A stretch of DNA of 63,359 bases, counting the filler, from Reclinomonas americana ATCC 50394 (Eukaryota): assembly GCA_048213135.1 (NCBI GenBank). It is 5 parts of 3 records of this genome, joined end to end, with 100 filler letters (N's around TTAATTAATTAA, not from the genome) between each part and the next. Parts side by side here need not be neighbours in the genome. Positions count along the whole stretch, not along the records: positions 57,733 to 63,359 come from PS015026.1; 4 more parts are not named here. One strand, 5' to 3'. The notes below the pieces were generated by a model. That model was given only the letters and a program-made list of their open reading frames with translations. It ran no database searches and was not told the origin of the DNA. The number at the start of each line of letters is the position of its first letter. Positions within the stretch are counted from its first letter, which is position 1. The translations under genes were made by a program, and so were the position numbers. Positions 1 to 63,359 of this stretch are shown in pieces.

Positions 1-23
1 GAAGGAGAAGGAGGAAGGAGAAG

Positions 24-82
24 GGGGGAAGGAACAGGGGGAAGGAACAGGGGTAAGGAACAGGGGGAAGGAACAGGGGGAA
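24..82. repeat. 13-bp purine-rich minisatellite (GGGGAAGGAACAG, about 4 copies) inside a CCT8 intron
   Basis: AAGGAACAG recurs at 29, 42, 55 and 68 (period 13). Confidence 0.8.
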
Positions 83-274
83 CGAGAAGGGAGAAAGGAG
101 AAGGGGGAAGGAACGGGGGAGAAAAGTGCAACCCGATAGAAGGGAGAGGGGATTAAGACTGATGAACAAAGGGATGCGAATGAGAGGAAGGACACCAACG
201 AGAAAGACAGGATACAAAGAGGGAACCCCCACACTCAGCCCACACCCCCTCGCTGCACTCTCACTGTCACAAAC

Positions 275-1239
275 CTGCACGCAAGCCGCCGCCACCAGTC
301 GTGTCATGTGCTCCTCGTTGCCGTACAGCTTGGACGACAGCACCGTGCGCAGAGCCAGCGAAGTCTGCGCCTCGTCGTGCGGGTTGTCGAGGCGAGAGGT
401 GACCAGGGCTGTGGAGACGTACAAGTCAGGAGACGAAGGCGGCGAAGGTGATGAAATGCCGCGCGTCGTCCACTCAACTGTCGAGAACCTCGAGTGCCTT
501 GGCGGCCGCGCGCTCGTAACCCTCCAGAATCTGGCTCGGGTGCAGACCCATGAGAATGAGGCCCTCGGCCAGTGACAGGAACTCGCCCGCCAGGATCACA
601 GTCAGATTGGTGCCGTCGCCGACCTGCATTCACGAGAGTGAGAAAAGAGAGAGAGATTGCAAGTGCTGTGTGCACCACGCCCGCACCTCCTCCTGCTGCG
701 ACTTGGCCGCCAGAGTCACCATCTACCACACCAGCACAGGTGAGCACGCCGCGCAGCGCAGCAGGCACCGACAACGAGAAAACACACAGACCTTGGCTGC
801 CGGGTGTACGACCTCCAGCTGCTCCATAATGGTGGCCGCGTCGTGTGTTACAAACAGCTTCTCCAAGTGGTTGATGACCATCTGCACACACTGCGTGAGA
901 CACCACAACACGCACAACAACAACCACAGACACAAGTCTCAAGACCTTGTTCATGCCTGGGTGATGCACAAGTCAGCAACACAAACTGCACATCAATAGA
1001 GAGAGAGAAAAGAGGCACTCACCATTGGGGCCCAACGATGTGCGTGTGATAGTGCACAGGTTGCGCACAGCCTCTGCGCAGAGAGCACACGCGTGAGTGA
1101 GTGATCCCGAGTGGACAACTCACTCTCACAGAGAAGATAAACACAAACCAATGTTGCGCAGAACGGCCTCATCGACGCCACTCAAGTGCTTGACACCCTC
1201 CTTGAGGAGGCTGCCGAGGGTTCCACTCATGAACGACAT
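275..1239 (-). CDS. CCT8: T-complex protein 1 subunit theta (chaperonin), 5' part; continues past the window start
   Basis: Exons 1239-1149, 1073-1023, 956-946 (11 nt), 881-792, 722-687, 623-479 and 408-275 give LLKEGVKHLSGVDEAVLRNI...TSLGPNGMNKMVINHLEKLFVTHDAATIMEQLEVVHPAAK...QQEEVGDGTNL...SSKLYGNE, matching the CCT-theta N-terminus. All introns are GT-AG. Confidence 0.95.
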
Positions 1240-1764
1240 TTCTTCTTCTCTGTGTGTGAAGAGTGAGTGAGGACATTGCCACACAACACAACAATGTGCA
1301 CGAGAGAAGCACGCAGTGTGCATGTGGTGCGTGATGAGTGCGCATGTGCGTGAGAGTGACAGTACATGCATCGTCCTCGTGTGTGTGTGTGTGCAAGAGT
1401 GTGGGAGGAGGCATGGTGGGTGCTCGAGGATGTCACCAAGAACAACGCGCGCGCCATGTCACACAACACACGCACACACGCACGCACAACTCTCCTCCGC
1501 GCACGAGTGTGTGTGCGTGACACAACAAGCAATCACACACGCACGCACACACGCAGAGATGATAGAAATGCACATGAAGAGACAACTGCCAATCCAAACA
1601 CCCAACACAAACACACACACAAACGCACACACGCACACGCAGACACACGCATGACACAGACACACACGCAAGGCAGACGCACACTCACCGCGCAACACAA
1701 CACACACACGACAACACAACAATCCATCGATCGACGATCCACCACACCACACTTCAATCCAGCC

Positions 1765-2645
1765 ATGTCATCATCGCCGCTGATGCCGCTGGAGGCCTTC
1801 CTGAGCATGGAGGCACTACGCGGCGCCGCACGACTGCCACACTACTACGTCTACGCCGATTTGATCGGTCGCAAACGCTGGGAAGACGTGCGCATTGCAC
1901 GGACAGACGATCGCGTGGTGATGGCCGCGCGCGCGCGAGCCACGGCTGATGTTACGCTCGTCGGTGTCTTTGTGTCTTGTCTCGTTGCGCGCTCACTCTC
2001 TCTTTATGCGCGTAGTTGCATGTGATTGTGCCGTTGGCGGCCTCGGCGACGGTTACACTGGCGTCGTTGGCGGCGGCGCAGGCGCGAGCGCTGGAGGACT
2101 TTGGCGCGGCCGGAGGCACAGTGATCCAGTTGGGATTGGACTCGGCGGAACCGTACTTTCCGGTGGTGCGGAAGCGCGCCAAGAAGCAGCGCAAGTGGAC
2201 GGACATTAAGCGAATGGATTTGGAGGAGGAGGCAGAAGAGGCAGAAGAGGAAGATCAAGAGGAGACGAGTGCTGCTGCTGCTGCTGTGGTGGAGAAGGAT
2301 GTTAGTGATCATGCGGCGCCGGTGGGTGTCGTGTTTGCGTTTGTCAGTGGCTCCTCCAGCATCAGCTATGTCGCGTATCGTGCGGGTTTTCCGGCACGGC
2401 ACGATGCGCATGTCGTTGAGCAGCGGAAGAGAGTGGTGGGGGAGAGTGCGGCGGCCGGGCGTGGTCGGGCGGGGGGCAGGCAGCAGAGGCAGCGGGAGGG
2501 GAGGAGGCAGAGGGGGGTGGAGGAGGGGGCAAAGGTGGTGGAGGAGGAAGGGGCGAAGGTGGAGGATGCGGCTCCGGAAGTGGTGGCTGGGAGTGAGGAG
2601 GTGGTGGAGGCGAAGGCAGAGGTGGGGGAGACGGATGCTGTATGA
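1765..2645 (+). CDS. TSEN15: tRNA-splicing endonuclease subunit Sen15-like protein with an acidic insertion and C-terminal tail
   Basis: Exons 1765-1950 and 2016-2645. The blocks YYVYADLIGRKRWEDVRI, HVIVPLAASATVTL and VVFAFVSGSSSISYVAYRAGF occur in the order recalled for Sen15. Confidence 0.55.
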
Positions 2646-4216
2646 TTGTAAGTTGCATGATTGTTTATGTGGAGAAGAAGGGTTGTGACGCTTTGTGGAA
2701 GCACCTTGTCGAAGTCGGGACTTGCTTCGTTGATCACTGCAATCGGACTCCATCGCCGCGGGATTCCATCGCTGTCACGCTGCTGCGCTGCGCACTACAT
2801 CTGCTGCCACCTCTGCAGCACGGCGCCGTGCTTCATCGAATATTGACCAACCAATCCAGTTTTCTGAATCCGTTCACCTCCATTTATTTCACCTCCCACA
2901 CACACACGCCATCACCATCACACCACCCTCTCCTCCCACACCCCGCTCCATCCATTACCAATGCCCTCCCACAGCCCCCCTCGATATCACAAAACAGACC
3001 GCGATGCGTCTCGGTGACACCGCACAATCACCGGCCCCCATCACCCAATCTCCAAGGCATCAAGCAGAGCGCGCGCTCATACTCCACAGCGCACACCACC
3101 ACGCGCGTGGGCACACACACACAGACATCGACAAACCGTGAGTGCCTCTTCAACCTCACACATTCCTCTCTCTCTCCCCTCTCTCAAATGCACTCATTAC
3201 AGTCGTGTTGTCTCTCGCTCTCCCTCTCTCTGACTGGCTGCGCCCCCACCAGTCGTGCATTCGACAGCACACAGGCAAGCCCGCACACAAGCTGGTGAGT
3301 GACAGTGCGAGTGAGAGAGAGGCAGGCATGTCAGTTCACACTCGCGCGCGCGCATTAGTAATGTGCACCATCAATCGAAAAATCTATTGATCTTCTGTGT
3401 GTGCATGTGCATGTGAAAGAGAGAGAGGAAAAGCAAAGAGTGCACACAGAGAGACAGTCGCTGTGTGTGTGTTTGTGTCAGAGGGAACGTTTTTGACCCT
3501 TGCTGTTCTTTCGCGTTGTTCCAATTGGCACCGTTCGCTTTTTTCTTTCCTTTTTTTCTTCTCTTGCTTCTCGCGCGCGAACAGCACACGCACTCCACGC
3601 TCTCTCGCGCAGACACGAGCAGGTTTGTGTTGCGCTTCTCGTTTCCCTCTTCCTGCGTGGTGTATGCTGTCGTGTACGAAAACACCTGTTTCATTCTCGC
3701 ACACTCGCACACTCGCACATCTCCTTCTCTCTCTCACCCACTCATGCATTGTTCCTGTGTCTCCTTTGTGTGTGCGTGCTCGTGTGTGCGCGTGTGTGTG
3801 GTGTGTCTGCGTTCGTCGTACGTGGGGCATGCCGCGCCTCCCCGCACAAAAATTTTCGTGCATCAGTGTGCAAGTCCACAACAAGCCGTGTGTTCGATTT
3901 TGTGTGTCTCTCTCTCTGTCGCGGTGCTCCATTGTGCACCCCCGTGTGTCGTTGTCGTTGGCCCTCATGCACTTGATCACCACCATGAGAGATACAGAAA
4001 TTTTTCCCTTTTTTCTTTTCGTGATCCCCTTTCTTTCACGCTCTTCAGTGACGAGAGGTGGGGTCGCGTTTTTCGCTAATTGCTGTTGTTGCTGACGTGG
4101 TCACATCTCGCTCTCCCTCTCTTCTCCCTCCTTCCAGGCTTCCAACCCAATTTCGTGTCGTCGCGCACGCACACAGCACACGCAAGCAAGCACCGTTACC
4201 GTGATCGATTCGTACG

Positions 4217-6871
4217 ATGCACAAGCCGGGAGGCAGTGCCGCCTCGCCGGTGCGACCAGGTAACGTGTTTATGAGTTGGTGCTGTATCTGTCTATCTTTG
4301 CCTCTCCCTGTCTCTGTCTGTGTGTGTCTCTGTCGTCGTTTATTGCATGCTGGGCGTGAGGAAATGTGCTGCATCTTGTGATTGCCTTCTGAGGTGGTGT
4401 CTTTTCGCAAACTTGTTTGCCGCGACGGTGTAACTTCTCGCACTCTGGTTGCCGGTGACACTGGGCATGGATGCCACTCGTGTACTCATTCTGTACCTCT
4501 GCGGTGTGTTTCACGCAGGCAATGTCGGCTCGCGGAGTGATACTTCCGCTTCGGGCCAGGTTGGTCTTGTTGATTATCCTGGTTGCCAAGTGTGCTTGTT
4601 TCCGGTCTCATCGATGCACATGCACGCGCAGGCAAGAGCGCCGCAGTCGCGTTTGTTTTCGACCTACGGCCTGGACCAGACGTCTTCTGCCTCCGCCTCG
4701 CCACCACCTGCTGGTGAAGGTGTGTTTATTTGTACAAAGTTGTGCAAGTGCGGGAGACATTGCTCCTCTGCGACCTCACTCTTCCTCTTGTCACCGCAGT
4801 ACGACGCCGCCCTGCCCCAGTACCCACGCAGTTGCGTCTGCAGTTTCCTTGTATGTGTGTGCGTGCGTCTTGGTTTTTCCTCGCTCATTTTTGCAACGGT
4901 CACACCCGCAGTCTTGGTGAGCTGCGCAGCGGCCGCGCAAAACGGCCACTTGGCGTTTGCGTCCGCTCCTCACCATCTCTCCCTCTTTTCTTCTTGTGCC
5001 ACAGGTCACGTGTCGTATGCAGCCGCCGGGGCCGGCCGCAGCGACTCCACGCACGGTATGTTCGCCTCGTTCGCATTTGTGTTTGCACCTTGTGTACTTT
5101 TTCTTAACCAATCGCCCCCCCGGAGCAGCCTCTTCGCCGCCATCGCCGCATGGCGCCTCGGCCGCCGCTCTCGGCCTCGACTCCACGGTGGCACTGACCC
5201 CGTCACCCGCCAATAACAAGATCACCGCCGCAGTTGCGTTTGCGGCGAATATCGAGTGCCTGCACACGGGTTGCGTCCTTTCACATGCCCTCACTCACTT
5301 GCTACTACTTGCCATGTGTCGCAGTTTCGCAGCGCGTATTTATCGGCATGCGGGCGCCAGCGGTTGGATCCCTCGCCCGAGTTGATGAAGGGCATTCGCA
5401 ACGCGATGAAGACGCACGTGCCGCTGGTGCGCCTGTCGATTTGCCACTCGTCACTGTCGGATGAGCACATTTTTGCGTTGGTCTCGGCGCTGCGCACGGA
5501 CTCGTGCATCAACGAGGTGCTGCTCAACCATGACAGCATTTCGGACCAGGTGCGTGTGTGTGTGCGTGTGTGATTCGTATGACTTGTGTGGTGAGATTTC
5601 GCGTGACCGACCTTTGCGTGCAGGGCGCGTCCATGATTGCCGAGATGCTATCGCATCGACCGAGCATTCAGAGCGTGGAGCTCTTTGGCAACTGTCTGAG
5701 TTGCGCTTCACAACTCCACAGCCACGTATGTTTTCGTTTGAGCACCATCCTCACACACATTGTCGTGTGCCGCAGCCGATGTGTGCTGCCGCGATTTTGC
5801 CGACATGTTGGCGACGAATCGCACGCTGAGACGCCTGAAGCTGGGCGACAATTCAATCGGGCCCAATGGTGCCGCGCTGCTGAGCGACGGCCTCTCGCAG
5901 AACCGCACGCTGACACAGCTGCATCTCGGTGGCAACAAGATCCGTGTCGAGGGTCTTGATCACATTGGTGTGTGTTTTCACGCACTTGCTTGTATTTTGG
6001 ATGTCGTGGTCTCATTTCCATGGCATCACAGCCACCGCTTTGCGCGGCAACAATGTGCTCACGTCGCTCGGTCTGCGCGACAATGATGTGGGGCCGGAGG
6101 GCATGCGCAGCCTGGCTGAGACGCTGAAAGATCGCGGGTGTGCGCTCTCCGATATTCAACTAAAGGGCAACAACATTGCCGCCGATGGTGAGCGTGGTCG
6201 TGTACATGTGTCTGTTTTATTCTACTCTTCTTTCTCTCTCTCTCTCTCTCAAGTCACTTCTTCCCTCTTCTTTCACTCTGCTGCGATTCTCGTTTCTCTC
6301 ATCTGCGTCTTGTCGTTGTGTCTCCCCTCAATTACTCCTTCATCGTTCTCGTTGCATTTTGTTCGTTGCTTTAGTTTGAACGTCTCAATTCGCACATTCT
6401 CTTGTCTCTCTTGTTCTTTTGTTTTGTGACGCCAGTCCTCTCTTGTCTCCCCGATCCGTCTATTTTTCACGTCTCTGCGATTTCTCACTTCTTCTAATTC
6501 GCTGGTTTGTTTCGCTTCTCACCTCGTGCATCCACATCTCACTTCTTCATTGTCTCTTTCTCTTTATTTCCTTCTCTCTTCCTCTTTCTCACTTTTCCTT
6601 CTCTCCATTCTTCTGCCCCCCTTCACCCCTTCCCCCTTTCCTTTCCCCTTCACCCTCCCAGGCGCCGCCCTCCTGGCCTCGGCACTGGAGCACAATCAGA
6701 GCCTGAAGGTGCTCGAATTGCAAAACAACTCAATCGGCGCCGTGGGCTGCAAGGCGCTGTGTTCGGCTCTGGTCAACAACCGCAGCGTGCACGCTCTCAA
6801 TTTCAATGACAATGACCTCGGCGACGACGGCGCCGAGGCCGTTGGCTGGCTGTTGCAGGTTAACACCTGCA
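4217..6871 (+). CDS. Ribonuclease-inhibitor-type leucine-rich repeat protein; N-terminal exons uncertain; interrupted by a gap
   Basis: Exons from 5325 give about 28-aa repeats such as NRTLRRLKLGDNSIGPNGAALLSDGL, NRTLTQLHLGGNKIRVEG, NNVLTSLGLRDNDVGPEG and NQSLKVLELQNNSIGAVG. The start at 4217 is tentative. Confidence 0.85.
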
Positions 6872-7748
6872 NNNNNNNNNNNNNNNNNNNNNNNNNNNNN
6901 NNNNNNNNNNNNNNNNNNNNNNNNNNNNNNNNNNNNNNNNNNNNNNNNNNNNNNNNNNNNNNNNNNNNNNNNNNNNNNNNNNNNNNNNNNNNNNNNNNNN
7001 NNNNNNNNNNNNNNNNNNNNNNNNNNNNNNNNNNNNNNNNNNNNNNNNNNNNNNNNNNNNNNNNNNNNNNNNNNNNNNNNNNNNNNNNNNNNNNNNNNNN
7101 NNNNNNNNNNNNNNNNNNNNNNNNNNNNNNNNNNNNNNNNNNNNNNNNNNNNNNNNNNNNNNNNNNNNNNNNNNNNNNNNNNNNNNNNNNNNNNNNNNNN
7201 NNNNNNNNNNNNNNNNNNNNNNNNNNNNNNNNNNNNNNNNNNNNNNNNNNNNNNNNNNNNNNNNNNNNNNNNNNNNNNNNNNNNNNNNNNNNNNNNNNNN
7301 NNNNNNNNNNNNNNNNNNNNNNNNNNNNNNNNNNNNNNNNNNNNNNNNNNNNNNNNNNNNNNNNNNNNNNNNNNNNNNNNNNNNNNNNNNNNNNNNNNNN
7401 NNNNNNNNNNNNNNNNNNNNNNNNNNNNNNNNNNNNNNNNNNNNNNNNNNNNNNNNNNNNNNNNNNNNNNNNNNNNNNNNNNNNNNNNNNNNNNNNNNNN
7501 NNNNNNNNNNNNNNNNNNNNNNNNNNNNNNNNNNNNNNNNNNNNNNNNNNNNNNNNNNNNNNNNNNNNNNNNNNNNNNNNNNNNNNNNNNNNNNNNNNNN
7601 NNNNNNNNNNNNNNNNNNNNNNNNNNNNNNNNNNNNNNNNNNNNNNNNNNNNNNNNNNNNNNNNNNNNNNNNNNNNNNNNNNNNNNNTTTGCCTTCACCC
7701 CACCCCTTGTGTCAGCTTTCATTTCTCCTGTTGACCCTCTCCACGCAG

Positions 7749-9921
7749 CATGCCGCTCTTTGACCCGAACGCCACGTTTGCCAGCTCCACTGCCACCTCG
7801 CCGAGTGCGACTCCACGTGGCAGTCAGAGCAGCACGCCCGCCATTCCCGAGTGCGACTACACCGACAGTGGCAACTCGGCCGTCAACGCCGATGGCTATC
7901 CCACCTCTGGCAGCTCGTCTGGCCGCTTCTCGCCCGTCGACCCCTACCTTGGTGGCCTGGGCACAGCCAGTGGCGGCATCGGTGCCATGGGAACGGCGCT
8001 CGCGGACGACGGACTGCGTGGATCGTCGTCGGCGTTTGGCGGCAGTGGCCTGCTGCCGGGCAACAGCAACGGCTCTTACGGCAACATGGCGGCGGGCAAC
8101 GGCAGCGGCGGCATTGTGGCAGGATTCCCCGGTTCGTCGGGTATCGGTGGCCTTAACGGCCGCTTCCCCGACTGGTTCCAGTCTCCGGAGGCCTCGTTGG
8201 AGACGGTCGACGTGGTGATGCTGGATGCCACACTGACGCACCTGTTTTCGAATCAAATGCTGCGTGCGGAGAACCCCAAGTTCCCCGGCTCGTTCTTCAT
8301 CGGCAATGTGATGAACACGCTGCGAAAACACCTGCCGCTGCTCGACATTAGTTTGCAGCAAGTTGCGTTTTGCACAGAAGAAGATGAGCTATTGCTGTCT
8401 TCTTGTACTCACACTTTCCCTTCCCGTCCTCCAGCTGGCACGCTTTGCGTACGAGAGCCCCAAGTACCACGTGCATCTGTCGGCTGAATTGGTCAAGACA
8501 CAAATCAAGTACGTGGGCAAGCAGCATCGCGGCGCCTTTGCGCCGCACATGTCCATGCCTCCGGGCGGCATGCCGTCTGCGGGAGCTGGTACCATTGGCC
8601 AGCAACAACAACAACAGCAGCAGCAGCAGCAGCAGCAACAAATGCCAGGTGGTGCCGGCCGTGCTGGTGCTGGTGGCATGATGCGTGCGCCCGGCGGATT
8701 TGCTGCTGCTCCCGGCAGCAGCAACGGTTCTGGACGCGGTCTGCAGCCGCCCTCTGCAGTCGAGGAGTTCCGTCCTCGGCAAGTGACTGGCGCACCGGTA
8801 CGTGTGTGTGTTCTTTGCCATTCGCTGGTGCATCCGTACCTGACGATTGTTGTGGCAGTCGTATGCGCAGTACGCGAGTGGAATGATGCCGTACGCCACA
8901 TCTGCCTATCAGATGCAGCAGCAGCAGCAACCTGCTGCACATGCGCATGGGCATCACTATGCGCCCAACGGTCGCATGGATGCGCCGTATTATGGTGGCC
9001 CGAGTGCCGGCAGCATGCGTTACGGGCCACCGATTCAGCAGCAGCAGCACCAAGGACGTGGTGCGCCGCGTGCCGCCGCCGACTACATTCCACAGCAGTT
9101 CCAACACGACTTGCCACCCGGCTACGGAATGATGGGTGGCAATGGTGGTGGTGGTGGCGCGTCAGCCGCACCGTACTATGCACCGGCGTCGCATGATGGT
9201 GCGAAGTGCTGTGTAGTGCTTCCTTCTCTATTCGGCTGTCTGCTCACCGTGTTGGTTGCAGCGTCGTCGTATGGGACGCACGCGTATGGTCGTCATGGAA
9301 GTGGTGAGTACCAGGTGCCCAGCGGCACCTGGTCGAACGGACCCTCAGCGCTTCCATTCTCGGTGCCGCAGCCGCAGTCGTCCGCATTTGCGCCGTCACC
9401 GGTTCGTTTTCCCGGCCCTGGTCTCACTTTCGTTCTCTCCGTGGTGGTCGATTTGTTGACCACTGGTTTCCATTTTGCGCAGTCGTCGGACGCACTGTCG
9501 CCGTGGGGCACGCCAGCACCACTGCAGGAGTACGCCAGTTGGACCGGCGGCAGCGGCCCAAGCGGGCGTGAGTCCTCAGGTGAAAACCCTCATCTGCTGC
9601 TCTCGGCCCGCTCGGTTGGCGCAGCAGTCGCGGGTGGATCGTCGGCGGCGTCGTCGGCAGTCTCCTCCGCCACCTCCACGCCCTTCAGCTCCTTTGGCTC
9701 CACTCTCTATTCGTTCCCGCCAGGTTTGCGTTTCCCTCCCCGTTTCCGATTTTCATGGATCGCCAACTGACTTGTGTCCCCCCGCAGTTTCCGAGAGCGG
9801 CGGCAATGGAGGCGGCAGCACCAATGGACACGGTGCGAGTGGATCGGCAACAACAGCCGCCGCCAGCAGCGGCGCTCCTCCCGATCTCATGGACATGCTC
9901 CGCTTCATTGATCATCAGTGA
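7749..9921 (+). CDS. Low-complexity G/S- and Q/P/Y-rich region with one small globular domain; probably the C-terminal half of the LRR gene
   Basis: Acceptor ends at 7748, followed by several GT-AG introns, polyQ at about 8600-8643 and a TGA stop at 9919-9921. The link to the LRR exons across gap 6872-7687 is inferred. Confidence 0.6.
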
Positions 9922-10527
9922 CCGGTCGCGATCCCGGGCCACGTCCATCTGTTATCTCTTATCTCAATCTTATTCGTTGGCTGCCAACTGGCCAGCCATA
10001 CTCTTCAAATCAAATCCTCCACCTCCCACTGTGAAATGAAGCACTGCTGGTGTGTTTACGAGGTCGCCGGGTTTCGTCGGTTGACAGGTTTTTGTTCATC
10101 ACATTTTTGTGTGTGGTTCGTGCACGAGCTTCACCAGCCAACTCCCGTTTCCACACTCCCCAACCGACGACTCTTCCTGTCGCTCCACACACACACTCTC
10201 TCTCATTGCACACTCTATGTGTGTGTGTGTGTCTCTGTCATGAGTGTTCGCTTTGCTCTCGTGACATCATGTTGAAATGTTCTTTGAGGATCCACACATG
10301 CTCTTGCTTTGCTCTGCTCTGCACTCAATCGCTCTCTTGCGTCGCGTGTGGATGGCGTGAGTGGCGTGTGCGTGTGTGTGTACATTTCGCGCTCTTTCAA
10401 ACCCCGTGACATGGCCACTCTCTCTCTGCCTCTCTTCGTGTTCCTCATGAAGACCACTCACTCTCTACGATGTGTGTGTGTGCGCAGTGTGTGTGTGTGA
10501 CTTTGGTTATTCTTCTTCTTCATCACA

Positions 10528-11822
10528 ATGAGGCTTCGAGCGGGAATGCATGGTGCCCAGGTAAGCCTTGCGCGCGCGCTCTCTCTCTCTCTTCCCTCTC
10601 TCTCTCTTCAGTGAATGACACTGATGTGTGTTTGTGCGTGTGTGACAGGGCTGGCGACCGACCATGGAAGACGAGGAGATTTGCGAGTTGGAGCTCAACA
10701 GGGCCTTCAACCTGTCGGGCTTTCCGGAGCCACACGCCTTCTTCGCCGTTCTCGATGGTCACTGTGGCAACATGGTGCGTGTGTGTGTCATGTCTCCACG
10801 TGTGTGTGTCCACTTCACCGTCTGACAAGATGACGACAGACCTCGAGGTACGCTCGCGATCACCTGGCGAAGAATGTGGCCAGCCACCCGTTCTTTGGCA
10901 GTTGTGTTCTCTTGCTGCTGCTCCTGATAATGATGATCTCGGTGGTGATGCTCACCCCACTTTCCGTGTGACGCACAGTCGACGCCCGACAGGCGTTCAT
11001 CAGCGGGTTCCAGAAGACCGACGAGGAGCTGCGTGCGGTGGAGGAGACCGAGTCGGGTTCCACCTGCTGCAGCGTGCTCATTCGGTGCGGTGATCGCGCA
11101 GCTGGTCGTTTTTCGATTCTCGTCCGCGCTCACATCTGCTTTTTGTGCTGCAGTGGCGATGAGGTGTTTTGCGCCAACTTGGGCGACAGCCGTGCCGTGC
11201 TGTGCGAGGATGGCTCGGCTGTGGCGCTGAGCGTCGATCACAAGCCGGACGAGTTGCGTCTTATATCTCCAAGCTCCGTTGGCGTCCACAGCTGGCTCAT
11301 ATTCTTGTGTGTGTGAAACAGTTCGTCGGAGAAGAGGCGCATTGAGGACCTCGGTGGTTTCGTGGAGATGGGCCGTGTGAACGGCATTCTCGCCGTGAGG
11401 TGTGCCGACCCGCCATGTGTACACAATTCTATGGTGTGTCATGGATTCGCTCACTGTGTTGCTGGCTAGCCGCGCGTTTGGCGACTTTGAGTACAAGCAG
11501 AATGGCAAGATGATGGTCGAGTGCACACCCGAGGTGGAGAGCCGCACCCTCGGCCCGTACTCCGAGTTCATCATCATTGCCTGCGACGGGTGTGTAGCAG
11601 TACTTTGTCTGTGTACTGCCTGTAGCTCGGCACTCAAACAATTCGCTGGACAGATTGTGGGACGTGATGTCGAACAGCGAGGCTGTCGGACGCGTCAGCG
11701 ACAAGCTGAAGGAGGGACTGGAGCTGAACGACATTGCCGAGTGGCTGTGCAAGGAGGCCATCAAGATGGGAAGCACCGACAATGTGTCAGCCATCATTAT
11801 TGTGCTCGACCACAGCGCCTGA
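10528..11822 (+). CDS. Protein phosphatase 2C (PPM family)
   Basis: Spliced product contains QGWRPTMED, FFAVLDGHCG, SGSTC, CANLGDSRAVL, LSVDHKP, GRVNGILAVSRAFGD, IIACDGLWDV and GSTDNVS. Confidence 0.95.
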
Positions 11823-12087
11823 GCTGTTGATGATCGGCTCGGCTGTTGTTCTTCTCTTCCGCTCTGGCTTCTCTTTTCGTTATCCCCCCACACACACACT
11901 AATCACACACATACACGCCCACCCACATGTCGCTTCCTCACGGCTTCTTTCTGTTCTCCTCCTCCTCGTCCGCCGCCAGCAAGCACAGTTATCATGGTGG
12001 TTGGAGGGGTGGGAGAAATAAACTGTTGCGACTTGCAGCATGGGTGTTTGTATTTTTTACTGTTCTCTTTGAGAAGCGTGCGAGATG

Positions 12088-14850
12088 TTACAACATGGAG
12101 CCGCTGCCACCGCCACCACCAGTGTACCCGTAGGGTGGTGGGGGCTGACCGTAGGGCGGGGGAGGCTGGCCGTATGGTGGTGGTGCTGGCTTTGGCGGCG
12201 GCTGGCCCGCCACTTGGCCGTACGCCGGCGGCGGTGGTGGTGGTCCCGAGCTGACCAGCCTGTCGTAGGCCGGCGGCGGTGCAAGCAGCGCGCCCCCACC
12301 CACTGCCTGTCCGTACTGAGGAGGCGGTGAGTAGGCAGGTGGTGGACGCGAGACGGGCGCACGATAGTCGCTGCGCGAATCACAAAGTCAGTGGAGCAAA
12401 GAAAACGACAGCAGACTATAGGAGCGCACGATTGAACAGAGGCCTCCACCGGGTCCATGCGGCGGTAATCCGACGTGACGACCTCGGTGGTGACGGTCTT
12501 GCGTCGTCGTCGGCAACAGCAGCAGTAGATGATGATGGCGAGGATGATGGCTCCACCCACACTGACCGTGACGGCAATGATAATGGTGTTGCGATTGCTG
12601 CCGCTCTTTGCATCGACCGTGGCTGCGCAGGCGGGCAGACGAGAATGAGCAGGTGATGAAAACACACGAGGGGCAAAATTCCACCGACGACAAACCCGAG
12701 TAGAATGGATTGCTGCCGGAGGCCGCGGCAAACGATACCGAGTATGCCCACGCTGGACACTGGAAGCTGTTGACGGGCCCGAACTGTTCACCTTCGGTGC
12801 ACGTGCCCGGCGTGCCGCCGACGGCTGAACACCAACCGCACCCAGCGTTCTGCACACACGACGACTGGGTCGTGAACTGTGTGCAACCTGCACAAAGAAG
12901 AGAAGACATTATAGAATTGTAGATAATTCTATTTTGTGCGCGGTACGCACCGAGGGTGCAGTTGGGGTTGCTCTTGGTGGCAAAGCCGACGCGCTGATTG
13001 CCCATGTCAAAAATGGTAAAATACTGGAGCATCAGTGGTTGACCAATCACGGCACCCTGCGAGGTGCTGGAGAGGAGAATCTGGCAGGTCGACTGTGTGG
13101 CTGACACACTGCACACAGCAGTTAGAAAGCAGCACCGCGTTGTCCGTGGCATTCGCGACACATTGACAACGCAACGCTGCGCAAATGTAATAGGCCGAGG
13201 GTGGAATCTGCAGCACCACATCGACGAGATTGGCTCCGCCGACGGTGATTTGCAGTGTCGGCAAAAACGGGAGCGTCGACGGCTTGGTGCAATCGGTGTC
13301 GCCGTGCGCGCGGCAAATCGGACTGATGACGTTCATCGCCGCAAAGTAGTCGTTGGTGGGGACTTCCAAGTCTGCCAGGGAGGTTGAGTAAGAGCCAAAG
13401 ATCGATGAGGAGTGAGTGCGTGCGAAGGAAAAAAGGTGCACTCACCAGTGGTGCCACTGTCGACAATGGTGCCGGAGAAGCTGCCGTTCCAGTCGGCCGG
13501 ATTCGACACGATCGGCGTGTTGCCGACAGACCACGACTTGAAGAAGACTACGATGCGTGCGCTGTGTGAGAACGGCGGAGAAGAGCAACAAGAAAATGCA
13601 CAATGAAATCGAAACTGGTGTAGTACCCGGTTGCCGATCGCGTGCCCAACACATTGACCAGTGGGGCCCACAGCAGCGAGCCTTCGACATACTGGCTCGT
13701 ATCCGGCGTACCGAGTGTCATGTAGCCAGTGACTACGTTATAACACAGAGAGAACATGAGGGCCAGCTGCGCACAAGGAGAACATTGGTCAGCATGACAA
13801 ACAACAACAAAAAAGGTGACGCGACACGAAACATTCTGCTGCTGCAAGAAGCTCGACAGTGCCGACTGAGTCTGTGTGTTGGTACCGACGCCGGTGAGCG
13901 AGTCGAATGCAAGTCCCATGATGCCTGTGTGTGGGCGCGCATGTGTGAATGTTGGTCACAGCCAAGAGTGAGAGACGCTGGCTCGTAAAACTGACGAACC
14001 AGACACCTCGGGTGCCGTGAACGGCTGCCCGTTGCCACCCGACTCCTGCGTGATGACAGTGAACACGGCCCAGGCGGACGGACCGCCGAAACTAATCGAG
14101 TCGGTGTACATGTATCCGACGAGACCGCCGGTTCCGTAGTAAATTGTCTGCACGGCGACGAGTGAAACACAAGAACTCATAGATAAGTAGTGGCTCACTA
14201 ACACACACGTACCGTGCCGCAATACGACGAGTTGCTCTGCGCCGCCGTCTGACACTGGAACGGCGACGAAGCATTCGCCGAAATGTACTTGCCCGTGGTG
14301 CTGTTGGCCGGATTGAACAGGCGCACGTAGTGACCCACCGACTGCACTCCCAGGCCTGAGATGGCCAGATTGCTGGATCCCGTGTCGAGAATAACCAGGA
14401 ACGTCTGCGGCGGTGTGCCTAACACATACAAATGCACAGGCGCAGTATCAGCGTCGCTCAATCGCACCACTCGAGCAATCCAATCAAAAACGACGCACCA
14501 ACAGACAGCATGCCCACGTACTCGCCCGCCGTGAAGAAGGTGTTGGTGGGCGGAATGGAGGTCGCATGCACCGCATCGTGCGAGCGCGGTCGACGTGGGA
14601 ACATGCTGCGGTTGACTTGCATGCGCTGCACTTGCATGTGATGGCGCACCGCTGGCGCGGCAAAATCAGACGACATGAGTCGTCGTTGCGTCGACGACGA
14701 TGAAGGTGATGATGGCGATGAAGAAGAGTGCACTGCAGTCTCTGGTGCACTCGAGTCACGGTCGACTCGTGACGCGAGAAGCACCACCAACAGCACCGCT
14801 GACATTGTCATGAGCGCAATCGCCCATGCTCGCCATGACAGCCGCTGCAT
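12088..14850 (-). CDS. Pepsin-family (A1) aspartic protease with a Cys-rich PSI-like module, C-terminal TM helix and Pro/Tyr-rich tail
   Basis: Catalytic motifs VILDTGSSNLA and TIVDSGTT, flap YYGTG, AVIGQPLMLQYFTIFDMGNQRVGFA, CVQNAGCGWCS, and TM segment IIIAVTVSVGGAIILAIIIYCCCC. Confidence 0.9.
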
Positions 14851-15143
14851 GATGCGTCTGCTTTCTTTCACTGGCCACACACACGTACACACAGACGCAT
14901 GTGTAAGAGAGGGAAAACAGTTCACTGACTGCAAGTCATGCGAGGAAAAAAAGCAGAGTGTGAGAGAGAGTGCGAGACATGCTCACCAACAGCCCTCTCC
15001 ACGACAGCTCCGTTGTGTGCTTGCGTGTGCGTCGCTTAGTGTAGACAGACAGCCAGGCAGACACCTCGTGTTCGCGTGCAATGCGAGCGAGTCGGAGAAA
15101 AACGAAACACGCTACGCGCGCGCGCACGGACGGGACAACGATG

Positions 15144-16431
15144 TCACCAGAGGACGGGGATCACGCGGTCACGCGTGGCCAGCATCTGCTCAATGTGTCG
15201 CGCCTGCAGCTCCTGCTGCACCGCCAGTTCGATGGCTGGTCCGTCAATCGCGGCCGGAACTGCTGCTGGCGGTGCCGATCGATTGCGAAGGTCTGCATAT
15301 GTCACGAAGTTCCGAGGTCAGTTTGCTGTCGAGCGGTGAGGCGAGGTGGCAACAGCAGCAGCATATGCAGCAACTGGAGTGCGGCGCTGTCGGTGGTGCC
15401 TCAAAGGGCGGCAGTCGAGGTCGGGTCTCGGGAGGCGCTGCGTGCCAGGCAGCCGCTCGAGCTGCATACCACTTGCGAGTGTCGTCGGCACTCTGGCACA
15501 GGTTGATGATGACAAAGGTCAGCATGGCCCTGCACGCAAGCCGCACACGAGTGAGTGCACTGTGCATGGCATCGTCTCTCCCGATGCACTCAACATGACG
15601 GCGTACGAACGCAAGCCGGTGGCGGCAAAGAACGCGGCGTACAGGATGATCTCCGCAAAGTAGTGTGGGCACCACAGGTAGCGAAACAGCGGTCCGTGCG
15701 GCACACGATAGGCCTCCAGCTCCGGACTACCAGCTGCCTCCGGGCCAGAGGGTCGCAGAGCGGCGAGTTCGCGGTGCACCATGTGCTGGATCGCGGTGCC
15801 AAAGACATACAGATACAGAACGACCATGAAGAGCGACCAGTGCTGGTGCGCGGCGCGATAGTCGGCCAGCACCACCGTGGGAACCGCCATTACGTAGAAG
15901 CTCAGACCTGCATACGTGTGTGTGAGCAGACGTCAGCGTGGCCAGGCATAGAGGCTCAGTGTGTCTCGCGCACCAAAGACAAAGTTGAGCAGCGTCATGC
16001 GACGCGGCGAGAACTTGTGCACAAACAGGCACTCGTACACGCGGCGCAGCAGATGCACCGCGTACAGGGCGATCATCACCTGCCTCGTGCTGCTGCCTGT
16101 GATGAGATGATCAGTAACTGTATGCACTCTCTCTCTCTCTCTCCGTGAATGCAACGCAACAAGCGCCTTCCCCACACCAAACAGTGGCCAGTAGCACTGC
16201 CCAGGCGGCTCCAAACACATAAAACAGTGTGAATGCAGTGCCGTGCGGCAGTGTCGTGCTCTTGGTGGCGGAGACAACTGGTGCAGAGGCGCGCGATGAC
16301 TCCGCCGGTGGCACTGTCAGCTTGCCGTAGAGCGTCAGTCGATGGAACCAGTGCCACCGTGTGCGCACGAGTGCCAGCACACAGGCCAGCGACCAGTAGA
16401 TGGAGCACAGTGTGCTCAGCGACAGAATCAT
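15144..16431 (-). CDS. SRD5A3: Polyprenol reductase / steroid 5-alpha-reductase 3 family
   Basis: LYGKL, HLLRRVYECLFV, YRVPHGPLFRYLWCPHYFAEIILY and NLCQSADDTRKWY. After removing a final intron the protein ends RDRVIPVLW-stop, matching the family's terminal R-x-x-IP motif. Confidence 0.85.
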
Positions 16432-16482
16432 GAGTGTAGTGCTTCGTCCTGCGTCACAGATCTACAAGTGTTCTTTACAAGA

Positions 16483-19400
16483 TTACGGGGCACTCTTGTC
16501 CTTGGTGGCGCTGCGTCGTGCTTTCCTCCGCACGGCCTTGGCATTCGGCTGGCCCTCGGACGACAGCGGGATTTCCGAGGTCTTGGATTGCTGACCCAGA
16601 GCGTCGACGACGACCTGCTCGGTGCCGTCAGCGGTCCGTGGTCGCCCGTCGTCGACGTGCTTCTCGGTCGACGAAGGCGGGGGAGGCGGAAGCTTGGTGC
16701 CGGATCGTTTCGGGTAGAAACGGCTCATGCGCGCATCGTCGCTGCCGGCGGCGTTCTTGGCGTCGGACTTGGACGTCGAGGCGGAGGTCGATCGTTTCGC
16801 CGCCAGCGCCGTATTGCCCTGGCCATGGTGGTGGTGTGCACGTGAGCCGGTGGGCACGGGGTCGTGTGGCGGCAGCGACAAGACGCTGCGAACAAAGTTG
16901 TCGATCTGTCGCAGAGTGTGACTGCCGCGAAAGACGTGTCGACCGAGAGCGGCGTCATTGCCCCCGATCGATGTCTGCGGCGAGCTGTCGACGGTGGTCA
17001 CGGCGCGATTGGTGAAGGCCACCACGGCTGGCACGCCGTCCTTGATCTAACGCGCACGCAATAAAAAGAGTGAGGGTGAGGGGCGAGTTCTGTGCGAGGG
17101 GTACACCACACAGTACGCACCAGCAACTCCACATCGGCGGGAATGTCGTTGCGCCACACATCAATGGCGAAAAACGAGGCATCGGGTCGGTCCGTATACA
17201 GTGCCGACGCGTTCTCGTACACCGGCAAGAATCGCTGGCAGTACACGCAACCTGGCGCGCGCACCAACCACGAGTCAGCACCAACGGCAAGCAAAGGCAC
17301 ATCGCGCGACGCTGCACGCAACCGGTGGACTGGAAGAGCACAAAGAGCGTATGCGGTGTCGACTGCTGCTGGATATTGGTGATTCGCTGCACCAGCGAGT
17401 ACGCCGTGAGTGCTCGAACCGAGCCGTTGAACCCCGACACTGTGTTCGTGCATGACAAATGTAAGCAACACCACACGCTGCGGACAGACAATGGCGCACA
17501 TTGATCGTCCGACTGCGACACCAGCGTACGCTGCGACGTTGGCGACGGTGCCGTGAGGTACGACCGCAGATGCTTCAGCGTGTGTGTCATTGGCGGATCC
17601 AGCGTCACGGCGTTGAACGCAAAGTGTTCCTCCTGTGCGTGTGTGCACGTAAAGAAAACATGAGAACGTCAACAATGGATCGCGCGCCATCGATGTTCCT
17701 CATCGGACCTTGTAGAGATCGAGAATGACCACTCCAGGCGCCTCGTGAACACCGAAACGGTTGGCCAGGTCGCGGTACTTGTGCATGTCGGCGTACATGA
17801 ACGAGAAAATGTCACGGAAGCTGCCGGCCAGGTCCGCCAGCCAGTGCACGACGTGGGGGAACGGGCAACTCGATTCTATCACGTGTGTGCGCACACAGAG
17901 GCGTTCAGTAGAGCGACAGACTGGTGGATGCACTGCATGGCAGAGGCTGACCTCCACAGCCGGTGTGCGGATCGTCAAAGTCGAAAAACAGAATCACCGA
18001 CGGAATGAGGGTCCCATCTGACATGGTGCTCTGCAGCAGCTTTTGTGTCTTGGGAGTCAACTCGGCCTGCAGTGGGGTGGAGCAGGGATTGAGTGGACCA
18101 AAATAGGAGGATGGATCAGAGAGCGTGCGCGTGACACGCAACTGCCAGCGGCGCGGCGGCTGCGGATACGCGATCAATGACTTCCGCCACACTGATCTCG
18201 TCCACGTCCTCGAACACAATCGACACCGCCTCCTGCAGACCCCACTTGCGCACGACAAGGCGACACTTTTCTGCCGAGTTGGCGAACGCCGGCAGCACCC
18301 TGCACAAATAACATCAATGTTGAGTCACGCAATATCAGCATCATCATCCTCATCGCTGTTGCACGAAACTGCTCGGCGAGTGTGCCGTTGGTGATGCGGC
18401 TAAACTCGATGTTTGCATCCGCAAAGGCTAGCGCCATGGCCGCGCGCTCGGTCATCATGTCGACTGTCGCCAACAAAGAAGAGAGAGTCAACGCAGAGCA
18501 ATCACAACTATCGACAGGAATGCATCGCAACATGATTCGTGCACACACGGCGGCAGAACGACTAGCGACGATCGCGCACTCATGAGCAGCTCAAAGTTAT
18601 CCACCGACTCGATCGGGATGAGCACGGTGGGGCGAATGAAGCGATCGACAAACTCGACAATCGGATCCACACGACGAGGTCCCTGCATTTTTCCCAGTCA
18701 GTCAGCGAGTGGCGACCACAGCGCGGGTGAACAGCAGCACGCAACCTCGTAGGCATGAATAAACTGTCGCTCTCTGCAAGGAGGGGCGATGAGCATGCAT
18801 GCACACGTGCAAAAGAACGGTGCCGGCGACGACAACGAACTTGAAGAGCGCCAAGGTCGGCGAAAAGTTGACACGTGTCGAGCTCTTGAAGTTGTTATCC
18901 AGCGCTCCCAGCTCCACATGCAACAGCGGAACACTGATGCGCCCAAGCTGCACCTCCAGATCGCCAAACACCTCGCGCCACAGCTTGTAATACATGTAGT
19001 CCCCTGCACACAACCAATCAATCAGCAGAGACGGCACAGGGTTGTACAGTGGTGCAGCACGCAACAGGGCGTAAAGATGACCACCAGCGCCGCCTTTTCT
19101 GCCGGCAGCGCAGCGATCCAGTCGGTGCCGTTCTTGGTGTCAATCACCAGCGGCTGATACGACGAGCCAATCACCAAGTCGCACACGAAGAACTGCTCCT
19201 CGCACACCTCAATGCGACGAATCGGTGGTACGCGCGAGGTTGGTGGTGGAGGAGGTGGAGGAGGTGGAGGTGGAGGAGGTGGGGGAGGAGGAGGCGGCTC
19301 GACTTCCAGTGTCTTCTCCTCGGCAACAAAGATTACTTGCGAATCGATAATCGCGCCACTCGCATCGGTGGTGACCACGGTCACCGGCACATCGCTGGTC

Positions 19401-19621
19401 AACGAGCTGAGCTGTGTCTCCGTCGATGCTTCTGTCACGCACACACGCACACGTGGGAGGTGAGTGCAAGAGAATGCGGAGAGCCAGAGGGAGAAAAGCG
19501 CGCGCAAACCGATTTCCTGCGACGCAAATGCCTCGTTCTCGGTGGTGGCGAGGATGGCGAGCAGTGCGCTGGTTACTCCCACGAGGAGGAGAAGGAAGCG
19601 AAGAAGGCGCACGCTGTGCAT
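16483..19621 (-). CDS. Secretory-pathway multi-thioredoxin-fold (PDI-like) protein, tentatively TXNDC11-like
   Basis: N-terminal hydrophobic signal and a polyPro linker. The first Trx fold has a degenerate site (FTPWDYMY); the last has [16 protein letters not shown]...FFAIDV. No KDEL/HDEL signal. Confidence 0.7.
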
Positions 19622-19683
19622 GCGCGCAGAGTGATTCGATCGTCTGCTCCGATGGACGAAAAGCAGCAATCACTCATCACACA

Positions 19684-20835
19684 ATGGCCAGCAGCCGAGT
19701 TGCGTCTCCTCTCTTGCCTCTCTCTCTCGTCTCTCTCTGTGAGTGTGCGTCTGTGTGCGCGCATGTGCTGGGAGTCGTGAGGCCACGGAAGAACACGCGT
19801 GTATATGTGTCTGTGCAAGTGGTAAATGTCCATGCTCACCAACCTCCCACTCTCCGCACACGCACGCAACAGTCGAGGGAAGTGCGCGACGATTTCGCCG
19901 GCTACGATGCCGCGCCCTACTCAATGCCCACGGAAATGTTTCGCATCATCACACTCACAGTCAACGCGCATACATCCGAGATGCTCATTCTCTCATTCTC
20001 CCTCTCTCACAGGTACCAAGAGGAGGCCTCGGGCAGTGGCTCCTCGAGCATGGCCAACAAGCCGTCGATCCTGCTGATGGGCTTGCGCCGCTCCGGCAAG
20101 TCGTCGATCCAGAAGGTGGTCTTCCACAAGATGAGCCCGCACGAGACGCTCTTCTTGGAGAGCACCAACAAGATTGTCAAGAACGGTTTGGGGGCAGCAG
20201 TGGACCGACTCGCGACTGTACCGCGTGACTCACACTATCGGGTGGTGTGCAGACATTGCCAACAACTCGTTTGTGCAGTTCCAAGTGTGGGACATGCCGG
20301 GTCAGATTGACTTTTTCGACTCGACCTTTGACTCGGACCTGATCTTTGGCCACGGCGGCGCCATTGTGTTCATCATTGACGCGCAGGATGACCTCACCGA
20401 GGCGCTCTCCAAGCTGCAGCACACAATACAAAAGGCCCACGAGGTGCGACAGAAGCACAACGCACCGCGAGATTGTGATGTTTCCCGGCTGACCATTCAT
20501 GTCGCTTCGCAGGTCAACAAGAACATCATCTTCGACGTGTTCATCCACAAGGTCGACGGTCTGTCAGACGATCACAAGATTGGTGCGTTTGCGGCAGTGT
20601 GTGATCGTTCAAGTCCGTGCTCGGCTGATGATGGCGATGGGAATGTGCAGCGTGCCAGCGTGACATTCAGATGCAGACGGAGCAGGAGCTCGCCGAAGCA
20701 CGCATTCAACCGCGTGTGGCGTTCCACCTGACCAGCATCTACGATCACAGCATCTTCGAGGCCTTCTCCAAGGTCATCCAGAAGCTCATTCCGCAGCTGC
20801 CACCGCTGGAGAACCTGCTGGACATGCTCACCTCG
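19684..20835 (+). CDS. RRAGC: Rag GTPase C/D (Gtr2), GTPase-domain exons
   Basis: [58 protein letters not shown] and [23 protein letters not shown]. The C versus D paralog distinction is not meaningful here. Confidence 0.95.
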
Positions 20836-21587
20836 GTGCGTGATGCCGATTGCCAGTTTTCTCTCTCCCCCCGCTACGCAACTTNNNNNNNNNNNNNNNN
20901 NNNNNNNNNNNNNNNNNNNNNNNNNNNNNNNNNNNNNNNNNNNNNNNNNNNNNNNNNNNNNNNNNNNNNNNNNNNNNNNNNNNNNNNNNNNNNNNNNNNN
21001 NNNNNNNNNNNNNNNNNNNNNNNNNNNNNNNNNNNNNNNNNNNNNNNNNNNNNNNNNNNNNNNNNNNNNNNNNNNNNNNNNNNNNNNNNNNNNNNNNNNN
21101 NNNNNNNNNNNNNNNNNNNNNNNNNNNNNNNNNNNNNNNNNNNNNNNNNNNNNNNNNNNNNNNNNNNNNNNNNNNNNNNNNNNNNNNNNNNNNNNNNNNN
21201 NNNNNNNNNNNNNNNNNNNNNNNNNNNNNNNNNNNNNNNNNNNNNNNNNNNNNNNNNNNNNNNNNNNNNNNNNNNNNNNNNNNNNNNNNNNNNNNNNNNN
21301 NNNNNNNNNNNNNNNNNNNNNNNNNNNNNNNNNNNNNNNNNNNNNNNNNNNNNNNNNNNNNNNNNNNNNNNNNNNNNNNNNNNNNNNNNNNNNNNNNNNN
21401 NNNNNNNNNNNNNNNNNNNNNNNNNNNNNNNNNNNNNNNNNNNNNNNNNNNNNNNNNNNNNNNNNNNNNNNNNNNNNNNNNNNNNNNNAAAGAGAGGGAA
21501 AGAGAGGAAAGGGAGGAAAGGGAAGGGAAGAGAGGGGAAGAGAGGGGAAGAGAGGAGAGGAGAGGAGACGAGAGAGAGAAACGCAAC

Positions 21588-22191
21588 TGGAAGTTGTACT
21601 GGATGAGGCCGATGCGATCTGGAAGGAAACACAAGGGCGTCAGCAACAACAAACATAGGTGATATGATCGCAGCGGCAGTCTCGGGAACACACCAAAGTT
21701 CTCCTCGCTGGGCAAAGCAACGAATCGGTGAGTTGAAATGCTCTACTCCAATCATGAATACAGAAATACAACACTGCTCACCGAAGCACGCACACAAGCG
21801 CCAGGTACTGGTTCACCTCGCGCAGGTACAGCACTCTCTGCACATTCATGCACACGATGCGTTGGTCAGCTGAAGCATCGCACGAGATGAAACGTCGCGT
21901 AATCTCACCTTCGTGCTCAGCTTGATGATGGACGCCGACTCGGGATCGTAGCCGTACCCTTCGTCGCCCTCACCAATGCTGCATCACCACAACATGAATG
22001 AGCACACAAACACGCTCTCTCTCTCTCACACGGTGCCCACACACGCACCCGTAAATGCACGACACGTCGACAACCACATCAATCATGTCGCTGCACAATT
22101 CGTACAATGTGTTGTCCATGGGTGTGCTGTCGGTGGCAATGTAGATCTTGCTGACGACGTCGAACAGGAACGTCTTCTCCAGGTGCGAGCT
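21588..22191 (-). CDS. RRAGC: Rag GTPase C/D roadblock-domain exons on a mis-oriented contig
   Basis: [19 protein letters not shown]...[19 protein letters not shown]...[32 protein letters not shown] directly continues the + strand part. Confidence 0.92.
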
Positions 22192-22215
22192 CTATTCGTC
22201 AGCGACACACCACGT

Positions 22216-22315
22216 NNNNNNNNNNNNNNNNNNNNNNNNNNNNNNNNNNNNNNNNNNNNTTAATTAATTAANNNNNNNNNNNNNNNNNNNNNNNNNNNNN
22301 NNNNNNNNNNNNNNN
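22216..22315. other. Artificial scaffold-joining linker
   Basis: 44 N + TTAATTAATTAA (stops in all six frames) + 44 N, identical at four places in the window. Confidence 0.97.
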
Positions 22316-24854
22316 AGAGACGGTGGCCGCTGCAAGTGATGAAGGAGGGATGAGCGGGGAGATCCAAGTGTGCGACAATGCGGCTTAACTCACCGACAAA
22401 CCACGACAGGAAGTACAGGTACAGGAAAATGCGAATGCCCAAGTCTGCGCGCGCACACCAACATGTCAGCGACGAAGGGGGCAAGTATGGAGAGGTGCGA
22501 CGCACTCTCGGTGGCCACTGTGAATCCCATGATGTCCATAACAAGGCCTGGAATGCATGGCAGAGCGCCGCTGAGCACGGAAATGATCACTCGCCAGTTC
22601 CAGAATCCAGGGACGAAGCAGGTGGGGCACCTGCACGGGAGTGGAACATGAGTTTCTTTTTCTGAGAAGGACGTGCGTACACAGAAAACGACGCACCAGC
22701 GAGCTTCGTTCTCCAGCAGCTCCTTTTGTCGGATCGACGTGTACAAGTACAACTCCACAGTGTTGATGGGCGGCGCCAGGAACCAATACTCGAGCAGCAT
22801 CACCACCAGCATGCCACCGGTGACCATGGACGTGGCCAGCCACCAGTCGAGCAGAATGGTCGGCGGTGCCGAGAACGCCTTCCACGGCAGCAACGACATG
22901 CCAAGGACAAGGAAAATCACCAGACTGATGCGGAACGTGGTTGGCGAGCGCCGCCGATCGGTGGTCGGACCGTCGTTGTGCGACGGTGCCACGGCCGGCG
23001 GCGTAGGCTCCAGCACGTCAATGACGGCACGTGGGAACAGATCGGCAATGACGGCGGCACACGACATGACATTCATCGACCACTCGCTCGTGACGCAGAG
23101 CAGGAGGAACAAGCTGCACAGCGCAGTGAGTAAGGTGAGAGCAAATAATAAAGAGTGGCGTGAGAACGAAACGAGGCCATCATCATTCGGAGCCACCACT
23201 GCTGCATGGCACGCATCACATCGATTGGGTTCCACGTGCTTCCGCCCACTGTCAGCTGCATGCTGGTGACGCCGATAATGCCTGAAAAACAGATTATAAA
23301 TTGGGGAGATGTGAACAAGCTGGACAAGAGAGCGCACTCACCGACAAACGCAAAACCAGTGACAAAGAGCGGCAGCAGCGCGTGGCCCACAATGTGCGTG
23401 CGCTGGAACTCGGCAAAGCGTGTAAAGTCGGCCGAGCTCAACGCCACAATGGTCATGCCACCTGCGAGCGCATGAGGAGAAAGAGAGGATTGCAGCTGGC
23501 CGTGAAAAAGGCACACGCACCGACGGTGATGCCGACTCCAGCCATGATGCCAATCATGGGAGGGAAACGTTCTGCAGCAACAGAGGAATGAGGCGTTAAA
23601 AGAGGGAGCCATTCGACACCAACTGCGGGGATTGCGTACCCGGTTCAGGAACACGAAGCAGGGAGGTGGTGGTGAGAATGTCGTTGATCGAGTACTTGGT
23701 GAGTGCCCAGGCGAGAACACCGGCCGCGAAGCCGGCCACAAACAGCGGAACCACGTAGCCGACCAGTTTCAGAGCTGCAGCAATCGATAAGAGAGTCAGT
23801 CTGCGATCCGAGAGAGATCAGAAAGGAAGTGCACGAAACCGCGGTAGCCAAAGAATGCCAGCACAAACACCATGACAACAAAGGCCAGAATGCAGCCAAT
23901 CTCCGCCAGTGAGGTCGGCCCGATTGTGTTCATCACCTGCGTCACGTCGCTCTTCTTGCCCGGCAGAATCGCCTCCACACACACGAGGAGCGACAAGCCG
24001 CCAAAGTACGCCGCCACTCCAAAGCACACGAGACCAATGCTGCCGCGCAAGAGAGTTGTCATTGGTACGCCGCCACCACAACTCGGAGAGATCACACGCA
24101 AAGACGCAACATGGCTCGGAAGACGGTAAAGATGCGCGCGCCGTAGTAGCCAAAGAAGGAGCGAGCGTAGACCACAAACGGAATGCCGGACGCGGTGCCG
24201 ACCCACCCATTCATGATGATGAGCTGGGCGCCGAACGCACTGCCGAGTCCAACCGACAGCAGCGCCTGCCACCACTTCAACCCAATCGCATCACTGATCA
24301 TGCTGCCACACAGCTGCACGCGCACACGCGAGTCAGACACTCCCATCAATCCACTCCTCTTCCTCTACCCGGACGCCGCACCATAAACACTGCCGCGCTG
24401 CCGGCCAGCGACACAACATAGTTGATGTAATTACACATGTTCCAGCACCGACGATCCTTGGTGGCCGGGACCGGCTCACGGTTCTCATCGGCGCCCCACT
24501 TCAGCAACTTGTCCTTGGTCTTGTCGGGCGACGCCGACCGTCCATTGCTGCGCCGACTCGACGCCGACGTGTACGACGCATCAGTGCCGCTTCCCTGTCA
24601 CAAAGACGTGAGCTGATGAGAGAGGACGACCAGTGAGTGAGTGTGTGAGAGAGACGCACTCCAGTCGCCGCAGAGCCATCACTGCCATCCAGCAGCGGCT
24701 GTCGCTGCTCCTCAGCGGTCTGCCTGCCAGGAGGCCACGGACTCACTGTTGTCCACACGCACATTAGTGCAAGAGCAGAGAAGGAGAAATATCGCACAGA
24801 GAGAGAGAGCGAGAGAGAGAGAGAGAGCCCGAAAGCGATGCACTCACCTGACAT
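22316..24854 (-). CDS. NCS1 nucleobase:cation symporter (uracil/allantoin permease-like); 3' end cut by the linker
   Basis: REPVPATKDRRCWNMCNY, GLKWWQALLSVGLG, NGWVGTASGIPFVVYARSFFGYYGA, ALSSADFTRFA, TWNPIDVM and LLPWKAF. An alternative in-frame ATG lies at 24917. Confidence 0.88.
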
Positions 24855-24923
24855 GTTCCTTGCTGAGATATCTCGCGAGCACAGGCAAATATCAGCCGAC
24901 TGTCCACCACTGTCCATTGTCGA

Positions 24924-26920
24924 ATGTCGAGTGTGCACGTGGCGCTGGTTGCTGGCGATGAGCACCTGCGCCGAGCCGATCTGATGACCAGTGTGCATCC
25001 TGGTCGAGTTGCGCTTCTGTCTCGTCCTTCTCTCCTCCTCTCCTCGCTTCTTTTGTGGACTCGTTGTGTGTGCAGGCGACTGCTGTGCACTCGCTGCTGC
25101 AGGCGTACGACTTGTACCGGCATGTGCGACTGTTGGACCCGGTGTTGCCGGTCACACGACGCATGCTGGGCGAATTTCACAGTGATGACTATGTCGATCA
25201 GTTGCTGTGCAAGCGCGATGCAGATGGTATGCAACTCACATGCTTGCTTGCTTGCTTGCTGGGGGAAGGAACAGGGGGAAGGGGAGGAATGAGAAGGAGA
25301 GGGAGAACAGGAAGCGAGGAAGTGAGAGAGGAGAAAGGAGAAGGACGCAAGGAAAGGACGGAACGGAAAGGAAATAGGAGAAGGGGGAATGGGAGGGATG
25401 CAAACGAGAACGAAGTGATTGAGAAACGAAGAAGCGATATTTATACACACTTGCTTGCGTGCAGGTCGACCCGTCGATCGCAGCGATTCGCTGTGTGGCG
25501 ATGAGGAGGATCGTGAGAGGAAAGCAACGGCGGCTGGCGAGGATGTGCTGGCGTCGTTTGGGCTCACTGGTGACACGGCGGTGTTTGCCGGACTCAACGA
25601 ATACGTGTCGACGATTGCGGGTGGCACACTGGCGGCGGCGCGGGCGCTGATTGAGGAGCCGTCGCTCAAGGTGGCGATCCACTGGGAGGGCGGGAGGCAT
25701 CACGCCAAGCGAGAAAAGGCGAATGGCTTTTGCTTTGTCAATGATGTGGTGTTGGGCGCTCTCGAGTTGCTGGCCAGCCGGCGCTTCAGCAAGAGTGCGT
25801 TTTTTCTTGTTGGTTGGTGTCCCGAGTCGCTCGGCTGTTGCTGACACGGGCCCAGTTCTCTACGTGGACATTGACATTCATCACGGCGACGGAGTGGAGG
25901 ATGCATTCTATTTTTCCGACTCGGTGTTCTGCCTGTCCTTCCATCACAACTCACCGGGCTTCTTTCCTGGTTGCGTCTGTGACTGGCAGCGTCGATTGTG
26001 GAGAGAAGTCTGACGCACAGCACACGCACACAGGCACCGGTGAATCGTGCGACGTGGGCGACGGACGTGGTCTTGGTCACAGTTGCGCACCGTGCCCATG
26101 TCCATGTTACTTTCGGCCAAGATACTCATCGCCCTCTGCCCCGTCACAGCCTTGAATGTGTGCTTGCCGGAGGGCATTGACGACGCGGGATACGTTGCAT
26201 GCTTCCGAAGCGCAATCAAGGTCGTCCTCAACCTGTTCCGCCCCGATGCCATGGTGGTGGTGTGGTGAGTCGATCGAAGTGTTCGTGTGCATCGCTGCAG
26301 CGCCTCACGCAATCTCTCTGCCATTCGCAGTGGGGCCGATGCACTGGCCGGCGATCCACTGGGTTGTTTCCAGCTGACGCCGCAGGCGCTGTGCACGTGC
26401 GTCGAACGGCTGCAGAAGTACCCTGCTCCCATGCTGCTTCTCGGCGGTGGCGGGTGAGTTCTCCGCCTTTCTTCCTCTTGCGCTCAACAACCATTGTTAA
26501 TGCACTGCGGTACAGATATAATATCGCCAACACGGCACGGCTGTGGACCATGGTAACCGCGAAACTCGCCGGCGTGGAGATCAGCAACGACATTCCGTGC
26601 GTCCTTTCACACGCTGTCACGATATACGTGTTCTAACATGCATTGCAGCTCGCACGACTTGATGGAACTGTACCGACCGAGCATGCTGCTGGAGGTCAAA
26701 CTCGGTGCGTTCCTTCCTTCCCACCCCAGCGTACGAGCAACCGGTGCTAACACGTGCGTCGTGCGCAGCGTACACGGCGTCGGCAGAGATTCGCACGACC
26801 GCAAGGCTGTCGACCGAAGAATCGATCGATGAGCTGCTGGATAGGTGGGAGATTGTGGAGGACGACGCGGAGGAGGAGGCCGCGGTGGCGGAAGCAGGCA
26901 AAGACGGCAGTGACAGGTGA
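24924..26920 (+). CDS. HDAC8: Class I histone deacetylase, HDAC8-like
   Basis: [65 protein letters not shown] and [17 protein letters not shown]. Catalytic and Zn-binding residues are intact. The HDAC8 subtype is from recalled motifs. Confidence 0.85.
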
Positions 26921-26961
26921 ATAAAGATTTTTACGCCATCCCTTCTCTACTCGGATCTCTC

Positions 26962-28195
26962 TCAAAAAGACGCCACGCCACTCCATCGCCGCACTCGCTC
27001 GTACACGAGCCAAAAGGTGAGCGACCAGGGCGCCATGCGCATCCAGCACGGAATGAAACCCTGCGCTCAATGAGCAAAGAGTCACACAACGCACGTGTGC
27101 GTGTGCGCTTCACAGACCTTCCACAGGGACCACAGGCCCTCGGAGGCGATGGTTTTTCTCAAGCAGTCCACAGAACCAGCGTACAAAAGTCCTCGGCCGT
27201 CGGGGCCGGTTGGCTGCGACGCACACGTGAGCGGAGGAGAAGGTGTGAGAGCGGGACGACACGCCCAACCTGGTTCATGACTCGGCTCTTGATAACATCG
27301 GCCGGGGTTCCCACTCTGCATGCACAGCCACGCGTTACGCTACGAGCACGCGCGCACAACGAGCGACAGACATTGGAGGAGAACGCAACGAGGCGGCCAC
27401 GAGACCAGCCGCAATACTCGACAGCGTGTGCGTCACCCAGTTGTCCTTGAGCGACGTATTCCGCAGAATGCGCTGCTTCACTTGATCGTAGGTCGTCAGT
27501 TCGCCGAGATTCACAAGCGCAGCTCGCTACACGTCGACAGTCAGCATCACCATTCATGCACGCAGGAGCTCGGCGACCATCATCATCACCTGCACATTCG
27601 GCACTGCGCCCTTCCACAACGCCCTCACTCCTCCCTCGCTGTAAATCACTCGATACGCCTCCCGCGAGTTCGTATAGCGTCGCGGCTTGCCCTCCAGCAC
27701 CCGGCGACCGTCCATCTGCATGCGCACCTTGACCAAGTCCGTGGGCGAGGCGACCATTTGCGCCGCCGCCCCGCACGTCATGCCCGTCAGCATTCCCTGC
27801 CACAGAGGCACTGTTCCCGTCGACGGATCCACATGCAGGAGGTGCGTACGTGCGGCCTCGTAGAACGAGATGCGGCAGCCAGTGTACACCAAGTGTCGCT
27901 GAATGGCGGGCGACACACCGCGCCACAACGATCGCACTCCCTCCTCGCGAATGATGCCCACTGCAGTGCTCACCATACCGCGTCGCATGGTCGCATGCAG
28001 TGTACCACCTACCACACAGCACTGAGCGTGACAAGCAAGAGAGAGAGATGAGGAGAGACAGTGCATGCCTTCGCCTTGCAACTGCAATCGCGTCTTGGTC
28101 ATATCCAGCGGGTACGTCACTGTCTCGGCCACAGCGGCGGAGATGGCCGACAGCACATACTTGGTCGGCAGTGGGTCGTTCTGCCCTGTCTTCAT
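26962..28195 (-). CDS. Mitochondrial carrier (SLC25), uncoupling protein / UCP4-like
   Basis: Three PxDxxKxR signatures ([33 protein letters not shown]), plus [17 protein letters not shown] and [21 protein letters not shown]. Confidence 0.92.
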
Positions 28196-28249
28196 GCACA
28201 CACACACACTGTAACACACACAGAGACGCGAGCTGATTGTCTTTTTGTG

Positions 28250-30076
28250 ATGCACTCTAGCGAGCAGTACAGCTCCTTCCCCACCGCACCTCCAGTGCCA
28301 CTGGGCGCACCAATAATGACACTGGAGAGCAGCTGTGTGGATGGTTGGGTGCCGCGACAGTGGTTCCCGCAGTATGTGGTCGATCAGTCGGCACTGGCAG
28401 TGCGCGTGGCGCGCGTCAACATGATCCTCTTCTCGTCGCTCTTCATTGTGGCCTTTGGTCTGCTGTTGTACTATCGGTTTCGACAGCAGCCTACGGTCAC
28501 GCATCAGGTGCGAGTGAGTTGGAGAGGGCATTGGTGATTTGATTGACTGCGCTCGTTGACTGCTGGCGAGTGAGCAGATCTTGAATCCGACTATAGACGA
28601 GTTCAATGCCATCCTCGACGAGCATCCCTTTTGCACGGTGGCGAATCCGACCATCTCTCTCGGTGCCTTTATGGATGTCACCGGGTCGATGGACAGCATC
28701 TGCACTGCCCTCAATAACACGGCGTTACAGACGGTGTGCACTGTCTCTCTATTCTCTTCCCTTCCTCCAACCGTGACGTTTCTCTCACACTTGGGGTGCA
28801 GATGATGAATGATCCACGAAACATTGTTGCGAAACGAGCCTGTCCTTGATTGCGCCTGTCGTCGACACTCACTCATATGTGTGATGTGCAGCCCAATAAT
28901 GTGGCGCGCGGTCTGCCGGCGATCTTCAACGGCATGATCATTGTGTGCGACCTGGCGACTGGCATCTTGCAGGACTTCATCACCTCGTTTCCGCTCCGCG
29001 AGTACGCGTCGACGGCGCTGTACAGCGAGCAATCGCTGCGGGTGCAGATGGCGGCACAGTTCAACGACCTGAGCAAGTCCACGCGTCGCATTCTGCAGCA
29101 GGTGCTGCTGCCGACCAATGCACTACTGGCCGTCAATATGGTAGCCACGGGCCAAGTGGTCAGCCCCGGCTCCTTCATGGACACGAACAATCCACCACTG
29201 TACTTTGGCACGTTCGATTCGACTTGCACGTGCCTCACCAACATGTTGCGTCGGCGATGACGGTGTATGTGGGGGGAGGGTACTGATGACTGACTCTTGA
29301 CGTCTGCGTGCAGGAATGTGCGTTTTGTTCTGCGCCGATTGTGTCCGTGCAGCGCATGATTAACTCACTCCCTCTCCTCCCGTGCGACGAGCAGTGCGCG
29401 AAACCGATTGTGCGTTTCTTGGTTGTTGCGCTGTTGCTCTGTCAGGATGCTTGACCATCGTCACCACTGTGTCTGTCTGTGCATGCAGGTTATTTACCAG
29501 ACCAACGGAAGCACCCTCAATGCGACAGTGCATTGCTTCCAGATTTTGTCGCTTCTGGAACTGGATTCACAGCAGTTGTCAAACACTGGACTGATCTCGG
29601 CGCCATCCGCCTTCTCCAAGGTACAAGATGCGCTCCTGGCCGGCTTCATCAAATCGCTGGAATACACACTCGACTTTCAAAAGTACTATGCGGTGCGTGT
29701 GACTGCAGCGACGTTATCACTGACCTGTGAAATCGCTTACAACCGGACGACGCAGGCGGTGCAGCCTCTGGAGTGTCGGTACACGACTGTGGGATGGACA
29801 GTTGCGTCGCTGCAGCTTGTTGTTCATGTCGATGACTTCCTCATCGTCCGTGCGCAGATGACGGACGCCGTCACGGTATTGCTCGGCGTCTTTGGTGGTC
29901 TCATTGGAGTGCTGCGCATTGTCGTGCCCATGCTCTCTGCATTGGTGGTGCGCTGCTGCTGCGTGCGACGCCGCCGAGAAACCTCGCTCTTCGACGCCGC
30001 CGAATCCACGCGCAAGCTGCTGCCCGACCAGCTTGCGGCTCGAGGCGGCGCAGTGGAGGCCACCATTAATCAGTAA
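28250..30076 (+). CDS. Uncharacterised two-TM protein with a large Cys-containing, likely glycosylated loop
   Basis: TM1 MILFSSLFIVAFGLLLYY and TM2 VTVLLGVFGGLIGVLRIVVPMLSALVV, with N-x-T sequons between them. GT-AG introns; TAA stop at 30074-30076. Confidence 0.75.
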
Positions 30077-30546
30077 TCAATACAATACGAGTGTTTTGCG
30101 TGTTAACGCGTGGGCAGAGAGGCAACGGAACGTCGTCGTTCGTCGTGTCGTCCCTCATTGACAGGACCAGTGCATCTTTGTGTGCCGGAAAAACCAAAAC
30201 GAATGTCGTCGTCGCCGCAAGGTCGCGGCAAGCAGTTTGAAGAGCACTATGTGCACGCCAAGAAGGTCGGCGTGGACAGAGCACACGCACACGCACACTC
30301 TCAGCGCGAAGAGAGAGAGAAAGAGCATGGCCATGTTTCTCTTGACACACACACGCAGGCAAACGAGAGAGATAGAAGAGAGTATATGTGCGCCTCTCAC
30401 TCTCACACTCTCTGCTACTGCTGCTCATGTTCGATTTTCCTCATCGCATTACTCCACCAAATTCTCGCGTGCTGTCTCTCTCTCTCTCCCTCTCGTCCTC
30501 CTCTCGTCTGCGCGGGAGAGTTCTGTGAGACTCTCACACACACACC

Positions 30547-32186
30547 ATGATTGTTGTGCGACACCAGGTGCCACTCTCACTGGCCTCCAAGTTGTTTCTG
30601 CTGGTGGCCTCGGTGGAGCTCGGCGGTGTGCTTCTCCTCAGTATCCTACAGCTCGTCGCGCACAATCACTGTTGCGTTTGTGTCTCCGACTGGTGCAACA
30701 CCTGTTCGCTCACTCGCTCACACTGTGGTGCTATAGATGCCATGGTCTACTATGGTGTGTCCATCGCCAGCACAGCGCATGTGAGAGCATCGATCTGACG
30801 CGTTTGTTGAGCGCAGTTGTCTTGTTGGATGTGTCGGCGGCGTTTTTGTATTACTTTGCCATCGACTCCAGTTGTGTTTCACTTGGGTCATCCGTTCGTG
30901 CGTGTGTCGTTGGTGTGTTGACGACGATGTGTGCCACAGTCATGAAGGAAAATGTGTTTGGATTAGCCGTCTTTATCACTACCTCCGTGGTGCTCTCTGT
31001 TCGGTGCGCCCTGGATAAGCAGTGGTTGTTGTCGGTGGCGGTGTGTGCTCATGTGACTCTGCGACAGCGTCTGCTACTTCTTTATCGCGGAACGGCAAGA
31101 GAACTTGGATCAGGCCATTATCGGCATTATTGTGCTGGTGTTTGTGTGCCAGGTGGTCTACTTGCCACTGACGTACTTTGCATGGAGGTCATTCGGCTGG
31201 CGCATCTTCAAGCGTTGCGTTGATTGTGTGAGTGTGAGTGCGGGGCGGCCTTGCCGGTGCTGAATGGTACTGGATGATGCGTGGTGCAGGCGTCGGCAGC
31301 GACGTCAAGATGCGCCGCCGATACAAGACGTATCAGGTGTGGCTGGCTCTTGTGCGGCTCGACACACAGTTTGCACGTGCGTTTGCTCTCTCCTCTCCCC
31401 TTGTTCATATGTGACGCACGGCTAATGGTGTGTGTGATGCGGCAGTAATCCTCACGATCATGGCCGGCTTCTTTGTCAACTATCGGTGGTTCCTGCCGGT
31501 GGTCATCTCGTGGGCCGGCATTACCGTCATTGTGACATTCCTCGTTGCATGCATGCTGTGACGGTGTGGACCCCTGTTGGCGTGTGTGTGCTCACTCGCG
31601 CACGCCACAGATTCCGGTTGCCGTGCGTCGTGAGCGACCCTCCTTTGTGTGGGCGTTCTTCTTCTTCCAAATTGCCATGCCCGTGTACACGATCTACAAG
31701 GTGCGATGTGAGCCAGTCCTATGTGCTCATCCACGCAGAGCATGACCCGTGCGCTGTACAGCTGGTGGCCGTGTGGAACGACCCGCAGAATACGATTCAT
31801 CACGTCGATCCCGACGAGCTTGCTGACATGCAAATCACCATCACGATGTCCGGTGCGTCCACAAGCTGCTCTCCGCAGTGAGGTGGAAGAGTCTCACTGT
31901 CCTCTCATTTCTTGTCACGCGCAGTGGTAATGGCACTGGTATGCCGCGCCTTCAACATGGTGTGGACGGTCTATGTGATTCGCAACTTTGGTCGTGGACT
32001 GCGGGATGTACGTGCCCTCATGTCTCCTGCACTCTCCGCCCCCCTCGTCACTGCTGCTGACTCGCGCATAAACACACGCAGATCTTCTTCCAGCCGGAAG
32101 AGAAGCTGCCGTTTGCCGCCACGGCGCCTCTTGCACCGAATGGGACGACAAAAGGAACGTACAGTTCGGTGAACTCGCCTGTGTAA
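30547..32186 (+). CDS. Multi-pass membrane protein resembling the fungal UPF0658-type family
   Basis: About seven hydrophobic segments, KENVFGL, and SFGWRIFKRVGSDVKMRRRYKTYQVWLALVRLD, which resembles the recalled FGWxIYKxIGAD...YQ...KFD motif. Confidence 0.65.
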
Positions 32187-32315
32187 TTAGTAGTGTGGAG
32201 AGGAGAAGGAAAAATGAAAATGTTTGGAACGAGTTTTGATACGCGCGGCCCGTGTCCATTTCTCTCGCGAAAACAAAAAGAGGCAGCAATAAAGAAAACA
32301 CACGCACTCTCACAC

Positions 32316-34851
32316 TCACACTGCCGCCAGAAGCACATCTAGATTCTTCTCCAACGCCAGCTGCTCCACAATGCGGCCCGTGGCCTCGCCGGCCGTCTGC
32401 AGCGCCACTTGCGAAATATTTTGAATTGTGTCGCAGTCCTGGTGGTAGCACTGCAGACAAAGTACGTCAGCGAAACGGAGGAGGGAGAGGGGGGCGCACT
32501 CTACACGCATCGCACCGGATCAAAGGCGGTCTTGGCCATGCCGCCGTACAGGCTGCGCAGCTCCATGTTCTTGACGCCCTCGGCGCCCGTCTCGAATCCG
32601 CTCGCAGGAATGCCCTTGGCAATGAAGGGGCCGTAGTCGGAGCGGCCATTGAAGTCGGTGGGCGTCGAGGTGTGGTTGAACGACATCAGTGCGTTCTGGA
32701 ACATGCGCTGTAACACAACATTCACAGCGTCAGTCCAGAAGAAGAAGAGCTGCTCGCATGCGATTTTGGTCCACACCTGCAGAATGCTGCTGCCGACCTT
32801 GACGTCGTCGGGACCCGACGAGCCATTGTACACACCGTAGAAGAAATTGGGCGAGGCCACCATGTCGAAATTCAGGTTGAGCGCAACGCGATTGAGAGTG
32901 CCGTCGGCCTCCAGCTTCTTGACGTACTCGGTCGAGCCCACCAAGCCAATCTGTGTCGCCCCGAAACGGTAAGCGAGAAGGAAAAGGGGGAGGGAAATGG
33001 GTGAAGGAAATGGAGTGACGGAAAAGGGAAGGAAAGGAGAGAAGGAAAGGGGAGGGAATGGGGAAACAATGCATAAACAGTAAGACACACGCGCTCTCGA
33101 AATGAGTGTGCGTGCGTGCGTGCGTGCGTGTATGTGTGTGTGTGCGTGCGTGCGTGTGTGTACACACCTCCTCGGCACCCCAGAAGCCAAAGCGGATGCG
33201 GTTCACGGGTACCAGCTTGGATTGTGCCATGCTGATGGCAACTTGCAGGTTCAGCGATGTACCTGTGCCGCGCAACTGTGAGTGAGAGACAGGAGAACAG
33301 TGACCGGTACCATGGACGAGCATTCCTCACCAGAGCCATTGTCGTTGATGCCAGGACCGGCGGGCACCGAGTCCAGGTGAGAGCCGAGCACAATGACGCG
33401 ATCGTCACGACCGGCGTCTGCAGAGCGCGCCCGTGAGTTTCAGTTCGTCAGGAGCGTGAAGAAAACAGCAGGGGACAACGGAACTTGTCTCGGCAATCAC
33501 ATTGCACGTCTGCTGAACGGAGAAGCGTGTCGAGGCCGCAATACGCACGTGCACGGGTGTGCCCATGGACAGAGCCACCACCCACGAGCTGCCGAGTGCG
33601 TATGGGAGCGCCAGTACTGGCACTGGTTCGTACTCGCCAATCGTGCCGGAGAAGAGGCCCTTGCGATCGTCCGAGTTGCCCTCGTTGTAGATCAGCACGC
33701 CCTTCACTCCAGCACGCACCGCTGCCGCGCACTACTCACCCCACAATGAGACACGTCGATTACATGCAAGCGTTAATCTTTCACACGATATCACCTTCTC
33801 CTGGAACGTGCAGGTTCCACGCTTGATCAGCGCAATCGTGTCGACATTCTTGGGGAACGCCGCAAAGTTGTCGTCCACACAACCGTACGAATCGGCGGCC
33901 ACCAGTGGGGCGGTCACATTGCCGGAGCCCTGCATGCATTGAGAAGAAAACGGCGCAAACAGAGAGAGACGGATCGTCGAGTTACCGAGTACGACAGCCA
34001 CGTGAAATCGGTCTTGTACACGAGTGCCTTCTCCGCCGGCGTCACTTGCTCCAACTCTGGATCCGCCAGCGGCTTCCATCTGCAGATGGCCATCTCTCAG
34101 AGGGACACGCGCATGCAGTGGACGACCCACAAGGCATGCATGCAATCAAACGCAACACTGGCACCGTAAAGTTCTGCAACATGACCGAATAGTCGGGCGC
34201 ATACGTGCGCAGCGTCTGCAACACATACTGCACACTGGCATCGTAGCCGGGCGTGCCCACTGCGCGTGTGCCACCATTGGCCAGCGCAGCACTCTGCAGC
34301 GCATTCAAGTGTCCCATCATGCCCTCCCGAGTCACCAGCGTCCACAACGGAGGTCGCTCCACCTCTGGTGGCGGTGCCGTGCGATCGGGCAGACGCGTCA
34401 GCATCGTGATGAAGATGGCCACGGTCGCCACCAGTGAGATGGCGGTCACAGAGAGCGCAATGTTGAATCGTCGTCGCCACTGCAGAAGTGAGAAGAGTGT
34501 GTGAGGGCCAGTCTCATCACAGTGTGTGTGTGTATCAGTGTGTGTGTGCGCGTGTGTGCGTGTGTGTGTGTGATCGTGCGTGTGCATCAGTGTCATTCAT
34601 GTGTCTCAGGAACGCACTCGTTGCGGTGATGCATTATTCCACGAGCTGTCATCGTACTTGACTGCCACACCAGAGCTGAGAGTTGAGTGAGTGTGAGAGA
34701 CAAGTGAGAAGCGCGCGCGAAAAACATACATGTGAGTTGAGCTCACAGAAAAAGTGATTTTCTCGTTGTCAACTCACCGCATCTCATCGTTGGCGAGCAA
34801 CTGCCCGCTGTCTGCAGGGCTGGTGGCCGCAGAAGACTCCCCTGAACGCAT
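32316..34851 (-). CDS. M28 family aminopeptidase with PA domain (aminopeptidase Y type) and N-terminal membrane anchor
   Basis: GGTRAVGTPGY, IALIKRGTCTFQEK, LGSHLDSVPAGPGINDNGSG, FWGAEEIGLVGS, LNFDMVASPN, GRSDYGPF and DPCYHQDCDTIQNI. Confidence 0.93.
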
Positions 34852-35069
34852 GTTTTTCAATGAAGCGGGACAATGCGGACAGTTACCGGCTGCCACGTCA
34901 CGGGTGTTCTGTCCCAAGCGTTGTGTTTTTTTTGGCGCGCATACTCTGCAAAGACACACACAACACACGCCCGCCCGCGCGCATTTTGCAAGTTTGTAGA
35001 GAGGACTCGCCTCTGTGTTTGTGCGTGCACGTGTCTGTGTGAGTGGTGAGAGAGTAAGAACCGCCAACC

Positions 35070-38000
35070 ATGGTAAGTGTATCTGCTCTCTCTCTCGCGC
35101 GCGCGCGCGCTCTCTGTCTCTCTGTGTGTTGCTCATAGGCCGTTGTTGTGTGCTGCACAGAGTGGTGCCAATGGACACGGTGGTGGTGGTGGTGGTGACA
35201 GTGACGAGGAGCTGCCGTTCACTCATGTACTGTCACAAGACGAGTTTGCGCAGCTGCGACGCTCGCGTGAACAGTATGGTGTGGGTGGCAGTGGAATGGT
35301 AGGCGCCGGCTCCAGTGGATCGGGCGGTGCAGGCGGTGGAGGAGGCGCGGGGCGAGGACCTCAGGCATGTCACACTCTCTGACTCGCTCACCCACAAACT
35401 GCTCATGTGACTGACACATGACTTGTGCAGCGCCCGTCATCGCAACGACCGGCACACTTGCGTCTGCGCAGCTCACTGCGCAGTGCCGTTCCGCAGGTGT
35501 GTGTGTGTGTGCTCTCTCTCGTTGACTCGCACTCCACTCGCTCACTCACTCACTCCGCAGCGACCGACGACTCCGGGCACTGCTGCTGCTGGTGCACCAC
35601 GTGCGCCAACCTCGCCAACCTCTGCGGCGGCGGCGGCGGCGGAGAGTGCAGCGGCGGCGAGTATGGCGGCCGCGCCGGTCAAGCCGGCCGTGACTCAGGT
35701 GCGTCCGTCGGGCTTCTTCTCGGATCCGCTCAACGAGGCGGTGCCGCCATCGCGTGGCTCCAAGGTGGCCACGTCGGGCGACTACCGGTCTACGGTGCAA
35801 CCGTTGCCGTCTGGTGCGTCTTGTCGACTGTTTTCCGTTTCTTTTTTTGTGTAGTGTCTGACCGCGTGTTGTGACTGTTTAGCCGGTGCGATTCCGGAGG
35901 GTGCGCTGGTCACCCCGGATCCGCAATTCACTCGCGAGACGTTGGATGCTGGTCGCATCACAGGCGTCGATGTCAAGGTCATGGTGCCGTACGATACTGC
36001 ACCCGGTCAAGGTACTGCAGTGTGGTGAAAACCTTGCCCTGTTTCCTTGCTGTATCTCATTGTATCTGGGTGGTGACAGTACCCCGCGCGGTGGAAGTCG
36101 AGCGCAAGCGTCGTCTGTATGCGAGCGTGAATGTTGGTGAGGAGCTGGCAATGCGCGGCTACGACTACCTGGAGCCGGGCGTGCTCGGTGGCCCCGACTC
36201 GGAACACCCGCCACCCGGCGGTGTGGGAGCCTCGTATCTCCCACTCGAGGTGTTCGACAATGAGGACTTTGATCCGCGACCACCAGGCCAATGGCAGCAG
36301 CTGATGCAACTGGTGCGCATCTCTACATTGCCGCTTCTCTTCTCTGGCCCCGCGTCTCTTAACCGTCTCTTCCCTTGCATCACGAAGGACGCCGATGGAG
36401 TGCGTTGCATCCCGTGCATGGCTGTGCGGCTTCTCCCCGGCGGCACTGGCGAGTGGGTGGACGGCAAGATGATTGAGTACAATGGTGAGGAGGACCGCTA
36501 CAAGGTCAGGGAGGTACAGACTGGCGAGGAATGGTGGCTGCCGCGTATCCACGTGTGCTTCAAGGTCGAGGACCCGTACCAGTTTGTGGAGCGTGTGATT
36601 GCCGCCCACAAGTACCGCCAGGAGACCGAGGCTGTGCTGGTACGGCGCGCATCTCACTCACCCCCGCTACTTGTCTCTATCGCTGCTCACTGCTTGTTTC
36701 TCTTCTCCTGTGCGTAGCGCTACAATCTCTTTATCGATTCAATGCCGGTGGACGAGATTCCGCCATTGTCGCAGCAGCAGCTGGAGCGCATTCTGAACCT
36801 GTCGCTGAATGCCACACTGCGCGAGCACCAGCAGGAGCTGAGCATTGCGGACCTGCTGAAGGAAATCAATCTCGAGTATTTCCGCACGGCGAACAAGCTG
36901 ATCTTTGACGAAGGCTTGCAAGATCCGGCGCAGGCCGACGTCTTCAAGGCTCTCGTGCTGCCGGAGCCGCAACTGCAGCCACCGCCGCCAGAGTTCCGTC
37001 CTCTACCATTATCTCTCCATCTCTCTTCCTTGCCCCCTCACTCATTCGTGATCGATGGACGTGCAGGTTCGGTCTCATGCCCATGCCCGAGTTCGATCTC
37101 ATCACTCAAGTCCGCAACTTCCACTTTGCCACCTTCCTCAACGCACCGCAAGTCATCATGTCGAACAACTTCGTGATGAAGGAGTGCGAGGAGCTGCACA
37201 AGATGAAGCTGTTCTGGGTCACGCTGACCAAGACCATGCGTCTGGACGAGTTTGAGCAGATTCAGATTCAGAACATTAACCAACTCCGCACATTCCTGCG
37301 CGAAGTGTTGCGTGCCCCATTCTGCGATCTCGACTCGACCTTGTTTCCTTCGTTTTCACTCACCATCGTTTTTGCGGGCGCAGTTGGGTGCACAACCTGA
37401 AAAAGGTGATTGTGCAATCGCTGAAGGAGGTCGGCAAGGGCTGGCTCAACCTGCGCGAGCGCCGTCGCGAAATCTACGAGATGAGCAAGCTGCGCAAGTA
37501 CATGCAGCAGATCAAGTTTGTCATGCAGGATCAACTGCGTTTCTTCACCGAAAAGTTGCGTCTCTGTGGTGTCGCATGTCCACAGTTTGCGACCATGCTT
37601 ATTCATCTCTCCTTCTCTTTTTGCGTGTGCAGTGCGCTGCGCGAGTACGTCGAGTTCATCGAGTACCAGTGCCGCCTCGAGGTGGAGGTTCGCAACTCCG
37701 GCAACGTGGTGGTGGTGGACCCGGAGATTCTGCGCAAGGCCAAGCTCGGTCTCGTGGAGATTGTCGACTACCGCCACGCCAATGGCAGCATCGACAACGA
37801 ATTCGTTGCGTATCTTATTGCAAACAATGCACCGTGATCCGACGCGGAGGTCTTACTTGTAGTTGTTGTTGTTGTGCACACACACGCGCAGCGCATTCCC
37901 ATGTTCTCGGTGGACTTGATGGAGCGCGAGGGCGAGTTGACGTACTCGACGACCCCCGAACGCTTCCGCGAGGTGCTGCTCGGCGTGTTCCAGCGCGGCC

Positions 38001-41000
38001 TCGACGNNNNNNNNNNNNNNNNNNNNNNNNNNNNNNNNNNNNNNNNNNNNNNNNNNNNNNNNNNNNNNNNNNNNNNNNNNNNNNNNNNNNNNNNNNNNNN
38101 NNNNNNNNNNNNNNNNNNNNNNNNNNNNNNNNNNNNNNNNNNNNNNNNNNNNNNNNNNNNNNNNNNNNNNNNNNNNNNNNNNNNNNNNNNNNNNNNNNNN
38201 NNNNNNNNNNNNNNNNNNNNNNNNNNNNNNNNNNNNNNNNNNNNTCCTGCCAGTGACGATCACGCATACCGGGGCTGCGCAGACTCGTAATGAGCGGCAG
38301 CTGCGGCTTGAACTCCACCACCTGGTTGTAAATCGTCTCGGCGATCGAAGCCAGCTCGTGCTGGCCCGAGTTCTTGAACTGACGAGCTGCACTCGTGGAA
38401 ACCCGATAGCTCGTGAGAAAGAAAGGTGTGCAAGAGAGAAGCGACTGGCTGCGACGCAACTCTGCTTGAACATGACACCATTGACGGTGTTGACGTTCTT
38501 CTCAATCAGTTCCGCGTCCAGCTCCACAAACGGATCATTGTCCCATGAGTAGCGCCACTTGAGCCAGTCATCCGCATTGGTCCACAGGAGGTAGAACGGC
38601 TCAAATTCCTTGACGGTGCCGGCCAGCTTCTGGTACTCGGTCTGCTCCTCGCCAAACAGCACCTCGCGGCTGTTGAACTCCTTGGCACGAGCCTCGCAGT
38701 CGGCCAGATCACGGCGAATGTGCTTGACCTCAGCCGCCACTTCTTGCACCTTGTCGAGATCCGTGTGACGGTTGAAGCGACTGACTTGCGCAGACAGACG
38801 ATCCACGTCCTTGTCGAACACGTGCTTCTCCTGCTCCATGCTCTCGCGGAAGTTGTCTTGCGCCGTGTCCAGGCTCTTCGAGGTCTGCTCCATCAGTATC
38901 TCAATCTGGCGAGGCCAGAACACCGCCGACCACATGCTCTTGAAGTCGTCGTCGGCAATCGGGCACTCCAAATTCTCCAGCATGTCAAAGTACTGGCGCA
39001 TCTCACGNNNNNNNNNNNNNNNNNNNNGATTTCGGAGCAGATTGGCTTTGAGGTGTATCCTGGACGACAGATCAAGACACTACAGGTGCGTGCATGTGAT
39101 CCATCGTCGTCGTCGTCTGCTACGTGCTGCGATCTAACGCTTGAGATATGGTGTGTACAGGATGTCCATCGCCTCAAACTCACCAACTACCTCGACTCGA
39201 TCAACGCTGTGGCCGAGAAGGCCAACAAGGAGTACAACTTGGAGGTGGCGCTTTCCGGCATGCAGTCCGACTGGGCCCCCATCGAGTTCGACGTGGTGCC
39301 TCACAAGTTGCGTGTTGCTTGTTGTTGTCACTCGTCGTTGACATGCTCGCGAGTGCTGACCGCGTGCGTGTGTGTGCCACCAAATCAGGGACAGCGGCAC
39401 GTTCATTCTGCGCGGTCTCGACGACGTGTGGCAGATGCTCGACGACCACATTGTCAAGACGCAGTCAATGGGCTTCTCGCCATACAAGAAGCCGCATGAG
39501 GAGGGCATTACGAAGTGGGACAAGACGCTGAACCGCATCTCCGACATTCTCGACGAGTGGGTCAAGTTCCAGCAGGGCTGGATGCAGAACGAGCCCATTT
39601 TCAGCTCCGACGACATTATGGAGCAGCTGCCGAACGAAGGCAAGAAGTTCCGCGCCATCAACCGCCAGTGGCGCAAGACCATGGACGCCGTCAAGGCGAC
39701 TCCCAATGTGGTGGCCTTTTGCGAAGCCCACCCGCGTCTGCTGGACACCTTCAAGGAGTGCAATGCCACCATTGATGAGATCCAGAAGGGTGAGTCGCGA
39801 CTGAGGGCAAGGGGGGAGGTGTGTGTGGGAAGAATGCGATTTTGCTCACTGCTCCATCAGGACTCAACGAGTACTTGGAGAAGAAGCGTCAGGCCTTTGG
39901 TCGTTTCTATTTCCTCAGCGACGGCGAGTTGCTGGAAATTCTGTCGCAGACTCGCGAACCGCGTGCCGTGCAAAAGTACCTGCGCAAGTGCTTCGAGGCC
40001 ATTTTCTCGCTCGAGTTCGAAAAGGACAACAAGATGACCAAGATGTTCAGGTGTGTTGTGTTGTGTTGTGTTTTCTTGCACTCCCGTGCTGCTCGTGTAA
40101 TAACCGCGACTCGTTCTCTCAGTGGCGAGGGTGAGATGGTTCCGTTCTCACGTGGCATCTACCCGGAGGGCAATGTGGAGCAGTGGCTGTGTGTCGTGGA
40201 GACGGTGATGAAGGAGAGTGTCAATGAGCAAATTCGACTCTCTCTGGAGGACTATCGCATCACTCCGCGTAATGTGCGTTCTCTTGTGTGCGTGTGTCTG
40301 TTGTTGCTCCAGCCTGACACGTGCGCCCTGTTTTCGCAGCAATGGGTGCTGAAATGGCCGGGCCAAGTGGTGCTTGTCGGCTCGCAGACGTACTGGACCT
40401 CCGAAGTGGAGGAGACGCTCAATTCGGGCAAGGATCTCGCCGGCTACTTCAAGCAGTGCCAGGACCAGCTGATTGATCTCACGGCTGTCGTCCGAGGACC
40501 AATGACCAAGTTGCAGCGCATTGCCATGGGTGCCCTCATCACCATTGATGTGCACGCCCGTGATGTGGTCAAGCAGATGGTCGCCGAAAAGGTGTGTGTG
40601 TGTGTGTGTTGCTGCTGTGGGCCGCGTGTTTAGTGTGCGCCTGGCTCACGCACACGCGCGGCATTAGGTGACAAGCACAGCCGATTTCGAGTGGAGCTCG
40701 CAGCTGCGCTACTACTGGAGGGAGAAGGATCTGTACATTCAGCAGGTCGAGGCCAAGTTCATCTACGGCTACGAGTACCTCGGCAACACCATGCGCCTTG
40801 TGATTACGCCGCTGACCGATCGCATCTACCTCACCCTCACTGGTGCCCTGCATTTGCACCTCGGTGGCGCTCCTGCCGGCCCTGCCGGTACTGGCAAGGT
40901 ACGGAACGACGAGTTTCCTCGCTGAACAATGGGGAGACGGAAACTCACCGATTTTTTTGTTGGTTCTGCAGACGGAGACGACCAAGGATTTGGCCAAGGC

Positions 41001-44000
41001 CATGGCCAAGCAGTGTGTCGTGTTCAACTGCCAGGAAGGCCTGGACTATCTGGCCATGGAGAAGTTCTTCAAGGGACTGGCTATGGCTGGTGCATGGGCT
41101 TGCTTCGACGAGTTCAACCGTATCGACGTCGAAGTGCTGTCTGTCGTCGCTCAGCAAATCACCGAGTTGCAGCGTGCCATCTCTCTCGGACTGGCGCAGA
41201 TTCAGTTCGGCTCGTCGATCATTCGTGTCGATCCCTCGTTTGCCGTGTTCATCACCATGAACCCCGGTTACGCTGGCCGGTATGTGATGTTTGGCCTGTC
41301 GTAGAGTTCGCTGCCGAATACCATTGACTCATTTGCCCCCTGCAGTACCGAGCTGCCCGACAACCTGAAGGCGCTGTTCCGCCCCGTCGCGTGCATGGTG
41401 CCCGATTACGCTCTGATTGCCGAAATCCGTCTGTTCTCGTTCGGTTTCGTCGACGCCTACCGCCTGGCACGTAAGATGGTCGCCACTTTCCGCCTCTCGT
41501 CCGAGCAGCTGTCCAGTCAGGATCACTACGATTTCGGCATGCGCGCTGTGACGACTGTCATCAACGCCGCCGGTCTGCTCAAGCGTGATGATCCGAACGG
41601 TGAGTCGCGAGGAGGGGGTATTTATCTGTTGGTCAGTGTGCTGATTTTTTACGACAGGCAATGAGGAGCTGCTGCTGCTTCGTGCGCTGCGCGATTCCAA
41701 CTTGCCCAAGTTCCTCACCGACGATATCACCCTGTTCAACGGTATCATTAGCGATTTGTTCCCGGGTGTCAACTTCCCAGAGCCCGACTACGAGAACCTG
41801 CTGCGCGGCATCAACAATGCGCTGGTGCACTTCAACCTGCAACCGGTGCCTGGTTTCATTGAGAAGACGCTGCAGTTATACGAGATGACAGTGTTGCGCC
41901 ACGGCCTCATGCTTGTCGGTCCAACCGGTTCTGGCAAGACCATGTGCTACAAGGTCCTGCAGCGGTGAGTGGAGAGATACTGCTGCGACATCCCCGCGAA
42001 TCATACTGGAGACGATCCACTCACTCTACCGTTATGTTGTTGTGCAGTGCCTTGACGGAGCTGTGCGATTTGCCGCGCTACGAAAAGGTCAAGACCTTTA
42101 TCCTCAATCCCAAGTCCATCACCATGGACCAGCTGTATGGTGGCTCCGACCCCATGACGCACGAGTGGACCGATGGCATTATTGCAGTGTTGCGTACAGT
42201 AGTTTACTGGTGGTGCCTGTGACTTCTTTCATCTATGATGCTTAAAACCACACTCGCCATCAGGCTGTTCCGCAAGGCCGTGCGTGACGATTCGCCCGAC
42301 AAGAAGTGGATCATTTTCGACGGACCTGTCGACGCGCTGTGGATCGAGTCGATGAACACGGTGCTGGACGACAACAAGAAGCTGTGCTTGGTCAGTGGTG
42401 AAATCATTTCGCTGTCGCCCGAAATGACCATCATGTTCGAGGTGGAGGACTTGGCCGTCGCCAGTCCTGGTGAGTGACGCCTTCCCCTTGTCTATATCTT
42501 TGGCGCTGGTTGTTGCTAACCTCTTGTGTGTGTGCGCGCGCGCAGCTACGGTGTCTCGCTGCGGTATGGTGTACCTGGAGCCCATCATGTGTGTCGGCAC
42601 TCAGGCGCAAGTGACGTCGTGGCTCAACACACTGCCGGAGGTCCTCAAGCCCTTCCGCCAGCAGCTGCAGGAGCTCTTCGACTACTACATGGACGACGCG
42701 CTCACGTTTGTGCGCCGTAACTGCTCCGAGTACATTCCGTCGGTGCCCAACAACCGCACGGCCTCGGTGTTCCGCCTGCTGGATTGCTTCTTCGACAAGG
42801 TTTGTGAGATTTGTTGGCTGCTGCTGCGCGTTGGGTGGGTTCGTGCGCCTCAAAATCTGTTTTTTCTTTTCTGCCAGTTTATCGAGCGAGAAGGCGTGCC
42901 GCGCCCGCAGGCTCTGATTGACCAGCTCGCGCGCATGGTGGAGCCGCTGTTCTTGTTCTCGCTGGTGTGGGGCGCTGGCGGTTCGGTCGATGGCAAGTCG
43001 CGCACCATGTTCAATGAGTACATGCGCGGTCGCATGCGCTCCAAGGGCGTGCGTATGCCGATTCCAGAGGCCAAGAGCGTGTACGACTGGCTCTTTGTGG
43101 AGGACACGTGTGAGTGGAAGGCGTGGATGGAGACTGAGCCTGCGTTGCGTCACTTGTCAAGGAAGAGAAGTGTTGTGTGGCGAGGGTTTTGCTGATTAAT
43201 GGTTGCCTGTGCAGATTTGTGCTCGACCCGAAGACCCCGTTCCAAGACATTATCGTGCCCACCACCGACACCATCCGCTACAAGTGGCTGCTGCAGCACC
43301 TGTGCACTCATGGCAAGCACATGATTGCCATTGGTCCGACCGGTACCGGCAAGACCTTGACGCTGCAGGTGTGTTTGCTGGAAATACACGTTTATGTTTG
43401 TACCATGCATGCGCGCTGACTGGCTTGGCTTGTGTTCGTGCAGGACAAACTGATGAGGGGCATGCCGGAGAGCTTTGTGCCGATCTTTATCAGTTTCTCT
43501 GCGCAGACGTCTGCCAACCAGACGCAGGACATTCTCGACGGCAAGTTCGAGAAGCGCCGCAAGGGTGAGTTTGCATGCAGTGGGGCGCGAACCATCTCCT
43601 GCGCCTGGCACTCACGTGTGTGTGCTCTTTCCCTTTCGCAGGCGTGTTTGGCCCGCTGCCGGGTCAGAACTTCACCATCTTTGTCGACGACTTGAACATG
43701 CCTGCTCGTCAGCAATACGGTGCGCAGCCGCCCATTGAGCTCATCCGCCAGTGGCTCGACCACGGTGGCTGGTACGATCGCAAGTTCCCCGACGATACGC
43801 CTTTCATGCGCATCATCGACGTCAACTGGGTCGGCACTCTCGGACCGCCTGGTGGCGGTCGTAACCCGGTCACCAACCGTATGCTGCGCCACTTTAACTT
43901 TATCACCTTCCCGGAGATGAGCGACGAGTCCATGACGACTGTGTTTAGCACCATTCTCGGTGCGTGATGCGGGAAGAGCGCAAAAGAGAGAGAGAGAGAG

Positions 44001-47000
44001 ACACTCATTCCTCGTTGTGTAGGCACGTACCTTTCGGCCTACTTCCCGCCTGAGCTCGGAGCCATGTGCAAGAACATTGTCGAAGCTGCCGTCACGCTGT
44101 ACAACACCATTGTGGAGGAGTTGCTGCCGACGCCGTCCAAGTCGCACTACACGTTCAACTTGCGTGATCTGGCCAAGGTATGTTCCTAAAGACGATGGTG
44201 TTATGAGTCGCGCAAGACGGCCGCTAATATCTCTCACTCCAGGTGTTCCAAGGCGTGCTGATGGGCGACCCGAAGACAGTGGGCGACAAGAAGGCCTTGC
44301 TGCGCCTGTGGGTGCACGAGTCGCAGCGTGTGTTCCGCGATCGTCTGGTCGACAACATCGATCGCAAGTGGTTCGACGATCAGACCGAGAAGCGGTGCGT
44401 GTGCTTTCGTTCCCCCCCCCCTGAACTCCGCGTGATGGTCGTATTCATTTCGTGTGTCTGTATGTTGTTGCGGCTGTGCAGTCTTCGCAGCTACTTCAAT
44501 CTGGGATACAGCGATCTGGGTGCCGCCGAGCGCCTGCTGTTTGGTGACTTTATGGTGCCGGGTGCCGATCCGCGCATCTACGTGGAAATCAGCGACCTCC
44601 ATCACTTGAAGTCGGTTCGTTGTCTGTGGACCACCCAGAGGGTGTACGTGTGTGCGTGCACGACCTCATCCACGCCCGCAGGTGCAAGAAGAGTACATGG
44701 AAATGTACAACGCCGTCAACTCGAAGAAGCCACTGACCCTGGTGCTCTTCTTGGACGCCATTGAGCACGTCGCGCGTATCTCGCGTGTGTTGCGCCAGCC
44801 GGCCGGCAATGCCCTCCTGCTTGGTGTGGGTGGCTCTGGTCGTCAGTCGCTGACGGCACTCGCTGCGTTCATGTCGGACTACAAGGTGTTCCAGATCGAG
44901 GTGAGTGTGTGTTGACACGAGAGGAGAGAGAGAGACCGTGGTGGCGCTGAATGGTTTCGTTTCCGCAGATTACCAAGAGCTACAGTGTCGCCGATTGGCA
45001 CGAGAACATGAAGACACTGCTGAAGGCCGCCGGTTGCGAAGGCCAGCAGATGGTGTTCCTGTTCTCCGACACGCAGATTGTGTACGAGTCGTTCCTCGAG
45101 GACATTAACGGCATTCTCAACTCTGGTGAGGTGCCGAACCTGTGGGAGGTCGCCGATCTGGAGGAGATTTACGGCGCCATGCGTCAGATTCTTGCCGCCG
45201 CCAACGAGCCGGTGCGTTGACGTGCTTACTCACTCGCTGCGCGCATTTGCTGTGCACCATACTGACTGACTGTGTGCGTGTGTGGGGGTGCAGATTTCCA
45301 AGATCAGCATGATGGCACGCTTCAACAAGCGTGTGAAGCAGAATCTGCACATTGTGCTGGCCATGAGCCCTGTCGGCGAGGCCTTCCGCAACCGTCTGCG
45401 TATGTTCCCGTCGCTGGTCAACTGCTGCACCATTGACTGGTTCTCGGCGTGGCCCGATGAGGCTCTGCGGTCGGTCGCCGTTGCGCAGCTTGGCGACGTG
45501 CGCCTGGACGACTCGCTCAAGCACAACATTGGCGAGATGTGTGTGAACATTCACCAGAGTGTCGAGGAGATCAGTGTCAAGTTCTTGGCCATTCTGCGCC
45601 GCCACAACTACGTGACGCCGACCTCGTATCTGGAGCTGCTGTCGACCTTCAAGACGCAACTGGCGACGCAGTCGGATGCTCTCGGCAAGCAGAAGCGCCG
45701 CTTCACCGTTGGTCTCGACAAGCTGATGTCGACCGAGGTGCAAGTCAATGACTTGAAGGTGTGTCGCGAAATCAAAGTCCCTGATTGCCCTGCATGATAC
45801 TCAAACGATGATGTGTGTGTGCTGCGCAGGATGATCTCGTGCGCATGCAGCCGAAGCTTATCGAGACGCAGAAGCAAGTCGACGAGCTGATGGTGCAAAT
45901 CGCTCACGATACCGAGGAAGCGAGTTGCGTCGATGTGCGCAGCTTGTCGGTGACAAGAGTATGGACTGATGAGAACATTGTTTCTACGCAGAGGCCACCC
46001 AGGAAATTGTGCTGAAGGATGAAGCCGAAGCCACGGCCAAGAAGGAGGAATGCGAGAGCATCAAGGCATCTGCCGAGGCCGAGCTGTCCGTCGGTGCGTA
46101 CTCTTGTTGATCGGTAGTCGCCATGTTACGCTGTTGATGTATTTGTATGCTGACCTGTTTCCTTTGTGCGTAGCCTTGCCGGCTCTCGAAAAGGCGCTGG
46201 TGTCGCTGAAGGATCTGAAGGTCAATGATATTACTGAGGTCGCCAACTACACCATCCCGCCGGCACTTGTGAAGACAACGCTGGAAGCCGTGTGTATCAT
46301 GAAGAAGGTGCCGCCGAAGATGGTCGGCGAAGTCGGTAAGAAGGTGGCCGACTACTGGGACAATGCCAAGGAAATGCTGAAGAAGGCCAACTTGGTGGGT
46401 GGCGTGTGCCTCTGTTTTTTTCCTCACGCTGCTGCTGTTTTTTGCTCATATACGTATGTGTGCGAGCAGCTGCGTGACGAAATGATCAACTTTGACCGCG
46501 ACAACATCCCCGAGGCCATCATCGTCAAGGTGCAACCGTACATCGACAACCCACAGTTCGTGCCCGACCAAGTCGCCAAGAGCTCCAAGGCCTGCACGGC
46601 CATGTGCGCCTGGGTGCATGCCATGTACAACTACCACCACACCAACAAGAAGTTGCGTTTGTCTGACACACAATGGGGGTGTTGGCATAAGCAGGCACTC
46701 ATGACGTGTGTGCGTGTGTGCAGGATCGAACCGCTGCGTGAGGCTCTGGCCAAGGCGCAGGCCGAGCTCGACATTGTGATGGCCAGTTTGGCCAAGACCA
46801 AGGCCAAGCTGACCGATGTGGAGAACAAGCTTGTCGATCTGCAGCTGCAGTACGACGAGAACGTGGCCAAGAAGGAGGAGCTGGAGCACCAAGTCGAGAT
46901 GTGCACCAAGAAACTGGACCGCGCCGAGCGTCTGATTGGTGGTCTCGGCGGTGAGAAGACTCGTTGGCAGGAGCAAGTGGTGCGCTTGGCGATTGCCGAG

Positions 47001-49190
47001 GCCAACATTGTCGGTGACGTCGTGTTGGCCTCTGGTGCCATTGCGTACGCCGGTCCGTTCACGGCCGTGTACCGTGCCGAGCTGTACCAGCAGTGGCGCT
47101 CCAAGTTGGCAGAATTGGGGTACGTTGTCGCCAGCGTCTTTGCAAGTGGCATGTCCGTTTGTGTCTGATCGTGTGTGTGTGTGTGNNNNNNNNNNNNNNN
47201 NNNNNNNNNNNNNNNNNNNNNNNNNNNNNNNNNNNNNNNNNNNNNNNNNNNNNNNNNNNNNNNNNNNNNNNNNNNNNNNNNNNNNNNNNNNNNNNNNNNN
47301 NNNNNNNNNNNNNNNNNNNNNNNNNNNNNNNNNNNNNNNNNNNNNNNNNNNNNNNNNNNNNNNNNNNNNNNNNNNNNNNNNNNNNNNNNNNNNNNNNNNN
47401 NNNNNNNNNNNNNNNNNNNNNNNNNNNNNNNNNNNNNNNNNNNNNNNNNNNNNNNNNNNNNNNNNNNNNNNNNNNNNNNNNNNNNNNNNNNCATTAACAG
47501 CATTCAATGCGACCCCAACGGCGATGTGCGCGCGACACTCGGTGACCCCGTGCAGATTCGTGAGTGGTCCATCTCCGGTCTGCCGTCGGATTCGCTGTCT
47601 ATCGAGAATGCCATTATCTTGTCCAAGGCTCGCCGCTGGCCGCTGATGATTGGTGAGTGGTTGTGGTGGTGGTGCGAGCAACTGAAGGGAATACGTGTGC
47701 TCATTTTTCGACTCGCACAGATCCGCAAGGACAGGCGAACAAGTGGATCAAGAAGATGGAGGGTGAGAAGGGATTGGAGGTTCTGAAGCTGAGCGACAAG
47801 GATTACCTGCGCACGCTGGAGAATGCCATCCAGTTCGGTCGCCCTGTGCTGCTGGAGAACATTGGCGAAGAGATTGATCCGGCTCTCGAACCCGTGCTGC
47901 AGAAGCAGGTATGTTTNNNNNNNNNNNNNNNNNNNNNNNNNNNNNNNNNNNNNNNNNNNNNNNNNNNNNNNNNNNNNNNNNNNNNNNNNNNNNNNNNNNN
48001 NNNNNNNNNNNNNNNNNNNNNNNNNNNNNNNNNNNNNNNNNNNNNNNNNNNNNNNNNNNNNNNNNNNNNNNNNNNNNNNNNNNNNNNNNNNNNNNNNNNN
48101 NNNNNNNNNNNNNNNNNNNNNNNNNNNNNNNNNNNNNNNNNNNNNNNNNNNNNNNNNNNNNNNNNNNNNNNNNNNNNNNNNNNNNNNNNNNNNNNNNNNN
48201 NNNNNNNNNNNNNNNNNNNNNNNNNNNNNNNNNNNNNNNNNNNNNNNNNNNNNNNNNNNNNNNNNNNNNNNNNNNNNNNNNNNNNNNNNNNNNNNNNNNN
48301 NNNNNNNNNNNNNNNNNNNNNNNNNNNNNNNNNNNNNNNNNNNNNNNNNNNNNNNNNNNNNNNNNNNNNNNNNNNNNNNNNNNNNNNNNNNNNNNNNNNN
48401 NNNNNNNNNNNNNNNNNNNNNNNNNNNNNNNNNNNNNNNNNNNNNNNNNNNNNNNNNNNNNNNNNNNNNNNNNNNNNNNNNNNNNNNNNNNNNNNNNNNN
48501 NNNNNNNNNNNNNNNNNNNNNNNNNNNNNNNNNNNNNNNNNNNNNNNNNNNNNNNNNNNNNNNNNNNNNNNNNNNNNNNNNNNNNNNNNNNNNNNNNNNN
48601 NNNNNNNNNNNNNNNNNNNNNNNNNNNNNNNNNNNNNNNNNNNNNNNNNNNNNNNNNNNNNNNNNNNNNNNNNNNNNNNNNNNNNNNNNNNNNNNNNNNN
48701 NNNNNNNNNNNNNNNNNNNNNNNNNNNNNNNNNNNNNNNNNNNNNNNNNNNNNNNNNNNNNGGAGCATGTGTGCACGCGTGTGTGGTGCTCGGTACTTAA
48801 TCCATTGTGCTCGCAGGTGTTCAAGAAGGGCACGTCGCTGATGATCAAGCTCGGTGAGAACGACATTCCGTACAACACCGACTTCCGGCTCTACGTCACC
48901 ACCAAGCTCCGCAATCCGCACTACTCGCCCGAAATCTCCGTCAAGGTCACCCTGCTCAACTTCTTCATCACCACCGATGGTTTGGAGGATCAGTTGCTGG
49001 GCGTGCTGGTCGCCAAGGAGAAGCCGGATCTGGAGCGGCTGAAGAACGAGCTGGTCGTTGAAAACGCGCGCTCGCGCAACAAGCTGCAGGCCATTGAGGA
49101 CCTCATTCTCAAGATGCTCAGTGAGAGTGGAGAAGACATTCTGGAGGAGGAGGATCTCATCAACACGCTCGCCCAATCCAAGGTCACCTC
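35070..49190 (+). CDS. DNAH1: Axonemal inner-arm dynein heavy chain, DNAH1-type; about 42 visible introns, internal gaps, cut after AAA5 by a linker
   Basis: N-terminal [26 protein letters not shown] and [14 protein letters not shown]...[11 protein letters not shown]-loops [24 protein letters not shown] and GVGGSGRQS, then stalk and [19 protein letters not shown]. Confidence 0.93.
38245..39007 (-). CDS. DNAH1: Dynein tail exons on a mis-oriented contig
   Basis: [15 protein letters not shown]...FEPFYLLW...[12 protein letters not shown]. When flipped, it joins 39028 in frame (CAG GA|G ATT TCG = Q E I S). Confidence 0.93.
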
Positions 49191-49290
49191 NNNNNNNNNN
49201 NNNNNNNNNNNNNNNNNNNNNNNNNNNNNNNNNNTTAATTAATTAANNNNNNNNNNNNNNNNNNNNNNNNNNNNNNNNNNNNNNNNNNNN
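49191..49290. other. Artificial scaffold-joining linker
   Basis: 44 N + TTAATTAATTAA + 44 N. Confidence 0.97.
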
Positions 49291-50173
49291 CTTGATCGCA
49301 CCCTCCCACTCCTCAATGTACGCGTCGAGCATTTCCTGTGCCACAGGCGCAACACCGTCAGCATACCACCCGTGCAGAGGCTGCTGCTGCCACGCAACTC
49401 GTGATCGACTCGACTCGGTCGACATGAACACCGAGTAGAGCGTGTTGATCTTGGCCACCACGCTATGCACCGCCACGTACGGAATGCCAAACATGTAATC
49501 ACGCTCCACCTTGACGAAGCGATACGGATGGTTCATGTTGTTCTCCCTCATCTGCGTCACCTGCCGCGTGGCAAACACCGCCGTCTCTCCCTCGGTGGCT
49601 GCGGTAGAATGAGTATCGAGTGCACCAGTCGCATGAGGTGTGCACAACACGCAACTGAGCTCGCCGAGCGACAAGCGCCCAAGAAAGTCCTTGTACGCAA
49701 ACCGATGCACCGGCACACGCACATCATCGGCCACAAAGAAGATGCTGTGAGAGCACAACTTGATGCGTCCTTCCACCTTGCTGAGCAAGTCAAGGGAGAA
49801 TACGATTTTCATCAATGTGATCTTTTCACAGTCGTGCGCACAGAGAGACACCCACTCTCACGCACCGAGTAAAGTCGCCATTGATGTAGAACAAGGCCAC
49901 AAAGTCCTCAAAGTAATACTCGCCCTCACTGTGTGTGTCAATCATTCACCATCATCAGCATCATCATTATCATCAGTTGCTGTTGCGTGCATCACTCCGC
50001 ACAACAATGAACACGCAACGACAACAAGAGCAAGTTGAACTGGGCACACGCAAGAGTGGCGCCCCGACACCGCGTGAGTGAAATGGCAAACCACAAGCAC
50101 AAAACTCACGCACGCGCGGACACACACTCAAACACACACGAACCTGCTCACGGATGCGCGCCACGTTGCTCAT
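49291..50173 (-). CDS. NSMAF: N-terminal exons of the FAN/NSMAF-like protein on a mis-oriented contig
   Basis: QFNLLLLSEGEYYFEDF...KVEGRIKLCSHSIFFVADDVRVPVHRF matches the recalled FAN N-terminus (RFSLLLLxLEEYYFE...GSLKICSKSVIFEPD). Confidence 0.8.
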
Positions 50174-50349
50174 GACGCTCACACCGCCTGCGTGCACTCC
50201 GTCACACACGCAATCGAAGGGACGGGACAAGTGTGTCCCTTCATGCATGATCGCGCGCAAGCAACGCAAAAGAAGTGGAAGTGTGAGCAACGGGGGTGCG
50301 TCTCCCATCCCTCAGCATGTCTCTCGACNNNNNNNNNNNNNNNNNNNNC

Positions 50350-53696
<3,347 letters not shown>

Positions 53697-53788
53697 GAAT
53701 TAAAAGTGAGAAAAAGAACGCATTGCATGTGCTCTCTTGACAGCGTCACTGCTTCGATTCGTCGCATACCTTTACACACAAACATGCA

Positions 53789-53888
53789 NNNNNNNNNNNN
53801 NNNNNNNNNNNNNNNNNNNNNNNNNNNNNNNNTTAATTAATTAANNNNNNNNNNNNNNNNNNNNNNNNNNNNNNNNNNNNNNNNNNNN
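53789..53888. other. Artificial scaffold-joining linker
   Basis: 44 N + TTAATTAATTAA + 44 N. Confidence 0.97.
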
Positions 53889-53948
<60 letters not shown>

Positions 53949-54006
53949 AAGTGAGAGAGACAAGAGAAGCAGCATGGACTGCGCCTACACTTGAGTGACA
54001 CAGACC

Positions 54007-54570
54007 TTTGACACGATTGGTCTCCTGCTGCGACCCACTCCCACCTCGCGCACGATCCGTCGACTGCGTGGAGCTCGCTGTCGATGGTCTCGGCGGCAAC
54101 TACACAAAAAAAAACATGAGCAGCACAAAAAAAACGAGCGGGCCCTCTCACTCATCAACACAAACACACACAACTGCATCAATCGATGTCGACATTCCAC
54201 CGCCCATCGCCGACATGTTAGACAGTGGAGGTAGTGGTGGCGGTGGCGGCGGCGGAGGTGTTGGTGTGCTGCCTGTCCTCAAAGTGCGGTTCTCGACACG
54301 ATACACTCCGCCTCCGTTGCTCACTGCTGGTGAGCTTGCCTGCATGAGCACCTGCTGCTGTTGCTGCTGTTGTTGTTGTTGATAGTACATTTGCTGCTGT
54401 TGCTGGAGCTGCTGGAGTGTCTGTGGTGGCGCGGGACCGGCGCGAGGTGGAGGTAGAGTGGAGGAGGAGGAGGAGGATGACATGATGCCGCTGCCATTGG
54501 AGCCGCTGCCAGAGGAGGAGAACGAGAGGCGGCCGTTGACGGAGGCGGCAGGGGAGGCTGCGTATGCCAT
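54007..54570 (-). CDS. 5' fragment of a gene with a polyS/polyQ/polyP N-terminus; product unknown
   Basis: ATG at 54570 and an intron starting at 54174 (A|GTTGTGT). The second exon ends ...SQQETNRVK, then a donor. This weakly suggests a kinesin motor start but cannot be supported further. Confidence 0.5.
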
Positions 54571-55230
54571 GCGTGCGCGCGTAAAAGTGGAGAGTGTGAT
54601 GGATTTGGCCGGTCGATGGAAATTCGGTCGATGTGTACAGTTTTTTTTTGCGATTCAGGTGCGGATCGGCACGAAGCGGGCTGGAGTAGCTGGTGCTTGG
54701 AAGAGATTATTATACGCATGCTTGTGCTGGTCTCGCTGCCGGTCCGCGATGTGGATTTCAAGCATTGCGCAATTAATGGAAATTCGATTTCGATTTCGAT
54801 TTCAAATGCATGCTGTAAGCTGTTTTCCATCCTTCCCCGAACTGAATTCGATTGCAATTGGGCTTCGCGTCGTCGTCTCATCGTTGACATGCACGACCGG
54901 CGAGCCGATCGCCAGTCCTCGACTTCCAGTTTTCGAATTTCCTCATCACTGATTTGTGGATGCATGCAGGTCCACTACTCCCGGCGCGCATCCGGCTCCC
55001 GCACGCGCCTCGCCTCGCCTCGCCCAAGCCATTCCCCAACTTGCATGTTCCTTGAATTTTCATGTTCGTGAGCTTTCATATCGCGAGCAACAAAGTCCGA
55101 CAATCCTCTCAATCGCAACAGGTGCGCGCATCGCGACGAAACACTCCTTTGCTCATTTGTGTCAGAGAACACACCACCACTCACTTTGTGCGGCACCTCC
55201 AGACACCCCACACACAAACACAGGCAAAAA

Positions 55231-57632
55231 ATGACACGCGCTGCGCTGATGCTCTGCGCGCTGTTGGTGCTGCTGGCCGTGTGTGGTGCGTGATCTCGCC
55301 CCTTCACCTCTCCCTCTCCCTCTCCCTCACCCACCACTCACTTTTGTGTGCAAACGCGCAGGCCTGGCAGCAGCCAAGCACGGTGAGGGCCACGAGCAAG
55401 CCGAGCGTGACCCCGCCACTCACGCTCTCGCCGTCAAGTACGGCTTCAACCCGCCCGTGGTGGGCGGCACCACCTCCACCACGCCGGTGAACGAGGCCGC
55501 TGCCACACCCACCGAGGCACTCCCGCAGGTCCAGGTGGACCCCATTCCAGAGTTGCGCGCGCACGCGAGAAACAATGAGAATGCCACGTGTGATTATCGC
55601 TGACTTTTCTTGATTGTTCTACACAAGGGCGCCGCTTCCTCACCCGCCGGTCTTCCGTGTGCCGCCGACGCCGACTGGCTCGTTTGTGCACCCGACCCCG
55701 GCGCCGCGTCAGGCGGTGAATCCGTCGACGGAGGAGGCGCCGGTGGAGTTTGAGGTGGTTGTCGTCGAGGAGATTGATGTGCCGCCGCCGCCGCCGCCGC
55801 CGCAGCCAATGCGCGGTGCTCGCCCGTGCAGTGGCCATGGTGGCTTCTGGTCGCGCATCTTTGGTGGTCGCCACGCGCCACCACCGCCGCCGCCGGGTGA
55901 CATGGAGACGCAGGAGGCTGGTGACGACAACCATCATCACCACCACCACCACCATCACGGCCATGGTGACGGTGAGCGCCGCCACGGCCACCACCACCAC
56001 CACCACCACCACGAGCATGCCGAGAAGTACGACGCTGCTGGCGTGCCTGTGGAGGGTGGCGATGAGAACCAGCACCACCACCATGGACGCCACGGTCNNN
56101 NNNNNNNNNNNNNNNNNAAAGTGGGAAGGAGTGAGAACAAACCATCGGACAGCGCGCGCCAGCGGCGGCAGCAGCGGCCAGTGCCACGCGGGCGACGGCA
56201 GATGCGGCACAGCGCAAGCAGCACAATCAGCGTGTGCGGGATGAGCACGCAGCCGAGGACGGTGAGGATGGTGCGCGTGTTCGGCGTCATGCTCAGCGGA
56301 ATGCGCGACGGGTACGGCGACTGCGAGTAGGCACCGGCGTAGCCCGAGGCGGCGGCGCCCGCAAAGCTCTCCTGCGGCGGAGCACCCGGAGCGTAGCCCG
56401 GCATCTCCTGCTGACCACCGTGGTGGTGGTGGTTGTGGTTGTGGTGGTGACGATCGCCGCCACCAAACATGTTCTTCACCCACTTGCGGAAGCCACGGAA
56501 CATGCCGTGACNNNNNNNNNNNNNNNNNNNNNNNNNNNNNNNNNNNNNNNNNNNNNNNNNNNNNNNNNNNNNNNNNNNNNNNNNNNNNNNNNNNNNNNNN
56601 NNNNNNNNNNNNNNNNNNNNNNNNNNNNNNNNNNNNNNNNNNNNNNNNNNNNNNNNNNNNNNNNNNNNNNNNNNNNNNNNNNNNNNNNNNNNNNNNNNNN
56701 NNNNNNNNNNNNNNNNNNNNNNNNNNNNNNNNNNNNNNNNNNNNNNNNNNNNNNNNNNNNNNNNNNNNNNNNNNNNNNNNNNNNNNNNNNNNNNNNNNNN
56801 NNNNNNNNNNNNNNNNNNNNNNNNNNNNNNNNNNNNNNNNNNNNNNNNNNNNNNNNNNNNNNNNNNNNNNNNNNNNNNNNNNNNNNNNNNNNNNNNNNNN
56901 NNNNNNNNNNNNNNNNNNNNNNNNNNNNNNNNNNNNNNNNNNNNNNNNNNNNNNNNNNNNNNNNNNNNNNNNNNNNNNNNNNNNNNNNNNNNNNNNNNNN
57001 NNNNNNNNNNNNNNNNNGCTCATGTTTTTTTGTTGCTCACCTTGGTGACCGACAACAGAGGAGATTGGCAAGACGAGCCACTGCGTGGCTGGCTGCTGCG
57101 CCTCGAGCACCGCGTGCTTCTTTGGTGGTGCTCTGGCCCTCGTGCTGCTGCCGCTGTCGTGCTTGTTCCGCAGCCGCAAGGTCCGCCTCGGCGTCGGTGC
57201 CGGTCTGGCGATCTGCTCCCTGCTGTCGGCCACTGCCCTGTTGATCTTCGGCACCGTGGGCTCATACCACGATGAGGCGATGGTGAGTGAGAGAGCGAGG
57301 ATCAAAAAATTGTGTGTGTCGTCAGGCGAATCCGTGAACTCACTTTTTTTCGGTGATCAGCGCGTCATGTCGTCGTCGAACGAGCACGCTCTGGGCGGCA
57401 ACTGGACGGTCATCACCCTGGCCATTGGCATGCCGCTGTTCATTGTGGCCTCGTGGGCGCTGGTGGCCATCACCGCCTGCTACCGCCGCCTGCCGTGCCG
57501 CGGACAGAACGGCAACAACAACAATGGCGACGAGTCCATGTCGGACATGGAGTCCAACTGCCCGTCGAACCCCGCCGCCTATGTGCCGCTGCCGCAGGAC
57601 GACTCGGTCCAGCCGCTGCTGGCGCAGCCGGT
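55231..57632 (+). CDS. His-rich protein with signal peptide and about four C-terminal TM helices; middle exon 56143-56511 lies on an inverted contig; 3' end cut
   Basis: Signal MTRAALMLCALLVLLAVCG, Pro-rich and polyHis tracts. The flipped contig continues GRHGHGMFRGF; hydrophobic helices follow at 57059-57480. Confidence 0.72.
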
Positions 57633-57732
57633 NNNNNNNNNNNNNNNNNNNNNNNNNNNNNNNNNNNNNNNNNNNNTTAATTAATTAANNNNNNNNNNNN
57701 NNNNNNNNNNNNNNNNNNNNNNNNNNNNNNNN
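57633..57732. other. Artificial scaffold-joining linker
   Basis: 44 N + TTAATTAATTAA + 44 N. Confidence 0.97.
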
Positions 57733-60700
57733 GGCTGGTGTTGAGCGAGCCACACCTCGCGTGTCGGTGGATTCGGGGCGACGTGCGGCCGAGGCGCTGT
57801 TGCCGGCATCGTTTGTGGTACAGCCGCAGCAATTGCGTCCGCCGCAGCCCGTGGCCACCACCATTGGTGTGCCACACTTGTCGGGGGATGGCGGTCCGCG
57901 TCGGAGCGATGTGTATTCGTTGCCTGTGGCTCAGTTTGAAGACTTGCGGCTGGCCGCACGCGTCCTGTCACAGCAGCAACAACAACAAGAGATGCAACTA
58001 CAGCAGCATTTCCAACAGCAACTGCAGCAACATCAACAGCGGCAGGAGGAGGAGGAGGCGAAAAAGTCAGGAGTGCGGCGTCGATGCACCGCGAGACGTT
58101 TCTGGATAATCTTCTTGATTGTTGCTTGTATCCTCTTGCTGCTCGGCTCCGCGGCTGGAGTCTTGTATTTGTACCTGCGGCCAGAGACGGTGCCGCAGAA
58201 AGTCACCAGTGCGTTCTCCCTCGCGCCTCGTTTCCCCGTTCTCTGTTTACCGTTTATTCACTTTTGATTCTGCATGTGTGTCCTTCCCTCCCTCCCACCA
58301 GCTACTACCATTGTCGTTGGGTCGACATCGGGAAGCGTCACAACCACAGACGCCACACTCACAGTTCGTGGCGGTGTTGCCGCGTCGTCCGGAAAGTTCC
58401 GTTCTCTTGTCTTCCCTGTTTGTATTACCATGTTCGTACTCATTTTTTGCTCTTCGTGCGCGTGTGCAGCATATCGACGAACAACACGGACGTGGGCTAC
58501 CGCTTCTCATCAACATCAACAGGCATGTTTGCTGTCGGCGTACTCAATCTGGCATCGTCTGTAATCCCCGGCTCCGGTGATTCCCGCACCGTCTCCGAGC
58601 GTGTGTCGTCGTCGTCGTCGTCCTCCTCCTCCTCCCCGTCTGCAACAATGTGCAGCCCAACGGCAGCCAGCGACGGCCCGACTGCCCCGCCGACAACTCT
58701 AGGCAGTCCTAGTAGCAGCAATAGTCGTAATTATAGGAATCAGCCGCGGCAGGCGGCAACTGCCGCCCCGCAGTGCCAGTCGAGCGCCGGCGGCACCGCC
58801 TCGGCCAATGTCGACGTCCAGGCGCGCGATGTCGACACGGTGCGCAGCAGCACCTCGGATCTGGCGTTTTTGCACGACGCCAAACAAGTGTTGACGTTTA
58901 CGGCGCTCTCCGACTCGTTGGAGGCCGCACTTTTTGACGCCAAGTTGCGCCTTGCCGTGCCTTGTTAACTATATTTCCCTCCCAGTGTCTCAATTATCGT
59001 TCGTCGTACGCAGCGTGTACATTATGCAACGCAGTCTCTACCTGGGCCACGCGGCATCGGACTCAGCCACCCTGTCGGAACGCTACCGCGCCCGACGGCG
59101 TGTTTTGCAAGACGACTCGGGTGTTCTGCGCCTCAATCCGGACTCGGCGTACTCGTCGGTCACCATCGGACAGTCGACGTTGGTCGTCAATAATAGCACG
59201 CTGACTGTCGCCGGTACCGTCTATGCGCCGGGGTACCAGCTCTCCAGCGCACCCTCTGCGTCCGGCGTGTTCTACGCCAACTGTTGCGTCTCCGCTGCAC
59301 TTGATTGTATTGCCTTTTTTTCTTATCGCTGACAACTCTTGGACTTTTGTTAACGCTCAGCACAAGTTGTCATTGGCAATTCCGGCCAGAATCGCATCAA
59401 GGTACCGGCCTCCACCAAGGATCCTGTTGTTATCACGGGCCCTCTTGAAGTGGAGCAACCTATCTTTGTCGGCCTTGACGATGTCGGCAATCGGATCCTG
59501 AGTCTGACCAGTACCAAACTGACGGTGGGCGACAGGCAAACGACCACCGACGTGGAGTCGGTTGGCCGCCTGGCGGTAACGGGCCCGAGTATTGCCCTCA
59601 ACTTGCGCATGGCTCTCGTGTCGGGTGTGTCTGACTTGACGGTCGGAGTCGACACGGATGTGGTGAGAATACCGGGCATGCTGAGCGTCTCCAAGGCGTC
59701 CACCTTTGCGGCCGCCCTCACTGCACAATCCACATTGACGGTCACTGGAGCAACCACACTTCAAGGTGCCGTCACGGCATCCTCTTCAGTGACTGTGACC
59801 GGTACGCTTTCCGTGCAGGATGCGCTGACGGCACGCACACTGGCGGTCACTGGTGCCACGAATCTCGGCTCCACACTGTCGGTGTCCTCTGCCGTCACGC
59901 TCTCGTCGACATTGGCGGTGACCAGCGACGCCACATTATCGGGCGCGCTGATTGTCAACGGCGTGGTGCAGGCTCGGAGCTCGGTGGTAGTCACTGGCGA
60001 TACGACCATCGCCGGCACTCTGACCACCAACGGAGCGGCGGTCCTCAACGGCTCAGTGACACTGCCGAACGGCAGTGCGCTCACCGTCGGCACCGGCGGC
60101 GCAGTATTCAACGGCACCCTGCGCACCAACGGACAGACGACTCTGGCCGGCCCTGTGCAGATCAACAACGGCAGTCTGCTGACTGTCGGTACATCGGGAG
60201 CCACATTTGCTGGTCCGATCACGATGCAGGCCGGTCAGCTGCTGACTGTCGGCACCGGCGGCCTCACGCTCGGCGGCGCGCTGCAAGTCAATGCGGCATC
60301 GTCATTCAGCGGCTCTGTGGCCGTGACTGGCACAAATACGTTGACAGTCGGCACCGGAGCTGCGACATTCAATGGCCCACTGCGTGCCACGGCCACCTCC
60401 GTCACCACGCTCGACGGCACGCTGGCGGTCAATGGTGCCGCAACTTTCACCGGAGCCGTAAGCGTGACCGACACCGGTTCCTTCACCGTCGGTGTCGCTG
60501 GCATCGTCTCCAATGGACCAATCAGTGTGGCCAATGGTGTCACGCTCACTGTTCCGTATCTGCTTGTCGTTTGCTGTGCGCCCACTCACGTTCACCATAC
60601 TCATTCGTTTTTGCTTCGGTATGCAGGTGGGCACCGGAGTGACGACGCTTGGCGGCGAATTGCGTGTGAGGTGTGTGCATTTTCCTTGTGTCTCTGTGTG

Positions 60701-63359
60701 CGCGTGATATTCGTGGCTCATCTCCGCTCTTCTCCTTTCCTCGCCAAAACAGCGGTGTCACCACCTTGTCTGGTGCGCTGACCACGAACGGCACGGCGAC
60801 ATTTGCCAATTCGGTTACTCTCGGCAACGCAGCGTCGCTGACGGTGGGCACTTTGGGTGCGACCTTCAACGGCCCTGTAACGTTGTCGGCCGGTCAGCAA
60901 TTGACAGTCGGCTCTGGTGGCCTGACAGTGAACGGATCGCTGATCACCACGGGTTCATCGACCTTTGGTGGTGGCGTCACCTTCAACAACTCAGTCAGCG
61001 TCAACGGCAACATCACTGTCGCCGATGCAAAGCTGGTGACCATTGGTACGGGCGGCTTGCGCGTAACGGGCTCGGTTCAGGTGGACTCGAGCACAGCGCT
61101 CAACGGTTCAGTGACGATCGCCAACGGGCAGTCATTCACTGTCGGCAACGGTGCCAGCGCCATTCGCGGAACGCTTACCGTCGATGGTGCCACTACGTTT
61201 ACGACCACAGCCGTACACACTGGTGCCACCACCTTCAACGGCACTGTGACTGTTGCCGATGGCAAGTTGGTCACTATCGGCTCTGCGGGCATTGCGCTGA
61301 ATGGGCCACTCGCGCTGTCCGGCGCCAACACGCTGACACTGGCCACTGGGACGGCGACATTCGGGGGAGCTGCGACGTTTAGGTACGTCTGTGTGTTTGT
61401 GTACTCTGTGTTCGTTTCTCTCAGTCTGTCTGCTCACCTCCTCCTTCTTCTTCTTTACGCAACAGTGGTGCGACCACCGTCAACGGCCAGCTGACTGTCA
61501 ATGGCCAGTCGTCGTTTGCGAACAGCGTTGCGTTGACGGACGCCGCCAGTCTCACGGTGGGTGCGCTCGGTGCCACATTCAACGGCCCTGTGACTATCAG
61601 CGACACGCGCTTGCTGCGCGTTGGCACGGGTGGCGTTACAGTTGCTGGAGTGACGACGCTGAATGGCGCGCTCACCGTGGGCGCCGCCTCGCAGTTCAAC
61701 GCACCCATTGTGGTGTCCAACGGCAACGATGTGCGCGTGGGCACTGGTGGACTGGCTGTCACTGGTGCTATCAGTGCACAGTCGACGTTGAATGTCACCG
61801 GAGCGGCGACGCTGCAGTCTTCGCTTGCTGTCACTGGTGCTACGCAGCTCAATGGTGTACTGCAAGTTGGACAGGCCACCACACTCAACAGCACGTTGCT
61901 CGTTTCCGACACGGCCACCATCGGCGGCGCTGTCAACGTAAGCGGTCCCACAAACATGCTCGGTACCATGTACGCGCAGGGAGTTGCGCGCTTCGATGCC
62001 ACGTTGAACGCCAATGCTGCGGTGAATGTTGGTACGACACTGTCGGTCACCGGCAACACCTCAGTCTCCACGCTCGTAGCGTCCGGGCTGGTAACTGCTG
62101 GCAGTCTGACCACCGCCGGCACTATAAATGCGTTGGGTCTCATTATCGGTGGCAGTCTGTCGACCGCAGGCACGCTGTCTGCGACCGGTTCACTGACTGT
62201 CGGTAGCATCACGACGGGCGGCGCACTTGCGGCCACGGGCTTGGTGACTGGCGGCAGCTTCACGACCACCGGCAGCATCAGCGGCGCCACAATGAGCACT
62301 GCCGGTCTGGTTTCTGGTGGAAGCCTAGCTACTGCCGGTACAGCAACTGTCACGGGCACCATTACTGGTGGAAGCTTCACCACTGGTGGCACCATTGGCA
62401 CCGTCGGCGTCATCACGGGCGGGAGCGTCACCACGGCCGGCACATTGCAAGGTCGTACCATGAGTGCGTCGGGCGTGGTGGCCGGTGGCAGTCTGACCAC
62501 CGACGGCACGCTAACGGTGCTGGCCAACGCCACAGTCGGCACGCTCGTCAGTGGTGGTACTGTGAGTGCGGCAGGTGTCGTCAGTGGCGGCAGTGTGACC
62601 ACTGGTGGCACGCTGCTGGCGGCGCTGATGAGCGCGTCGGGGATGGTGAGCGGCGGCAGCCTCAGCAGCAACGGTACGCTGGTGGTTGGCAGCGGTGTGA
62701 CGGCCGGCAGTGTGACGACGGCCGGCACCATTGCGGCCACCAACAGTGTGACTGGCGGCTCGTTTGTGACTGGTGGCACCGTGTCGGCTGCGGGCCTGAT
62801 CACTGGTGGCAGTGTGACGACCGTCGGGTCACTGCAGAGCGGCTCGGTGAGCACGTCTGGCCTGGTGAGTGGTGGCAGCATTGCGACTGGCGGCACGGCG
62901 ACGGTGACGGGCGTGCTGATGGCCGGTAGTTTGACGACGGCCGGTACAATTGATGTGACTGGCGCGGCATCGGTGGGCAGCCTGGCGAGTGCGAGCTCGG
63001 TGAGCGCCGCCGGCCTGGTGACGGGCGGCGGCGGGTTCACGACGAGTGGCGCTGTAGTCGCTGGCGGTCTGGTGACGGCGGGCAACCTGACGACAGGCGG
63101 CACCGTGCAGGCAGCTGGTGTGATTACGGGCGGCAGTGTGACGACCGTCGGGTCGCTGCAGAGCGGTTCGATGAGCACGTCGGGCCTGGTGAGTGGCGGC
63201 AGCATTGCGACTGGCGGCACGGCGACGGTGACGGGCCTGATGACCGCCGGCAGTTTGACGACGGCTGGCACGATCGGCGCGACTGGCGCGGCATCGGTGG
63301 GCAGCCTGGCGAGTGCGAGTTCGGTGAGCGCCGCCGGCCTGGTGACGGGCGGCGGCGGG
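57733..63359 (+). CDS. Very large type II membrane protein with G/T/V/A/S-rich beta-repeat (fibre/adhesin-like) ectodomain; incomplete at both ends
   Basis: Q-rich N-terminus, then TM FWIIFLIVACILLLLGSAAGVLYLYL, then seven GT-AG introns linking one continuous frame. The last exon (from about 61466) stays open to the window end, so the ORF track misses it. Confidence 0.85.
62808..63359 (+). repeat. Near-identical coding duplication with a 324-bp (108-codon) period
   Basis: 62808-63035 aligns without gaps to 63132-63359, with scattered substitutions, many of them synonymous. Confidence 0.9.

Follow-up and report, generated by a model that had tools for sequence, protein, structure and literature searches.

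The short (58–124 nt) GT-AG introns of the window, the whole 63,359-nucleotide stretch of Reclinomonas americana DNA analysed here, begin with donors of two discrete forms. Class I donors read G/GURNGU, with degenerate intron positions (GTGCGT, GTGAGT, GTGTGT, GTAYGT) and a near-obligatory exon-terminal G. Class II donors read H/GUUGCGY: the last exon base is A, U or C, one extra U follows the GU, and the heptamer is almost invariant. Class II accounts for about one-third of the introns (15 of 49 supported by homology and 23 of 69 predicted), in agreement with its description, in an earlier reading of the sequence alone, as a major class. Judged from spliced alignments and gene predictions, the shifted donor is tied within the window to the exon base at −1; to call this the rule of the genome, as was proposed, is an extrapolation because 63 kb was examined. 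No earlier description of such a donor pair was found in print.

Introns of a dynein and a FAN-like gene

The chief source of homology-fixed introns is an axonemal dynein heavy chain gene, which is broken by gaps and one flipped contig. Spliced alignment of this gene and of a FAN/BEACH gene to homologues, those of the latter being named 'factor associated with neutral sphingomyelinase activation', gave 49 reference GT-AG introns.

35875..49190, plus strand: axonemal (inner-arm type) dynein heavy chain gene, N-terminal approximately three-quarters (Pfam Dynein_AAA_lid and MT; tblastn; spliced alignment; 11 full-length homologues)
50349..53700, plus strand: FAN-like BEACH and WD40 gene (Pfam Beach and WD40; homologue names; spliced alignments)
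49291..50328, minus strand: N-terminal part of the FAN-like gene on a flipped contig, holding the class II intron 50019..49929

Removal of 26 GT-AG introns from the dynein model at 39161–47119 leaves a single open frame of 2020 aa, which over its full length can be aligned to an oomycete dynein heavy chain (P0024; 1048 of 2038 columns identical), and the segment 35875–38006 is open once six introns are removed. When a GT-AG spliced aligner was run on a test slice, all 13 introns that it found were in the hand-built list, and the one listed intron that it missed was sited at the end of the slice. The reference set contains the following class II introns, together with the sole homology-supported case of an unshifted donor after a non-G base.

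36993..37066, plus strand: class II intron aga/GTTCCGT...CAG/g (3 of 11 homologues; removal of the 74 nt required for an open frame)
37307..37383, plus strand: class II intron agt/GTTGCGT...CAG/t (spliced alignment, open frame)
37555..37632, plus strand: class II intron aaa/GTTGCGT...CAG/t (spliced alignment, open frame)
37805..37891, plus strand: class II intron ttc/GTTGCGT...CAG/c (open-frame model; gene finder in 3 of 3 settings; fewer than two homologue votes)
38387..38460, minus strand: class II intron aga/GTTGCGT...CAG/c (5 of 11 homologues; contig inverted with respect to the remainder of the gene)
39307..39388, plus strand: class II intron caa/GTTGCGT...CAG/g (no other GT-AG solution scores within 10 points of it; rank 4, sliding tie; open frame)
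40274..40339, plus strand: unshifted donor after non-G, aat/GTGCGTTC (spliced alignment, open frame)
42189..42263, plus strand: class II intron agt/GTTGCGT...CAG/g (rank 1 of all boundary pairs with 11 homologues; open frame)
43144..43214, plus strand: class II intron tgc/GTTGCGT...CAG/a (rank 2 with unconstrained boundaries; spliced alignment, open frame)
45924..45991, plus strand: class II intron cga/GTTGCGT...CAG/a (removal required for an open frame)
46652..46723, plus strand: class II intron gaa/GTTGCGT...CAG/g (rank 1 with 11 homologues; open frame)
50019..49929, minus strand: class II intron gtc/GTTGCGT (6 of 10 homologues)
50750..50811, plus strand: class II intron aat/GTTGCGC...TAG/g (10 of 10 homologues)
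51127..51184, plus strand: class II intron caa/GTTGCGT...TAG/g (10 of 10 homologues)
51507..51578, plus strand: class II intron gct/GTTGCGC...CAG/c (9 of 10 homologues)
52404..52482, plus strand: class II intron cga/GTTGCGT...CAG/a (5 of 10 homologues)
49655, minus strand, outside the reference set: donor named in the sequence-only reading, called by the gene finder only

The sites named in the sequence-only reading (30 on the plus strand and 7 on the minus strand) carry the motifs and strands that it gave, with the sole exception of 26599, whose GT starts two bases further upstream, at 26597 (cc/GTGCGTCC). Support for its 31 shifted sites is uneven: 15 are backed by homology and a further 11 by the gene finder under one or more of its three settings, and five (1951, 19699, 25008, 51857 and, on the minus strand, 54174) by neither.

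The exon-terminal base and the donor motif

Among the 49 reference introns, the donor is shifted in 15 of 16 cases after a non-G base and in 0 of 33 after G (Fisher p = 1.0e-11). A previous hand count of 17 shifted donors among 19 after non-G matches this result once the unverified 49655 (minus strand), 51857 and 51649 join the 15 of 16. Outside the dynein and FAN genes, the gene finder predicted 69 introns, which display the tie again (22 of 36 after non-G and 1 of 33 after G, p = 1.1e-7). The gene finder, which recovers 39 of the 49 reference introns, uses a donor model that was trained on the reference set and is blind to exon bases; class frequencies among its predictions are therefore not independent of that set; only the −1 tie is independent of it. 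Its 23 class II predictions include the following.

5700..5775, plus strand: predicted class II intron tga/GTTGCGC (gene finder in 3 of 3 settings)
58944–59013, 59283–59360 and 60551–60626, plus strand: predicted class II introns of a long gene with low homology (gene finder in 3 of 3 settings; gene score 442)

A G at −1 precedes only 1 of the 38 class II donors in the reference and predicted sets together. Within the reference set it precedes 32 of 33 class I donors, whose intron side is degenerate, and 0 of 15 class II donors, whose heptamer is fixed; exon-side and intron-side information is anti-correlated across the two classes.

The class II heptamers (n = 38) comprise GTTGCGT (21), GTTGCGC (5), GTTCCGT (4), GTTTCGT (4) and others (4), with U at +3 in every donor and the intermediate GTTGAGT occurring once. 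They have the arrangement of /GU, one extra base and a block resembling the normal consensus (GTTGCGY compared with GTGCGT, the most frequent class I hexamer, in 18 of 73 donors). The common heptamer G-K-T-N-N-G-Y, proposed earlier, fits both classes, and both keep a G five bases beyond the first heptamer G. Class II is not merely class I displaced by one base; C occupies +5 in 36 of 38 class II donors and the corresponding +4 in 34 of 73 class I donors.

Motif counts in the window lead in the same direction independently of any gene model. Counted over the two strands, GTTGCGT is present 44 times, compared with 7 for GTCGCGT, 4 for GTAGCGT and 17 for GTGGCGT. HGTTGCGY was observed 60 times against 29.69 ± 5.39 expected (none of 100 dinucleotide shuffles reaches 60), GGTTGCGY is at chance level (6 against 7.92 ± 3.05 in shuffles), and GGTGMGT shows the converse enrichment (63 against 27.32 ± 4.63 expected), such that GTTGCGY is enriched solely behind non-G bases. 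Three sites that had been put forward as exceptions, shifted after G, belong to the chance-frequency GGTTGCGY copies and were not confirmed as donors.

The extra T might have been introduced by sequencing or assembly, or the class might be a by-product of an aligner and a gene finder that permit GT-AG introns only, and the window is indeed a draft of concatenated contigs with many gaps. A random overcall, however, would neither follow the preceding exon base nor stick to one heptamer, and TT is no long homopolymer. Furthermore, the motif statistics do not depend on gene models, and the same aligner yielded no class II donors in 46 introns of dynein loci from 12 other organisms. We find an artefact scarcely credible.

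Judged by homology, open frames and GT-AG ends, class II introns are genuine GT-AG spliceosomal introns. Of 111 introns, 108 finish with CAG or TAG, and CTNAY branch-like motifs were spotted by eye in 10 introns. Class II introns lie in phase 2 more often than class I introns (20 of 38 versus 15 of 72, chi-square p = 0.002). An all-versus-all blastn comparison of the N-free introns from both sets (118 introns in total) detected no family similarity beyond the splice signals; its 28 matches were each 13–26 nt of GT-rich low complexity, and an introner or transposon-derived repeat family was rejected on that basis.

Position of the cut

Homology, reading-frame continuity and the GT-AG rule were used to place the junctions, and GT-AG solves all 49 in the reference set. 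With boundaries unconstrained, the GT-AG pair was found at the best score or within sliding ties (ranks 1, 1, 2 and 4 for 42189, 46652, 43144 and 39307, respectively). A different placement would have every exon end in G, class II introns then being non-canonical and cut as G/UUGCGU...CAGN/. The exon-terminal G would become universal, and the distance from the cut to GCGU would be equal in both forms, so that U1 and U6 could measure by one common ruler. Sliding both ends by +1 leaves the protein identical in 10 of the 15 class II introns. Among the five junctions that differ, 38460 slightly prefers the slide (+6), whereas the other four favour GT-AG (−4, −2, −6 and −52), and over all five GT-AG leads by 58 points. 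The two placements are best separated at 51507..51578, where, as the sequence-only reading had anticipated, the slide turns a conserved BEACH proline into alanine, at a cost of 52 BLOSUM points over 10 homologues. The non-canonical cut also requires UU...GN ends, with an unconstrained last base behind a perfect YAG, and we regard it as very improbable.

Recognition of the two donor forms

We put at about even the chances that the two donor forms are read as a single heptamer in two registers, which would constitute an unusual recognition of the intron start. The recogniser, which we infer, would see one heptamer, G-K-U-G-C-G-Y, with a mandatory first G that is the last exon base in class I and the intron's own G+1 in class II. 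The cut would always fall 5′ of the first GU, and recognition of class II would for that reason be one base out of register. Class II would serve where the coding sequence provides no exon-terminal G, and in the subsequent step U6 would have to accommodate a one-base bulge.

Shifted-register donors are reportedly (Roca and Krainer, 2009) a small minority among many degenerate human donors. As in class II, an additional base separates GU from the stretch pairing with U1 positions 3–7, and G+1 would therefore sit opposite U1 C9. In the example ACA/GUCAAGUAU given by Tan et al. (2016, PMC4856993), the cut is still at the GU. Class II differs from the human sites in making up about one-third of introns, in its one near-fixed heptamer and in its near-absolute tie to non-G.

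It differs further in its very weak predicted shifted duplex with canonical U1. A search for snRNA genes within the window found none, and duplex energies were predicted for guessed U1 sequences with unmodified U and a generic nearest-neighbour model. With the canonical U1 5′ end, the median predicted duplex is −6.25 kcal/mol for class I and −1.55 kcal/mol for class II, improving to −2.65 kcal/mol when the +3 U is removed from class II, and only 4 of the 38 predicted duplexes have G+1 paired with U1 position 9. For all 38 donors, pairing with any U1 that carries C8 is predicted to be weaker with the extra U than without it. This U is favourable in none of the 38 for either AUACUUACCUG or AUACGCACCUG, and in 36 of 38 for AUACGCAACUG; only an ACGCAAC-type guide benefits from it (median −10.6 versus −7.05 kcal/mol).

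These weak duplexes, and the improvement on removal of the U in 38 of 38 donors, speak against a plain shifted register on canonical U1. The earlier proposal of altered recognition is accordingly a fair one in general, but a simple Roca–Krainer shift is insufficient for it, the predicted duplexes being weak and class II not being displaced class I. Because the extra U lowers pairing to a C8-bearing U1, reading of one heptamer in two registers needs either an extra G-specific requirement, which may act opposite U1 C9 and beyond duplex stability, or a second U1-like guide, which would have the 5′ end ACGCAAC. With a single U1, duplex stability gives no account of the extra U, and the central step of the mechanism is therefore left unexplained.

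Alternatively, the extra U at +2/+3 might be looped out, U1 and then U6 pairing with the donor in the usual register, where G+1 faces C8. Such a 'bulge +2/+3' register is documented for human donors in PMC4856993; it would leave the position of G+1 unchanged and remove the U6 spacing problem as well. In that case a −1 G would contribute a further pair and be expected to be favoured, yet it is found in 1 of 38 class II donors. The bulge moreover costs energy without gain, and duplex prediction that permits bulges prefers the U-less donor in 38 of 38 cases, making this arrangement unlikely.

Two major classes of U2-type donors are described in PMC9803359, PMC11842720 and PMC11732430, namely AG//GUNNN (U5-leaning) and NN//GURAG (U6-leaning). 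As in the window, information is divided between exon and intron, and a stricter intron motif goes with the lack of an exon G. These classes share a single register and overlap broadly, whereas the forms described here are near all-or-none at −1, and class II has an inserted base and does not match //GURAG (U at +3 in 38 of 38, C at +5 in 36 of 38). U12-type donors have the motif [AG]TATCCTT and are read by U11. They too are a second class with a rigid 5′ motif and an irrelevant exon end, but class II has GTTGCGY, and its CTNAY-like motif and CAG ends look similar to those of class I. A U12-type identity was rejected, as [AG]TATCCTT is present in 0 of 38 class II donors.

Two guide RNAs could also be at work, with conventional U1 reading class I and a U1 variant or other snRNA fully complementary at its 5′ end to GUUGCGU reading class II without a contribution from the exon, in the manner of U11 at U12-type donors. 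An almost invariant heptamer with few intermediates (GTTGAGT, 1 of 38) is consistent with this, as is the predicted benefit of the extra U for an ACGCAAC-type guide alone. However, the model itself explains neither the avoidance of G at −1 in class II nor the near-absence of class I after non-G, and the CTNAY-like motif and CAG acceptors look alike in both forms, so the remaining splicing machinery seems common to both. We consider two guides possible but somewhat doubtful. A protist precedent is on record: according to PMC12621601, the diplonemid Sulcionema specki has two U1 genes that differ at the 5′ end. Diplonemid donors are (G)/GTATG, and both variants are reported there to fit the same donor logo about equally. 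A genome with U1 genes of different pairing sequences would have the simplest machinery for two donor forms.

Gene content and intron boundaries

Two classes of donor are confirmed in the window, far beyond chance: the unshifted class I, of the G/GURNGU type (a single slash marks the cut), and the shifted class II, H/GUUGCGY, in which an extra U after GU places G at +6 (H = A, C or T). The window DNA is eukaryotic and nuclear, with many short introns and a GC content of approximately 58% of called bases; 3,727 of its 63,359 bases are N, in 17 runs. Gaps with the structure N44-TTAATTAATTAA-N44 lie at 22216–22315, 49191–49290, 53789–53888 and 57633–57732 (three of the four were read directly). 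Their central TTAATTAATTAA is presumably a six-frame-stop linker for concatenating contigs, which makes the window a pseudo-scaffold where the order and orientation of neighbouring pieces may not be true. The most frequent 7-mers are the microsatellite words (CA)n/(GT)n, with 204 copies, and (GA)n/(CT)n, with 125. No Rfam family reached its gathering score within the window, and no snRNA gene was found there.

Genes and inverted contigs in the window
~35.9–49.2 kb, plus: axonemal inner-arm-type dynein heavy chain gene (homologue matches)
38245–39007, minus: contig inverted relative to its neighbours, dynein residues ~758–984 (numbering of P0024, an oomycete dynein heavy chain homologue)
49291–50328, minus: contig inverted relative to its neighbours, N-terminal part of the FAN-like protein
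50.35–53.7 kb, plus: FAN-like BEACH/WD40 gene (domain and homologue matches)
27554–29122, minus: mitochondrial carrier
19924–20883, plus: RagA/Gtr1 GTPase, interrupted by a gap
32316–34320, minus: M28 peptidase
12088–14637, minus: aspartyl-protease-like protein
58525–63356, plus: long gene of ~1480 codons with a weak bactofilin-like match and no other

The dynein gene is broken off by the gap at 49190, level with approximately residue 3273 of a homologue 4139 residues long, and its C-terminal quarter is outside the window. Among the full-length homologues fetched, the top identity is 55.5%, followed by several more of approximately 51–54% from unrelated groups; oomycete, kinetoplastid, chytrid and other sequences all match at approximately 50%. 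An atlas search with the dynein returned generic dynein clusters only. A metagenome scan with a dynein exon yielded at least 80 loci, the best 57% identical, and none was usable as a close relative for comparative intron analysis. Two fragments from close relatives in public assemblies, P0130 and P0167, are short proteins only; P0130 has 94% identity to the query across the matched stretch (window 45992–46394), and P0167 falls in the same 90% cluster. P0167 is continuous over the position of intron 46094–46173, so that this intron is either absent in that relative or the contig is cDNA-derived. Past KKANL, where the window has intron 46395–46469, P0167 turns non-homologous.

Intron boundaries were determined with a junction scan, in which all boundary pairs were scored against up to 11 full-length homologues and GT/AG was not required. 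The scan, which chains HSPs, misses introns within overlapping HSPs, and its range was too narrow at two junctions. At well-supported junctions, the top scores are a few sliding ties with one, and only one, GT-AG pair among them. Of the class II introns in this unconstrained scan, 42189 and 46652 ranked first, 43144 second and 39307 fourth, each at most 3 points below the top. Removal of 26 GT-AG introns from 39161–47119 leaves a single open frame of 2020 residues, which aligns end to end with residues 1004–3028 of the oomycete dynein (1048 identities in 2038 columns).

The remaining dynein and the FAN-like gene were aligned with a protein-to-genome dynamic-programming aligner that admits GT-AG introns only. 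Tried on a short slice, it called 13 introns, each of which was on the hand-built list, and missed one listed intron at the slice end. Class II donors of the FAN-like gene are supported by ten of ten homologues at 50750 and 51127, nine of ten at 51507 and five of ten at 52404; on the minus strand, 50019 is supported by 6 of 10 homologues and the dynein donor at 38460 by 5 of 11. Votes are fewer in the dynein tail, where conservation is poor: 36993, 37307 and 37555 gathered only 3 of 11 and 37805 no more than one; removing these four introns together with those at 36313 and 36640 is exactly what opens the frame 35875–38006. Two FAN introns (52982–53060 and 53377–53449) have atypical donors after G with a poor fit to both forms, aag/GTTATTGC (6 of 10 homologues) and aag/GTCAGCTC (7 of 10).

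Donor class and the last exon base

Motif counts reveal the two classes before any gene model is drawn. Compared with 100 dinucleotide shuffles, HGTTGCGY is present 60 times (29.69 ± 5.39 expected, with no shuffle reaching 60), and GGTTGCGY, with 6 copies, stays at chance level (7.92 ± 3.05). GGTGMGT occurs 63 times (27.32 ± 4.63 expected) and HGTGMGT 142 times (99.9 ± 9.45), a smaller excess in which many of the listed copies appear to be GT/CG-rich repeats. The shifted motif is thus enriched after non-G only, and the unshifted motif mainly after G. On both strands together, GTTGCGT has 44 copies, versus 7, 4 and 17 for its three third-base variants. All 37 donor coordinates proposed in an earlier sequence-only reading carry the motif on the strand assigned to them, with the GT at 26599 sitting two bases upstream.

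The association is near complete in the reference set, comprising the 49 GT-AG introns of the dynein and FAN-like genes that were fixed by spliced alignment to homologues. A donor was scored as shifted if it has T at +3, G at +6 and no G at +5. Shifted donors are tied to exons that do not end in G with a Fisher exact p of 1.0e-11, and the hand count made in the earlier reading, 17 of 19 donors shifted after A, C or T, is reproduced when its three sites without homology support (49655 on the minus strand, 51857 and 51649) are added.

Donor form by last exon base, 49 homology-set introns
Exon end A, C or T: 15 shifted, 1 unshifted (40274, aat/GTGCGT)
Exon end G: 0 shifted, 33 unshifted

The replicate used a Viterbi gene finder combining codon log-odds learned from the window with an acceptor matrix and a two-class donor mixture. 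Its donor term covers intron positions +1 to +8 only, leaving the last exon bases out of the donor score altogether. The finder is noisy, recovering 39 of the 49 reference introns. Among 69 introns in 13 gene models, all outside 35.6–53.8 kb, 22 donors are shifted and 14 unshifted after non-G, and 1 is shifted and 32 unshifted after G (p = 1.1e-7); several of the 14 unshifted calls after non-G are visibly doubtful, lying within GT repeats. GT-rich runs are frequent just past donors and disturb donor calling. Two other designs were discarded: a finder without splice signals, which recovered only 12–18 of 26 known dynein introns, and a single donor matrix over −3 to +8, which over-predicted (205 introns) and missed four of the five plus-strand class II introns of FAN. 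As a negative control, none of 46 introns is shifted in 12 dynein loci of other organisms (metagenomes, same aligner).

The gene finder predicts 23 class II introns, namely 5700–5775, 58944–59013, 59283–59360, 60551–60626 and the 19 tabulated here. Of the 31 shifted sites proposed from sequence, 15 are in the homology set and 11 others were picked up by the gene finder under one or more of its three settings; five (1951, 19699, 25008, 51857 and 54174 on the minus strand) are backed by neither. A sequencing overcall as the source of the extra T is rejected in view of the association with −1 and the enrichment after non-G only.

Class II introns predicted by the gene finder outside dynein and FAN
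8362–8434, plus
8767–8870, plus
10901–10978, plus
11253–11321, plus
19938–20012, plus
28826–28891, plus
29245–29313, plus
55552–55627, plus
13832–13767, minus
13175–13109, minus
15594–15530, minus
19065–19004, minus
18369–18300, minus
18142–18067, minus
23172–23114, minus
24110–24040, minus
23839–23775, minus: the sole one after G
34156–34080, minus
33484–33418, minus

Anatomy of the two forms and position of the cut

The homology and gene-finder sets were pooled to give 73 class I and 38 class II donors. In class I, G precedes the cut in 61 of 73 donors (32 of 33 within the homology set); +3 is mostly G (57, with 9 A), +4 mostly C (34), T (22) or A (15), and +6 mostly T (53), the G at +5 being part of the definition. 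The leading hexamers are GTGCGT (18), GTGAGT (12) and GTGTGT (12). Class II has A (18), T (14), C (5) or G (1) at −1, G (29), T (5) or C (4) at +4, C at +5 in 36 of 38, and T (31) or C (6) at +7. Its heptamers are GTTGCGT (21), GTTGCGC (5), GTTCCGT (4), GTTTCGT (4) and four singletons. Both forms had earlier been described as one heptamer, G-K-T-N-N-G-Y, with the cut behind the first G if K is G and ahead of that G if K is T, a scheme that fits 15 of 15 class II and 31 of 33 class I donors of the homology set.

Beyond the donor, the classes are alike in median intron length (71 nt for class I and 72.5 nt for class II) and in CAG acceptors (65 of 73 and 35 of 38); judged by eye on 10 introns, both also seem to have a CTNAY-like motif 20–30 nt ahead of the 3′ end. 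The introns have no sequence in common beyond short GT-rich runs, which rules out an introner family, and U12-type introns are ruled out as neither class has anything like a U12-type donor. In the gene models, 20 of 38 class II introns are in phase 2 versus 15 of 72 class I introns (p = 0.002). The last exon base of a phase 2 intron is a second codon position, where no silent change is possible. The excess agrees with a second form that lets introns occupy places with no option of a terminal exon G, which hints at relief from a coding constraint on that base.

If class II introns were instead cut as G/TTGCGT...CAGN/, all exons would end in G and the cut would lie at a constant distance from GCGT. 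The resulting mRNAs are identical where a G follows the AG; elsewhere they differ by a single base. The 15 class II introns of the homology set were compared under both readings, with fixed flanks and 10–11 homologues. For 10 introns the slide makes no difference to the protein; it raises the score in one (+6) and lowers it in four (−4, −2, −6 and −52). The largest loss is at 51507, where, as the sequence-only reading had noted, a proline conserved in BEACH homologues becomes alanine. The slide would moreover require UU...GN intron ends, with the last base free, straight after a perfect YAG. On these alignments, GT-AG is most probably the right reading of the class II boundaries.

Recognition of the shifted donors

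Duplex energies were calculated with ViennaRNA against the canonical U1 5′ end given in PMC4856993. The medians are −6.25 kcal/mol for class I, −1.55 kcal/mol for class II and −2.65 kcal/mol for class II without the +3 U, which worsens the predicted pairing in all 38 class II donors; G+1 is paired with U1 position 9 in only 4 of the 38 predicted duplexes. When every one of the 16,384 possible sequences of U1 positions 3–9 was scored, ACGCACC came top for serving both classes in the proposed registers; even with this guide, all 38 donors pair better once the extra U is taken out (−9.2 without it versus −6.75 with it). The extra U is favourable only with A at guide position 8 (ACGCAAC; 36 of 38, −10.6 versus −7.05). 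The earlier interpretation stands in its form, one heptamer with two cut positions in a major class; the mechanism it proposes is tentative, and its simple shifted-U1 version is weakened by these calculations.

Class II therefore does not appear to be merely class I moved by one base, and its near-fixed GCG core, set against the free +4 of class I, would call for specific recognition. Either a G at the first heptamer position may be demanded beyond helix stability, through a base-specific contact or U5 loop 1, or class II may be read by another U1-type RNA, one whose 5′ end is ACGCAAC. The U6 ACAGA box normally pairs with +4 to +6, where class II in the usual register would present G, C and G; either way, U6 would need to tolerate an additional base separating the cut from the G. 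Class II donors may so seldom follow a G because an exon ending in G can use the far larger class I sequence space. Tentatively, and with somewhat less than even credence, we propose that this lineage rewired 5′ splice-site recognition, placing approximately one-third of introns one base out of register, via a U1 with a changed 5′ end and an absolute need for G opposite C9, or via a dedicated second U1 (ACGCAAC), with U6 accepting a bulged +3 U.

To our knowledge, shifted and bulged registers are otherwise known only as rare, weak human donors, studied singly. A shifted U1 register has been described for rare human donors (PMC4856993); the likeness lies in the inserted base, and the G-K-T-N-N-G-Y scheme amounts to a shifted register. 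U2-type donors are described as split into exon-leaning AG//GU and intron-leaning //GURAG sites (PMC11732430; see also PMC9803359 and PMC11842720), with a similar trade-off between exon and intron information. Unlike both, the shifted donors here form a major class, are near all-or-none at −1, share one fixed heptamer and find no explanation in canonical U1. A protist with two U1 genes of unlike 5′ end has been described, with no matching split in its donors, and diplonemid donors are given as (G)/GTATG (PMC12621601). Full-text searches for the GTTGCGY heptamer, in DNA and in RNA spelling, returned only primers and unrelated RNAs, and no description of the pattern was found in full-text literature on shifted or bulged registers, two donor classes or unusual protist donors, a search by motif and topic over the running text of papers.

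The way in which the spliceosome settles on a precise cut position remains a matter of debate, in particular the shares of U1 pairing, the U6/U5 hand-over and the exon-terminal G. In practical terms, gene finders with one position-weight matrix miss class II donors. An organism in which one-third of donors use one sharp shifted heptamer, and one exon base dictates the choice, would be a natural experiment, and comparison of its U1, U5 and U6 RNAs and of U1C, Luc7 and Prp8 with those of relatives could reveal what sets the register. The finding would be of high interest if the genome-wide donor table and the snRNA genes bear the pattern out; if the proposed rewiring is true, no earlier genome would be known to use a shifted donor register as its rule, decided by the final base of the exon, and not just as an occasional exception.

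Follow-up and report, generated by a model that had tools for sequence, protein, structure and literature searches.

An intron-containing Reclinomonas americana gene for a putative membrane-anchored fibre with phage-type repeats

The last piece (positions 57,733-63,359) of the window, the whole stretch of 63,359 nucleotides analysed here, carries a single gene, without visible flanking genes. Its sequence suggests that Reclinomonas americana, a single-celled flagellate, may bear a fibre of viral style on the cell surface. The favoured reading, given a probability of about 55%, is that of a type II protein forming an intertwined triple beta-helix rod of mosaic phage-type modules, perhaps a fibre for prey or substrate. 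The molecular basis of prey recognition and holding in bacterivorous protists, as well as the composition of many of their hairs and coats, is largely unknown. The gene offers a concrete candidate, a spliced and membrane-anchored host protein with a stalk apparently homologous to phage tail fibres, and would exemplify the reuse of phage attachment hardware by a eukaryotic cell. No description of such proteins was found in open-licence papers and bioRxiv. The value of this gene copy is limited, since its tip is missing.

Derived from the DNA alone, the stop-free spliced frame comprises 1,690 codons and is interrupted by seven GT-AG introns of 70-93 nt. The frame is open at both ends, so that the 1,690 aa are incomplete: on the 5' side it is already open at the first codon past the assembly spacer, and on the 3' side it exceeds the window. 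The features are as follows.

57734..58208, + strand: exon 1 (incomplete at its 5' end), tail rich in Pro and Gln and presumably cytosolic, followed by a basic cluster and the transmembrane (TM) helix
58209-58301, + strand: intron 1, donor GTGCGT, in-frame stop
58302..58395, + strand: exon 2, Thr/Val-rich juxtamembrane strands (aa 159-189)
58396-58469, + strand: intron 2, shifted donor GTTCCGT
58470..58943, + strand: exon 3, Ser/Pro-rich flexible linker, then unique segment (aa 190-347)
58944-59013, + strand: intron 3, shifted donor GTTGCGC
59014..59282, + strand: exon 4, unique segment (aa 348-437) for which no relatives were found
59283-59360, + strand: intron 4, shifted donor GTTGCGT, in-frame stop
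59361..60550, + strand: exon 5, irregular beta stretch, the earlier of the two 12-mer blocks (aa ~545-670) and start of the knee-motif block
60551-60626, + strand: intron 5, shifted donor GTTCCGT
60627..60670, + strand: exon 6 (44 nt), knee motif continued
60671-60752, + strand: intron 6, donor GTGTGT
60753..61382, + strand: exon 7, knee-motif repeats (aa 849-1058)
61383-61465, + strand: intron 7, donor GTACGT
61466..62066, + strand: exon 8 part 1, final knee motifs, then the other 12-mer block (aa 1150-1260)
62067..63359, + strand: exon 8 part 2, 17/22-mer GG[SN] block akin to the tail fibres of large phages; leaves the window

Five of the introns shift the frame; introns 1 and 4, with lengths divisible by three, contain in-frame stops. 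T makes up 36-46% of the introns versus 18-21% of all eight exons; exon 3, with an exon-like T content of 0.20, may hide one in-frame intron. Four of the seven donors are of the shifted GTT type (GTTCCGT twice, GTTGCGC and GTTGCGT), the remaining three being GTGCGT, GTGTGT and GTACGT. In the window GTTGCGT occurs 44 times versus 12.4 expected, and shifted donors are present in 7 of 40 introns called in the dynein and BEACH genes by a crude codon-based script, which is only roughly right in dynein and makes wrong calls in the fibre gene because of the composition of the latter. The earlier note had described an intron-containing eukaryotic gene using the host's shifted donors, which the seven introns bear out, and bacterial contamination is ruled out by the presence of these host-type introns. 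Judged by its sequence, the fibre gene is a host gene.

The Q-rich N-terminus and single TM helix described previously are both recovered, with Q accounting for 18% of aa 1-120 and the top hydropathy window (2.87) placing the helix at aa 125-143 (about 58106-58162). On the N-terminal side of the helix lies the basic cluster KKSGVRRRCTARR. For this incomplete N-terminus, hydropathy and basic cluster indicate a sarcoglycan-like single TM with the N-terminus inside, and we infer a type II topology with the N-terminus in the cytosol. Sarcoglycans also have a type II orientation, and they are several times shorter than this repetitive protein. Exons 3 and 4 have no significant match in Pfam, PHROGs or PDB, exon 2 has no Pfam match, and for exon 4 none of 568 candidates in the protein collection reaches E <= 10. 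The suggestion that the upstream segments recall tail-fibre motifs was abandoned because they lack relatives in Pfam, PHROGs and PDB; none of 297 fetched proteins contains a pattern derived from the first motif.

Beta repeats in three styles (12-mer, knee motif and 17-mer) span 1,146 aa (residues 545-1690), in line with the earlier description of well over 1000 aa, mostly beta-type repeats, after the TM helix, and every 12-mer and 17-mer then quoted is contained in the translation. Likewise, the near absence of Cys and the scarcity of charged residues hold over the same residues, with no Cys and 32 D/E/K/R (2.8%). In the autocorrelation, aa 545-670 and aa 1150-1262 have peaks at 12/24 and aa 1262-1690 at 17/34/56, period 12 being stronger than period 18, while the knee motif is spaced irregularly from 8 to 66, often 21, 33 or 45. 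Within the 17-mer block, units are spaced by 17 aa in 9/19 cases and by 22 aa in 5/19, one extra strand is present in 5 of the 19 units, and the visible part of the block closes with a recent 324-nt duplication with 87% DNA identity. A disordered, mucin-like Ser/Thr-rich glycoprotein, to which the 30.8% Ser+Thr and 18.5% Gly of the repeats and the Ser/Pro linker in exon 3 might point, is highly improbable considering the low Pro content (0.2-1.4%), the strict alternation of hydrophobic residues, the all-beta alignment-based monomer model (pLDDT 79.5) and the loss of every match by shuffled queries. N-glycosylation sequons are not enriched (21 versus 20.6 expected).

The 17-mer block matches 147 proteins (best E 1.7e-65); against the 120 of these that were listed, it scores 239 bits, versus 48 for the reversed query and 0 in 12 of 12 shuffles. 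Among the 120 matches listed, 114 have at least five copies of the 17-mer motif, and S74 (PF13884) is annotated in 20 and not in the other 100. One relative, which falls into a tail-fibre family, is encoded on a 340-kb viral contig with genes for tail sheath and head-tail adaptor in its vicinity. These fibres of large contractile-tailed phages (metagenomic proteins P0178-P0297; IMG/VR loci L001-L079) share the unit GxxTGG[NS]xxTxGTx, are, for the top matches, 33-43% identical across the greater part of the block and also combine a 17-residue spacing with one-strand insertions, a 23-mer spacing accounting for 198 of 1,750 spacings in the phage relatives. This direction-specific match upholds the previous description of the 17-mers as fibre-like and supports, for this block, homology of the repeat shaft to S74-type phage fibre shafts. 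Repeats of such simple G/T/S/A/V composition may arise by convergence and do not allow a tree to be built; homology of the block to phage fibres is nonetheless considered rather likely on the sequence comparison.

Unlike the host protein, the large-phage fibres have virion-type N-termini, lack a TM helix and introns and show a lower GC3 (0.24-0.38 in three phage genes versus 0.74 in the 17-mer block). A virion-attachment N-terminus is absent from the host protein, its place being taken by the TM helix, the Q-rich tail and seven spliceosomal introns. At the position mostly occupied by Asn in phage units, the host repeats carry Ser. None of the 120 listed fibres has the 12-mer block, whereas the host protein has both, and both styles occur together in 0 of 297 fetched proteins. 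No match to cultured phage records was obtained by tblastn with both repeat blocks (low-complexity filter on), and direct scanning of viral contigs with the 17-mer block returned 0 loci. High GC3 and the recent duplication indicate that the 17-mer block is resident in the host. Viral ancestry is likely for this module, by its sequence, while the whole gene is a mosaic, so that the idea of a domesticated virus gene fits the 17-mer module better than the gene in its entirety. There is very little probability that the gene is instead left over from an endogenous polinton-like or giant virus, as a fibre gene without host function. Long S74 fibres are common in polinton-like viruses of protist genomes (PMC12220804), the top matches of exon 5 resemble giant-virus proteins, and the flanks lie outside the piece; yet the frame is intact, the seven introns and the GC3 are those of a host gene, and the protein has a TM helix and a Q-rich tail, a hydropathy window >=1.9 being found in only 1 of the 120 listed 17-mer matches.

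For the 12-mers, the proposed likeness to fibres stands: the block matches viral and bacterial fibres, many of them S74-ended (PF13884 in 18 of 39 matches of exon 5), but at 208 bits versus 150 for the reversed query the match is probably due in large part to periodicity. The 12-mer S74 fibres (P0004-P0035, P0040-P0049; Gaeavirus and Pyramimonas virus proteins in BFVD) share L-x-V-x-G-A-T-x-L units, and the S74 protein P0088 has a similar knee module (82 bits versus 15 reversed). These fibres differ from the host protein in lacking an N-terminal membrane anchor, and any S74 or C1q-like end of the latter would lie outside the window. When metagenomes were scanned with the beginning of exon 8, 11 loci were obtained, the best segments being 31-40% identical and one locus containing a 29-residue stretch at 69% identity; none of the 11 has a TM-like window or represents the same gene. 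The best PDB match of exon 5, a weak one, is the TP901-1 BppL neck (E 0.019), a beta-prism in which three chains interlace and six residues make up the repeat (PMC3893620). Bactofilin (PF04519) was discarded at 25.4 bits, under the 27.9 cut-off, its score being attributed to six-residue periodicity. The likeness to trimeric autotransporter adhesins proved weak, as the YadA family is absent among Pfam matches up to E 1 for six exons; one YadA row at 0.80 in the ESM Atlas is a lead only, as are scores of 0.84 and 0.92 with low recognition values. Adhesins of this type are anchored by a C-terminal beta-barrel, and the anchor seen in the sequenced part here is an N-terminal helix. Profile A1 retrieved just designed armadillo repeats and other spurious matches from PDB.

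Structure prediction makes a beta-helical rod very probable. Both AlphaFold monomer models are single-chain right-handed beta-solenoids, the alignment-based one being well predicted (pLDDT 79.5; EtpA at Z 24.0, rmsd 2.4, 325 aligned), and the best matches are EtpA, Vag8 and pertactin (Z 16-24); Foldseek against PDB found nothing at E <= 0.001. It could be that each chain alone forms such a solenoid of about 30 nm on the same anchor, with the extra strands as surface loops. The regularity of the models, the correspondence of one coil to 17 residues and the modelling of prasinovirus repeat proteins as monomeric solenoids (PMC12906663, in the part available) speak for this unlikely reading, but a single-chain prediction is incapable of revealing an intertwined trimer, period 12 beats period 18 and many relatives have S74 ends. 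Moreover, the low-confidence loops of the monomer model cover 3 of 3 22-mers and 0 of 8 other units, and these looped-out segments keep a strand pattern with Met and are the sole low-confidence parts. An extra strand would break a three-sided monomer coil, not a three-fold layered helix, and the failure of the monomer model at all three extra-strand units favours the intertwined trimer, which is judged probable from this indirect strand-count argument. In the accessible portion of one study, S74 chaperones are reported to fold trimeric triple beta-helices (PMC8326128).

In the intertwined-rod reading, a nuclear host gene would give rise to a type II membrane protein with one helix and a long C-terminal part outside the cell or in a lumen. 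Three chains would entwine their repeat regions into a triple beta-helix and so form a slender, rigid rod at least about 90 nm long, folding probably starting at the C-terminus via a trimerising end such as S74. The rod would keep the C-terminal tip, beyond the window, away from the membrane. The stalk would be a mosaic drawn from a common phage, giant-virus and bacterial fibre pool, whose 17-mer module, putatively homologous to large-phage tail fibres, would have kept duplicating inside the host. The most likely role would be that of a surface fibre binding prey or substrate, although adhesion or prey binding is put forward tentatively.

Quite improbable is that, rather than being acquired from viruses, the protein belongs to a long-established family of eukaryotic type II membrane proteins, trimeric beta-helices acting as coat, hair or spacer, whose repeats came to resemble viral fibres by convergence or were handed on to them. 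The presence of seven introns speaks for a long stay in the host, and Andalucia godoyi ANDGO_01802 (EukProt; P0131, 1,707 aa), from a free-living jakobid, has a similar layout: a Pro/Ser-rich low-complexity N-terminus, a single TM helix around aa 149 and an extended stalk of beta repeats. The P0131 match is, however, only 26% identical and composition-like, P0131 lacks 17-mers, and the resemblance of the 17-mers to phage fibres depends on sequence direction. ANDGO_01802 further differs in having G-x-V-G-I-G fibre knuckles and a known C-terminus without S74, and a term search of the main text available for the genome paper found no discussion of the protein (PMC7050145). Beta-, gamma- and delta-sarcoglycan form a membrane-anchored trimeric extracellular beta-helix (PMC12750041), the trimer being a proposed one here; with single-exon queries, no sarcoglycan match was obtained in Pfam or PDB.

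Returning to the mosaic phage-type rod, its best functional analogy would be the MAT fibres of Bdellovibrio, cell-encoded phage-fibre-like mosaic trimers on the predator surface as presented in the available text (PMC10769870). These are bacterial and have their own N-terminal domain, whereas the host protein has a eukaryotic TM N-terminus, in which, as in the rest of the protein, an approximate MAT capping-loop-like pattern has 0 matches. A wider and rather doubtful proposal is that a phagotrophic protist acquired fibre modules of large bacteriophages and further viruses, joined them to a membrane anchor and multiplied them into a surface-fibre repertoire with phage-type tips for bacterial prey; if true, this would be the eukaryotic counterpart of the MAT fibres. 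Such surface fibres perhaps also occur in other free-living protists, e.g., jakobids. Bodonin of Bodo saltans, a multi-copy surface protein with a Ser/Thr-rich autotransporter-like ectodomain, has been proposed to attach prey and substrate, and the accessible part of that paper reports no phage-fibre relation (PMC4728078). It has about seven TM helices after the ectodomain, while the part sequenced here shows a single TM, located ahead of the repeats. MYRF is a eukaryotic membrane protein with phage tailspike parts in its ICA domain (PMC8326128); it is an ER-released transcription factor with a short stalk, whereas the stalk of the host protein is long and would extend from the non-cytosolic face of the membrane.

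The fibre gene lies on an assembly piece of its own, which begins after a spacer at 57733 and forms the final 5.6 kb of the window. On the plus strand, eight exons spliced at seven GT-AG introns (70-93 nt) give 1,690 stop-free codons in a model that is open at both ends, since the 5' and 3' ends are missing from the sequence. Five of the seven introns shift the frame and both frame-keeping ones contain stops, while T content is 36-46% in the introns versus 18-21% in each exon. Four of the seven carry a GTT[GC]CG-type donor. A second 5' splice-site class, GTTGCGT, which is the usual GTGCGT shifted by one base, occurs window-wide. Two other genes of the window and example donors are:

35070-49190, plus strand: intron-rich dynein heavy chain gene
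50450-53696, plus strand: BEACH and WD40 gene, identified by visual inspection of the translated sequence
37307, 37555, 37805, 39307, 42189, 45924: example GTTGCGT donors

GTTGCGT is found 44 times in the whole window against 12.4 expected, and shifted donors of the GTT[GC]CG type occur in 7 of 40 introns, as called by a crude script, of the dynein and BEACH genes. The shifted donor type is a host trait, and the dynein heavy chain gene implies a flagellated host. Since these donors are shared with host genes, the fibre gene belongs, on a splicing model drawn from DNA alone, to the nuclear genome of a flagellated eukaryote; the earlier note had likewise taken the shifted donors to speak against bacterial contamination.

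The encoded protein is organised as follows:

aa 1-120: rich in Gln and Pro
aa 125-143: single strong hydrophobic helix, preceded by a cluster of basic residues
aa 150-545: Ser/Pro linker and segments without relatives
aa 545-670 and aa 1150-1260: 12-mer repeats
aa 670-1150: knee motif at irregular spacing
aa 1260 onward: 17/22-mer repeats

The helix and the basic cluster point to an N-in, C-out topology, the N-terminus being incomplete. The 1,146 residues from aa 545 onward lack both Cys and Trp, and 2.8% of them are charged. The description of three repeat styles following a Gln-rich N-terminus and one transmembrane helix holds. The tail-fibre motifs claimed upstream of the repeats found no support, as they fall among the segments without relatives, and the suggested likeness to YadA-type adhesins was not found. 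A mucin-like protein is unlikely, given that Pro is scarce in the repeats and the predicted model is ordered. The final 600 nt sequenced contain a 324-nt duplication (87% identity).

Searches with exon 5, which holds the first 12-mer block, identified 39 related proteins out of 8,000 scored candidates, 18 of them with an S74 chaperone domain, and exhaustively 549 matches (150 listed). The match is judged to be partly periodicity, because the reversed query still scores 150 bits versus 208. The knee block scored highest with an S74-ended, signal-peptide protein (82 bits versus 15 reversed). The 17-mer block, with 147 matches (best E 1.7e-65), is the cleaner case of relatedness by sequence: against the 120 listed of these, the real query reached 239 bits, the reversed one 48 and 12 shuffles 0, and 114 of the 120 carry the same motif in at least five copies. 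One such relative led to 79 viral loci; in the one annotated (locus L015, on a 340-kb viral contig), it matches a tail-fibre family and lies close to genes for the tail sheath, virion structure and head-tail adaptors. Fibres with 17-mer repeats form a large family in big tailed phages (L002:8001-12458, L015:8001-11918 and related loci), automatically labelled 'fibronectin-binding autotransporter adhesin' or 'filamentous hemagglutinin'; a Pfam search of one member, P0183, gave no match. By our motif definitions, none of the 297 fetched proteins combines 12-mer and 17-mer blocks, and the stalk is therefore a mosaic. The viral origin suggested earlier is supported for one module, the 17-mer block that matches phage fibres, and not for the gene as a whole; GC3 of this block is 0.74 versus 0.24-0.38 in three phage genes. 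That the gene is an endogenous-virus remnant (compare PMC12220804) is unlikely in view of its introns and transmembrane helix.

One-chain models of exon 5 alone (pLDDT 64) and of aa 1190-1519 (alignment of 41 sequences, pLDDT 79.5) are beta-solenoids. They resemble the right-handed solenoids of adhesins (EtpA, Z 24.0, rmsd 2.4, 325 aligned; Vag8, Z 21.5), and Foldseek also matches them to fibre-like viral models (best E 2.9e-8); at face value this would support a right-handed solenoid formed by each chain alone. However, one-chain prediction is incapable of revealing an intertwined trimer, and the model's low-confidence loops coincide with the 22-mers. Unit spacings in the 17/22-mer block are 17 in 9 of 19 cases and 22, one strand more, in 5; the three low-confidence loops fall in 3/3 22-mers and 0/8 other units. 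Phage relatives show the same strand slip (23-mers, 198 of 1,750 spacings). On these predicted models the extra strand indirectly favours a trimer, since, we infer, a three-sided monomer must loop it out and a three-fold layered helix need not. The best PDB match of exon 5, a weak one (E 0.019), is the TP901-1 neck, which PMC3893620 describes as a prism of three interlaced chains whose repeat is six residues long; triple beta-helices folded by S74 domains are described in PMC8326128. The sequenced repeats would measure about 92 nm as a trimer and 31 nm as a monomer.

The fibre protein is probably a trimeric rod anchored in the membrane, which would fold from a C-terminal trimerising end and carry its binding tip on the outer side of the cell. 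Judged by comparison with Bdellovibrio MAT fibres (PMC10769870) and bodonins (PMC4728078), it would most likely serve to adhere to prey or substrate, and next most likely as a structural hair or coat. The parts are of known kinds; what is new is that one membrane protein of a eukaryote combines them. Within the accessible text of the open-licence literature and bioRxiv, no account was found of a protist protein that is phage-fibre-like, membrane-anchored and encoded with introns.

A hydropathy window of at least 1.9 occurs in 8 of 177 exon 5 matches, and among these eight Andalucia godoyi ANDGO_01802 (P0131) alone shares the layout of a low-complexity N-terminus, one transmembrane helix and a long beta stalk. 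The similarity (26%) is composition-like, so the comparison shows a common design and not orthology. P0131 is a complete jakobid type II membrane protein whose long beta-repeat stalk bears fibre-type knuckles, with PHROG matches to tail fibre and baseplate, and offers an example that is both complete and tractable. Another eukaryote-labelled match, P0041 from Tetraselmis striata, lacks a transmembrane helix; this alga carries an endogenous giant virus.

Elsewhere in the window, TTAATTAATTAA spacers flanked by 44 N at 22260, 49235, 53833 and 57677 mark joins of unrelated assembly pieces, so genes on either side are not linked. Smaller features are:

38245-39007, minus strand: dynein-like sequence between two gaps, lying within the dynein gene of the opposite, plus strand (DHC_N2 match weak at E 1.4e-4), probably a misoriented scaffold piece
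55233-56097, plus strand: gene whose product has a signal peptide and both poly-His and poly-Pro tracts
56118-56511, minus strand: His-rich piece with a hydrophobic end, separated from the preceding gene by a 20-N gap and perhaps its misoriented continuation
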